A stretch of DNA of 51,303 bases. It comes from a bacterium. Lineage in GTDB: Bacteria; JADJOY01. The notes beneath the pieces were generated by a model that made no database searches, was not told the origin of the DNA, and saw nothing but the letters and a program-made list of their open reading frames with translations. The position numbers and the translations under genes were made by a program. This document shows positions 1 to 51,303 of the stretch, one piece after another. Every line of letters begins with the position of its first letter. Positions within the stretch are counted from its first letter, which is position 1. The DNA lies in the NCBI GenBank assembly GCA_046331705.1, contig JAXLQJ010000019.1, positions 62,001 to 113,303 on the forward strand, written 5' to 3'.

Positions 1-2
1 CC

Positions 3-362
3 TACGTCGCCAAGATGATGAACCGCGAGTACTCGCCGGCGCCGCTCATGAAGAAGGTGCTGCAGTGCATCTGGCACCAGGTGAACGAGGGCCAAGAGAT
101 CTACGTGGTGGGCAAGATCCTCGACGACGGCCACGTGAAGGGCGGCACGGGCTGGGGCGCCGAGTTCGCCAAGCTCTGCAACAAGCCGCTCTTCGTCTTC
201 GATCAGGGGCGCGACGCGTGGTTCCAATGGGAAGACATGCGCTTCAAGCCCGTGCAGAACCCCGTGATCGCGCATCCTCACTTCACGGGTACCGGCACGC
301 GCTTCCTGGAGGCGAACGGGAAGGCGGCGATCGAGGGCCTCTACGCGCGCTCGTTCAAGTGA
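3..362 (+). CDS. Conserved hypothetical protein, 5'-truncated (possibly SLOG/DprA-like fold)
   Basis: Frame is open from the window edge with GC3-rich codon usage. The GGTGWGAEFAKLCNKPLFVFD segment resembles the GGT..A..KP motif of SLOG-type proteins; this family guess is weak. Confidence 0.6.
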   Translation, partial: YVAKMMNREYSPAPLMKKVLQCIWHQVNEGQEIYVVGKILDDGHVKGGTGWGAEFAKLCNKPLFVFDQGRDAWFQWEDMRFKPVQNPVIAHPHFTGTGTRFLEANGKAAIEGLYARSFK

Positions 363-439
363 CGTCGCGGCCGGTGCCGTGAGCGCGGCCGCGGGGATTC
401 GCGCCTGCTCGAACCGCCTGGGTTGACGGACGGGTCGCC

Positions 440-1135
440 ATGCTCGACCTCTACTACTGGCCGACGCCCAACGGCTGGAAGGTCTCCATCGCCCTCGAGG
501 AAATGGAGCTTCCTTATCGGGTGATCCCGGTCGACATCGGGCGCGCCGAGCAGTTCGCGCCCGAGTTCCTGCGCCTGAGCCCCAACAATCGCATCCCGGC
601 GCTCGTCGACCCCGAGCCGCTCGGCGGCGGAGCGCCGCTCTCGCTCTTCGAGTCGGGGGCGATCTTGCTCTACCTGGGCGAGAAGAGCGGGCGCTTCCTG
701 CCCTCGGCTCCCCGCGAGCGCTACGCGGTCGTGCAATGGGTGATGTGGCAGATGGCGAATCTGGGGCCAGCCGCGGGCCAGGCGAACCATTTCCGTCACT
801 ACGCGCCGCGCGCCGACTCCTACGCCGAGGAACGCCACACCTGGGAGCTCGCGCGCCTCTACGACGTTCTCGAGCGTCGCCTCGGCGAGTGCCCGTTCGT
901 GGGCGGTGAGCTGTCGGTCGCGGACATGGCGATCTTCCCGTGGATCCTGAGCTACAAGCGCTACGGCATGAGCCTCGACGAGCGACCGAGCCTGCGGCGC
1001 TGGTACGAGACGATGAAGGCGCGTCCGGCGGTGCGGCGCGGCATCGACGTGGCGAAAGAGCTACGCAACTCGATCCCGGACCCCGAAGCGCTCGCGAAGA
1101 TGTTTGGTCCTGCGTTCGCGCGACTTCAGCCGTGA
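440..1135 (+). CDS. Glutathione S-transferase, YfcG/YghU (Nu-class) disulfide-bond oxidoreductase type
   Basis: N-terminal YYWPTPNGWK, SPNNRIPA, LFESGAILLYL, WQMANLGP and SVADMAIFPW motifs. Confidence 0.93.
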   Translation: MLDLYYWPTPNGWKVSIALEEMELPYRVIPVDIGRAEQFAPEFLRLSPNNRIPALVDPEPLGGGAPLSLFESGAILLYLGEKSGRFLPSAPRERYAVVQWVMWQMANLGPAAGQANHFRHYAPRADSYAEERHTWELARLYDVLERRLGECPFVGGELSVADMAIFPWILSYKRYGMSLDERPSLRRWYETMKARPAVRRGIDVAKELRNSIPDPEALAKMFGPAFARLQP

Positions 1136-1457
1136 GGTCCAGGCATCCGCATGTCCACCGAGGGTTGGCGGCGCTGCTCCACCTCCGCGCGCTCCGTCGG
1201 CGCGGCGTCGCGATGCGCAGGGTGCGCGCGCTTCGGGCGCACACCGCTCGACGGGGTCACGGTCCGCCATGTTCCGGCACCCGCGGCGGCGGTTTCCCAC
1301 GGCGGCTTCCGCGCGCGACGGCAGAGCGCGAGCCGACCTCGGCGGCTTGGGCGAGGGTGCCCGGTACCAGACACGCTGCTCCGATGGTGACCGGCGCAAG
1401 CGCGCGTACCGTCGATCCTCGTCCCCGCGCGCGCCTGCGCTCGCTCGGGGACGAGGG

Positions 1458-2246
1458 ATGACCGCGGTTGCCGTACGCCAGCAGCAGTCCGAGGGCTTGG
1501 TTCGAGTCTGGCGGCGGGTGCTCGCCGCGCTCGGCGCGCCGCTCGAGCCAGGCGTGCGGGTGCTCGACTTCGGGTGCGGACGCGGCGAGCTGGTGGTGGT
1601 GCTCCGCAACCTCGGTATCGAAGCGGACGGTGTCGATCTGCTCGACGATTTCGCGGCGATTCGCGACGCCGTGCCCTCGGCCCCACGGCCCGTGGAGCTG
1701 GCCGCCTGCGTCCACGCGCTCGACCCGAGCGCACCGACGCTGCCGTACCCGGACGGGAGCTTCGACTTGGTGCTGAGCAACCAGGTTTTCGAGCACGTCG
1801 CCGACTATCCGGCTGCGATCGGAGAGATCTTCCGGGTGCTCAAGCCCGGGGGGGCCTGCTTTCTCGTGCTTCCCGCCCGCTGGCGTCTGATCGAGGCGCA
1901 CACCTTCGTGCCCCTCGCGGGCGTGCTGCGCGCCCGATGGTACCTGCGCCTGTGGGCCATCCTCGGCGTGCGCAACGAGTTCCAGCGCGGCCTGACGCGT
2001 GCGCAGATCGCGGATGCGAACGAACGCTTCCTCGCGAGCCAGACCAACTACCTGTCGCGGCGCCAGATCGAGGGCCTATTCCGCGAGCGTTTCCAGCAGG
2101 TCTCGTTCGTCGAAGCCGCGTTGATTCGACACGGGGATCGTCCGCTCTATCGACTCGTCACCAGGCTTTCGCTGGCACCGCTCGCGGGTTGGCTGATTCG
2201 CTCGATCTGGTTCCGAGCCCTGTTCGTGCGCCGGGGATGCGTCTGA
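1458..2246 (+). CDS. Class I SAM-dependent methyltransferase
   Basis: VLDFGCGRG motif I, LPYPDGSFDLV and RVLKPGG. Start moved to ATG 1458 after GAGGG. Confidence 0.88.
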   Translation: MTAVAVRQQQSEGLVRVWRRVLAALGAPLEPGVRVLDFGCGRGELVVVLRNLGIEADGVDLLDDFAAIRDAVPSAPRPVELAACVHALDPSAPTLPYPDGSFDLVLSNQVFEHVADYPAAIGEIFRVLKPGGACFLVLPARWRLIEAHTFVPLAGVLRARWYLRLWAILGVRNEFQRGLTRAQIADANERFLASQTNYLSRRQIEGLFRERFQQVSFVEAALIRHGDRPLYRLVTRLSLAPLAGWLIRSIWFRALFVRRGCV

Positions 2247-2296
2247 GCGCCGCCTGGCGGCTCGGCTGTCGATCCGCGAGCGCAGCCGGCGGTGCT

Positions 2297-3085
2297 TCAG
2301 GAATTCAAGAGACCCGCGACGGCGCGGGCCACGAAGCGCGGGGAGAAGCGCATTCCCTGGATCGCGAGCTGGTTCGTCCAGCCCGTCACACAGAGCGCGC
2401 GGCCGCGTTGCATGGCGCGCCAGCCGGCGGCGGCCACGCGCTCGGGCTTGGCCACGCCCACGCGGAACAGGATCGAGTGGGCGTTCCCGGCCACCTGGGA
2501 GAACGCGGTCGCCACCGGCCCGGGACAGAGCGCCGTGGCGGTGACGCCCGTGCCGCGAAGCTCGTGGGCGAGCGCCTCGGTGAAGGAAACCACGAACGCC
2601 TTGCTGGCGTAGTAGACGGCCATCTTCGGGCCGGGGACGAAGCCGGCCGTGGACGCGACGTTGAGGATGCGGCCGCGCCGGCGCTCGACCATGTCGGTGA
2701 CGAAGCGGTGGGTGAGGTCGGCGAGCGTGGTGACGTTGACCTGGATCATGTCGAGCTCGCGGTCGCGGTCGTTCGTCCAGTAGCTGCCGTTCGAGCCGAA
2801 TCCGGCGCAATTGACGAGCACGTCCACCCGCAGCCCGGCGTCGCGCACCCGTGCCTCGATGCGCGCCGGCGCCCCCCGGTCGGCGAGATCCTCGGCGATC
2901 ACCGTGGCGCGCGCGCCGTGACGCGCCGCGAGCTCACGCGCGAGATCGTCGAGCTTGTCGCCGCTGCGCGCGACCAGGATCACGTCGTGACCGTCGCCGG
3001 CGGCTCGGCGCGCCAGCTCGAGTCCGATTCCCATCGACGCGCCGGTGACGAGTGCAGTCGGCTTCGGCGGCGTGGTCTCGTTCAC
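2297..3085 (-). CDS. Short-chain dehydrogenase/reductase (SDR)
   Basis: ALVTGASMGIG, LVNCAG, NVAS and catalytic YYASK. Probable GTG start at 3085. Confidence 0.92.
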   Translation of the reverse strand: MNETTPPKPTALVTGASMGIGLELARRAAGDGHDVILVARSGDKLDDLARELAARHGARATVIAEDLADRGAPARIEARVRDAGLRVDVLVNCAGFGSNGSYWTNDRDRELDMIQVNVTTLADLTHRFVTDMVERRRGRILNVASTAGFVPGPKMAVYYASKAFVVSFTEALAHELRGTGVTATALCPGPVATAFSQVAGNAHSILFRVGVAKPERVAAAGWRAMQRGRALCVTGWTNQLAIQGMRFSPRFVARAVAGLLNS

Positions 3086-3188
3086 GGCGGAATCCCTCGG
3101 GTCTGGTGGTTGCGAGCGGGTAGGCCAAAATGCCCAGTCACGCCCGGGGCGTCGAGTGAGGCGACCCGCGACCGGCGCGGAGGACACC

Positions 3189-3743
3189 ATGAGCTGGCTC
3201 GACACGTATCGCGCTTTCGCCCGCTACAACCGCTGGATGAACGAGCGGCTCTACGCGCTCGCCGCCGAGCTGGGCGACGAGGAGCGCAAACGGGACGTGG
3301 GAGCGTTCTTCGGGTCGCTGCACGCAACGCTCGAGCACCTGGTGTTCGCCGATCGCGTGTGGCTGGCGCGCTTCACCGCCGATTCGGCGGAGCCCGTGCC
3401 GTTGGGTCAGGATGGTCGACCGATCGAGGTGAAGGGGTTCGGCCGCAACGCGTTCCCGAGCTTCGAGCGTCTGCGCGCCGAGCGGATCGAGACCGACCAG
3501 CGCATCGAAGCGTGGATCGAGACCCTCGAAGAGGCGCTCTTGGACCGCGATTTCACCTATCGAAACCTGGCGGGCGAGAGCCAGTCCCACCCGATGTGGT
3601 GGGCCGTGCAGCATTTCTTCAATCACCAGACCCACCATCGCGGGCAGGCGACGACGATCCTGAAACAGCTTGGCCGCGATCCCGGGGTCACGGATTACGT
3701 CCAGTTCCTGCGCCTGGATGCCGCCGGAAAAGCCTGGAGCTGA
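3189..3743 (+). CDS. DinB family protein
   Basis: YNRWMN, FFGSLHATLEH and HFFNHQTHHRGQ motifs; GGAGG RBS before ATG 3189. Confidence 0.92.
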   Translation: MSWLDTYRAFARYNRWMNERLYALAAELGDEERKRDVGAFFGSLHATLEHLVFADRVWLARFTADSAEPVPLGQDGRPIEVKGFGRNAFPSFERLRAERIETDQRIEAWIETLEEALLDRDFTYRNLAGESQSHPMWWAVQHFFNHQTHHRGQATTILKQLGRDPGVTDYVQFLRLDAAGKAWS

Positions 3744-3981
3744 GGCCCGCCCGGGGGCGTCGTCGTTGCGCCCGGTCCGCTGCTCGATCCGTCACCTTGG
3801 GGTGACGACCTGCGGAAGACCGCGATGGGGATGCGGTCGAGTCGTGACTGCCGTGCGGTCGCGCGCCGGCACGTGGTCGATCCGTCCCCTCCGTCTCCAT
3901 CGAAGACCATGCACGGATTCTCGTCCCGTGCTACCAGTGGAAGCGCGTGGAGTGCGCTTCTCGCGGGCCGTTGCGTCCGCC

Positions 3982-3996
3982 TGGCACGCTGCTTGA
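3982..3996 (+). promoter_or_regulatory. Sigma54 (-24/-12)-like promoter
   Basis: TGGCACGCTGCTTGA versus consensus TGGCACG-N4-TTGC; one mismatch at -12; lies upstream of the cytochrome at 4152. Confidence 0.55.
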
Positions 3997-4151
3997 GTGG
4001 TGTTCGCGAGACGCAGCGGCGGCCGCCTCCAGGCGGGCCGGAGAGCGGCGTCGACGAATGGCCACCGGTCGGTGATCGGTAGGCGAGGTAGCTGAACGCG
4101 ATCCCTAGCCACGAGTCGACACTGCGTCGTCTCGGAAGAGGAGGATGGTTC

Positions 4152-4478
4152 ATGCGGCTGCTCGAAAAGGTGGGTCTTGCGATGGTTGTGCTCGCCCTGG
4201 CGGTTCCGACCCTGGCGCGCGCGGATGCCGCGGCCGGGAAGGCGATCTACGACAAGAAATGCGCGAACTGCCACGGCGCGGATGGAAAAGGCGATGCCAA
4301 GATGGAGGCGAAGCTGAAGGCGAAGACGACGCTCGCCGAGATCGGCGGGAAGAGTGACGCCGACATGATGAAGCTGCTCCAGGAAGGCAAGAAGCCGATG
4401 CCCGGCTACGCCAAGAGCCTGAGCCAGGCCGAGCTGGACGACGTCTGGGCGTACACCAAGAGCCTGATCGGGAAGTGA
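4152..4478 (+). CDS. Periplasmic monoheme class I cytochrome c (c6/c553-like), paralog 1
   Basis: Signal peptide ending ARA-D, CANCH, KPMPGY with likely Met distal ligand; Lys-rich; GAGGAGG RBS. Confidence 0.93.
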   Translation: MRLLEKVGLAMVVLALAVPTLARADAAAGKAIYDKKCANCHGADGKGDAKMEAKLKAKTTLAEIGGKSDADMMKLLQEGKKPMPGYAKSLSQAELDDVWAYTKSLIGK

Positions 4479-4492
4479 GCCGCTGTGCTTGC

Positions 4493-4530
4493 CGGCCCGG
4501 GTCGGTCCCCCCAGGGATCGGCTCGGGCCG
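4493..4530 (+). terminator. Stem-loop after cytochrome c gene
   Basis: 17-bp stem with three G-U pairs (cggcccgggtcggtccc / gggatcggctcgggccg), 4-nt loop, weak U tail. Confidence 0.5.
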
Positions 4531-4872
4531 TTGCATTCGTGGCGCACGGGCCTGGCTGGCTCGCGCGTCGCCATGCGCTTTTGCCCGCTCCACGGACACG
4601 CGCTGGGGCTGGCCCGTCGCAGGCAACGAGCGGCAACCCCCGCGCGCGCCGCTTTCGGAATCGGCCCGGCTTGCGGAGTATCGGGCTCGTCGCTCGCGCG
4701 GCGGCGGTGAGATCCGCATGCCGGCGCGGGGTTACGAGCCCCAAACCCCAGATGCTTCGCGTTACCCGAGTGAAACGGCAACTTCTTCCACGCGCACCGA
4801 TCCTACCCGCAGGTGTATACAGAGACGGCGTCGAAGCACGAGTTTTATGCGAGATCGCGGGCGATCTTCGGA

Positions 4873-4887
4873 AGGCACGCCGATTGC
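4873..4887 (+). promoter_or_regulatory. Sigma54 (-24/-12) promoter of the nanowire-like operon
   Basis: AGGCACGCCGATTGC: GG-N10-GC with GGCACG and TTGC intact. Confidence 0.7.
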
Positions 4888-5073
4888 GGTACGCCCCGAC
4901 GTCGAAGGGAGAGCGGTTCCAACGATCAGCCCGCGACCTCTCGCAGCGCACGCGCTGTCATCCTCGGAGACCAAGCCCCGAGCGGGCCGTCGTCTCGCGA
5001 GCGTCGGACGCGAAGCCCGTGTCGAGACGAGTCGGTCGAGCGAGCAAATAGCAGGACCAGGGAGGTTCCAACC

Positions 5074-8000
5074 ATGACGGACCGGCGGACGACCCTTTCC
5101 GCGATGGCACCAAGGCTGGCGGTGCTGACGCTCGTCGCTTGTATGGGACTGGGTCTTGGCAGCGCATTCGCGGCCACCCAGTACCTCGGCGATGGTGCCG
5201 TCCCGAACGGCACCACCGGCGGCTGGGATCTCCCCAAGCAGGGAACCTGCCCTGCCGACCTCACCCAGACGACGCGGCCCGAATGCCTCGCGCTCCGGCT
5301 CAACGTCGTCCAGGCGAGCTGCACGAGTGGCAACAACCTGTCCTGGACGACGAGCGGCGTGTGTAACGACCTCGTCAACAACACGCAGTCGGCGTGCGAA
5401 GCCCAGGACGACCGGCTCTGGAACGCGGCCACCAACACGTGCGCCGTCGTCATGCAGAACGACGATCGCAACAACGTCGAGTGCGCCCTCCACGGCGCCA
5501 CCTGGGTGACCACGGGGACGTGCATCGGCTCGTGGGTGATGCCGGCCCGCAACGACCCCGCCTACGGCTCCGGTCTGCTCACGTCGAACAGCCCAGGAGA
5601 TCAGTGTCTGCGCTGCCACAACGCCACCACCCAGTACAACGGTCCGCGCGTTCGTGACGTCGAGGACACCCTCTACATGGGCCACCGGAACATGGCCCGC
5701 AAGGTGGTCGCCGGTCAGGCGTGGGGCGGCCCGCCGCTGGAATGCGACAACCCGCTCTTCACCTCCGAAGAGGCCTGCGAGGCGAACGGCGGGCACTGGT
5801 ATCCGGTCAGTCCGTATCCCTCGACCGACACCGGCTGGGCGTTCGATTGGGTCAACGGCACGGTGAACGTGAGCGGCATCGACCGCACGCTCTACTGGAT
5901 CTACGGCGACTGGCTGGGACCCCTTCCGCGCGCGATCTACTCGGCGGATCCGGTTGCCGGCACGCCCCTCAAGCCCGGCGTGTCCTACTCCTGCGCACGT
6001 TGTCACACGACTGGATGGTCGAGCGACGCCACGCTGCAGGCCAACCGTGAGCCGGAGCGCTCGTTCCCAGGCATCACCTGGGACGGCGTGACCGACGCCG
6101 TCACCGGTCAGGTGAACCTGGCGGGCGGCGTGAGCGGCGACACCAACAAGATGGCGTCCTGGGATCTCTTCGGCATCGGCTGCACGCGTTGCCACAACTC
6201 GGCAGTCGACACGACCACCAACGGCGGCGTGGCGCCCTTCACGGCGCCCACCGGCATGTCGAGCCACCACAACGCCCTGACCGCGCCAGACAACTCGAGC
6301 GGCGTGTGCACGGATCCACGGTGGACGCTGGAAGCGCAGTGCACCAGCGCCGGCGGGAGCTGGCTGACGGCCTGCAGCACCACCACGGCCGACGTTTGCA
6401 CGCAGGCCATCACCACCTCGGGCGCTTGCACCTCCCCAGGTGTCTGGGTGGCAGCGGCGGCAGGCTGGTGCAGCAACGCGTTCTACAGCGATCAGACGAA
6501 CTGCACGGCCAACGGCTTCTCGTGGCAGGACGGCTGGTGCACGCGGCCCGACAAGAACTCGAGCGCGCTGTGCACGGGCGGCTCGGGTACGTCCGCGTTG
6601 ACCTGGCGGCGGAACGGCTCCCAGGCTTCGTGTCAGGTGGGCGCCGGCACGTGGTCGTTCGCCAAGTGCAGCGTCGAAGGCGTGTGCAACGTCGACAACA
6701 CCATCACCTCGAAAGCGGCGTGCGATCTGGCCGGTGGTCAGTTCGCGTACGCGACCGACATCGTTCGGTGCGTGGACATCGAAGAGGCGGTTCCCAGCTC
6801 GGGCGCCGAGTGGACCGGCACCAACACCAATCGCGGCCAGATCATCACCTCGCTCTGCATGAACTGCCACCGACAGGAGACGTCGGGCCAGCCCTACGCC
6901 AACACGGGCAATGGCGTCGGTAGCGGCAGCACCTCGAACCCGGGTAGCTACGTCAAGGTCGGCCAGTATCACAGCACCATCACGTTCCCGAGCCATCCGC
7001 ACGGGAACATGTTCCTGAACAGCCCGCACGGAAAGTTCACGGGCACGTTCGATCAGATCGGCACCGCGAAGTTCGGTACCGGTTATGGCAGCTACTTCCA
7101 GTTCGACGGCGAGGCCGCCGGAACGGGCAACGGCTGCACGGGTTGCCACAATCCGCACCGCAGCACCGTCGGGGCGGTGGGCGGCGAGGAAGCCTTCGAG
7201 CCCTGCCAGAAGTGCCATACCGGCCCGTACGCGGTCGACCTGAATGCGATCAATCACCTGAAAGGTGCCGGCACGCCATTCGACACCGCGCTCTTCGGCG
7301 AGGGCGAAGCCGAGCCTTGCATCACCTGCCACATGCCTGGCGGGCAGCACATGTTCCGGATCAATCCGGACAAGAACTACTCGACCTTCCCGGCCTCGGT
7401 GTTCAGCTCCGCGACGGTCACCAACGCCAACACGGCGGCCGAAGGCAGCTTCACCAACGCCGTGTGGGTGGACGTCGACGCGGCATGCGGTCAGTGCCAT
7501 GGCGGCGGCAGCAACAAGGCCAGCACCACGCTCACCGTCGCGAACAGCACCGACGCGACCCTGGGCAAGACTCTGACGGTGGCCTCCACCTCCGGTTTCG
7601 CGGTGGGTCAGCGGGTCGAGCTCGCCGGCGCCGGAAGCTACTCGTACGACGATCAGGGCTCGGTTTCGCAGGGCGATTTCCCGTCCTACGTGACGGCGGT
7701 GAATTCCGCCACGTCGCTGACCGTGGTCGGTGCGGCCCCGTTCAGCGTGTCGGCGGGCGCCGCTCTCAAGCAGAACCCGGTCAAGTACGGTGCCCCGTAC
7801 TACACCAAGGCGCAGCTCGCCGCGGTCGCGAAGGGCATGCACGGCTCGTCCGGCGTGGTCTATCCGGTGACGTTCAGCATCACGCCGTCGGGCAGCGGCC
7901 TCACGGTCGCGGTGGACGCCACGGTGAACTGCGGCAACGATCCGTGCCCCGTGCTGACCTACGACTGGGATTGGGGCGATGGCTCGGCCCACGGCACGGT

Positions 8001-8640
8001 CGATCCCGACAGCCACACCTACGCGACGGCTGGCGCCAAGACGATCAAGCTGACCGTCAACCTGATGGGCAAGGTCGCTGGATCCGCGAGCCGCAGCATC
8101 ACGCTCACGGCGATCGATCAGCCGCCGACGGCCGCGGCAACCTGCACCTGGGACGCAAACCTCTGGAAGATGTCGCTCCTCGATGCCTCGACGGACGACA
8201 ACGCCGTGAGCCAAGTGGTGGTCGACTTTGGTGACGGCAGCAACAAGACGATCGCGCCGGCCGGCAGCTCCATCAACCGCACGTACACCAAGCCCGGCAC
8301 GTTCACGGTCACCGACCGTGCGATCGACAGCAAGCTGCAGTCGTCGGTGTACACCTGCCCGACGCAGGCGACCCCGGCGTACTTCAGCATCAGCGGTACG
8401 GTGAAGAACAAGACGGGTGCGACGAACCTGAGCTCGGCGACCGTGCAGCTCTACAACGGCGCGAACATCGTGAAGAGCGTGCTCACGGCGGCGAACGGCA
8501 CGTTCAGCCTCGGCTCGCTCAAGCCGGCGACGTACACCCTGAAGGTGGTGAAGGTCGGCTACACGTTCGCCAGCCCCGCTGCGACCATCACGGTGGGACC
8601 GACGAGCGCTGGAACGGTCATCAACGCCACGAACAAATGA
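5074..8640 (+). CDS. Large secreted octaheme cytochrome c with Cys-rich repeats, two PKD-like domains and a C-terminal carboxypeptidase-regulatory-like beta-sandwich (1188 aa)
   Basis: GGAGG RBS and signal peptide (..SAFA). Eight motifs: CLRCH, CARCH, CTRCH, CMNCH, CTGCH, CQKCH, CITCH, CGQCH. PKD-type YDWDWGDG..HTYATAG and VDFGDG..RTYTKPG. C-terminal ISGTV..ATVQL..TAANGTFSL..TYTL. Confidence 0.9.
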   Translation: MTDRRTTLSAMAPRLAVLTLVACMGLGLGSAFAATQYLGDGAVPNGTTGGWDLPKQGTCPADLTQTTRPECLALRLNVVQASCTSGNNLSWTTSGVCNDLVNNTQSACEAQDDRLWNAATNTCAVVMQNDDRNNVECALHGATWVTTGTCIGSWVMPARNDPAYGSGLLTSNSPGDQCLRCHNATTQYNGPRVRDVEDTLYMGHRNMARKVVAGQAWGGPPLECDNPLFTSEEACEANGGHWYPVSPYPSTDTGWAFDWVNGTVNVSGIDRTLYWIYGDWLGPLPRAIYSADPVAGTPLKPGVSYSCARCHTTGWSSDATLQANREPERSFPGITWDGVTDAVTGQVNLAGGVSGDTNKMASWDLFGIGCTRCHNSAVDTTTNGGVAPFTAPTGMSSHHNALTAPDNSSGVCTDPRWTLEAQCTSAGGSWLTACSTTTADVCTQAITTSGACTSPGVWVAAAAGWCSNAFYSDQTNCTANGFSWQDGWCTRPDKNSSALCTGGSGTSALTWRRNGSQASCQVGAGTWSFAKCSVEGVCNVDNTITSKAACDLAGGQFAYATDIVRCVDIEEAVPSSGAEWTGTNTNRGQIITSLCMNCHRQETSGQPYANTGNGVGSGSTSNPGSYVKVGQYHSTITFPSHPHGNMFLNSPHGKFTGTFDQIGTAKFGTGYGSYFQFDGEAAGTGNGCTGCHNPHRSTVGAVGGEEAFEPCQKCHTGPYAVDLNAINHLKGAGTPFDTALFGEGEAEPCITCHMPGGQHMFRINPDKNYSTFPASVFSSATVTNANTAAEGSFTNAVWVDVDAACGQCHGGGSNKASTTLTVANSTDATLGKTLTVASTSGFAVGQRVELAGAGSYSYDDQGSVSQGDFPSYVTAVNSATSLTVVGAAPFSVSAGAALKQNPVKYGAPYYTKAQLAAVAKGMHGSSGVVYPVTFSITPSGSGLTVAVDATVNCGNDPCPVLTYDWDWGDGSAHGTVDPDSHTYATAGAKTIKLTVNLMGKVAGSASRSITLTAIDQPPTAAATCTWDANLWKMSLLDASTDDNAVSQVVVDFGDGSNKTIAPAGSSINRTYTKPGTFTVTDRAIDSKLQSSVYTCPTQATPAYFSISGTVKNKTGATNLSSATVQLYNGANIVKSVLTAANGTFSLGSLKPATYTLKVVKVGYTFASPAATITVGPTSAGTVINATNK

Positions 8641-8649
8641 CGGAAATTG

Positions 8650-8679
8650 GGATGCAGGCGGGGCGGCCCGCCTGCATCC
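8650..8679 (+). promoter_or_regulatory. Intercistronic perfect hairpin without U-tail (mRNA stabiliser or processing signal?)
   Basis: ggatgcaggcggg-gcgg-cccgcctgcatcc, 13-bp perfect stem. Confidence 0.55.
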
Positions 8680-8758
8680 TCGAGAACACCTCAACCAAGC
8701 TGGAACGGCCAGACCGCGAGCCGAAGACACGAGCGGACGCGCACGGAGGAGCGAAGCA

Positions 8759-9553
8759 ATGAGACGCCACATTCACACCGCGCTGGCTGTCGCCCTGGGG
8801 CTCTTGCTCGCGCAGTCGGCGATGGCCTTCTCTGGATCCTACGTCCCGGGCGCCGGGATCAACGGGACGGTTCACGACCTCGGTACGCCGGGCGCGAACG
8901 GCATGAACTACAGCGCATCGCCGGCGGATTCGCTGAACCGGATCTGCATCTTCTGCCACGCGCCACACAACACGTATCGTCTGAGCACGGCGACGGGCGG
9001 CGCGGGACCGCAGGCTCCGTCGGAGTTCGACTACCTGCCGCTGTGGAACCACACGCTGCAGGACCCGACCGGCTACACGATGTACGAGAACGGGCCGGGC
9101 GCGCCGCAGAGCGGCTCCAAGGCGTCACAGGCGATCTTGAACGGCATGACGCCGGGCAGCACCTCGCTGCTCTGCCTGAGCTGCCACGACGGCACGATCG
9201 CCGTGAACTCGTACGGCAACGCCGATCAGATCAGCCAGTCGACGGGGAACAACGCGATCGTCGACGCCTACGCGATCGGTAAGGACCAGTACCTCGGGAA
9301 CCACCATCCGATCGGCTTCAACTACGACGACGTGCAGGCCGGCGACACCGAGATCCGCAGCGCCGACACCGCGATGCTCACTCCGTCCTCGTTCGTTCGC
9401 GATCACCTGGCGGGCGACGCGCACATGGAATGCGCGACCTGCCACTCGGTGCACAACAAGGGCAACGACGGCGAGCGGCTGCTGTGGAGAAGCGATCAGA
9501 ACAGCGAGCTCTGCTTGACGTGCCACGACAAGGGCAACTACACGGCGCCTTGA
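8759..9553 (+). CDS. omcE: OmcE-like tetraheme cytochrome c (putative cytochrome nanowire subunit)
   Basis: Signal peptide, then HDL, ICIFCHAPHN, PLWN, SLLCLSCHDG, NHHPIGF, MECATCHSVHN and SELCLTCHDK, colinear with Geobacter OmcE as I recall it (HDLS..ICVFCHTPHN..PLWN..CMSCHDG..DHPVNF..ECGSCHKVHD..SKLCLGCH). Confidence 0.85.
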   Translation: MRRHIHTALAVALGLLLAQSAMAFSGSYVPGAGINGTVHDLGTPGANGMNYSASPADSLNRICIFCHAPHNTYRLSTATGGAGPQAPSEFDYLPLWNHTLQDPTGYTMYENGPGAPQSGSKASQAILNGMTPGSTSLLCLSCHDGTIAVNSYGNADQISQSTGNNAIVDAYAIGKDQYLGNHHPIGFNYDDVQAGDTEIRSADTAMLTPSSFVRDHLAGDAHMECATCHSVHNKGNDGERLLWRSDQNSELCLTCHDKGNYTAP

Positions 9554-9587
9554 CGCCCCGCGCCCTCGCGGCGAGCCCTGGTGCACG

Positions 9588-9626
9588 GAGAGGGGAATGG
9601 GATCACCCATTCCCCTCTCGTCTTTT
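9588..9626 (+). terminator. Rho-independent terminator or attenuator after the omcE-like gene
   Basis: gagaggggaatggg-atca-cccattcccctctc, 14-bp perfect stem followed by gtctttt. Confidence 0.75.
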
Positions 9627-9721
9627 GTCTCCGGTGGTTCTCGCGCGCTCGCGTCCTCGAGCTCGGAGGCTGCGCCGCGCGAGCTTTGACGCCGCCTCCG
9701 CCCGGTGGTAAGAGGCGCCAC

Positions 9722-10885
9722 ATGAACGTGCCGACGATGCGCCAATTTCATTCGTTGCGACGCGGGGTTGCGGCGGCGCTGCCGGTGCTCCTCGTGGCAC
9801 TGGTGACGTCGTGCGCGAAGCAGGTCGAGCCCCCTGCCGTGCCCGTCTTCTTCCCGCCGGCGCCAGAGCTGCCGCGCATCCAGTTCCTGGTGTCGCTGAA
9901 CGGGCGCAAGGACGTCGAGGAGCAATCGGCTTTCGATCGCTTCGTGCTCGGCGAGAAGCCCGATCTCAAGGTGGACAAGCCCTACGGGGTCGCCATCCAC
10001 GACGGGAAGATCTACGTCTGTGACACCAACTCCACCGTGTTCGTCTTCGATCTCGACGGCCGGAGCTTCGGGCCGCTCGAGGGGGCGATCGGGCCTGGGC
10101 GGCTTCGGCAGCCGACCAACATCAGCATCGATTCGGACGGCACCAAGTACGTCGCGGATCCGGTGCGCGGCCAGGTCGTGGTGTTCGACGCGGACGACCA
10201 GTACGTCGACGCGTTCGGCACACCCGGCTCCTGGCGTCCGGTGGACGTCGTCCAGCTCGAAGGCCGGCTCTACGTCGCGGACGGCACCAAGCGTCTGGTG
10301 GTCGTGCTCGATGCGAAGACCGGGCAGGTCCTCAAGACCATCGGCGACAAGGGGGATCCGAGCGAGCGTCTCGATCGACCGACGAACCTCGCGTTCGACG
10401 CCGATGGCTATCTCTACGTCACGGATTTCGGGCGCTTTCAGGTGCTGAAGTACGATCGCGACGGGCACTACAAGGCGGCCTTCGGCGGCATCGGAGCGGA
10501 CTTCGGTCACTTCGCGCGGCCGAAGGGGATCGCCCTGGATCGCGCGGGGCGCCTCTATGCCGTCGACGCCTCGTTCAACAACGTCCAGATCTTCAACCCC
10601 GAGGGTCGGCTGCTGCTCTTCTTCGGCGAGAGCGGCGAGGGGCCCGGCGGCTTGCTGCTGCCCGCGAAGGTCGCGATCGACTACGACAACCTGAGCTATT
10701 TCGAGGGTTACCTGGCGCCGGATTTCCGTGCCGAATACCTGATCCTGGCCACCAGTCAGTTTGGCGAACGTCGGGTGAACGTCTTCGCGTACGGGCACGC
10801 GACGGGGAAGAGCTACCCCAGCGACGCCGATGCGTTGAAGCAGATCGAAGAACGGAAGAAGAAGGAGTCGGCTCCACCGAAGTGA
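9722..10885 (+). CDS. NHL-repeat (6-bladed beta-propeller) lipoprotein
   Basis: Lipobox LVTSC; repeated P.[GN][IVL]A.D..G.LYV.D blades. Start could also be 9737. Confidence 0.9.
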   Translation: MNVPTMRQFHSLRRGVAAALPVLLVALVTSCAKQVEPPAVPVFFPPAPELPRIQFLVSLNGRKDVEEQSAFDRFVLGEKPDLKVDKPYGVAIHDGKIYVCDTNSTVFVFDLDGRSFGPLEGAIGPGRLRQPTNISIDSDGTKYVADPVRGQVVVFDADDQYVDAFGTPGSWRPVDVVQLEGRLYVADGTKRLVVVLDAKTGQVLKTIGDKGDPSERLDRPTNLAFDADGYLYVTDFGRFQVLKYDRDGHYKAAFGGIGADFGHFARPKGIALDRAGRLYAVDASFNNVQIFNPEGRLLLFFGESGEGPGGLLLPAKVAIDYDNLSYFEGYLAPDFRAEYLILATSQFGERRVNVFAYGHATGKSYPSDADALKQIEERKKKESAPPK

Positions 10886-10922
10886 TCGGTGAGCGCTGCG
10901 CACGATCGTCGGTCCGACGCGG

Positions 10923-11459
10923 ATGAAGGCCAGGGCGAGCGCAGCATGGATCCTGTTCGCGATCCTACTGCCGGCGGGGTGTAGCCCGGCCGAGCGTTAC
11001 GACGTCCTCTCGACGTTCTTCGACGGCGTGCCGCTGCCTCCCCCCGAGGAGGGACCGAGCGCTCCGCTGCAAGACTCGGCGCTGATCACCAATCAGCGAG
11101 AGCGGGCCATCCGCGGGACCCACGGCCCGTACGGCGCTCGGATGTGCAACGCCTGTCACGAGTCGATCGCCAACAACAAGCTGGTCGCGCCGCGCGAGAA
11201 GCTCTGCGTCCGCTGCCACGATCTCGAGCTCGATGCGCGTTACGTCCACGGGCCGCTCGCGTCGGGCGGCTGCACCGTGTGCCACGACCCGCACAGCTCG
11301 CGCTACCGGTTCTTGCTGGTGGCGGAGCCCGAGACCTTCTGTCTGCACTGCCACGATCGCGAAGCGGTGGCGCGAGTCGAGGCGCACCACGAAACCGATG
11401 CGCATTGCACCACCTGTCACGATGCGCACAAGTCGAACAAGAAGTTCTTGCTGAAATGA
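10923..11459 (+). CDS. Pentaheme cytochrome c lipoprotein (paired-CXXCH type)
   Basis: Lipobox LPAGC; CNACH, CVRCH, CTVCHDPH, CLHCH, CTTCH. Confidence 0.9.
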   Translation: MKARASAAWILFAILLPAGCSPAERYDVLSTFFDGVPLPPPEEGPSAPLQDSALITNQRERAIRGTHGPYGARMCNACHESIANNKLVAPREKLCVRCHDLELDARYVHGPLASGGCTVCHDPHSSRYRFLLVAEPETFCLHCHDREAVARVEAHHETDAHCTTCHDAHKSNKKFLLK

Positions 11460-13513
11460 GCCCGGTCCACGCCGCGCGCTCGTGGGCGTTCACCACGATT
11501 TGGCTCGTCGCCGCACTATCGCCGGCGGCCGCACGCGCGGATTGGCGCCAATTCGTTCCGACGCCGCGGGACAACGAGGTCTTCCTCGAGACCTTCACGT
11601 CGTTCGAGCGCGATCATTCCACGGGCATTCCCACGCCGATCCTGTGGACCGACACGTTCCTGCGCGAGAAGCTCCGTCTCGACTCCGAAGGCTACTCGTA
11701 CGATCCCCGCTTCCTGCAGTACCGCTTTTCGCTAGGCGTGTTGCTTCGACAGGAGGACTACGAGAACAGCCAGTTCGACGATCTCGATTGGCGATACGGA
11801 GAAGGCGTCGAGTACAACGTGCGTGTGGCGCTCCTGCCCGAGCACCGCTACAACCTCGACCTCTTCGCCACACGCGTCGAGTCGCTCTATCAGCAGCAAT
11901 CGGCGGTTCAGCACGACGACGTCGGTACCAGCTACGGCGGATCCGTGCAGTACCGGGACAAGCCGTATTTCGTCCACGCGGGATTCGTGGACAACACGGT
12001 GGAATCCAGCGGCGCCACGTCGGAGGTCCGCAAGGTGGACACCGACGCGCAGTACTTCAAGCGATTCACCGACGGCAACGAGCTCTCGTTCAGCGGCGCA
12101 TACAACCCGGCGTGGTTCGACGGCACCGGCGGGCTCGATGGACGGTCGGACGAGTATCTGCTCGGCAACTTCATCAACCTGAGCGATGCGCGACTCTCGT
12201 CCGATCTGACCTGGCACACGAGCGAGCAGTCGAGCGACGGCTCCGATCACTTCTCGTACGACCAGTTCCTGTGGGACGAACGCCTCGTCGGCTATCTGCC
12301 GTGGAACTTCCGAACCGAGGCGCGCTTTCGATACCAGGACGACGAGAGTCGCTCGACCTCGCCCGACGAGACCGTGACGCAGGACTATTCGAGTCACGGC
12401 TACGACGTTCGATTCGACCTCATCCATCGACTCTTCCAGAGCCTCGACTCGCGCTACACGCTCATCGACGACCTGCGCGCCTCGCCGGGAGGCCGCTCGA
12501 CGAACCTCTCCAACGGGCTCACCGTCAACTACACGAAGGCGATCCCGTCCGGACGGCTCTTGTTGGGCGGCAACGCGGCGCGCTCCGAGGTGGACAGTCA
12601 GGGCCGCGGCACGGACATCGTCAACGAGCCCCATCGTGGGGTCTCGGTGCCCGTCGACGTCTTCACGCTCGATCAGCAGAACGTCGACGAGCCCTCGATC
12701 CAGGTGTTCTTCCGCTCGCCGCTCGCGCCATTCGAGATCGTCGAGCTCACGCGCAGCGAGCAGTACGCCGTTCGCGCGGTTCCGAACCTCAACACGTTCG
12801 AGATCCAGGTGTTCGCGTTGCCGCCTCGCTTCGCCGTGCCGGGCTCGTACGATTTCTTCGTCTCGTATTCGTTGCTCGTGGGAGATTTCGCGCTGCGCAT
12901 CGACACGCTCGGGAGCACGGCCACACTCGAGCTCTTCGACAATCTGGTCGCGCCCTACGCCGCCTACACGACCCAGCGGTCCGACGTTCTATCGGGGTCG
13001 TTTCCCGGCTACGCGGTCGATTCCTCGATCTACACCGCGGGCGTGCGCGTCACCGTGGGCCCGGTACGCTTGCGTGGTGAGTATCAAGACCTGGAATGGG
13101 ACGTGAACCCGTACGACGCTTGGCGCGCCGAGATCCAATACGTGGACTCGTTCCAGCGTGGGATCAGCCTCTTCGGCTCGGCTTCCTACGTGCGTAAACA
13201 TTATCGGGAGGGCTCGCTCGTCTACGAGCTCAGCGCCTATTCCGAGGACACCGTGTCGGTCACCGGCAACATCCAGAAACGTTTCACGGATCCCGCGATG
13301 GCGATCTCCACGGGCGCCTCGTTCCAGCAGGTGGAAGGGCTGATCGACACCCGCGCGTTCGCCCTCAACGCCGCCTGGAACTGGACGATCGGAAAACTGG
13401 ATTTCGCGCTCGGCGCGAGCGCGTATGGATCGGAGTCGATGACGGGACAGCCGATTCCGCTGCGTCGCGATCACGAGCTCGTCTATCTCCGAGTCACCCG
13501 TCAGCTCTACTGA
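11456..13513 (+). CDS. Large outer-membrane beta-barrel protein (putative cytochrome conduit or secretion porin), 685 aa
   Basis: ATGA overlap with the upstream cytochrome; signal peptide AARA-D; alternating Tyr/Phe/Ser/Thr/Asp beta-strand pattern; C-terminal beta-signal-like YLRVTRQLY. Confidence 0.8.
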   Translation: MSPVHAARSWAFTTIWLVAALSPAAARADWRQFVPTPRDNEVFLETFTSFERDHSTGIPTPILWTDTFLREKLRLDSEGYSYDPRFLQYRFSLGVLLRQEDYENSQFDDLDWRYGEGVEYNVRVALLPEHRYNLDLFATRVESLYQQQSAVQHDDVGTSYGGSVQYRDKPYFVHAGFVDNTVESSGATSEVRKVDTDAQYFKRFTDGNELSFSGAYNPAWFDGTGGLDGRSDEYLLGNFINLSDARLSSDLTWHTSEQSSDGSDHFSYDQFLWDERLVGYLPWNFRTEARFRYQDDESRSTSPDETVTQDYSSHGYDVRFDLIHRLFQSLDSRYTLIDDLRASPGGRSTNLSNGLTVNYTKAIPSGRLLLGGNAARSEVDSQGRGTDIVNEPHRGVSVPVDVFTLDQQNVDEPSIQVFFRSPLAPFEIVELTRSEQYAVRAVPNLNTFEIQVFALPPRFAVPGSYDFFVSYSLLVGDFALRIDTLGSTATLELFDNLVAPYAAYTTQRSDVLSGSFPGYAVDSSIYTAGVRVTVGPVRLRGEYQDLEWDVNPYDAWRAEIQYVDSFQRGISLFGSASYVRKHYREGSLVYELSAYSEDTVSVTGNIQKRFTDPAMAISTGASFQQVEGLIDTRAFALNAAWNWTIGKLDFALGASAYGSESMTGQPIPLRRDHELVYLRVTRQLY

Positions 13514-13525
13514 CCCGGCCACGCC

Positions 13526-14614
13526 ATGACCAACGATTCCGAACCGCGAGATCGCGTGCTCGTTCGCGCGTCGGGAGGTTGGTGCGGTTTTCTGCTGGTG
13601 GCGGGGCTCGCCATCTCGGGTTGCGCTGCGCAGTGGACGCCGCGAACGGCGACGCCCACCGTCGCGCTGCAATGGCCGTACGCACCCGCGCCCCCCAAGG
13701 TGACGTACTTGCACTCGCTCTCCGGGCTCGACCGCGCAGCCGACGTCGGCAGCGTGCTGCGCGCCGTGGCGTTCGGCAGCGAGAGCGAGGATCGCGACGC
13801 CTTCGTGCTGCCGGTCGCGGTCGCGGTGGGCTCGGACGGCCGACTCGCGGTCGCGGACCTGGGGCGGCGCTGCGTTCACCTCTACGTTCCGCTCGAGGGG
13901 CGCTACGTCCGGCTGAACGGCGCGGACGACGACCCGCTGCTCTCGCCGGTGGCGGTTGCGTTCGACGACGCGCAAGGGCTTTTCGTCTCCGATTCGGTCG
14001 GTAAGGTGCTCGCGTTCGGCGCGGACGGGACGTTTCGCTTCGCGCTGCGCAAGGCCGGCGAGCGGGCGCTCGCGCGGCCGACGGGCCTCGCCTACGACCG
14101 TGAGCGGAAGGCGCTCTACGTCGTGGACACGCTCGCCAGCGAGATCGACGTCTTCGAGCAGGACGGGCGCTTCGCGTTCTCGTTCGGATCGCGGGGTGAC
14201 GGCGCTGGCCAGCTCAACTTCCCGACTCATGCCTTCTGCTCGCCGCGCGGCGAGCTCTACGTCACGGACGCGATGAACTTTCGCGTGCAGATCTTCGACC
14301 GGGACGGCAAATGGCTCGGTGGTTTCGGCCGCCACGGCGACGGCTCGGGCGATCTGGCCATGCCGAAAGGCGTGGTCGTGGATCGGGATGGCGTCGTCTA
14401 CGTCGTGGACGGCATCTTCGACAACCTCCAGCTCTTCGATCGCACCGGCCGCTTCCTGCTCACCGTGGGGGCGCGCGGGACCGGTTTCGGCGAGCTCTGG
14501 CTGCCCTCGGGGGCGTTCATCGACGACGAGGACCGGCTCTATGTTTGCGACACGTACAACCGGCGGATCCAGGTGTTCCGGATCACGCGAGACTATGCCG
14601 ATGCGCGTTCGTGA
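13526..14614 (+). CDS. Second NHL-repeat beta-propeller lipoprotein
   Basis: Lipobox ISGC; blades such as NFPT..GELYVTDAMNFRVQIFD and MPKGVVVDRDGVVYVVD. Confidence 0.9.
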   Translation: MTNDSEPRDRVLVRASGGWCGFLLVAGLAISGCAAQWTPRTATPTVALQWPYAPAPPKVTYLHSLSGLDRAADVGSVLRAVAFGSESEDRDAFVLPVAVAVGSDGRLAVADLGRRCVHLYVPLEGRYVRLNGADDDPLLSPVAVAFDDAQGLFVSDSVGKVLAFGADGTFRFALRKAGERALARPTGLAYDRERKALYVVDTLASEIDVFEQDGRFAFSFGSRGDGAGQLNFPTHAFCSPRGELYVTDAMNFRVQIFDRDGKWLGGFGRHGDGSGDLAMPKGVVVDRDGVVYVVDGIFDNLQLFDRTGRFLLTVGARGTGFGELWLPSGAFIDDEDRLYVCDTYNRRIQVFRITRDYADARS

Positions 14615-16469
14615 GCGGCGCTTCGTTCCCCGGCGGCCCACTTGGCTGGCGATCGCCGTGCTGGGCTGGCTCGTGACGAGGGCGGCCAACGCCGGCGCGG
14701 CGACCGACATCGTGAACACGCCGCACAACCTTTCCGTCTCCGGTACCGGCACGGTTCGTGCCCTCACGGAAGACCGAATCTGCGTCTTCTGCCACACCCC
14801 TCACAACGCGGCGCCGCTCTCTCCGTTGTGGAACAAGGAGCTCGGCCCGCGCTTCTACACCGTCTACACGAGCCCGACGATGCACGCTGGCCCGCTGGCG
14901 CAGCCGTCCGGGCCGACCAAGCTCTGCTTGAGCTGTCACGACGGCACCATCGCGATGGGGGCGGTGCTGAACCCGGCCGGCGGCATCGCGATGACCGGGG
15001 GCGGCTTCTTTCCATCGGGCAGCCTGTCGAGCTTCGGGCTCGACCTCTCGGGCCATCACCCGGTGTCGTTCCCGTACTCGGACGCGCTTCCCAATCCCGA
15101 GCTGGCGCCGACGCCACCCGTCGATCTGGTGTTCGGCGGGACCGACGAGGTGCACTGCACCACGTGCCACGACCCGCACGACGACACCTACGGCGCGTTT
15201 CTCGCGAAGGACAATCGTTTCTCGGCGCTGTGCGTGCGCTGTCACGAGTTGCCCGGGTGGAGCACCTCCGCGCACGCCACGTCCACCGCCTCGGTGGTCG
15301 GCATCCTGCCGCGGCCTCCCAAGACGGCCCCGACCTACACCCAGCTCGACGAGTGGGGCTGCGAGTCGTGCCACACGCCGCACTTCGCGCCGACCGCGGA
15401 GCAGTTGCTCCAGTTCACGGCGCTGCCCCCGGAGCCGTTCTCCTGCACCAGCGCCGGTTGTCACAACAGCCAACCTCCGCCGGCGCACGGGCCTTCCACG
15501 GCGAAGCCGATGGCCGACATCGCGGGCCAGGTTCGCAAGCCCTCGGCGCACCACGAGGCCGTCGGCGGAGCGACGGCGAGCGGACGAGGGCGCAATCGAG
15601 GGGGACGCGCGACGAGCGAAGGCGTCGCGTGCAGCGAATGCCACAATCCGCACCTCGCCAGCGCGGGCTCGGCCGAGGCGCCTTACGTGTCGAGTCTGGT
15701 GCGCGGCGTGAGCGGCGTCGATCGCAACGGCGCGACGGTCGAGTCCGCCCGCTTCGAGTACGAGATCTGTTTCAAGTGCCATGCGGATTCGAGCGCGGAC
15801 CGCGCCTTCGTGCCGCGGGTCGTGCCGTCGACGAACCTGCGGCGCGCGTTCGATCTCTCGAATGCCTCGTACCATCCGGTCGCCGGCATCGGAAAGAGCA
15901 AGGACGTGCCGAGCGTGCCGTCGTCCTTCGAGCGCGAGCTGAGCTCCGCGAGCGTCATCTACTGCACCTCGTGTCACGCCGACGACGACGGCGTCTCGAA
16001 CGGCCCCCACGGCTCGACCTTCGCGCCGATCCTCAAGCTTCGCTACGAGACCGCCGACCACACGCCCGAGAGCTTCGAAAGCTACGCGCTCTGCTATCAG
16101 TGTCACGACCGCGAAAGCATCCTGAGCGACGTGAGCTTCCGGAAGAGCGCCGGCGCCGCGTCGGCGCCCGCGCGGCCGATGCTGGGACGCCGGCCGAGTC
16201 GCGTACCGGGAAACGGCGGCGGCCACAGCGGCCATCTCGCTGCCGGAGTGTCGTGCGCGACGTGCCACGATCCTCACGGCGTGCCGGACTCGGGTGTGGT
16301 CGGACCGGCGGGAACCGGCTCGCACACGCACCTCATCAACTTCGACAGCCGCGTGGTGCTGCCGCTCGCTGGCGGCACGAGCCCGATCTTCCAGGACACC
16401 GGAGGCGGATCGGGAACGTGCAGCCTGGTTTGTCATGGAGTGACGCACGAGAACGTTTCGTACCCGTGA
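14601..16469 (+). CDS. Dodecaheme cytochrome c with N-terminal OmcE-like tetraheme domain
   Basis: Signal peptide, then HNLS, ICVFCHTPHN, PLWN, CLSCHDG, HHPVSF, CTTCHDPH, SALCVRCH. Six more CxxCH plus CTSAGCH and CSLVCH. Start 14595 or 14601. Confidence 0.9.
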   Translation: MRVRERRFVPRRPTWLAIAVLGWLVTRAANAGAATDIVNTPHNLSVSGTGTVRALTEDRICVFCHTPHNAAPLSPLWNKELGPRFYTVYTSPTMHAGPLAQPSGPTKLCLSCHDGTIAMGAVLNPAGGIAMTGGGFFPSGSLSSFGLDLSGHHPVSFPYSDALPNPELAPTPPVDLVFGGTDEVHCTTCHDPHDDTYGAFLAKDNRFSALCVRCHELPGWSTSAHATSTASVVGILPRPPKTAPTYTQLDEWGCESCHTPHFAPTAEQLLQFTALPPEPFSCTSAGCHNSQPPPAHGPSTAKPMADIAGQVRKPSAHHEAVGGATASGRGRNRGGRATSEGVACSECHNPHLASAGSAEAPYVSSLVRGVSGVDRNGATVESARFEYEICFKCHADSSADRAFVPRVVPSTNLRRAFDLSNASYHPVAGIGKSKDVPSVPSSFERELSSASVIYCTSCHADDDGVSNGPHGSTFAPILKLRYETADHTPESFESYALCYQCHDRESILSDVSFRKSAGAASAPARPMLGRRPSRVPGNGGGHSGHLAAGVSCATCHDPHGVPDSGVVGPAGTGSHTHLINFDSRVVLPLAGGTSPIFQDTGGGSGTCSLVCHGVTHENVSYP

Positions 16470-16509
16470 GCAGGCGACGATGCGAACCCAGCCGGGACGG
16501 AGGAATCGA

Positions 16510-17829
16510 ATGAGCACGAAGACGCTGACCAAGGGCCTTTGTTTCGTCTCCGTTTGGTTCTCCGCGATCGTGCTCTGGCCCTCTTCGGCAAGCGCCGAGG
16601 ATGGGTGCGTCACGGAGAAATGCCATCCATCCATCCTCAAGGTCAGCAACGAGCACGCGGTCGGAGATACCTGCGACAGCTGCCACGAAGCGGTGGAGAC
16701 GGAGCATCCGCAAAAGGGCAAGAAGACCTTCAAGCTGAGCGAGGAGGAGCCCGAGCTCTGCTACGGGTGTCACGACAAGATGGGCGAGAAGAAATCGGTC
16801 CATTCGCCCGTCGAGCAAGGGATGTGCACCAGCTGTCACAATCCGCACGGATCGAACAACGAGAAGATGCTGACCGATCCGCCCAAGGAGCTCTGCAAGG
16901 GCTGTCACGAGGATCAAACCACGTTCGAGTTCATGCACGGACCGGCGTCCACCGGCGACTGCATGGAGTGCCACGCCCCGCACGAGTCGGACAACGAGCA
17001 TCTCCTGCTCAAGACGGATCGCGAGCTCTGTGTGGGCTGCCACGAAGAGATGGCCGCGATCGATCAGAAGCAGTTCGTTCACTCCGCGCTCGATTCCGGC
17101 TGCACGGCGTGTCACAACCCCCACGGGTCCAAGTTCAAGAAGCTGCTCTCGGCCGACGGCCAAGCGGTGTGCTTCGATTGCCACGACAGCATCGCCGACA
17201 CCGTCAAGGAGGCCGTCGTCCCGCACAAACCGGTGGGAAGCCAGAAGGCTTGCGCGTCCTGCCATTCACCGCATGCCTCCGACAACGAGAGTCTGTTGCT
17301 CGAGCCGCAGAAGGCCTTGTGCCTGAGCTGCCACGACAAGGTCCTCACCAAGGACATGAAGGTGCTGCACGGACCGATCGAGAAGGGCGAATGCGTCGGC
17401 TGCCACAATCCGCACGGATCGCCGAACCGGAAGATCCTCGAGAAGGAGTTCTCCCCCGAGCCGTATCTGCCCTACACCGGCACCGAGTACGCGCTCTGCT
17501 TCTCGTGTCACAAGCGAGACCTGGTGCAGTACGCCGATACCTCGTTCGCCACGAAATTCCGCGACGGTGAGCGCAACCTCCATTACCTGCACGTGAACAA
17601 GGCGGAAAAGGGCCGATCCTGCCGCTTCTGCCACGAGATCCACGGCGGCCCGAATCCGAAGCTGATCGCCGACACCGTGCCGTTCGGTCAGTGGCGATTG
17701 CCGCTCAACTACGTGAAGACCGAGACGGGCGGCGGGTGCACGCCGGGTTGCCACAAAGCGCAGGTCTACGATCGCGACGTGCCGGGACGGAAGCCGCCTG
17801 CGCCGAAGACCCCCGCCAAGGCGGGCTGA
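16510..17829 (+). CDS. Periplasmic 15-heme cytochrome c (tandem paired-CXXCH repeats)
   Basis: GGAGG RBS, signal peptide, 13 CxxCH plus CVTEKCH and CTPGCH; repeating LC..CH / H.P...G.C..CH.PH.S unit. Confidence 0.92.
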   Translation: MSTKTLTKGLCFVSVWFSAIVLWPSSASAEDGCVTEKCHPSILKVSNEHAVGDTCDSCHEAVETEHPQKGKKTFKLSEEEPELCYGCHDKMGEKKSVHSPVEQGMCTSCHNPHGSNNEKMLTDPPKELCKGCHEDQTTFEFMHGPASTGDCMECHAPHESDNEHLLLKTDRELCVGCHEEMAAIDQKQFVHSALDSGCTACHNPHGSKFKKLLSADGQAVCFDCHDSIADTVKEAVVPHKPVGSQKACASCHSPHASDNESLLLEPQKALCLSCHDKVLTKDMKVLHGPIEKGECVGCHNPHGSPNRKILEKEFSPEPYLPYTGTEYALCFSCHKRDLVQYADTSFATKFRDGERNLHYLHVNKAEKGRSCRFCHEIHGGPNPKLIADTVPFGQWRLPLNYVKTETGGGCTPGCHKAQVYDRDVPGRKPPAPKTPAKAG

Positions 17830-17960
17830 GACGCCGAGCGTTCGGCGAAGTGGTTCCTCGGCGCGCGCGCTGTCGTGACGCTTGGCGCCGCGCCTGTCGC
17901 TGATCGCCAGCGGAGGCCGTGGCGCCACCGTACCGGTCCCGCACCGGTCGCGCCACGCGT

Positions 17961-17987
17961 GACGAAAGCGAATCATTCGCGTTCGTC
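17961..17987. repeat. Intergenic inverted repeat (terminator hairpin or regulator site)
   Basis: gacgaa(a)gcgaa-tca-ttcgc(g)ttcgtc. Confidence 0.4.
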
Positions 17988-18093
17988 GAGGTTACCGAAC
18001 GCGCTCGCCGCGATTGCGTGACATATGTTCCGCTCACGCTCGCCCGGGCTGAGAAATCGCCGTCGCATGACGAATCGTCCCGCACTTCGCGCT

Positions 18094-18108
18094 TGGCGTG
18101 AAACTTGC
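18094..18108 (+). promoter_or_regulatory. Sigma54 (-24/-12) promoter
   Basis: TGGCGTGAAACTTGC, GG-N10-GC, about 80 nt before ATG 18187. Confidence 0.7.
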
Positions 18109-18186
18109 CGGCGTCCGTTGGAATCGGACGAGCCCGCTCATCCGATTCACGTCGAGGGTTTGGCCGAACGACGAGCGAGGTGAGGG

Positions 18187-18972
18187 ATGGCGCAGCGCGA
18201 CTCGGACCCGCCGGGCGAACCCGACGTCCATCGTGGGCCAGAGGCCTCGGAGCCGGAGTTCTCGATCGCGCAGTCGAACGCCCTCGCGCCACTGCTCATT
18301 CTCTTCGGGGTCACGGTCCTCGCGATCCTTCTGTCGATCGTCCGCGCCAAGCCCATCGCCCCACCCGAAGGCGCGCCGGCCGCAAAGGCCTTTTCACCCG
18401 TCGACTTCCCGGCGGTGTTCGCCAAGGACGAAGCCCTCGCCGGGCTGGATACCGGTCCGGGCGGCGAGGCCCGCAAGGAGTATCCGGTTCCGGCGCCGCC
18501 GTTCAGCGAGGACGTGTTCCCGTGCTCGGGCTGCCACGCCGACATGGACACCGATCCGACGCGGCGTGAGTTCAGCGACATCCACTCCGACATCCATTTC
18601 GAGCACGACGCCGAGCACCGCTGGTGCCTGGACTGCCACGACGCGACCGACCGCGACCAGCTCAAGCTGGCCAGCGGCGAGCGATTGCCGTTCACCGAGT
18701 CGTACCGACTCTGCGGCCAATGCCATGGCACCCAGTTCCGCGACTGGAAGGAAGGGATCCACGGCAAGCGGACCGGCTACTGGGATGGACCGAAGCGCTA
18801 CCTCTTGTGCGTGAACTGCCACAACCCGCACAGCCCGCATTTCAAGCCGCTGCAACCGCTGCCTCCCCCGGTCCGCCCCAATTTCCTGCGGCCCGAGGAT
18901 GCAGCGCTCGCGAACGCGGCACCCGGCGCCGGCGCGGCGCGAAGCGCGCCCGAGGAGGCGCCCCATGGCTGA
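18187..18972 (+). CDS. Membrane-anchored tetraheme cytochrome c (CbcS-like subunit of a menaquinol oxidoreductase)
   Basis: One N-terminal TM helix; CSGCH, CLDCH, CGQCH, CVNCHNPH; followed by FeS and NrfD-type genes. Confidence 0.85.
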   Translation: MAQRDSDPPGEPDVHRGPEASEPEFSIAQSNALAPLLILFGVTVLAILLSIVRAKPIAPPEGAPAAKAFSPVDFPAVFAKDEALAGLDTGPGGEARKEYPVPAPPFSEDVFPCSGCHADMDTDPTRREFSDIHSDIHFEHDAEHRWCLDCHDATDRDQLKLASGERLPFTESYRLCGQCHGTQFRDWKEGIHGKRTGYWDGPKRYLLCVNCHNPHSPHFKPLQPLPPPVRPNFLRPEDAALANAAPGAGAARSAPEEAPHG

Positions 18973-19948
18973 TCGTGGGATGGAGCACGACTGCGCGAGC
19001 GCCGCTCTCGAGGCACTCGGCGTGGACTGCGTCGCGTCGGCGGAGAGCGGGCCGACGGATTCGAAGACCCGGCTCGCCAATCGGCGCGATTTCCTGACGG
19101 CCGTCGGATTGGCCGCCGCGGGGTACCTCGCGGGCTGCTCGTCCGAGGCGCGCGAGGAGTTCTTCCGCCAGCGCTTCGTCGAGCTGACGCCCGAAGAGGT
19201 CGCTCGTCGCGTCGAACGCATGCAGGCCGAATATCGAAAGAAATACGGCCCCGACGTGAATCTGTCGTCGGTCCCCGCGAAGCCCGGGGTGCATTTCGGC
19301 TATGCGCTCGATCTGTCGCGTTGCATCGGGTGCCGGCGCTGCGTGTACGCGTGCGTCAAGGAGAACAACCAATCGCGCGATCCGCAGGTGCAATGGATTC
19401 GCGTGCTCGAGATGGAGAAGCGCAAGGGAATCGATTTCGAGAGCGCCAATCCGTACTACGACCACGCCACGGTGCCGGACCCGGACCACTTCTACCTGCC
19501 CGTCGCGTGTCAGCAATGCGAGAACCCGGCGTGCACGCGCGTCTGCCCCGTCGGTGCCACCTGGAACGAGCCGGATGGCATGGTGGTCATCGACTACGAC
19601 TGGTGCATCGGCTGCCGCTGTTGCATGTCGGCGTGCCCGTACGGAGCGCGGCACTACAACTGGGGCGAGCCCACGATTCCACCGAACGAGTTCAACCCGA
19701 ACCTGCACGTGCTGGGCAATCGTCCGCGTCCGCGGGGCGTGGTCGAGAAGTGCACGTTCTGCATCCAGCGGGTCCGCAACGGACGCTATCCGGCCTGTGT
19801 CGAGATCTGCCCGGTGGGCGCGCGCAAGTTCGGCAACCTGCTCGATTCGGACAGCGAAGTGTCGCGGATCCTGCGCGAGAAACGCGTGTTCGTGCTCAAG
19901 GCCGAGCTCAAGACCGATCCCAAGTTCTTCTACTTCTACGGACTCTAG
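18965..19948 (+). CDS. Tat-exported 4Fe-4S dicluster protein (NrfC/DsrO/CbcT family)
   Basis: NRRDFL twin-arginine motif; CIGCRRCVYAC, CQQCENPAC..CP, CIGCRCCMSACP, CTFC..C..CP. Confidence 0.92.
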   Translation: MADRGMEHDCASAALEALGVDCVASAESGPTDSKTRLANRRDFLTAVGLAAAGYLAGCSSEAREEFFRQRFVELTPEEVARRVERMQAEYRKKYGPDVNLSSVPAKPGVHFGYALDLSRCIGCRRCVYACVKENNQSRDPQVQWIRVLEMEKRKGIDFESANPYYDHATVPDPDHFYLPVACQQCENPACTRVCPVGATWNEPDGMVVIDYDWCIGCRCCMSACPYGARHYNWGEPTIPPNEFNPNLHVLGNRPRPRGVVEKCTFCIQRVRNGRYPACVEICPVGARKFGNLLDSDSEVSRILREKRVFVLKAELKTDPKFFYFYGL

Positions 19949-19956
19949 GACGGCAC

Positions 19957-21213
19957 ATGGGACCGCTCAGCTTCCTTCGATCGAGCGCTCGATTCGTGCT
20001 TCGCGGCGGCAAGGCCTATTGGCTGTGGGTCGCCAGCCTCTCGGCCCTGATCGCCTGGGGAGCCGCCGCCTACGTCGATCAATTCCGCCTCGGGTTGATC
20101 GTCACGAACATGCGCGACCAGGTGTCGTGGGCGTTCTACATCGGCAACTTCACGTTCCTGGTGGGTGTTGCGGCGGCGGCGGTGGTGCTCGTGATCCCCG
20201 CCTACATCTACCACTGGAAGCCGATCAAGGAGGTCGCGATCCTGGGCGAGATTCTGGCCATCAGCGCGATCGTGATGTGCTTGATGTTCGTGGTCGCCGA
20301 CATGGGCCATCCGGAGCGTGGTTGGCACCTGATCCCAGGCCTCGGTCACATGAACTTCCCGCGCTCGATCCTCGCGTGGGACGTGCTGGTGCTGAATCTC
20401 TACCTCTTGCTCAACCTGACCATCGTCACGCACGTGCTCTATCGGGGCATGCAGGGACGCCCGCCGAATCAGCGCTTCGTCGTGCCGCTGGTGCTGTTCT
20501 CGGTTCCGGCGGCGGTGGGCATCCACACCGTCACAGCCTTCATCTACGCCGGCGCCGCGGCCCGGCCTTATTGGAACGCGTCGATCCTGGCGCCGCGCTT
20601 CCTGTGCTCGGCGTTCTGCTCCGGACCGGCGATCATGTTGATCCTGTTCCAGATTCTGCAACGCACCACCAAGATCGCCATCAAGGACGACGCGATCTGG
20701 AAGGTCGCGGAGCTGATGGCCTACGCGATGTTCCTGAATCTGTTCTTGCTGGGCGCCGAGGTCTTCAAGGAGTACTACTCGCAGACCGAGCATTTGAGGC
20801 ATCTCGAGTACTTGTTCAGCGGCCTCGACAAGCACCGGGCGCTGGTGCCGTACGCGTGGAGCTTCGTGGCCTGCGGTGTGGGAGCGTTTCTCCTCTTCCT
20901 GATCCCCGCGACGCGCCGCAACGTCGTCACGCTCAATCTGGGTTGCCTGCTCATCTACGCGAGCGTCTACATCGAGAAGGGCATGGGGCTCGTGATCCCA
21001 GGCTTCACGCCCGACACCCTCGGCGAGGTGTACGAGTACGTGCCGACGGTCCACGAGCTTCGGATCGGCGCCGGGATCTTCTCCACCGGGTTCCTGGTGT
21101 TCACGTTGCTCTGCAAGATCGCGATCCCGATCATGACGGGAGAGTTCCACCAGCACCGGGTGCAAGCCGGGGAGGGAGACGCTTCCGTGGTCCGGGGCGC
21201 CGCCGCGGCGTGA
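19957..21213 (+). CDS. NrfD/PsrC family integral membrane quinol-binding subunit (DsrP/CbcU-like)
   Basis: About 10 hydrophobic segments; VSWAFYIGNFTFLVGVAAA, DMGHPER, IHTVTAF, APRFL motifs. Confidence 0.92.
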   Translation: MGPLSFLRSSARFVLRGGKAYWLWVASLSALIAWGAAAYVDQFRLGLIVTNMRDQVSWAFYIGNFTFLVGVAAAAVVLVIPAYIYHWKPIKEVAILGEILAISAIVMCLMFVVADMGHPERGWHLIPGLGHMNFPRSILAWDVLVLNLYLLLNLTIVTHVLYRGMQGRPPNQRFVVPLVLFSVPAAVGIHTVTAFIYAGAAARPYWNASILAPRFLCSAFCSGPAIMLILFQILQRTTKIAIKDDAIWKVAELMAYAMFLNLFLLGAEVFKEYYSQTEHLRHLEYLFSGLDKHRALVPYAWSFVACGVGAFLLFLIPATRRNVVTLNLGCLLIYASVYIEKGMGLVIPGFTPDTLGEVYEYVPTVHELRIGAGIFSTGFLVFTLLCKIAIPIMTGEFHQHRVQAGEGDASVVRGAAAA

Positions 21214-21263
21214 TCGGGCCGGCAGCCGGCCTCATCCGACCGTTGCGCGGCTCGATCGCGGTG

Positions 21264-23039
21264 CTACCGATCCGCCTCGGAGTCGCTCGCCGGCGATGGG
21301 GCTCGACGTAGCAGCGCCGGCGTGACGATCAGCGCCCCGCCGTAGAGCGCGAGGCTGAACACGAGCGCCGCGGCGGAGCCGATTCGCAGATCCTCGAGCA
21401 CCAGCTTCGATCCACCGAGCAGCAGCACGGCGCCCGCGAGCGCTCCCAGCTCGCGCTTCCCGCCGAGCGCGCGCCACGCCGCGAGCGCGAGCGCCGCCGC
21501 GGCGAGCACCCCCGTCCGTACCACGGCGAGTCGGCCCGGATCGGCATGCGCTCCCGGCGCCCCGGCGATCGGCGCGGCGAGGAGCCGCGCCACGGCGCCA
21601 CCGATCCCGAGCAGCGCCACGGCGAGCGCCGCAACCCGAGCGGCCTTCGCGAGGCGGTCCGGGCCCGTCAGCGGTGCGCCTCGATACGTGAGGAACCCCG
21701 TGCCGATCGCCAATCCCAAGACCGCGACGACCGGGCCGGAGAGCGTCGGCCACGGGCCGCTCGCTGGCAGCGCCAGCGAGGCGATCGACGCGGCGAAGAG
21801 CCCCGATGCAACCGTCGCAGCCGCCGAGAGCAGCGCGGCGTGGACCTGGAACACCGGCCGGCTGCGGGGCAGCGCGAGTGCGGCGACCGCCACGGCGGCG
21901 GACGCCCAGACCACCGGGAAGAACGGAGCGGGAAGCAAGACGCGCGTGCCTTCGGCGGCGAGGAACGTCGCGAGGGTCGAGAAGTAGCCGCTGGCCGCGC
22001 GGTGACCCCAGCGCGCCTCGCTGCGGCGCGACAAGACGGCGTGCAGCAGCAGACCAGCCCCCAGCGCCGCGATCGCGATCCCCGTGCGGACACCTCCGTC
22101 CGCCACCACCAGGCTCGCCTCGAAGCCCACGAGACAGACGATGCCGGTCTGCACGATCGCGAACGGCGTGAGCTCGTGCGCCTGCACCAGCAGGCGCAGC
22201 ACGAACGCGCTCAGATAGACGAGGACCAGGCCGAGCTGCGCCGCCAGCAAGGGCGTCGTGTGGAGCCACTCGGCCGGCTTCCCGATCAATCGCAGCCCGC
22301 CGAGGTGGAGCACCACCAGATCGAGGACCATCGCGACCACCCAGCGCTGACCGCGCCAGCCGTGACCGTAGGCGAGAACCAGTGAGCCCACGGCCAGTCC
22401 CAGCAGATACGGGACGAACGCGGACGCTGCTTGCGTGACCAGCAAGAGCCCCACACCGTCGAGAAGGGCCGCGATCACGGTGATCCAGACGACCGTCGGG
22501 AAGACCCGTCGCCAGGCCACGACCAGGCCCAGGAAGGTCGTGACCGCGAGGACGCACGCCGCGGTTCCCGGGCTGAGGAGCCGAAAGCGCGTCGTCGCCT
22601 CGAAAGCCAGCGGGTAGGCGATGAGGCCCGAGGCGAGGGCATGGAACGCCCCGCTCAGGTGGTTGCCCTTGGCGGCGGCTCGGTCCGCGAAGAAGAGCCA
22701 GCCGATCGCATACACGAGCCCCAGCGCCACGCCCACGGCGCTCGAGAGCGTTCCCGATTCGGTGAGCGAGCGGAACAGGAACGCGCCACCGAGCACCAGG
22801 CAGGTGCGCCCCACGAGGGCCGGTAGGCCGCTGAGCCGCGCCGCGTCGATCGTCGGCGCCGCCGGCGCAGCCGACGGCGCCGACGTGAGCTCCGCTGGCG
22901 CCTCGATGGCCGGGGGTGCCGCGGTCGGCTCCACGACCGGCGTGGCACGGCTTTCGACCGCGGCGAGCCGCCCGCTCAGCTCGGTGACGAGTCGCTCGAG
23001 CTCGCGAACGCGCTCTTCGAGGGGCGATGGGGAGGGCAG
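21264..23039 (-). CDS. Polytopic membrane protein, DUF2339-like
   Basis: N-terminal coiled coil (LEERVRELER..LAAVE), Pro/Ala linker, then many TM helices. Start uncertain; CTG at 23039 follows AGGAGG. Confidence 0.7.
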   Translation of the reverse strand: MPSPSPLEERVRELERLVTELSGRLAAVESRATPVVEPTAAPPAIEAPAELTSAPSAAPAAPTIDAARLSGLPALVGRTCLVLGGAFLFRSLTESGTLSSAVGVALGLVYAIGWLFFADRAAAKGNHLSGAFHALASGLIAYPLAFEATTRFRLLSPGTAACVLAVTTFLGLVVAWRRVFPTVVWITVIAALLDGVGLLLVTQAASAFVPYLLGLAVGSLVLAYGHGWRGQRWVVAMVLDLVVLHLGGLRLIGKPAEWLHTTPLLAAQLGLVLVYLSAFVLRLLVQAHELTPFAIVQTGIVCLVGFEASLVVADGGVRTGIAIAALGAGLLLHAVLSRRSEARWGHRAASGYFSTLATFLAAEGTRVLLPAPFFPVVWASAAVAVAALALPRSRPVFQVHAALLSAAATVASGLFAASIASLALPASGPWPTLSGPVVAVLGLAIGTGFLTYRGAPLTGPDRLAKAARVAALAVALLGIGGAVARLLAAPIAGAPGAHADPGRLAVVRTGVLAAAALALAAWRALGGKRELGALAGAVLLLGGSKLVLEDLRIGSAAALVFSLALYGGALIVTPALLRRAPSPASDSEADR

Positions 23040-23234
23040 GTCGCAGCCTCCTGGACCGAAGATCCCGCCGGCGGGTCTCGAACCCTCGAAACCGCACGCA
23101 AGAACGGTTCCGATGCAAATGCGGCGGACGAACCACGCCCGCACCCCGGGTGTGGTGGTCCGCGACTTCTCGGGGATGTGTGGAGACACGAACGGCGCAC
23201 GCGCGAGCACGTGCGCCGTTCGACCTGCGAGCGC

Positions 23235-23567
23235 TTACTTCACGAGCGTCTTCGCGTAGGCGAAGACGTTGTCGATCGCGGCTGGATCGAGCGACTTGCT
23301 GAAGGCCGGCATCGGCTTCTTGCCTTCCGAGAGCAATTTCATGATCTCGGCGTCGCTCTTCTTCGAGGGCTTGCTGATGTCGGGGATCTCCACCTTGAGC
23401 TTTTCCGCCATCTTCGCGTTGCCCGTACCGTCCTCGCCATGGCAGTTCGCGCACTTCTTGCCGTAGACCGCCTTGCCCGCCTCGACGTCCGCAGCCCTGG
23501 AGCTTGCCGCGGACGCCAGCGCCGCGACTGCGAGCAGGGTGACGACCGTCTTTCCTTCACGTCCCAT
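23235..23567 (-). CDS. Periplasmic monoheme class I cytochrome c, paralog 2
   Basis: Signal peptide, CANCH, EGKKPMPAF; GGAGGT RBS. Alternative GTG start at 23570. Confidence 0.93.
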   Translation of the reverse strand: MGREGKTVVTLLAVAALASAASSRAADVEAGKAVYGKKCANCHGEDGTGNAKMAEKLKVEIPDISKPSKKSDAEIMKLLSEGKKPMPAFSKSLDPAAIDNVFAYAKTLVK

Positions 23568-23652
23568 CACTTCACCTCCCCAGGTGTGCGCTCGCGCCGT
23601 GGCTTACGGACGAGGAGCCATCGGGTGCGGCCGGTGGCTCCTCGCGAGAGCA

Positions 23653-23668
23653 AGCAAGACGCTTGCCA
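23653..23668 (-). promoter_or_regulatory. Sigma54 (-24/-12) promoter
   Basis: Minus strand TGGCAAGCGTCTTGCT, GG-N10-GC. Confidence 0.7.
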
Positions 23669-23725
23669 CGACCTGGGGCGAGCTGGACGGCGCCTCGAGA
23701 GGTGGCCCCGCCCAGCGGAACGCGA

Positions 23726-24061
23726 TCACTTGCCCGAGAGCGACTTGGCGTAGGCGAGCACGTTCTCGATCGCTGCGGCGTCGAGGGTCTTCGCGTAGCC
23801 CGGCATCGGCTTCTTGCCTTCCTGGAGCAGCTTCAGGAGATCGGCGTCGCTCTTCTCGGAGGGCTTGCTCAGGTCGCCCATCTCCACCTTGAGCTTGGCG
23901 GCCATCTTCGCGTCGCCCTTGCCGTCTGCGCCGTGGCAGTTCTGGCACTTCTTCTCGTAAACGGCCTTGCCGGCCGCTGCATCCGCCGCACGGGCGGAGA
24001 TCGCTGGCGCCGACACCGTGAGCGCGACCGCGGTGATCAACAGCTTGGATCCCAGTTTCAT
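23726..24061 (-). CDS. Periplasmic monoheme class I cytochrome c, paralog 3
   Basis: Signal peptide, CQNCH, EGKKPMPGY. Confidence 0.93.
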   Translation of the reverse strand: MKLGSKLLITAVALTVSAPAISARAADAAAGKAVYEKKCQNCHGADGKGDAKMAAKLKVEMGDLSKPSEKSDADLLKLLQEGKKPMPGYAKTLDAAAIENVLAYAKSLSGK

Positions 24062-24149
24062 CGTTCGCTCCTCCCCATCGGTTTCTTGGACCCCCGCCGC
24101 GCCATGCGGCGGAGGGTGTTCTCGTGGTGAGTGGTCCGGCCCCCGGCGG

Positions 24150-26075
24150 CTATTCCTGCTCGTCTTCGTCGGGTTCGGCCCCTGGCCCCGTTTCGGCGGG
24201 CATTCGTTCCAGGACTCGGCCGGCGGGCGAGCGGCCGGTCAGCCAGGCGGTGTCCATCGGATAGACCACGGGGTCGAAGATGACGAAGTAAAAATGCCAC
24301 ACCAAGATCGAGAGTGTGGCGAGCACGGCCTCGTAATAGTGGAGGGCCGTCGCGACGTCGAGAGCCCATTTGGGCAGGTGTTGCATCGCCTGGGTCGAGA
24401 ACCACAGCAGCAGCCCGGAAGCCGCCATGACCAGGCTTCCCCACAAGAACGCCAGGTACTCGGCCTTCTCGGGGTAACCGAGCGACGGGCTGCGCGGCGG
24501 CACCGGGCTGCGACCGGCGAGCCAACGCATCTTCTCGACCAGCTCGTGCAGGTCGGACCGTCCCGGCACCATGCCGAGGATGCACGCGCGCGCCTTGCGG
24601 TCGAACGCGACGTGCATGAGGTGGAAGCCGAGCGCCGCCATCATCACCGAGCCCGCGGCCCGATGGATCAGGCCGCGCAGCTCGAGCGAGGCCTCCCAGG
24701 TCAGCAACGGTCTCGCCCACCAGGCCTCGGGGAACTTGAGCGCGAAGCCCGTGTACACGAGCACCAGGAAGCTCGTGGCGGTGAAGCCGTGCGCGAGTCG
24801 GAAGCCGAGGGAAAGCCGCTCCTCGCGCGGAGCGACGGCGCGTCTCGGGCGCCAGGAGTCGTTCCTCGCCTTGCGGTAGAGATCGAGCGCGTTGTGAAGG
24901 AACATCAAACCGATGACCAGCGGGATCAGCACCAGGTAGATCCGGCGAACCCACGTCACCACGATGTGCTCGCCCTGATTCGGCAGCACGTGGATCGCGG
25001 TGATGGGAAACGTGTCCCCGGCGCCCGGGTGGCATTTGCCACACGTCTTCGGCAGGTTCGACGGATGAATCAGCGAGCGCGGGTCCGAGGAGGGCAACAC
25101 GTCGTGAACGCCATGGCACGAGGCGCAGTTCGCGACCGTCGCCGAGCCCGTTCGCATCGCCAGGCCGTGATAGCTGTCCTCGAACGCTTTGACCTTGTCC
25201 GCGGAGAAGCCGAATTTCTGCGCGAGCCGGATGTCTCCGTGGCAACGCCCGCAGGTCATCTTCGGCACGTTGCTGGCGGCGACCGGTGAGCCACGCTCGT
25301 GTGGTGCGGCGATCATGTGCTCGCCGTGGCAGTCGATGCAGGTCGGCGCCTCGCGGATCCCGTGCGCCACGGCCTGACCGTGGATGCTCCCCTCGTACGC
25401 CTTGGCGATCTCGGTGTGGCACTTGCCGCAGGTGCTCGCGACGTTCTGGGAGTTGACCTGCGAGCGCGGGTCTTGCGGCGGCAGGATCCCGTGGCTGCCG
25501 TGGCAGCTGCTGCAGACGGCGCCGTGCCGGCCGTCGGCCTCCGCGCGCGCGTGCACGCTCGCCCGGTAGGCCTCGATCGGTAGGGTGCGGCCGAAGCCGA
25601 GCTTCTTCGCCATCTCGCCATCGCCGTGACAGCGGCCACAGGTCTCGGCGACGTGGCTCGGATGCAGCGGCGACTTCGGATCGTCGCTGGGCACGATCGC
25701 GTGCGCGGCTCCGTGACACTCGAGGCACGCCGCCGGCTCGATATCGGCTGCCGCTCGCCCGTTGCCGTGCACGCTGCCCGCGAGCTCGTCGAAGGCGTCG
25801 TCGTGACACGGGCGGCAGCTCGAGGCGGTGTCGCCATCCTCGTGTGGAACCCGGGCCGACTTCGGGTGACAGTCGACACACTCGAAGGACTCGTGCGCGG
25901 TGCCCGCGACCGCGGCTTGCTCGTCGGGATGACAGGTGTCGCAGGTGGTCTCGTCATCCTCGGCTTCGGCCGCGGCAGTCGCTGCCGGCGCCCGCACGAG
26001 CATGGCGAGCGCGACGAGTGCGGCGATCGCCAGCAGCCGCACCCGCCACGGGTCGCACCCGGCCTTCTGGTTCAT
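24150..26075 (-). CDS. cbcL: CbcL-like inner-membrane bc-type cytochrome (11 c-hemes plus a di-heme cytochrome b domain)
   Basis: Signal peptide and 11 CxxCH, then an FdnI/HydC-type cytochrome b domain (RLAH..YTG, IHRAAG..H, KAEY..WG, LHYYEAVLA..WHFY). ATGA overlap with the upstream gene. Confidence 0.85.
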   Translation of the reverse strand: MNQKAGCDPWRVRLLAIAALVALAMLVRAPAATAAAEAEDDETTCDTCHPDEQAAVAGTAHESFECVDCHPKSARVPHEDGDTASSCRPCHDDAFDELAGSVHGNGRAAADIEPAACLECHGAAHAIVPSDDPKSPLHPSHVAETCGRCHGDGEMAKKLGFGRTLPIEAYRASVHARAEADGRHGAVCSSCHGSHGILPPQDPRSQVNSQNVASTCGKCHTEIAKAYEGSIHGQAVAHGIREAPTCIDCHGEHMIAAPHERGSPVAASNVPKMTCGRCHGDIRLAQKFGFSADKVKAFEDSYHGLAMRTGSATVANCASCHGVHDVLPSSDPRSLIHPSNLPKTCGKCHPGAGDTFPITAIHVLPNQGEHIVVTWVRRIYLVLIPLVIGLMFLHNALDLYRKARNDSWRPRRAVAPREERLSLGFRLAHGFTATSFLVLVYTGFALKFPEAWWARPLLTWEASLELRGLIHRAAGSVMMAALGFHLMHVAFDRKARACILGMVPGRSDLHELVEKMRWLAGRSPVPPRSPSLGYPEKAEYLAFLWGSLVMAASGLLLWFSTQAMQHLPKWALDVATALHYYEAVLATLSILVWHFYFVIFDPVVYPMDTAWLTGRSPAGRVLERMPAETGPGAEPDEDEQE

Positions 26076-27601
26076 AGGCTGCCCGTCGCGCCATCGTGGC
26101 AGTCGGAGCAGATCTGGTCTTGCCACATGTCGCCGATGTCACCGGGATGGACGAACTCGAGCCCCTCGAAATTCGCGGCCGTCTTCTCCGTCGACGAGCC
26201 TTGTCCGACGATCAGATGGCACGTGTTGCAATCGCGGGTGAGCGGGGTGCCGTCCTTGGTCTTGTGGTCGCCGTCGTGGCAGCGGAAGCATCCCGGGAAG
26301 TTCATGTGGCCGATGTTGTCCGGGTACGGCTTCCAGTTCACCTTCATCTCCGGGAACACGTTCTGCTCGAAGAGTCGCTGCACCTCGGTGATGGCCGCGT
26401 CGATCTCGGCTTGATGGGTTCGCGCATAGTCCGCTTGCTCGGTGCGGTAGTACGTGGAGAGCGTGTCCGCGATCGTGTGCCGCGCCTCTTCCGTGGTCTC
26501 GTAATCCTTGGCGAGCAGCGTGATCGCTTGCTGCTTGATGTAGGGGATGGATCCGTCGATGCGCTTGGTGAAGATCGACATGTCGACCGAGTCGACGGGC
26601 GGGTTGTATCGGTGCGAGGGGCGGTTGTGGCAGTCGATGCAGTCCATGCGTCGCGGCGTCGCCTTTTCCAGCTCCTCGGGCTTGAGCGGCGCGGAGCCGG
26701 ATTCGTAAACCCGCACGGTGCCGTCCGGTCCCGTCACGCGCACCCATGGGATCACCTGGCGCTGCGGGTCGGAGGCGACGTACTCGACCTTGTTCTCGAT
26801 GTTCATGTGCCAGTGGATGCCGCCCGCCGGCCCGAAGCTCGGATCTCCGCCACCCACCTTCATGAGCAGCGAGATGGTCCACGGCGAGTTCGTCTCGTCC
26901 GCCAGGTAGTGATGGTTCTCGCGCAGCGCGGCGCCGAAGAACTTGCGTGGCCAGTGGCATTGCTCGCAGGTCTCTTGGGCGGGGCGCAGGCTTTCCACCG
27001 GTACGGGGATCGGCCGCGAGTACTTGTGGGTCAGCACCGAGTACACCTGGTAGAGGCCGGAGACCTTCGACTTCACGAACCATTCGGCCCCTGGCCCGAT
27101 GTGGCACTGGACGCAGGTCACCCGCGCGTGCGGCGACTCGCGATAGGCGGTCTTCTCGGGGCTCATCACCTGATGGCAGGTGTCGCCGCAGAACATCACG
27201 GACTCCGTGAACTCGTACGCTCGATAGGAGCCGATGGCGGAGAGCAAGAGCAGCAGGAACGTGCCGCTGGTGACACCGATGAACGTCGCGCGATGGCGCG
27301 GAACGTTGAAATCGATGCGCGGGAACGGAGGGATCTCGCCCGGTTTCGCGCGCCGCCGTCGCCGTCGCTCGAGCAGCACGCCGATGACGATCAGCGCGAT
27401 CCCGAGCAGCAGGAATCCGGGCGCGATGACGTAGGTGAGGATGCCCTGATACGGATTGCGGAATCCGCGGAAGAAATCGGCGCCGAGGAGGTAGACGGCG
27501 CCGAACAGCGTGCAGGCCGTGAGGATGGATCCCGCCAGGCTGATCCAGTTCTGCATCAGCGACGGATGACGAGGCTGGGCGGTGCTGGGCTGTTCGGCCA
27601 T
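26072..27601 (-). CDS. imcH: ImcH-like NapC/NirT family heptaheme inner-membrane cytochrome
   Basis: Three N-terminal TM helices including NPYQGIL. FCGDTCH, CVQCHIGPGA, LRPAQETCEQCHWP, GIHWH, MDCIDCHNRPSH, GCFRCHDG, CNTCH, CSDCH give 7 hemes. Confidence 0.88.
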   Translation of the reverse strand: MAEQPSTAQPRHPSLMQNWISLAGSILTACTLFGAVYLLGADFFRGFRNPYQGILTYVIAPGFLLLGIALIVIGVLLERRRRRRAKPGEIPPFPRIDFNVPRHRATFIGVTSGTFLLLLLSAIGSYRAYEFTESVMFCGDTCHQVMSPEKTAYRESPHARVTCVQCHIGPGAEWFVKSKVSGLYQVYSVLTHKYSRPIPVPVESLRPAQETCEQCHWPRKFFGAALRENHHYLADETNSPWTISLLMKVGGGDPSFGPAGGIHWHMNIENKVEYVASDPQRQVIPWVRVTGPDGTVRVYESGSAPLKPEELEKATPRRMDCIDCHNRPSHRYNPPVDSVDMSIFTKRIDGSIPYIKQQAITLLAKDYETTEEARHTIADTLSTYYRTEQADYARTHQAEIDAAITEVQRLFEQNVFPEMKVNWKPYPDNIGHMNFPGCFRCHDGDHKTKDGTPLTRDCNTCHLIVGQGSSTEKTAANFEGLEFVHPGDIGDMWQDQICSDCHDGATGSL

Positions 27602-27699
27602 CGTGGTGCTCCTCGGTGATCGGGGCAGGAATCCCTAGCTCGGGTGCTTCGCGCTAGCGTTCGTGCACGCGAGCTTCGCGCGTGCGGCGAGCGGCACGC

Positions 27700-27714
27700 G
27701 CAGGATGCGCGCCA
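27700..27714 (-). promoter_or_regulatory. Sigma54-like promoter upstream of imcH-cbcL
   Basis: Minus strand TGGCGCGCATCCTGC, GG-N10-GC. Confidence 0.55.
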
Positions 27715-28025
27715 TTCTCGTCGATGCCCTGGAGATTGGTACACGCGCGGAAGCTCGCGCGTTGCCGACGGGCGTTCTCAGACCGAAAGGAAACGTTTCG
27801 AGAGAGACAGCGTCGCGGCGTCGGCGTCGATCGAGGCCGACGCGCACGGACGCCGCGCGCCGCGAGCGGTGCTCGCGAGCGGTGCCTCTGGGTGTGATCG
27901 GGGTGGGCTCTCACGAGGCCGGCGATTCTGCGGTGCGGGGGGTGAGCGGCGCGGTTCGGGCACGACCGGCGTTGCGTTGGCCGGAAGCCTGTCCCGCGCT
28001 CGTTGGATCGACGGAGTCGCTCGGG

Positions 28026-28682
28026 TCACGGCGTCGTCTTCTTGAGTGTCTTCATGTACTCGACGGTGTCGCGGATCTGTTGCGGATTGAGCCGAGTCGC
28101 CCACTCCGGCATGTAGGGCGAGCCGTGCATCGCCTTCGCCGCGCCCAGGGAGATGAAGTTGACGAGCTCGTCCTCGCGGCCCTCGATCTTGAACTCCGGC
28201 GACGTGAAGTCGCGCGGCTTCGGAGGATCCAGATACGTCGCGACGGGGCCTTTGCCGTCGCCGTTGACGCCGTGGCAGCCCTGGCAAGACGCCGCGTAGA
28301 TGTCGCGGCCCGCGGGGACGCTCACGTGCTTGCCCGGAACGGAGAGCGTCCGGATGAAGCCGATCGTGCTCTGCAGGACCTCGGGCTTGAGCACGGTCGC
28401 GACGGTCATGGGACCGTGCGAGGCGCTCTCGAGGCCCTTGGCGATCGCTTCGTCGCTGCGCCCGGCCAGCCACGCCGAGTTGGTGAAGTCGAGAAGGGGC
28501 GCCTTCAGGTTCGCCGCGAGCGGGCCGTCGCCACGTCCGTAGCGCCCGTGACAGGTCGCGCAGAGCTCCTCGTAGACCTGCTGGCCTTGTGCCTTGAGGC
28601 CGGCCGCGTCCTCTGCAACGGCGACGGCGGCAGAACCTCCGAGGGCGACGGCGACGACTGCTGCGATGGCGAACCGGTTCAT
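28026..28682 (-). CDS. Periplasmic diheme class I cytochrome c
   Basis: Signal peptide; CATCHG..GRGDGP and CQGCHG..GDGKGP..PRDFT; PYMPEW Met ligand. Confidence 0.92.
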   Translation of the reverse strand: MNRFAIAAVVAVALGGSAAVAVAEDAAGLKAQGQQVYEELCATCHGRYGRGDGPLAANLKAPLLDFTNSAWLAGRSDEAIAKGLESASHGPMTVATVLKPEVLQSTIGFIRTLSVPGKHVSVPAGRDIYAASCQGCHGVNGDGKGPVATYLDPPKPRDFTSPEFKIEGREDELVNFISLGAAKAMHGSPYMPEWATRLNPQQIRDTVEYMKTLKKTTP

Positions 28683-28786
28683 GTTCTCGACCTCGTTGTC
28701 GTGCGGCGGATGCTCCTGACGGGTAGTCGGCGATCGCGGCCTGGTGAGCTGCGCTCCGCCTGGCGTTCGTTTCCGGCGATTGCCTT

Positions 28787-28802
28787 TGCAAGGTCGAGGC
28801 CT
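28787..28802 (-). promoter_or_regulatory. Sigma54-like promoter upstream of the diheme cytochrome
   Basis: Minus strand AGGCCTCGACCTTGCA, GG-N10-GC. Confidence 0.45.
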
Positions 28803-29044
28803 TGCGCCTCACGCCGAGCGCGGGTCGGGCAGCGACGGGTAAGTGGTGAGAATCGCGATGGAACGGACGCCGACGCTGAAAGCGGCCCGGGCGATGACGC
28901 AGCGGGTCGCACGTTCGACGCGGATTCCGCCCGATACCCGTCGACGGGGTGTTTCCGTCCGGTGACATCGTCCGGCGCGGGAGTCCCGAGGCGTTCCACA
29001 GGGACCACGACGCCGTAGCGCTGGTCGCCAGCTCCCGACCGTTC

Positions 29045-29242
29045 TCAGAGCGCGCTTCGGCGCACCAACTCGCGTGTGACGTGGACCAGATAGATCACCA
29101 CGCCGCAGCCCACCAGGGGCACGCCCAGGAACGCGAGGGCCAGAAACGTGCCGGGTGTGGTGCGTACCAACACGCCCGGCACGAACGCGAGGCCGAGCAG
29201 CTCGAGCGCGATGGCCAGGCGCAGCACTTGAGGTCGCGTCAT
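29045..29242 (-). CDS. Small two-TM membrane protein (65 aa)
   Basis: MTRPQVLRLAIALELLGLAFVPG..FLALAFLGVPLVGCGVVIYL; ATGA overlap with the NapC-like gene. Confidence 0.7.
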   Translation of the reverse strand: MTRPQVLRLAIALELLGLAFVPGVLVRTTPGTFLALAFLGVPLVGCGVVIYLVHVTRELVRRSAL

Positions 29243-29946
29243 GGGTGCTCCGAACCTGCGCCGGCGGCGAAGCCGAGCACCGCTGTGGGGCTCGGCATCG
29301 CCGGCGCTGCCTTCTTCGGTTCCCAGAACTCGTACGAATCGAGGTCGTCGACCGGGTGGATGAGGTCGTGGCAATCGCTCTGCATGCACGACACCTCGCC
29401 AGTCAGGATCTTGGCCAGCGGCGCGGCGGCGGTCCTGTGTTGCTTCGACGCTTCGAAACGCCGCGAGCCGCGGTGGCACCACAAGCAGTTGTCGTTGGGA
29501 AAAGGTTCGTAGAGCTGGATCTTGTCGGGAACCCCGCCCAGATAGTGACGGTAGATGTGCCGCAGCCCGCCCAGCTTGGCTTTCACGTCGCCGAACATCG
29601 AGTAGTCGGCGTGGCACGTGTAGCAGGCGTGGTCGCGCGTGAGCAGGTTGTTCTGGAAATGCACCGCGGGCACGACCTCTTCGTCGTCGATGGTCAACGT
29701 CTTCGCGAACGGAGCCATCTCGTGGCACGAGTCGCGGCAGAACGCGGTGCGCGTCGACTCGTGCAGACCATGGCGCACGCTCACGATCAACGAGCCGATG
29801 GGCAGTACCGTCAACCCCACCAGCAGCAGGATTCGGCCCGCTCGCTCCTCCGCTAGCCGGTCGACGAACATCAGGAGGTAGATCGAGAGCCCGATCGTGA
29901 CGAGCCACCCACCCAAGAGCACCAGGTGCTCGGCGATCATGCGCAT
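29239..29946 (-). CDS. NapC/NirT/CymA-family membrane-anchored tetraheme cytochrome c
   Basis: Two TM helices; FCRDSCHEM, CYTCH..AKLGGLRH, CLWCH, CMQSDCH. Confidence 0.85.
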   Translation of the reverse strand: MRMIAEHLVLLGGWLVTIGLSIYLLMFVDRLAEERAGRILLLVGLTVLPIGSLIVSVRHGLHESTRTAFCRDSCHEMAPFAKTLTIDDEEVVPAVHFQNNLLTRDHACYTCHADYSMFGDVKAKLGGLRHIYRHYLGGVPDKIQLYEPFPNDNCLWCHRGSRRFEASKQHRTAAAPLAKILTGEVSCMQSDCHDLIHPVDDLDSYEFWEPKKAAPAMPSPTAVLGFAAGAGSEHP

Positions 29947-30012
29947 GTGTCACTCACCCCGGTTGCGAGAACGTCTTCGCGCGGTGCGACTGGGTCGCGC
30001 ACGCCGACGAGA

Positions 30013-30429
30013 TCACTTCTTCAGTCCCCCCAACCACTCGGCGACCACCTTGAGCTCGTCCTTCGTGCCCCGAAAGCGCTTCTTGTGCTTTCTGCCGTCG
30101 AGCGTTTCCTGCTTCACCAGGAACTTCGCGATCCAGAGCTTGTCCTTCTCGGCGCCGACGTTGGAGAGGTCGGGCGGATCACGCTTCTCGCCCGTGTCGG
30201 GCTCGTCCCCTTCTTCGTCCGTCGGGTCTTCGCTCTCGACGATCGCGACACCCTGGCTCTCGATCTTGTGGCAGCGGTTGCATTTCTGCGCGACGAAGAT
30301 CTTCTTGCCGTCCGCGTCCTGCGCGCGCGCGGCGGGAGCAGCGACGATCGTGGCGATGACCAGAGCCGTCATCGCCACGAGGATCGTCCGGATCCTGAGG
30401 GGCGGGATGTCGCGTTTGTCGTGACCCAT
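30013..30429 (-). CDS. Monoheme cytochrome c
   Basis: Signal peptide ARA-Q; GKKIF..KCNRCH; PDLSNVG; AGGAG RBS. Confidence 0.88.
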   Translation of the reverse strand: MGHDKRDIPPLRIRTILVAMTALVIATIVAAPAARAQDADGKKIFVAQKCNRCHKIESQGVAIVESEDPTDEEGDEPDTGEKRDPPDLSNVGAEKDKLWIAKFLVKQETLDGRKHKKRFRGTKDELKVVAEWLGGLKK

Positions 30430-30526
30430 CACGTCGCTTCTCCTCCTGGCTCGCCGCGCGAGCCGTTCGAGTTTCGGATGCCCTGCCCTGCGCTGCGTCG
30501 AGGTCGTCGTGGACGCGCGTGTGCGG

Positions 30527-30901
30527 TCACGGCAGCGCACCGCCGTCGATCCAGGACGCCACCGTGAGCGCCTCGGCGCCGTTCGCCGGGAGCGGCGTGC
30601 CGCCGCCGTGGGACACGGCTCCCGTGGCCTTGCGCTGGAGCAGGCTGGCTGCCGAGTCTCCGGCGACGACCAGGGCGCTCACGGTCGTGTAGTCCCGGGT
30701 TGCGTCGCCGCTGAGCGGCATCTTCTTGTTCGACGGCTTGTGGCAGCCGGCGCAATGGCTCATGAGGATCGGATGGATGTCGGCGGCGAAGGTGGGCACG
30801 TCGCTGCCGCCGCTTCCGTCGCCCGCGCCGCGGTGGAAGTCGCCGCACCCGGCGAGCAGCACGAACGCCAGCGCCGCAGCGATGCAACCCTCAGAAGTCA
30901 T
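30527..30901 (-). CDS. Monoheme cytochrome c lipoprotein (planctomycete cytochrome C-like domain)
   Basis: Lipobox LLAGC; PTFAADIHPILMSHCAGCH; C-terminal WIDGGA. Confidence 0.85.
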   Translation of the reverse strand: MTSEGCIAAALAFVLLAGCGDFHRGAGDGSGGSDVPTFAADIHPILMSHCAGCHKPSNKKMPLSGDATRDYTTVSALVVAGDSAASLLQRKATGAVSHGGGTPLPANGAEALTVASWIDGGALP

Positions 30902-32033
30902 AGCGGAGCTCCAATCGCAGGAAGTCGTTGGCCTGCTCGTCTGCTTCCTCGAGCCGCCAGTAGTGGGAGAGGCCGACGGTCGCGCCGCGATGGAGGGCGA
31001 CGATCGAGACGCTGTGGGCGCTGGTGTCGTTGGCGTCCTTCCGCTCGTCGTCGAAGTAAAAGCCGTCGCGGTTGTCGTAGGAGCGGAAGCCGCCGCGGTA
31101 CTGCAGGTAGAGCCAGTCGGTGGCGTAGTAGCGGACCTGCACGTAGTCGCCGAAGTGGTAGTAGTTGTGAGCGGAGGATTTCTCGATCACGTCGGCGCGC
31201 ATCGCGCCCACCGCGACCGCGAGGTTTTCGAGGACGGGCCAATCGGGCCGCCAGAGCGTGACGTCGACGGCTTGCATGACGAGCCGCTGCCCGAAGCCCA
31301 TGTTGTTCACGTAGATCGAGTACCAACCGCTCACGGGCCCCCAGCCGACCCGCACGCGATTGCCGACGCCGAAGCGCACCGCGTCGGAGGACGAGAGGTC
31401 GGAGGTCAGGTCTACGACCGCATCCGTAGCGTCCACGGCGTACCCCTGTACGCCGTAGAGATCGTTCGCGATCGTGAGATCGCCGAGCTGGCTCACCAGC
31501 CCGAGGGTGCCGCCGAGCTCGGCCCACACCGTCGGGAGGATCTCTTGGTCGAATCCGGTCAGACCGCCATAGGCGTGGTGAAAGAGCGGGTCCGGTCCGA
31601 ACGGCACCAGGATCTTCCCCGCCTTGAGTGTCGCGACGGCGGGCGCGAAGCCCAGCTCCTCGCGCACCCCGATCTCGTAGAACGTGAGGTCGACGACCTC
31701 CGCGGTGAGGAAGAACGGATCGTCCTTCGCGTGCCGGTCGACGAACAGGAAGTGGTGGTAGTTCTTCAGCACGTCGTGGCCGTCGAGGGGGTTGTCGGTG
31801 TAGTCGCGCCTCTCGTAGGCGAAGTCGAACGCGCCGTGCAGCGAGATGTCTTGCAGGATGGGGAGCAGGGCGAGGCCGCCGGGAAGATTGCTGGTGCCGT
31901 CAGTGCCCGCCGCCGGCTTCGAGTCGCCCGTTCCTGCGGCCGCGGGGCCTGCGCCCGTTGCGTCCGCAGCGCGTGCGGCCACGGCCAACGCGATCGCCCC
32001 GAGCCATGCACCGACGACGATTCGAAATCTCAC
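30891..32033 (-). CDS. Outer-membrane porin-type beta-barrel
   Basis: Signal peptide; GKILVPFG motif typical of porin families; Tyr-rich amphipathic strands; C-terminal LRLELRYDF beta-signal. Confidence 0.82.
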   Translation of the reverse strand: MRFRIVVGAWLGAIALAVAARAADATGAGPAAAGTGDSKPAAGTDGTSNLPGGLALLPILQDISLHGAFDFAYERRDYTDNPLDGHDVLKNYHHFLFVDRHAKDDPFFLTAEVVDLTFYEIGVREELGFAPAVATLKAGKILVPFGPDPLFHHAYGGLTGFDQEILPTVWAELGGTLGLVSQLGDLTIANDLYGVQGYAVDATDAVVDLTSDLSSSDAVRFGVGNRVRVGWGPVSGWYSIYVNNMGFGQRLVMQAVDVTLWRPDWPVLENLAVAVGAMRADVIEKSSAHNYYHFGDYVQVRYYATDWLYLQYRGGFRSYDNRDGFYFDDERKDANDTSAHSVSIVALHRGATVGLSHYWRLEEADEQANDFLRLELRYDF

Positions 32034-32066
32034 GTGCAGCCTCCGTGGGATGGGCCAGCGTGAAGA

Positions 32067-32486
32067 TCAGTCCTTGAACAAGTCCTCGATGTTCTCGATC
32101 GGCTCTTTGCTCGCGCCGAGGTGACACGACTCGCATTCGATGCGGTCGTCGTCGACGCGCCATGCGAGACGTCCGTTGTGACAGGCCCCGCAGAAGGCAC
32201 CGCGTCTCATGTCGGCATGTGTGAAGCCGCGTTTCGCCTGCGGAAAGATCGTGGGATGACACGCGTAGCAACGGAACTGATCGTGGCGCCAATGCGAGAA
32301 CACCCCGGGTTCGGGCGGATCGCTGTCGTCGTGTGCTTTCACGATCGGAACGGCGACGCGATCCGGTACCGCGGCGCCGAGAACCGGTAGCGCGAACGTG
32401 ATCGCGGCGACCGCGAGCAAGCCCAGGCGTCTCCGTCGCCAACCATTGCTGTTTGCCGTGTCGCGCGGTTCGGATTGCCGGTGCAT
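32067..32486 (-). CDS. c7-type triheme cytochrome
   Basis: FSHWRH..CYACHPTIF..MRRGAFCGACHNG..CESCH. Confidence 0.9.
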   Translation of the reverse strand: MHRQSEPRDTANSNGWRRRRLGLLAVAAITFALPVLGAAVPDRVAVPIVKAHDDSDPPEPGVFSHWRHDQFRCYACHPTIFPQAKRGFTHADMRRGAFCGACHNGRLAWRVDDDRIECESCHLGASKEPIENIEDLFKD

Positions 32487-32504
32487 CGCTCTCCCCTCCC
32501 TCGC

Positions 32505-33200
32505 TCACGCGGGCTTGGCCAGGAGCCCCTCGAACCAATCGGGCGTCGAGCGATGTCGCGCGACGATCTCGAGCCCGGCTTCCTCCATCTCGCGGTCCAA
32601 TCCGCTGGCGACCAGGTCACGGATGGTGGCTGCCTCCGGGTTGCCCGGGATCCAGAGGAAGAGCCAGGCGCTACGCCACCAGCCCGACCAGCGCGTCCGA
32701 GTGCGCGCCGGCTCGACAGCCAGGACGCGGCCGTCCGCGCGGCACACGCGGCGCGCTTCGCGCAAGACCGCGAGCCTGAGCGTCTTCGGCATCTCGTGGA
32801 GCGCACCGCCGATGAGCACGCGGTCGACGCTCGCCGGCTCGAGCGCGGTGCTCGCGGCGTTGCCGACGCGGTACTCGATCCGCCCGACGGGATCGCGACG
32901 GCGCGCCATCGCGATCTGACCCGCGCCGAGGTCGATGCCCGTGATGCGCGCGTTGGGATGGGTTGCGAGGATGGCCCGCTCGGCGGCGCCGGTACCGCAG
33001 CCCAGCGAGACGATGCGCTGGCCGTCGCGGGCGTCGAGCCAGCCCGTCACCTGGCGGCGCCACGCCGCGGCACCGCCCACGGGCAGCAGCATGAAGCCGA
33101 CGATCCAATCGTAGAGCGGCGCCGCGAGCCCGTAGCCGAGCTCCTGGGCGCGGCCGACGTAGCCGGACTCGCGAACGCCGACCCGTGGCTCCGGATTCAT
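32505..33200 (-). CDS. Class I SAM methyltransferase (UbiE/MenG-like)
   Basis: IVSLGCGTG, ITGIDL, GNA..SVD, ALHEMP, EARRVCRADG. Confidence 0.88.
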   Translation of the reverse strand: MNPEPRVGVRESGYVGRAQELGYGLAAPLYDWIVGFMLLPVGGAAAWRRQVTGWLDARDGQRIVSLGCGTGAAERAILATHPNARITGIDLGAGQIAMARRRDPVGRIEYRVGNAASTALEPASVDRVLIGGALHEMPKTLRLAVLREARRVCRADGRVLAVEPARTRTRWSGWWRSAWLFLWIPGNPEAATIRDLVASGLDREMEEAGLEIVARHRSTPDWFEGLLAKPA

Positions 33201-33255
33201 GCGCGTGCCGACCGAGGCATCCGCGCGCGGCGGCGCTCGCGAGCGATCCGCGCGC

Positions 33256-34482
33256 TCACGAGCTGAACGCCTCGATGACCACGTCACCGTCGAGCGCACG
33301 CCGCCGCACCCGCCGCAGCGCGGGCTCCCGCAGGCGCGGAAGCAGCGAGGGACCACGGCCGTGCTCGATCGCGCCCTCGTAGACCAGCCATTGATCGACG
33401 CGTCCTTCCGCGATCCAGCGCTCGAGCAGCGTGGGGCCCGCCTCGAGCAGCATGCGCCGCACGCAATTGCTCCACAGCCACGCTTGCACGCGGGCGAGGC
33501 TCAAGCGGCCGTCGCTCTTAGCTTCGATGTCGACGACCACCGCGCCGCGCGCTTCCAGGGCGCGGCGCCGGTCGCCCGCCGCGCCCGCTCGGCCCAGCAC
33601 GAAGACCGGGCCCGCCGCCTCCGCTTCGCCCGCGCGCTCGAAGAGCCGCGCCGACGGCGGCGTTCGAAGCTCGGAGTCGAGAACCACCCGTGCCGGCGGG
33701 AAGGCGGGGAGCGCTGCGCCGCGCACGCTCAGGCGAGGATCGTCGGCCAGCACGGTGCCCACGCCGGTGACGATCGCGTCGACTTGCCCGCGCCACTGGT
33801 GCACCTCGGCGCGGGACGCGGGGCTCGAGATCCAGCGCCCGTCGCCGATCCCCTCCGGCGGCGTGAGCTGCCCGCTGCGGGTTTGCGCCCATTTCGCGAT
33901 GGTCCACGGCACCCGTCGCCGCATTCGCTCCGGGGCGATCCACGCGAGGAAATGCTCCGAGCCCACGGCGAGCGGCGCCGCGCCCTCGAAGAGCAACACC
34001 TCGCGCCCCGCGGCCCGCAGCGTCTCCAGACCACGGCCTTGATGGCGGGGATCGGGATCGCGCGCGCCGACCACCACGCGGCTCGCCGAGGATGCGAGCA
34101 CCGCGTCCACGCAGGGCGGAGTCTTGCCGTGGCTCGAGCACGGCTCGAGCGTCACCACGAGCGTGTCGAAGCCGTTCGCCGCGCCGCCGTTCGCCTGCAC
34201 CGCACGGAGCGCTTCGACCTCGGCGTGGCCGCCGCCCCACACGGTGTGGAAGGCGCGCGCCACCTCGACGTCGCCGCGCAACAGCGCTGCTCCCACGCAC
34301 GGATTGGGCGCGACCTGGTAGCGGAACTCGCGCGCGGCCTCCGCCAGCTCGGCGAGCAGCGCGCGGTAGCGGTCCTCCTGTGCGCGGCTCACGCGGCCCG
34401 GCGCACCCGCGTCCGCCGCGCTCGCAAGCGGCGTCGGCGCCGTCGCGGCGCGCCCACCGTGCGTGCGATCCGACGTCGTCAT
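33256..34482 (-). CDS. ribD: RibD/ToxE-type bifunctional pyrimidine deaminase/reductase
   Basis: PNPCVGA, HAE, TLEPCS.HGKTPPC, WISS..SR..VH..R, TVLADDPRL, EAGPTL; ATGA overlap. Confidence 0.93.
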   Translation of the reverse strand: MTTSDRTHGGRAATAPTPLASAADAGAPGRVSRAQEDRYRALLAELAEAAREFRYQVAPNPCVGAALLRGDVEVARAFHTVWGGGHAEVEALRAVQANGGAANGFDTLVVTLEPCSSHGKTPPCVDAVLASSASRVVVGARDPDPRHQGRGLETLRAAGREVLLFEGAAPLAVGSEHFLAWIAPERMRRRVPWTIAKWAQTRSGQLTPPEGIGDGRWISSPASRAEVHQWRGQVDAIVTGVGTVLADDPRLSVRGAALPAFPPARVVLDSELRTPPSARLFERAGEAEAAGPVFVLGRAGAAGDRRRALEARGAVVVDIEAKSDGRLSLARVQAWLWSNCVRRMLLEAGPTLLERWIAEGRVDQWLVYEGAIEHGRGPSLLPRLREPALRRVRRRALDGDVVIEAFSS

Positions 34483-35501
34483 GGGCGGCCCTCGCTCTCG
34501 CGCCAGTCCAGGACGACCGCCAACGCCGCGTCGCGCTCGCCGAGGACCGCCCGGTAGGCGTCGGCCGCGCGAGTGTAGGGAAAGCGGTGCGAGATCAGGC
34601 TCGCGACCTCCATCTCGCCATGGGCCAGCGCGGCGAGGAAGATCTCCGCGTGACGCTGGGCGGACCACGGCGCGTCGGCGGTGGCACGCGGCGGATGGGA
34701 GAAGTAGTGGGTGCCGATGATCGACAGGCTGGCGCGGTTGCACCCATCGTGGAAGTCGAAGCGCGTCTCGCCCGACGGGCTGCTCAGGACCACGATGCGC
34801 CCTTGCTCGCGTACCAGCGCGGGAAGCGCCCGCATCGCATCCGGGTGTCCCGAGACCTCGAAGGCCACGTCGACGAGCGCGCCGCCGGCGGCGGCGCGGA
34901 CCTGCGTGTCGAGCGCATCCGCGTCTGCCGGGATCGCGACGAAGCTCGGCGTGCGAGGCAGCTTGGCCATGCGGGAGGGCGAGCGATCGGTGCCGATGAC
35001 CGGGCGCGCGCCCGCGAACGCCGCGGCGCGGGCGGTGAGCTGCCCCAGCAAGCCGAGTCCGCAGACCAGCGCCCGCTCTCCCCACGCCAGCGCGCCGCGG
35101 CGCAACCCGTTGAGCGCCACCTCGGCGAGGGTGGTGAACGCCGCCGACTCCGGGTCCACGCCGTCGGGCACCGGCCGCAGCTCGTCGGCCCGCACCGTGA
35201 TCCACGCGGCGTGGGGGCCATGGCTGCTCACGATCCGATCGCGCCAGCTCGCGTCCACCTCCGCACCGCATTCCACGACCCGCCCGACGTTGCTGTAGCC
35301 GACGTCGCGCGGGAACGAGGCGAGCTTGGACCAGGTCTCGCCGAGCCCGGGCGCGGCGGCGAGCAACGTGCCCTCGGTCCCATTGCTGATCAGCGAGCAG
35401 ATCGTCTCGATCAGCACCTCGCCGCGGCCCGGCGCGCGCAGTCCACGCGACTCGATCTCCACCTGGAGCGGAGCCGCGAAGACCACCTGCGCGTTCTTCA
35501 T
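34479..35501 (-). CDS. MDR-family dehydrogenase lacking the structural-Zn cysteines
   Basis: SLISNGTE, GYSNVGRV, GLGLLG Rossmann motif; ATGA overlap. Confidence 0.88.
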   Translation of the reverse strand: MKNAQVVFAAPLQVEIESRGLRAPGRGEVLIETICSLISNGTEGTLLAAAPGLGETWSKLASFPRDVGYSNVGRVVECGAEVDASWRDRIVSSHGPHAAWITVRADELRPVPDGVDPESAAFTTLAEVALNGLRRGALAWGERALVCGLGLLGQLTARAAAFAGARPVIGTDRSPSRMAKLPRTPSFVAIPADADALDTQVRAAAGGALVDVAFEVSGHPDAMRALPALVREQGRIVVLSSPSGETRFDFHDGCNRASLSIIGTHYFSHPPRATADAPWSAQRHAEIFLAALAHGEMEVASLISHRFPYTRAADAYRAVLGERDAALAVVLDWRESEGRP

Positions 35502-36583
35502 GGCGCGGCGCTCGCGCCGGTCGGGTGCACCATCACCTTCACGGCGTCCGAGCGGCGTTTCTCGCGCGCTGCGTCGAAGCCGTCCTGGATGCGCGTGAGC
35601 GGCACGTGGTGGGTGATCAACGGCGCGCTCCGGACGCGGCCTCTCGCCAGCTCGTCGATGGCGATCGAGATCTCGCGGATCTCGTTCCATGCGCCGTAGC
35701 TGTTGCTGAAGCGCAGGTCGATCTCCTTGCGGTTGGCGATCGAGTAGCGAAGCCGAAGATCGTCCCAGAAGGCCCCCAGCACCACCACCGCCGCCCCGGG
35801 CGCCGCCGCGGCGAGGGCCACGTCCAGCGCCGCGCCGCTGCCGCCGACGGTCTCGAACACCAGGTCCGCGCCGACCCCACCCGTGAGGTCGCGCAGCCCC
35901 GCGCCGACCTCCTCCGGCAGCGTCGAGACGATGGTCACGTCCGCGGCGCCCGCGGCGCGGGCTTGCTCCGCGGCGCGCGCGCGGCGCGCCACCAGGATCA
36001 CGCACTCGGCGCCCCACGCGCGCAGCAGCTGGCCGAGACAGAGCGCCACCGCCCCCGAGCCGACGATCACCACCCGTCGCCAGGCGCGATCGGATACCCG
36101 GTGGATCGCATGGACGCCGCACGCGTACACGTCCGCGAGCGCGCCGTCGTCGAACGAGAGTGCCTCGGGAAGCGCGTGGAGGTGGCTCGCCAGCGCGACG
36201 TCGATCTCGGAGAAGCCGGCGCTCGACCAGCGCTCGCCGTTCACGACGCCGCGGCTCGGACAGACGTGGCCGTGGCCGGCGCGGCAGGTTCCGCACTCGC
36301 CGCAGGCGGCCAGGTGCATGGGTTCGACGACCACGCGGTCGCCGACCGTGAAGTCGCGCACGCCGTGGCCCACCTCCACGATCACTCCGGCCAGCTCGTG
36401 GCCCAGCCGGCGCGGCCACACGGATGGGCTCCCCCACGGGTTCCGGCCCTGGACGTAGTGCAGATCCGAGCCGCAGATTCCGGCGGAGCGAACCTCGAGC
36501 GCCACCTGTCCCGCCCCGACGGTGGGCGGCGGGCGATCCTCCACGAGGATCTCGCCGTCGGCGTGGAAGAACGCGGTCTTCAT
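35498..36583 (-). CDS. Zinc-dependent MDR alcohol/polyol dehydrogenase
   Basis: GICGSDLH, LGHELAG, CGECGTCRAG..VC, GSGAVA. Confidence 0.92.
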   Translation of the reverse strand: MKTAFFHADGEILVEDRPPPTVGAGQVALEVRSAGICGSDLHYVQGRNPWGSPSVWPRRLGHELAGVIVEVGHGVRDFTVGDRVVVEPMHLAACGECGTCRAGHGHVCPSRGVVNGERWSSAGFSEIDVALASHLHALPEALSFDDGALADVYACGVHAIHRVSDRAWRRVVIVGSGAVALCLGQLLRAWGAECVILVARRARAAEQARAAGAADVTIVSTLPEEVGAGLRDLTGGVGADLVFETVGGSGAALDVALAAAAPGAAVVVLGAFWDDLRLRYSIANRKEIDLRFSNSYGAWNEIREISIAIDELARGRVRSAPLITHHVPLTRIQDGFDAAREKRRSDAVKVMVHPTGASAAP

Positions 36584-36608
36584 CGTCTCGATCGCTCCGT
36601 CCCGTGGC

Positions 36609-51303: not shown

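Follow-up and report, generated by a model that had tools for sequence, protein, structure and literature searches.

An OmcE-type cytochrome module in a probable extracellular electron transfer locus of an uncultured wastewater bacterium

A 51,303-nucleotide stretch of DNA (the window) from an uncultured wastewater bacterium carries, at positions 4152-32486, a locus of ~28 kb whose gene content suggests a system for trans-envelope extracellular electron transfer (EET) that is based on an OmcE-type cytochrome "nanowire" module; we regard this reading as probable. The host probably exchanges electrons with extracellular solids. At the centre lies a tight operon, g3-g9 (8759-17829; intergenic gaps of -20 to +38 bp), which contains every part of the minimal omcE cluster of Desulfuromonadia as set out in the accessible text of PMC13712944: an OmcE subunit, a large beta-barrel, and two each of multihaem cytochromes and beta-propeller lipoproteins.

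Gene models were picked via GC3 frame bias, and the selected models place 22 genes in the locus (Table 1), 15 of them c-type cytochrome genes, with 72 CXXCH and 7 CX3CH/CX4CH haem c motifs (79 in total). The first-pass annotation had counted 16 c-type cytochromes and 80 motifs; the multihaem richness stands, but the exact counts do not, and the intergenic gaps within 4152-32486 hold no coding frame and no 16th cytochrome gene. All coding-frame CXXCH motifs of the window are confined to 4092-32504. Because 9 of the 51 ORFs with at least three CXXCH in the genome, and 64 of their 347 motifs, fall in a locus that makes up 0.35% of the 8.17-Mb sequence, the density of haem motifs is far above chance. 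The two beta-barrels and two NHL lipoproteins listed earlier are borne out: g6 is all-beta in its AF2 model, g21 is porin-like in the Atlas, and g4 and g7 match PF01436 above cut-off and carry lipobox-like signals by reading of the sequence. The locus had also been described as a nearly complete Geobacter-style chain from quinol to the surface. Candidates for every step are indeed present (g17, g16, g10-g12 and g3), but "porin plus cytochromes" is too general a description of the centre.

Table 1. Genes of the locus, with positions in the window. Haem motifs are CXXCH; n+m denotes CXXCH + CX3CH/CX4CH.
Gene	Position	Strand	Haem motifs	Assignment	Features
g1	4152..4478	+	1	Class I monohaem cytochrome c, 108 aa	Signal peptide; PF13442 and PF00034 above cut-off
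g2	4813..8640	+	8	Large secreted 8-haem protein with PKD and carboxypeptidase-regulatory-like (Ig-like) domains	Start likely near 5071 (signal peptide with lipobox-like LVAC motif); PF18911 PKD_4, PF13620 and PF14522 above cut-off
g3	8759..9553	+	4	OmcE-type tetrahaem cytochrome, 264 aa, candidate filament subunit	PDB 7tfs_A, E 9.5e-17 (residues 13-258); PDB 9yuq_N, E 1.3e-14
g4	9581..10885	+		NHL-repeat beta-propeller, probable lipoprotein	Start likely near 9722; PF01436 NHL and PF17170 six-bladed propeller; VTSC directly after hydrophobic stretch
g5	10923..11459	+	5	Pentahaem lipoprotein cytochrome, 178 aa	Doubled-CXXCH domain in three stretches; lipobox LPAGC
g6	11456..13513	+		Large outer-membrane beta-barrel, 685 aa	~28-30 strands; small insert at 402-473
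g7	13526..14614	+		Second NHL-repeat beta-propeller lipoprotein, 362 aa	PF01436, 77.5 bits; lipobox AISGC
g8	14595..16469	+	10+2	12-haem secreted cytochrome: OmcE-like N-terminal domain and 8-haem C-terminal part	OmcE-like domain at ~residues 36-220; 7tfs_A, E 9.1e-27 over residues 21-218
g9	16480..17829	+	13+2	Cytochrome with MtrA/DmsE-like repeats, candidate barrel-threading conduit	TIGR03508 DmsE family, 152.6 bits (under cut-off 192.2); PDB 6r2q_A, E 4e-15; seven doubled-CXXCH stretches
g10	18187..18972	+	4	Membrane-anchored tetrahaem cytochrome, CbcS-like position	One TM segment at 34-52; PF09699
g11	18899..19948	+		Tat-exported iron-sulfur protein, CbcT/DsrO/NrfC-like	True start probably downstream of 18899; PF13247; DsrO model, 178 bits (under cut-off 200); RRDFL motif; 16 Cys in four groups
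g12	19957..21213	+		NrfD-family integral membrane quinone-interacting subunit, CbcU/DsrP-like	PF03916, 120 bits; NF045798 DsrP, 417.9 bits (over cut-off 350); ~8 hydrophobic segments
g13	21264..23210	-		Polytopic membrane protein	~16 hydrophobic segments (TM scan); weak DUF2339 match, under cut-off
g14	23235..23570	-	1	Class I monohaem cytochrome c	PF13442, 52.7 bits
g15	23726..24061	-	1	Class I monohaem cytochrome c	PF13442, 50.3 bits
g16	24150..26126	-	11	CbcL/MtoC/MtrH-type quinol:cytochrome module: 11-haem periplasmic part and b-type cytochrome membrane domain	CXXCH at residues 62-362; PF01292 Ni_hydr_CYTB at 438-620; partial match to formate dehydrogenase gamma model
g17	26072..27601	-	6+1	ImcH-type inner-membrane cytochrome, 509 aa	Three TM segments; CX3CH at 138 beside third TM; PF03264 NapC/NirT region
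g18	28026..28682	-	2	Dihaem class I cytochrome c (c4-like)	PF00034 in two stretches
g19	29239..29946	-	2+2	NapC/NirT-family membrane cytochrome	Two CXXCH, CX3CH and CX4CH; PF03264
g20	30013..30540	-	1	Monohaem cytochrome c	PF00034, 29.5 bits
g21	30891..32033	-		Porin-like beta-barrel, 380 aa	C-terminus ...RYDF
g22	32067..32486	-	3	c7-type trihaem periplasmic cytochrome, PpcA/UetDEG-like	PF14522; TIGR04257, 57.8 bits (over cut-off 40); PDB 3ov0, E 9.7e-35; 1rwj, E 8.4e-9

At the sequence level, g3 is a true OmcE homologue. It matches both omcE reference structures, the G. sulfurreducens filament (PDB 7TFS) and the D. soudanensis bundles (PDB 9YUQ, matched to the mBio 2026 paper), and it retains each of the four haem motifs, along with four histidines outside the motifs that it shares with OmcE. 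The four CXXCH motifs and His39, 70, 98, 182, 183 and 232 do not vary across 38 homologues. The family comprises 2363 proteins at E<=1e-5. Over the matched alignment g3 is only ~30% identical to the Geobacter and Desulfuromonas OmcE, whereas its identity to more than a hundred homologues from the environment is 66% or higher (all of the best 120 matches, across phylum labels). AF2 gave no confident fold for g3 (pLDDT 43).

The product of g8 carries an OmcE-like domain of its own (30% identity to g3, E 7e-21). All 12 of its haem motifs are invariant in nine sequences, and its family holds 6762 proteins at E<=1e-10. Modelled together, g3 and g8 scored 0.85, 0.86 and 0.85 against 0.00 for the best control, a mark that 58 of 80 solved complexes and 2 of 110 mismatched pairs also reach; the score may reflect memory of the solved OmcE filament, and the alignments and the riding ligand lie outside the tool's calibration. 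The runs share at least 91% of contacts, with partner pLDDT of at least 90. The model supports, but does not prove, binding of g8 to g3 through two OmcE folds at a shared interface.

The barrel g6 was modelled by AF2 with a pLDDT of 92.3 and a pTM of 0.80 (88-row alignment). It has no Pfam or NCBIfam family match and none to the MtrB family; its nearest solved structures are generic large barrels, with MtrB giving the top TM score (6r2q_B, TMq 0.41). The g6 family (445 representatives at E<=1e-3) accompanies the multihaem cytochromes in the relatives examined, and g6 is present in a single copy in the genome. The principle is that of MtrCAB/Pcc, in which a multihaem cytochrome inside a large barrel joins periplasm and surface. 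However, the MtrA/DmsE-like repeats of g9 score under the DmsE cut-off, g6 has a TM score of only 0.41 to MtrB, and on the outside the partner resembles OmcE, not MtrC.

It is possible, though we think it unlikely, that the module is a porin-cytochrome conduit that makes no micrometre-long filament, with g3 and g8 sitting as monomers or small oligomers on the barrel as MtrC does on MtrAB. In the accessible text of PMC13712944, filaments are demonstrated only for the OmcE of Geobacter and Desulfuromonas, from which g3 has diverged as noted above, and the unusual conservation within the g3 subfamily may reflect many fixed partners rather than self-assembly. Against this stand the full set of OmcE haem motifs and shared histidines in g3, the histidine of the next subunit that completes one haem in OmcE (accessible text of PMC12307469), and the modelled g3-g8N pair, in which two OmcE folds are predicted to share a confident interface. 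In our preferred reading, g3 would form a filament.

Compared with the omcE cluster, the locus has three additional multihaem cytochromes where that cluster has two, one of them being the pentahaem lipoprotein g5, and it has neither resB/ccsB nor a glycosylation gene block alongside. A further difference is the OmcE-like domain borne by g8: the accessible text of PMC13712944 names no OmcE-like tip candidate in the authors' OmcE operons, and it places the anchor candidate, Dsoud_2415, away from the omcE cluster. The osc (OmcS companion) operon of G. sulfurreducens, in which a filament cytochrome is encoded with proposed secretion (OscE, F, G) and folding (OscH) proteins (accessible text of PMC13194489), is alike in general idea but has a different subunit, the hexahaem OmcS.

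The genes around the core include those with the architectures of known quinol modules: ImcH (g17), CbcL (g16), Cbc4 (g10-g12) and NapC (g19). Every feature listed for the ImcH family (three TM segments, CX3CH beside the third, six CXXCH; PMC6295460) is found in g17. Like CbcL, g16 joins a multihaem N-terminal half to a HydC/FdnI-like b-type domain, with 11 haem motifs rather than 9, and it has paralogues on C8 and C1. The g10-g12 genes encode the same parts as Cbc4 (CbcSTU), namely an anchored tetrahaem cytochrome, a 4x[4Fe-4S] protein and an NrfD-like subunit, although g10 is ~100 residues longer than CbcS. Here the quinol modules lie within 15 kb of one another and of the outer-membrane module, whereas in Geobacter, imcH and cbcL included, they occupy separate loci (GSU0068-70 and GSU0618 are among the locus tags). 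The trihaem g22 resembles the periplasmic PpcA but is closer to GSU1996-type c7 domains. No OmcE likeness was detected in g2 by sequence comparison. The porin-like g21 has no Pfam or NCBIfam family match; it groups in the Atlas with Porin_O_P and Porin_4 clusters, and the top structural row there is the porin portion of a cluster of 714 aa labelled "cytochrome c domain-containing protein". The monohaem cytochrome g1 is paralogous to g14 and g15 (52-58% identity). The presence of five class I cytochromes is not what a Geobacter-type outward chain usually shows; this class is found typically in chains of higher potential.

In the proposed path, (i) the ImcH-, CbcL-, Cbc4- and NapC-type modules of the inner membrane would oxidize quinol; (ii) soluble carriers in the periplasm (the c7 trihaem, possibly joined by the mono- and dihaem class I cytochromes) would take up the electrons; (iii) these would reduce the MtrA-like g9, in or under the g6 barrel, with lipoproteins g4, g5 and g7; (iv) the extracellular g8 would join this conduit, via its OmcE-like domain, to a g3 polymer; and (v) g2 would provide surface contact. 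Flow would be outward, so that Fe(III)/Mn(IV) oxides, humic matter, electrodes or partner cells are respired in anoxic sludge phases. Adjacency is the basis on which we infer that the flanking modules work with g3-g9.

The same hardware could instead run inward, from Fe(II) minerals, reduced humics, cathodes or partner cells through the c7 and class I cytochromes to terminal oxidases, which we consider improbable. According to the accessible text of bioRxiv 10.1101/2022.05.06.490989, the uet cluster, proposed for electron uptake in cathode-oxidizing Tenderiales, encodes a tetrahaem UetA, a barrel UetC with 28 predicted strands, NHL proteins UetH/I, an undecahaem UetJ and c7 trihaems UetDEG. 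The cluster of the cathode oxidizer 'Ca. Tenderia electrophaga' has the same parts as our locus, by domain type only: an extracellular tetrahaem cytochrome, a large barrel, two NHL proteins, an 11-12-haem secreted cytochrome and c7-type trihaems. The uetABCDEFGHIJ genes also occur in some Gallionella. CbcL/MtoC/MtrH homologues are present in iron oxidizers as well as iron reducers, and the five class I cytochromes and six COX1-family matches in the genome would also suit inward flow. However, the uet-specific PPIase (UetB) and cupredoxin (UetF) have no Pfam match in the window, CcsAB is not adjacent, and the single c7 trihaem lies 14 kb from the module. Unlike the Tenderiales, which are proposed electron-uptake autotrophs, the host has ImcH-type and CbcL-type modules adjacent to the core, and no RuBisCO large subunit was found in its genome (95.7% completeness). 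Furthermore, an ImcH-type gene adjoins g3-g9 in all four genomes of the phylum whose contigs reach that far (G000, G001, G003 and G005), and ImcH homologues are reported from Fe(III) reducers only (PMC6295460). Since the locus resembles both the omcE and the uet clusters, the direction of electron flow is one that we infer; outward flow is the most likely.

A purely periplasmic role, in which the cytochromes respire soluble substrates (nitrite, sulfur or metalloid oxyanions), the barrels are ordinary porins and no EET takes place, is very improbable: NrfCD/DsrOP-like and NapC/NrfH-like modules also serve such reductases and g21 resembles an OprO/P-type porin, but the window holds no catalytic reductase subunit (molybdopterin, NrfA or sirohaem), g3, g8 and g9 specifically resemble extracellular or trans-membrane cytochromes, and the barrel family, always ~660-700 aa long, stands beside them in the relatives examined.

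All seven core genes are present in the contigs of six of eight relatives, the other two being interrupted by contig ends (at g3 or after g8); g4, g5 and g7 are kept in all eight. Outside the phylum only g3-g9 recur, often with a g2-like gene. Homologues of g2 adjoin the OmcE gene in G002, G003 and G005, each with a g1-like gene upstream, and partial ones do so in G041, G043, G044 and G045. The inner-membrane modules adjoin the core inside the phylum only, at a conserved chromosomal site. In G001, g10 and g13 (78% identity) are kept; in G003, g10-g13 are missing and no g10 stands beside the module. In the comparison with these relatives, g19-g22 were found in the source genome only, and g19 was found on none of the relatives' contigs examined. 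In genomes of the same genus and of the same family, the locus stands between the same flanking genes, and its content is mosaic. It is not an island, as it had been called, in the sense of an acquired unit. The earlier observation that the window lacks maturation and mobility genes holds: Pfam scans of the flank ORFs returned no transposase, integrase or Ccm/Ccs, and the four PF01578 haem-maturation matches of the genome are all on other contigs. The flank ORFs match GST, methyltransferase, SDR, DinB, RibD-like, ADH, B12-radical SAM, polyprenyl synthase, UbiA, M48 peptidase and phospholipase C families; those at 3-362 and 45293-47674 have no family match, and Rfam identified no tRNA or other RNA family in the window.

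The host belongs to a small candidate phylum that holds only six species genomes in GTDB, and it is not a Geobacter, as had been thought probable; a g6-type barrel is present in five of the six. Because the genome has six COX1-family matches and no RuBisCO large subunit was found, a facultative heterotroph would fit better than an electroautotroph. Contigs from wastewater RNA libraries cover g3 in all four runs examined, including zero-mismatch pieces, which is a weak hint of expression in wastewater, as such contigs may contain DNA carry-over and allow no ranking of genes.

Our literature search returned no published description of the locus, and the phylum appeared in this context only in a list of MAGs with at least three predicted secreted multihaem proteins (accessible text of PMC11495043). 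The kind of system is already known: outside Desulfuromonadia, OmcE-type clusters have been published for five phyla (PMC13712944), and a 2026 preprint on peat describes syntenic porin-cytochrome clusters that contain OmcE-like multihaem cytochromes. The five phyla listed in the accessible text of the former do not include that of the host. The locus would thus represent a known kind of EET system in a lineage for which none had been described before.

Reading frames in the locus were selected by third-position GC, because many spurious ORFs arise at high GC. We find 22 genes, twelve on the plus strand (g1 to g12) and ten on the minus strand (g13 to g22). Haem c motifs occur in 15 of these genes (72 CXXCH and 7 CX3CH/CX4CH), and all coding-frame CXXCH motifs of the window lie inside the locus. 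The first-pass annotation had counted 16 cytochromes and 80 motifs; the observation itself is confirmed, with small differences in the recount. Its remark that the window holds no mobility or haem-maturation genes also stands: Pfam searches of the flank ORFs gave no transposase, integrase or maturation gene. Rfam gave no match over the window, hence no tRNA. Four PF01578 haem-maturation matches are found in the genome, on contigs C1, C5 and C8.

The host genome (G000; 8.17 Mb, 70% GC, 118 contigs, 95.7% complete), in which the window spans C19:62001-113303, encodes 51 ORFs with at least three CXXCH, 347 motifs in total, and 9 of these ORFs with 64 motifs fall in the 28 kb of the locus. Genes g3 to g9 form a single-copy module; g16, which encodes a CbcL-type protein, has paralogues on contigs C8 and C1. 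Two further haem-rich stretches of the genome are included in the table. In addition, about 25 ORFs of 680-1030 aa with 4-5 CXXCH each, on contigs C6, C7, C23, C26, C28, C42, C53 and C63, look like one expanded paralogue family.

Features of the locus, its flank and the host genome, with RNA-library contig pieces that match g3 without mismatch (window coordinates unless a contig is named)
Feature	Position	Strand	Description
Locus	4152-32486		22 genes, g1 to g22
g3	8759-9553	+	OmcE-type tetrahaem, 264 aa, 4 haems
g13	21264-23210	-	648 aa, ~16 hydrophobic segments, DUF2339 match below threshold
g19-g22 cassette	29239-32486	-	NapC-type, monohaem, porin-like barrel, c7 trihaem; this genome only among those compared
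Gene set adjoining locus	32505-45075	-	UbiE-like methyltransferase, RibD-like deaminase/reductase, zinc ADH, B12-binding radical SAM, polyprenyl synthase, UbiA prenyltransferase; also a ~1600-1800-aa protein joining FAD_binding_3, GTP cyclohydrolase II and WD40 propellers
Single ORF	45293-47674	+	793 aa, good coding bias, no Pfam family, 81% identical in G001
RNA piece, run X15	9064-9192
RNA piece, run X16	8783-9289
RNA piece, run X17	8689-8979
RNA pieces, run X19	8722-9054, 9157-9567
Multihaem ORF pair	G000:C48:13609-17866		two adjacent ORFs with 32 and 24 CXXCH
Further cluster	G000:C22:11585-20475		ORFs with 5, 11, 14 and 6 CXXCH

In a PDB sequence search, the full length of g3 matched 7tfs_A, the OmcE filament chain of Geobacter sulfurreducens (E 9.5e-17), and g3 also matched 9yuq_N (E 1.3e-14). 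The term 9yuq appears in the 2026 mBio OmcE paper (PMC13712944), and on that basis we read this entry as the OmcE bundle of D. soudanensis. The printed alignment with 7tfs_A places the OmcE histidines on the four CXXCH of g3 and on His39, His70, His183 and His232. All of these are invariant among 38 g3 homologues, as are His98 and His182. AF2 with a 38-row alignment gave an unusable model of g3 (pLDDT 43.3), as would be expected when haems are left out of the model of a largely coil protein. Database searching returned at least 2363 g3-like proteins at E<=1e-5, and the subfamily is unusually conserved: the best 120 of these matches are all at least 66% identical, and the few organism labels among them span Nitrospirota, Dissulfurispiraceae and "Deltaproteobacteria". 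In the same relatives, the barrel protein encoded beside it by g6 is only 42-47% identical.

Following the definition in PMC13712944, an omcE cluster was recognised by (i) an OmcE-homologous tetrahaem subunit that has four CXXCH and, besides these, four histidines as haem ligands, (ii) a large outer-membrane barrel, (iii) two beta-propeller lipoproteins and (iv) two further multihaem cytochromes. Here the subunit is g3. The barrel is g6, which shares its first 4 bp with the end of g5. The propellers are the NHL proteins g4 and g7 (PF01436 and PF17170), in which lipobox-like signals were read by eye from the sequences. Three further multihaem cytochromes are present: g5, a pentahaem lipoprotein, g8 (12 haems) and g9 (13-15). 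Judged by these sequence features, the g3-g9 core is an OmcE-type module, whose g3 subunit may polymerise into an extracellular filament.

AF2 with an 88-row alignment predicts g6 (685 aa) to be all-beta (pLDDT 92.3, pTM 0.80). The model has about 28-30 long strands, and residues 402-473 make up a small insert. Foldseek with this model returned only generic large barrels (TM at most 0.42) and allowed no solved homologue to be named; MtrB, from the Mtr complex, gave the highest TM (TMq 0.41). Organism names were scarce in the barrel family: 3 of the 10 clusters checked had a named member, and the sole organism label was Nitrospirota MAGs, with none from Desulfuromonadia. The g9 protein carries 13+2 motifs in MtrA/DmsE-like repeats and matches 6r2q_A (E 4e-15), a chain of the Mtr complex entry that we take to be MtrA. 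Neither protein was assigned to the MtrAB/DmsE family, since g9 scores 152.6 bits against a cut-off of 192.2 for TIGR03508 and g6 matches no Pfam or NCBIfam family.

The 12-haem cytochrome g8 (624 aa; 10 CXXCH, one CX4CH, one CX3CH, each invariant across 9 sequences) contains a second OmcE-like domain. Its N-terminal domain matches 7tfs_A over residues 21-218 at E 9.1e-27, a better OmcE match than that of g3, and the domain is 30% identical to g3 (E 7e-21). Among 8000 candidates scored, at least 6762 g8-like proteins were found at E<=1e-10, and the best 120 are 57-100% identical to g8 over at least 94% of its length. The g8 family is not confined to the host lineage. The 8-haem protein g2, which also has PKD and Ig-like domains, was considered as a third OmcE-like protein and rejected.

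We modelled a complex of g3 (residues 24-264) and the g8 N-domain (residues 36-222) with four haems. It scored 0.86, 0.85 and 0.85 in three runs (best of three controls 0.00), where 58 of 80 solved complexes, and 2 of 110 mismatched pairs, come up to the mark, and where the alignments used and the riding ligand fall outside the calibration of the tool. Between runs, at least 91% of contacts agreed, and partner pLDDT was at least 90. The modelled interface sets g3 109-123, 180-183 and 246-260 against g8 37-40, 60-78 and 179-185. Since a solved OmcE filament exists, the result may reflect likeness to it and not binding. The authors of the mBio OmcE paper discuss what might tip or anchor the filament. 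They wrote that their OmcE operons showed no OmcE-like protein with more exposed haems that could serve as a tip, and the protein they consider as an anchor is encoded outside the omcE cluster (PMC13712944).

The g8 protein is a candidate for the anchor or tip of an OmcE-type filament. It is possible, though we regard it as doubtful, that g8, as a secreted cytochrome, links filament and cell: its N-domain, which would share the fold and ligand set of OmcE, would dock onto an end of a g3 polymer through the same subunit interface, and its 8-haem C-terminal rod would enter the 28-30-strand barrel and meet the MtrA-like g9. If true, g8 would answer the question raised by the 2026 OmcE paper of how nanowires start, are anchored and are wired to the periplasm, and the role would hold for a very large environmental family of at least 6762 g8-like and 2363 g3-like proteins. 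Alternatively, the locus may encode a porin-cytochrome conduit in which g3 and g8 act without long filaments. The candidate role of g8 at the filament base or tip is concrete and can be tested.

Four candidate quinol modules lie beside the g3-g9 module. (i) The ImcH-type g17 has 509 aa, TM helices at residues 20-38, 58-76 and 105-123, a CX3CH at 138 adjoining the third helix, CXXCH at 163, 212, 321, 438, 458 and 498, and PF03264 (NapC/NirT-like) at 105-195. Compared by architecture, its length, helices and motifs agree with ImcH, which is described as about 495-519 aa long, with three TM helices at the N-terminus, six CX2CH and an atypical CX3CH beside the TM region, and whose homologues are reported there from Fe(III) reducers only (PMC6295460). 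Non-Geobacter members of the ImcH family are given as 31-49% identical to Geobacter ImcH. (ii) The CbcL-type g16 (658 aa) carries 11 CXXCH between residues 62 and 362; PF01292 covers 438-620, and TIGR01583 matches in part. A multihaem c N-part is thus fused to a b-type membrane domain, as in CbcL/MtoC/MtrH, for which 3-23 N-terminal motifs, a HydC/FdnI-like dihaem b domain and lengths of 416-1034 aa are reported, in reducers and oxidisers alike. PDB sequence searches with g16 and g17 gave weak NapC/NrfH matches alone (E 0.004-0.008).

(iii) The contiguous genes g10-g12 encode a protein with 1 TM and 4 CXXCH, a protein that carries a Tat motif and four groups of Cys (16 in all), and a member of the NrfD family. 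At the level of architecture, these match the parts of Cbc4 (CbcSTU): a membrane-anchored tetrahaem, a four-[4Fe-4S] protein and an integral membrane subunit (bioRxiv 10.1101/2025.04.14.648717). We considered DsrMKJOP for the same genes. The g12 protein passes the DsrP model (417.9, cut-off 350); assignment to DsrMKJOP was rejected, as g11 is below the DsrO cut-off (178 vs 200), g10 has four haems and not three, and the window holds no DsrM or DsrK. (iv) The g19 product is a NapC/NirT-type cytochrome. The membrane protein gene g13 lies between the Cbc4-like operon and class I cytochromes, and its product is 78% identical in G001, a relative from the same phylum.

The candidate periplasmic carriers include paralogous class I monohaem cytochromes (g1, g14 and g15), a dihaem (g18) and a further monohaem (g20). 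With three CXXCH, g22 is a c7 trihaem by TIGR04257 (57.8 bits, cut-off 40) and PF14522 (47.2, cut-off 24.8), and it matched 3ov0 at E 9.7e-35 in a PDB sequence search. The best Atlas structural neighbour of the porin-like g21 is the porin part of a cluster of 714-aa cytochrome-bearing proteins. Labels of those proteins are mostly Myxococcota. This raises the idea that g19-g22 is a second conduit, a small one, of the type in which cytochrome and porin are fused.

We compared all 22 proteins by tblastn with contigs around g6 homologues from eight genomes: four of the same phylum (G001, G002, G003 and G005) and four outside it (G041, G043, G044 and G045), whose labels (Binatia, Myxococcales, uncultured bacterium) are those of the record titles alone. 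The g3-g9 module is complete in six of the eight. It is collinear in G003, G005, G041 and G044, and in G043 and G045 the OmcE gene is on the opposite strand. The G001 contig begins inside g3, and that of G002 stops after g8. Beyond the module, gene content varies. G001 keeps g10-g18 in the same order, G003 has g16-g18 and lacks g10-g13, and G005 has the ImcH-type gene directly 3' of g9, at the contig end. In the 40-55 kb fetched for each relative outside the phylum, no homologue of g10-g22 was found except weak class I cytochrome matches in G041. None of g19-g22 was found in any relative compared.

The flanks are shared as well. Beside g1, relatives carry GST, SDR and DinB genes (G002), SDR and DinB (G003) or GST (G005), and the right flank follows directly after g18 in G001 and G003. 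A mobile island is rejected on these conserved flanks, the lack of a tRNA and the lack of a Pfam mobility family on the scanned flank ORFs. The "island" of the first-pass annotation is, from synteny across relatives, an old chromosomal feature of the lineage with variable cassettes and not a recent acquisition, because relatives share the same flanks and differ in gene sets.

G001 and G003 retain the gene set adjoining the locus at the corresponding position. Its product may be a prenylated cofactor resembling a flavin or a quinone; a functional link to the adjoining quinol modules is speculation. A conserved 793-aa ORF lies beyond it.

The g3-g9 module by itself does not set the direction of electron flow. 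Outward electron transfer is favoured on two grounds: in this phylum the module is accompanied by an ImcH-type gene, and a search of the genome gave no large subunit of RuBisCO. The same two observations count against the alternative, electron uptake through the same hardware, which we consider unlikely. Uptake would fit the five class I cytochromes of the locus and the many oxidases of the genome (six COX1-family matches), and also the strikingly similar parts list of the uet cluster of cathode-oxidising Tenderiales. That cluster comprises UetA (tetrahaem), UetB (PPIase), UetC (barrel, 28 predicted strands), UetDEG (c7 trihaems), UetF (cupredoxin), UetH/I (NHL) and UetJ (undecahaem) (bioRxiv 10.1101/2022.05.06.490989). 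Compared by domain type, the locus has counterparts of UetA, C, H, I and J and one of D/E/G, but no PPIase or cupredoxin.

In GTDB, the phylum of the host holds six genomes in one family and two genera. The barrel is present in five of the six; the sixth genome is 74% complete. In the record of a close relative, L009, the barrel is 67% identical to g6. The accession prefix of this record is also the name of a GTDB placeholder phylum, which a published list gives as "Candidatus Fixabiota" on the basis of a single activated-sludge genome (8.19 Mb, 70.88% GC; PMC11382960). The sole functional remark that we found places this MAG among those with at least three predicted secreted multihaem proteins (PMC11495043). 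Our literature search found no description of the locus; supplementary tables of OmcE, Uet, ImcH or CbcL homologues may include relatives.

The stretch 8700-17900 is represented in 14 DNA runs from 8 studies that hold at least 0.65 of the sampled words; one of these may be the source sample. Their labels are activated sludge, wastewater, sludge, digester or metagenome. Six RNA runs were listed, and in all four examined (X15, X16, X17 and X19) RNA-library contigs lie on g3. Contigs of X15 touch all 30 bins of 8000-27900, and gaps over this range in X16, X17 and X19 carry no information on expression. Genes cannot be ranked from such contigs, the stretch itself had served to find the runs, and DNA carry-over is possible, which makes the contigs only a hint that g3 is expressed in wastewater.

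Published OmcE-type clusters come from five phyla, Thermodesulfobacteriota, Pseudomonadota, Aquificota, Campylobacterota and Nitrospirota (PMC13712944), and a 2026 preprint describes peat Acidobacteriota and Verrucomicrobiota with conserved clusters that encode OmcE-like multihaem cytochromes. The advance here is one of distribution and detail and not of principle, since this kind of system is already known. What is new is (i) the lineage itself, (ii) the presence of four candidate quinol modules in the same locus as the g3-g9 module and (iii) a 12-haem cytochrome within the cluster whose OmcE-like domain, as the complex model suggests, may join conduit to wire.

If our reading is right, OmcE-type wiring reaches a candidate phylum that is met repeatedly in metagenomes of activated sludge and wastewater but has no cultured member or described physiology. 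Within 28 kb, the locus unites four candidate quinol modules, periplasmic carriers, an outer-membrane module and a putative wire subunit, which makes it a convenient template for heterologous reconstruction. Should g8 prove to link filament and cell, this six-species candidate phylum of wastewater bacteria would be an electroactive lineage that forms nanowires, and its quinol-to-wire gene set would be self-contained and transplantable.

Follow-up and report, generated by a model that had tools for sequence, protein, structure and literature searches.

The locus described here raises the question of what a large multiheme protein does beside the subunit of an OmcE-type cytochrome nanowire. The window, i.e., the whole stretch of DNA analyzed, comprised 51,303 nt of assembly GCA_046331705.1 (contig JAXLQJ010000019.1, positions 62,001-113,303, forward strand), and all features given below lie on its plus strand. 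The gene in question (5074..8640) started with ATG, with GGGAGG 8 nt upstream, and encoded 1188 amino acids (aa) plus a stop codon.

An octaheme c-type cytochrome of unusual architecture

The gene product was a multiheme c-type cytochrome, displaying eight CxxCH motifs (aa 178, 307, 370, 595, 688, 711, 749 and 805) and a Sec signal peptide (aa 1-33, 5074..5172, cleavage between AFA and A). The signal region, read from the sequence, appeared in the AF2 model as a helix at aa 8-28 with low pLDDT, and was not a lipoprotein signal. A lipoprotein was considered and rejected, as Cys23 (in LVAC) was not conserved and its column mostly held L, A or P. The signal peptide thus shows export to the periplasm only.

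Heme motifs 1 to 4 were CLRCH (aa 178-182, 5605..5619), CARCH (aa 307-311, 5992..6006), CTRCH (aa 370-374, 6181..6195) and CMNCH (aa 595-599, 6856..6870), of which motifs 2 and 3 were invariant in the family, and motifs 5 to 8 formed a C-terminal tetraheme module (7135..7500). The eight hemes announced by the original prediction were kept in 91 of 92 aligned family members, and a search of the protein for the variant motif C-x(3,4)-CH found none. The Pfam families Cytochrome_C7 and Paired_CXXCH_1 both scored above cut-off. Nine non-motif His were conserved in at least 96% of the family. Together with two further conserved residues, Met207 and Met754, they would suffice as sixth ligands for all eight hemes.

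No full-length match was obtained in Pfam, NCBIfam or PDB, and none of the sequence matches in these collections covered the N-terminal 670 residues, in line with an architecture that had been described as unlike any characterised cytochrome. Two confident AF2 models were obtained, one of the whole protein (pLDDT 84.7) and one of aa 34-928 (pLDDT 87.7, pTM 0.86), which suggests that the latter part folds as one compact body.

Disulfide-type repeats within and outside the family

Out of 45 Cys in total, 24 were non-heme Cys located at aa 59-566 in a repeat of about 23-25 aa, exactly where Cys-rich units had been predicted, i.e., at aa 59-150 ahead of heme 1, at aa 224 and 235 in the stretch from heme 1 to heme 2, and at aa 412-566 in that from heme 3 to heme 4. 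The N-terminal repeat domain (aa 35-165, 5176..5568) held 8 Cys in four helix-plus-hairpin units, and yielded no Pfam family at E<=10. It was followed by a single inserted unit (aa 222-248, 5737..5817, C224/C235, unit HMM E 1.7e-11) and by a central array with 14 Cys between hemes 3 and 4 (aa 405-570, 6286..6783). Counting "about ten" units was fair, since Cys pairs gave 12 and a local unit HMM gave 7 (domain E<=1), including 5 with E<=1e-7. The strict pattern C-x(8-11)-C-xx-[AN]-G-x-x-[WF] matched four times (aa 224, 412, 466, 538), compared with a mean of 0.0058 in shuffled sequences and none of 5000 shuffles reaching four. Units were homologous to each other in profile-profile comparison (up to 97.7% probability).

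The Cys pairs of the repeat presumably form disulfides. Cys at 19 positions were conserved in 87-92 of the 92 family members, C224 and C235 being both present in 87 and gapped in 5. Of 25 mapped loci, 24 encoded 8 or 10 Cys in the N-terminal domain, and all 25 had an even number in the central array, despite a range of 10-18. A DsbA-like thioredoxin lipoprotein gene (Thioredoxin_4, 1.9e-24) lay immediately upstream at a stand-alone Holophagales-type locus (L011), and three DsbA-like proteins were encoded in the window's own genome. Family members differed in repeat number, with 3 to 11 units each. Since more distant octaheme relatives with 0 units had a spacing of just 27-31 residues between hemes 3 and 4, compared with 225 here, the repeats appear to be add-ons inserted into an older octaheme core.

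The disulfide repeat is rare: a profile search, as proposed along with the original prediction, returned 127 proteins among 1.84 billion (1.84e9) representatives, and neither Pfam nor NCBIfam has a model for it. The consensus of the unit (about 23 aa) was G-x-C-S-D-P-x-Y-T-T-x(3)-C-x(3)-G-G-x-W, repeated 12-13 times each in the carriers P0128, P0130 and P0132 and 10 times in P0139. Most newly fetched carriers (94 of 113) were devoid of CxxCH. A Pfam scan covering 19 of them assigned families to eight, namely N_methyl prepilin (2), PilY1, TadE plus Calx-beta, Big_9, CBM_4_9, TrbI and cwf21. The PilY1-like, prepilin-type and TadE-like carriers (type IV filament tip/minor-pilin proteins) share the unit with the octaheme protein but, unlike it, have no hemes. 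As carriers are mostly heme-free and some bear such signatures, the repeat seems to be a building block of extracellular proteins.

C-terminal domains

The C-terminal part began with a small beta-barrel (aa ~813-925, 7510..7848) ending with the invariant His923; its fold matched a phage tail-tube protein (VIA-align Z 8.8) and the P22 I-domain (Z 8.0). This is the region first described as Ser/Thr-rich and beta; the beta structure was recovered, but not the enrichment, as Ser and Thr made up 24 of 111 residues, about the same as in the whole protein (247/1188). Two PKD domains followed (aa 929-1014 and 1015-1103, 7858..8382), as predicted, with Pfam PKD_4 above cut-off (56.5 bits, two stretches) and fold matches at Z 10.3 and 11.6, the latter to the PKD1 domain of PrtV. 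The expected terminal beta-sandwich turned out to be a CarboxypepD_reg/transthyretin-like domain (aa 1104-1188, 8383..8637; Pfam 39 bits, cut-off 32.3), with fold matches at Z 12.4 and at Z 11.8 to carboxypeptidase D domain II. The PKD-PKD-transthyretin tail resembles those of adhesins and pilins.

Gene cluster, distribution and linkage to omcE

The gene directly downstream (8759..9553, 264 aa, 4 CxxCH) was confirmed as a true OmcE homologue, matching 7tfs (E 9.5e-17) and 9yuq (1.3e-14) in PDB and displaying 7 invariant non-motif His among 22 homologues, where the published cluster definition (PMC13712944) calls for four conserved heme-ligand His besides the four CxxCH. The rest of the OmcE-type cluster (9722..17829), whose gene order recurs in related loci, encoded an NHL propeller lipoprotein (9722-10885), a 5-heme lipoprotein (10923-11459), a putative large outer-membrane barrel (11456-13513), a second NHL propeller lipoprotein (13526-14614), a 10-heme cytochrome (14595-16469) and a 13-heme DmsE-like cytochrome (16480-17829). 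Both propeller genes had NHL/6-bladed-propeller Pfam matches and lipoboxes (LVTSC and AISGC). The putative barrel (685 aa, starting with a signal peptide and ending in ...QLY) was conserved in the loci; it had no Pfam family, and the only Atlas matches were to clusters without characterisation and to porin leads, at 0.84-0.88.

In the available part of the published account, which covers OmcE of G. sulfurreducens (7TFS) and of Desulfuromonas soudanensis (9YUQ), the minimal OmcE cluster comprises six genes, none resembling the octaheme gene (PMC13712944). The window genes match this minimal set through the OmcE homologue, two beta-propeller lipoproteins and multiheme cytochromes, with a putative counterpart of its large outer-membrane barrel, and differ from it, as far as that part of the account goes, by the additional 1188-aa octaheme gene at the head and by carriers from uncultured lineages. 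Aligning the octaheme family with OmcE (hhalign) covered just 21 columns, those around one heme motif, at 51.8% probability, and the octaheme protein was therefore rejected as an OmcE-family module; the 10-heme cytochrome of the cluster does contain an OmcE-like one.

Homologues of the octaheme protein numbered 168 at E<=1e-3. The family is conserved, unnamed and known only from uncultured bacteria, in metagenome-assembled genomes labelled Acidobacteriota, Binatia or Nitrospirota and in the window's own phylum (6 genomes in the collection). Linkage was counted over 33 assessable loci, and the association with omcE held in part. The omcE gene was directly downstream of the octaheme gene, together with the canonical OmcE cluster, in 21 loci, 1.8 kb away in one and upstream within the cluster in two, but the octaheme gene stood alone in the remaining 9, with a DsbA-like gene, a TonB-dependent receptor or an MtrC/MtrF-like 9-heme cytochrome among the neighbours. 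Five genomes with a stand-alone gene, which may be incomplete, gave no match in an OmcE search (0/5); run on the window's own genome as a positive control, the search reached E 3.7e-145. The tie with the nanowire is therefore not obligatory, which argues against an obligatory tip role.

Among 401 Acidobacteriota genomes sampled, all five strong OmcE genes had a family-related gene immediately upstream, one being a partial C-terminal match only. Paralogues with only aa ~669-1186 in common also occurred upstream of omcE (L041, L043, L052, L070). Judged from gene order, a functional link between the octaheme gene and the omcE-like gene is supported. The transthyretin-like domain was absent from 6 of 9 OmcE-less loci compared with at most 1 of 24 OmcE-linked ones, a difference that may reflect one event because the loci are closely related.

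Probable transcription and candidate regulatory signals

A candidate sigma-54-type promoter core, GGCACG-N4-TTGC (4874..4887), preceded the ATG by about 190 nt and agrees with the sigma-54 consensus. It was the sole exact match in the window, with 0.2 expected. In 12 of 30 loci the same core preceded the family gene by no more than 600 nt, i.e., 12 in 19.8 kb of upstream sequence versus 7 in 613 kb of other sequence on that strand. The octaheme gene is likely transcribed, as RNA contigs from four sludge metatranscriptome studies covered it, beginning at 4912, 4930 and 4935; depth was 0 over 4700-4866 in all four runs, with no RNA upstream of 4867.

A G+C-rich stem-loop without T-run was found just after the stop codon (8647..8683; MFE -34.2 kcal/mol, z -5.05 for the 63 nt folded at 8638-8700), and stem-loops of different sequence occupied the same place in about 16 of 23 loci, as judged by eye. 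RNA contigs stopped at 8642 and 8645 and resumed at 8660 and 8689, a break between the two genes, so that the contigs lend no support to co-transcription with omcE. An intrinsic-terminator-like hairpin plus T-run followed omcE (9588..9629), with depth about 0 over 9543-9700.

Comparison with known multiheme cytochromes

A fold search of the heme core against 48,161 chains (VIA-align) gave only two long alignments, to MccA and OcwA, both weak, with Z values of 5.1-5.6 lying within the noise range of the tool. In MccA a CX15CH motif binds the eighth heme and a copper centre is present, and OcwA has nine hemes. The alignment with MccA, the periplasmic octaheme sulfite reductase of Wolinella succinogenes (4RKM), was the best long one (Z 5.6, rmsd 5.0) and spanned 301 of 895 residues; both proteins have eight hemes, although all eight motifs are CxxCH here. 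OcwA of Thermincola potens (6I5B), surface-exposed according to its PDB title, aligned weakly across the entire heme core, over 292 residues (Z 5.1, rmsd 4.5, 19% identity), and, unlike the octaheme protein, has neither disulfide-repeat arrays nor a PKD or transthyretin tail. Sequence similarity to either was absent from a PDB profile search at E<=10, and no full-length match to a characterised periplasmic enzyme, which had been named as evidence against an extracellular role, was found.

Hemes 5-8 (aa 570-819) showed a weak sequence likeness to domains II/IV of MtrC/MtrF/OmcA-type decahemes (PF22113, Mtrc-MtrF_II-IV_dom), at 29.3 bits just below the cut-off of 30, and the whole-protein scan did not list this family; the repeat-free relatives L054, L058 and L048 passed it at 33.7-38.7 bits. 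Proteins of this type carry a functional surface disulfide, but differ in heme number and domain plan and have no tandem disulfide repeats. OmcZ of Geobacter sulfurreducens, an extracellular cytochrome with eight hemes, is synthesised with an Ig-like extension at the C-terminus that a dedicated protease removes before polymerisation. It was found neither by the PDB profile search at E<=10 nor among the best 50 VIA-align rows.

Proposed function of the octaheme protein

The original prediction, an extracellular terminal reductase/adhesin and possibly a nanowire tip or surface-docking cytochrome, was supported in part. We favor, with roughly even confidence, an outer-surface electron-transfer accessory of OmcE-type systems. 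The Sec-exported protein would acquire hemes and form about 12-14 disulfides while in the periplasm, and then be released to the cell surface, where the eight-heme chain may pass electrons between the OmcE-type nanowire of the neighbouring gene, or the outer-membrane conduit, and insoluble or distant partners. The repeat arrays, two PKD domains and transthyretin-like domain would provide rigid, protease-resistant, adhesive scaffolding. Within this scheme, we infer that the protein passes the outer membrane, that it is adhesive, and with which partner and in which direction it exchanges electrons. An extracellular location is likely from the company kept by the repeat in other proteins and from the PKD and transthyretin-like domains, and the genome that holds the window encodes a GspD secretin (above cut-off) that may offer an export route. 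The reading is weakened by the OmcE-less loci, by the break in RNA contigs before omcE and by a long fold match to the periplasmic MccA about as good as that to the surface protein OcwA.

A part of the OmcE filament itself, tip or initiator, would be incorporated first, cap the distal end, continue the heme chain and expose adhesive repeats to minerals or partner cells. We regard this as unlikely, though the gene sits immediately upstream of the major subunit gene (21/33 loci, and 5/5 in the independent sample), the repeat is common to PilY1-domain and prepilin-type proteins of other filament systems, and the transthyretin-like domain is mostly lost where OmcE is missing, possibly in one event. 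The stem-loop and terminator arrangement would also allow less octaheme mRNA than omcE mRNA. As described in the available part of PMC13712944, known OmcE operons encode no tip candidate, which its authors leave as an open question, and a capping or anchor protein can be reasoned from spare His; the same part describes filament-making Desulfuromonadia clusters without such an octaheme gene. Nine conserved His for eight hemes leave possibly one to spare, but the count proves nothing, since Met207 and Met754 may also ligate hemes. The family moreover persists in OmcE-less genomes (0/5), and it is the 10-heme cytochrome, not the octaheme protein, that has an OmcE-like module. A catalytic enzyme of the MccA, OcwA or octaheme-reductase kind, acting on a soluble substrate (sulfite, nitrite, tetrathionate, chelated metals) with electrons merely supplied by the OmcE system, is quite unlikely: MccA and OcwA gave the only long alignments, but at Z values that the tool calls common and with no sequence similarity, the CX15CH site of MccA has no counterpart among eight canonical motifs, and nine His plus two Met may already provide all sixth ligands.

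There is only a small chance that the protein stays in the periplasm to carry electrons or to assist in assembly or quality control of the nanowire conduit. Sec export is the one certain step, periplasmic proteins can likewise have disulfide-rich and Ig-like domains, and the cluster encodes other periplasmic cytochromes; yet the other repeat carriers (prepilin-type, PilY1-domain, TadE-like, giant Calx-beta, Big_9 and CBM proteins) are exported, a repeat number varying from 3 to 11 is expected of an exposed surface, and the tail is that of adhesins and pilins. We hold it just as improbable that the protein is an OmcE-independent surface cytochrome or matrix adhesin, adjacent to omcE through shared regulation only. 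The nine stand-alone loci with their particular neighbours, the conserved sigma-54-type core of its own and the stem-loop separating it from omcE would fit, but several phyla have tightly kept this gene order, and different paralogues occupy the same position.

If the protein did end the filament, the C-terminal tetraheme would dock on the filament end, and the N-terminal hemes, framed by repeats borrowed from pilus-tip adhesins, would contact minerals or partner cells in Acidobacteriota, Binatia and allied uncultured phyla, an arrangement to which we give a low probability. Were this true, the protein would represent the first specialised end-piece known for any cytochrome filament.

Domain architecture and predicted fold of the octaheme protein

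The octaheme cytochrome gene (5074-8640, + strand) had an ATG start with GGGAGG 8 nt upstream and encoded 1188 residues, beginning with a Sec-type signal peptide (aa 1-33, AFA/A). A lipoprotein signal at 'LVAC' was ruled out because that Cys was not conserved among relatives. Eight CxxCH motifs were found at aa 178, 307, 370, 595, 688, 711, 749 and 805. Out of 45 Cys in total, 24 were non-heme Cys between aa 59 and 566, with 8 ahead of heme 1, 2 between hemes 1 and 2, and 14 between hemes 3 and 4. The Cys-unit pattern described in the original prediction occurred four times in its strict form, compared to a mean of 0.0058 in 5000 shuffles, none of which reached four.

The C-terminal domains were as predicted, and their assignment in the structural model was firm: two PKD domains (aa 930-1014 and 1015-1103) were matched by Pfam and by fold (Z 10.3 and 11.6), followed by a beta-sandwich (aa 1104-1188) matched by Pfam CarboxypepD_reg and modelled as transthyretin-like (Z 12.4 and 11.8). 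The gene directly downstream was indeed omcE-like, and the description of the gene as a whole held, save for the label 'Ser/Thr-rich' given to the beta region, whose Ser plus Thr share was no higher than that of the entire protein. Pfam placed hemes 5-8 in generic cytochrome families only. This segment scored 29.3 bits against the MtrC/MtrF domain II/IV model, just below the cut-off of 30, which repeat-free relatives exceeded (33.7-38.7 bits). The Cys-rich blocks and the beta region (aa 815-929) had no Pfam family at E<=10, except DUF6931 (E 0.32), and no NCBIfam family.

AlphaFold2 with the family alignment modelled the whole protein at pLDDT 84.7 and aa 34-928 at pLDDT 87.7 and pTM 0.86, which suggests a single compact body for the latter. 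Residues ~813-903 were modelled as a small beta-barrel, with a phage tail-tube protein (Z 8.8) and the I-domain of phage P22 (Z 8.0) as fold matches. Foldseek with the whole model returned solely tandem Ig/PKD adhesin-like chains, and none at E<=1e-3 with the heme core (aa 34-928). The family profile matched no cytochrome among solved structures apart from a marginal NrfB (E 0.0075), and the ESM Atlas search with aa 35-600 gave generic cytochrome clusters only, with scores <=0.78, under the lead threshold.

Conservation and distribution of the family

Searching 5.8 billion clusters at E<=1e-3 yielded 168 homologous proteins, mostly full length (about 1100-1350 aa) and 40-57% identical, whose sole names were 'carboxypeptidase regulatory-like domain-containing protein' or 'PKD domain-containing protein'. 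They came from metagenome-assembled genomes labelled Acidobacteriota, Thermoanaerobaculia or Deltaproteobacteria. Eight CxxCH motifs were present in 91 of 92 aligned members, 19 non-heme Cys positions were kept in 87-92 of the 92, and nine non-motif His (204, 398, 633, 641, 652, 695, 728, 759 and 923) were at least 96% conserved, as were Met207 and Met754. Scanning one genome per species gave 74 loci, every one from uncultured bacteria. The genome of the window (G000; 8.17 Mb, 95.7% complete) held a single copy, and its phylum comprised six genomes from one family and two genera in a collection of 199,900 species; an OmcE-like gene was detected at E<=1e-10 in five of these six. The literature searched, at abstract level except for PMC13712944, contained no description of the family or of the repeat. 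The octaheme family is a variant of the outer-surface type of multiheme cytochrome, together with an enlarged OmcE cluster.

The OmcE cluster of the window

The omcE gene (8759-9553, +) encoded 264 aa with four CxxCH and matched the OmcE filament subunit of G. sulfurreducens (7TFS, E 9.5e-17) and its D. soudanensis counterpart (9YUQ, E 1.3e-14). Downstream on the same strand were genes for an NHL propeller lipoprotein (9722-10885), a 178-aa 5-heme lipoprotein (10923-11459), a putative 685-aa outer-membrane barrel that bears a signal peptide and ends in ...QLY (11456-13513), another NHL lipoprotein (13526-14614), a 10-heme cytochrome with an OmcE-like module at its N-terminus (14595-16469) and a 13-heme DmsE-like cytochrome (16480-17829). 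This set matched the minimal cluster described in the accessible text of PMC13712944 (OmcE, two multiheme cytochromes, two beta-propeller lipoproteins and a large beta-barrel), the 5-heme lipoprotein being extra among the genes downstream of omcE. Five phyla were named there, and Acidobacteriota was not one of them.

The 5-heme gene, absent from the minimal-cluster description in that text, shared its terminal ATGA with the start of the putative barrel gene, which suggests that the two are translationally coupled. The OmcE-like module of the 10-heme cytochrome gave profile matches at 14688-14825 (E 2.2e-9) and 14898-15248 (E 1.7e-5) and carried the motifs NTPHNLS...ICVFCHTPHN...PLWN. In several loci, homologues of the 10-heme cytochrome gave omcE matches of 27-34% identity. 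This cytochrome offers, inside the cluster, a candidate for the filament 'anchor', which PMC13712944 sought outside it. The window was unusually rich in multiheme cytochromes. Further respiratory genes lay at 18187-21311 (a 4-heme protein, a 4Fe-4S dicluster protein and an unassigned long ORF) and, on the - strand, at 24150-27601 (an 11-heme cytochrome carrying a fused membrane domain of cytochrome b561 type, and a 6-heme protein).

Linkage of the family to omcE

A near full-length family gene with sufficient flanks was present in 33 of the 74 loci; four others, which ended at the gene, were left out of the count. The omcE gene lay 34-582 nt downstream in 21 of the 33, 1.8 kb downstream in one, and upstream within the same cluster in two. 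Co-occurrence with omcE, a check proposed in the original prediction, was also found in a second sample of 401 evenly drawn Acidobacteriota genomes, where all five strong OmcE genes (E<=2e-81) were immediately preceded by a family-related gene; in genome G374 this was a partial C-terminal match only. Two further genomes of that sample held a family gene without a strong OmcE. The octaheme family and OmcE showed no homology when compared.

In four loci (L041, L043, L052 and L070), the position upstream of omcE was occupied by paralogues with only aa ~669-1186 in common with the octaheme protein, that is, the tetraheme module, barrel, PKD and transthyretin-like domain, and with different N-terminal halves. 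This arrangement suggests a C-terminal half specific to the system and, as the variable working end, the N-terminal half.

The remaining nine of the 33 loci lacked omcE. They were Holophagales/Thermoanaerobaculia forms, six of them missing the transthyretin-like domain, and in five genomes with such loci (completeness not established) OmcE had no match at E<=1e-3; the same query found the gene of the window at E 3.7e-145. These loci are evidence against an obligatory tie of the family to OmcE. In the Holophagales-type stand-alone locus L011, a gene directly upstream (6542-7606, +) encoded a DsbA-like thioredoxin lipoprotein whose N-domain resembled SurA, and an ORF with a similar N-terminus occupied this position in L009 and L022. 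Also in L011 were a divergent TonB-dependent receptor gene (3796-6384, -) and, downstream, a 9-heme MtrC/MtrF-like cytochrome gene (11319-13379, +). Two other stand-alone family genes were preceded by genes (L014:7763-9151 and L019:4931-6364) whose product began like a response-regulator receiver domain (MALVLLVEDEQLL...), and by a one-heme ORF; L014 also had a sigma-54 core at -150. These upstream genes may represent dedicated redox-sensing two-component control.

A disulfide-type repeat shared with other proteins

The repeat unit had the consensus G-x-C-[ST]-[DN]-x-x-[YF]-T-x(4)-C-x(3)-G-G-x-W. In AlphaFold2 models its first Cys lay on a strand and its second on a short helix, followed by G-G-x-W on a strand. 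Profile-profile comparison related units across the family with probabilities up to 97.7%, the N-terminal units being more diverged (<1% to 95%). A unit HMM found 3-11 units per member, most commonly 6. The number of Cys in the central array ranged from 10 to 18 in 25 loci and was even in every one, as disulfide pairs predict, these loci being related and not independent. In the isolated unit, any pairing of C224 and C235 must be intra-unit. More distant octaheme relatives (820-960 aa) had zero units, and their hemes 3 and 4 stood just 27-31 residues apart, compared to 225 here, so the repeat arrays are insertions in an older octaheme scaffold. In two loci (L018:11317-12126 and L044:11228-11938) the central array contained an additional insert of ~80 residues resembling by eye the small beta-barrel of the window's protein (aa 813-925), which would mean domain shuffling within the family.

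The central-array profile matched only 127 proteins among 1.84 billion representatives (E<=1e-3), and 94 of the 113 newly obtained ones had no CxxCH. Nineteen of these 94, chosen chiefly among top scores, were scanned with Pfam; 11 had no family and 8 did, namely prepilin N-methylation motifs (P0128 and P0130; TIGR02532 above cut-off), a PilY1 propeller (P0132), TadE with Calx-beta (P0139), Big_9/cadherin (P0131), CBM_4_9 (P0159), TrbI (P0135) and a probably spurious cwf21 (P0127). The unit HMM counted 8-22 units in 11 of 12 carriers and none in P0127. The repeat itself had no family in Pfam (E<=10) or NCBIfam. It is thus a rare module, several carriers of which bear signatures of exported and filament-associated proteins. 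Joining cytochromes, a PilY1-domain protein, prepilin-type proteins and giant surface proteins, this ~23-residue repeat merits its own family definition.

Probable transcription of the octaheme and omcE genes

A GGCACG-N4-TTGC core, which we take to be of sigma-54 type, was located at 4874-4887 (+) and was the sole exact match in the window. Of 30 loci, 12 had an exact core in the 600 nt preceding the family gene, versus 7 cores in the remaining 613 kb of those loci. With two mismatches allowed, the pattern was found 6 times in the window, versus 6.9 by chance; weight attaches only to the exact core and to the fact that it recurs ahead of related genes. A sigma-70 promoter scan of 4400-9700 gave no sites, and an Rfam search of 1-22000 gave nothing near gathering score, with no riboswitch upstream of the octaheme gene. 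The ~1.1 kb at 3750-4870 had no ORF of coding-type GC3 (>0.80, as in the window's real genes).

Near-identical DNA was present in 20 of the 24 public runs listed, from 12 studies of activated sludge, wastewater and digesters, six of them RNA libraries. In four RNA libraries, each from a different study, contigs covered most of the octaheme gene. Their depth was zero in 4700-4866 in all four runs and about zero past 9543, with contig starts at 4912, 4930 (adapter-joined) and 4935. These boundaries argue for RNA rather than carried-over DNA behind the sludge contigs and agree with a start shortly after the sigma-54 core. Depth was higher over omcE than over the octaheme gene in three of four runs, a measure that cannot rank genes.

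After the octaheme stop codon, a G+C stem-loop of 16 bp was found at 8647-8683 (+; 63-nt fold 8638-8700, MFE -34.2 kcal/mol, z -5.05), with a stem-loop of different sequence at the equivalent place in ~16 of 23 loci, by eye. RNA contigs of two studies ended at 8642 and 8645 and others restarted at 8660 and 8689, which hints weakly at a processing site or 3' end; that no listed RNA contig crossed 8646-8659 proves nothing. A classical terminator followed omcE (9588-9629, +; 14-bp perfect hairpin and T-run). Together with the drop in depth, it gives the pattern to be expected of a subunit mRNA that ends ahead of the assembly genes.

Possible roles of the octaheme protein

Our preferred and most economical reading, which we hold about as likely as not, is that the octaheme cytochrome would be exported and work on the cell surface alongside the OmcE-type system; its repeats and Ig-like domains would serve as stabilising, adhesive decoration. 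If it folds in the periplasm with hemes and disulfides, a route for folded proteins would be needed. A GspD secretin, scoring above cut-off, was encoded in the genome, as were three DsbA-like proteins, and the cluster has its own putative barrel, none of them octaheme-specific. That the protein instead stays in the periplasm as a carrier or assembly factor seems improbable to us, and we give the same low credence to a surface cytochrome working independently of OmcE.

The original prediction had also raised a nanowire tip. To our knowledge, solved cytochrome nanowire structures are of bare polymers only. A tip or initiator role for the octaheme protein speaks to a question that PMC13712944, the latest OmcE paper, sets out as open, namely how nanowires start, end, attach and hand over electrons to minerals or cells; OmcE operons are said there to hold no tip candidate. 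We consider this role unlikely, and a catalytic enzyme like MccA or OcwA somewhat more so. Structural alignment of the heme core with VIA-align against 48,161 chains gave two long alignments among the matches listed, to the octaheme sulfite reductase MccA (4RKM; Z 5.6, rmsd 5.0, 301 residues) and the surface cytochrome OcwA (6I5B; Z 5.1, rmsd 4.5, 292 residues), which are leads only because both Z values fall in the range the tool calls common.

The octaheme family is a conserved extra cytochrome heading OmcE clusters in abundant uncultured lineages of soil, sediment and wastewater. With such a conserved cluster-heading cytochrome and the RNA contigs from sludge, the question of how nanowires start, end, attach and pass on electrons becomes testable.
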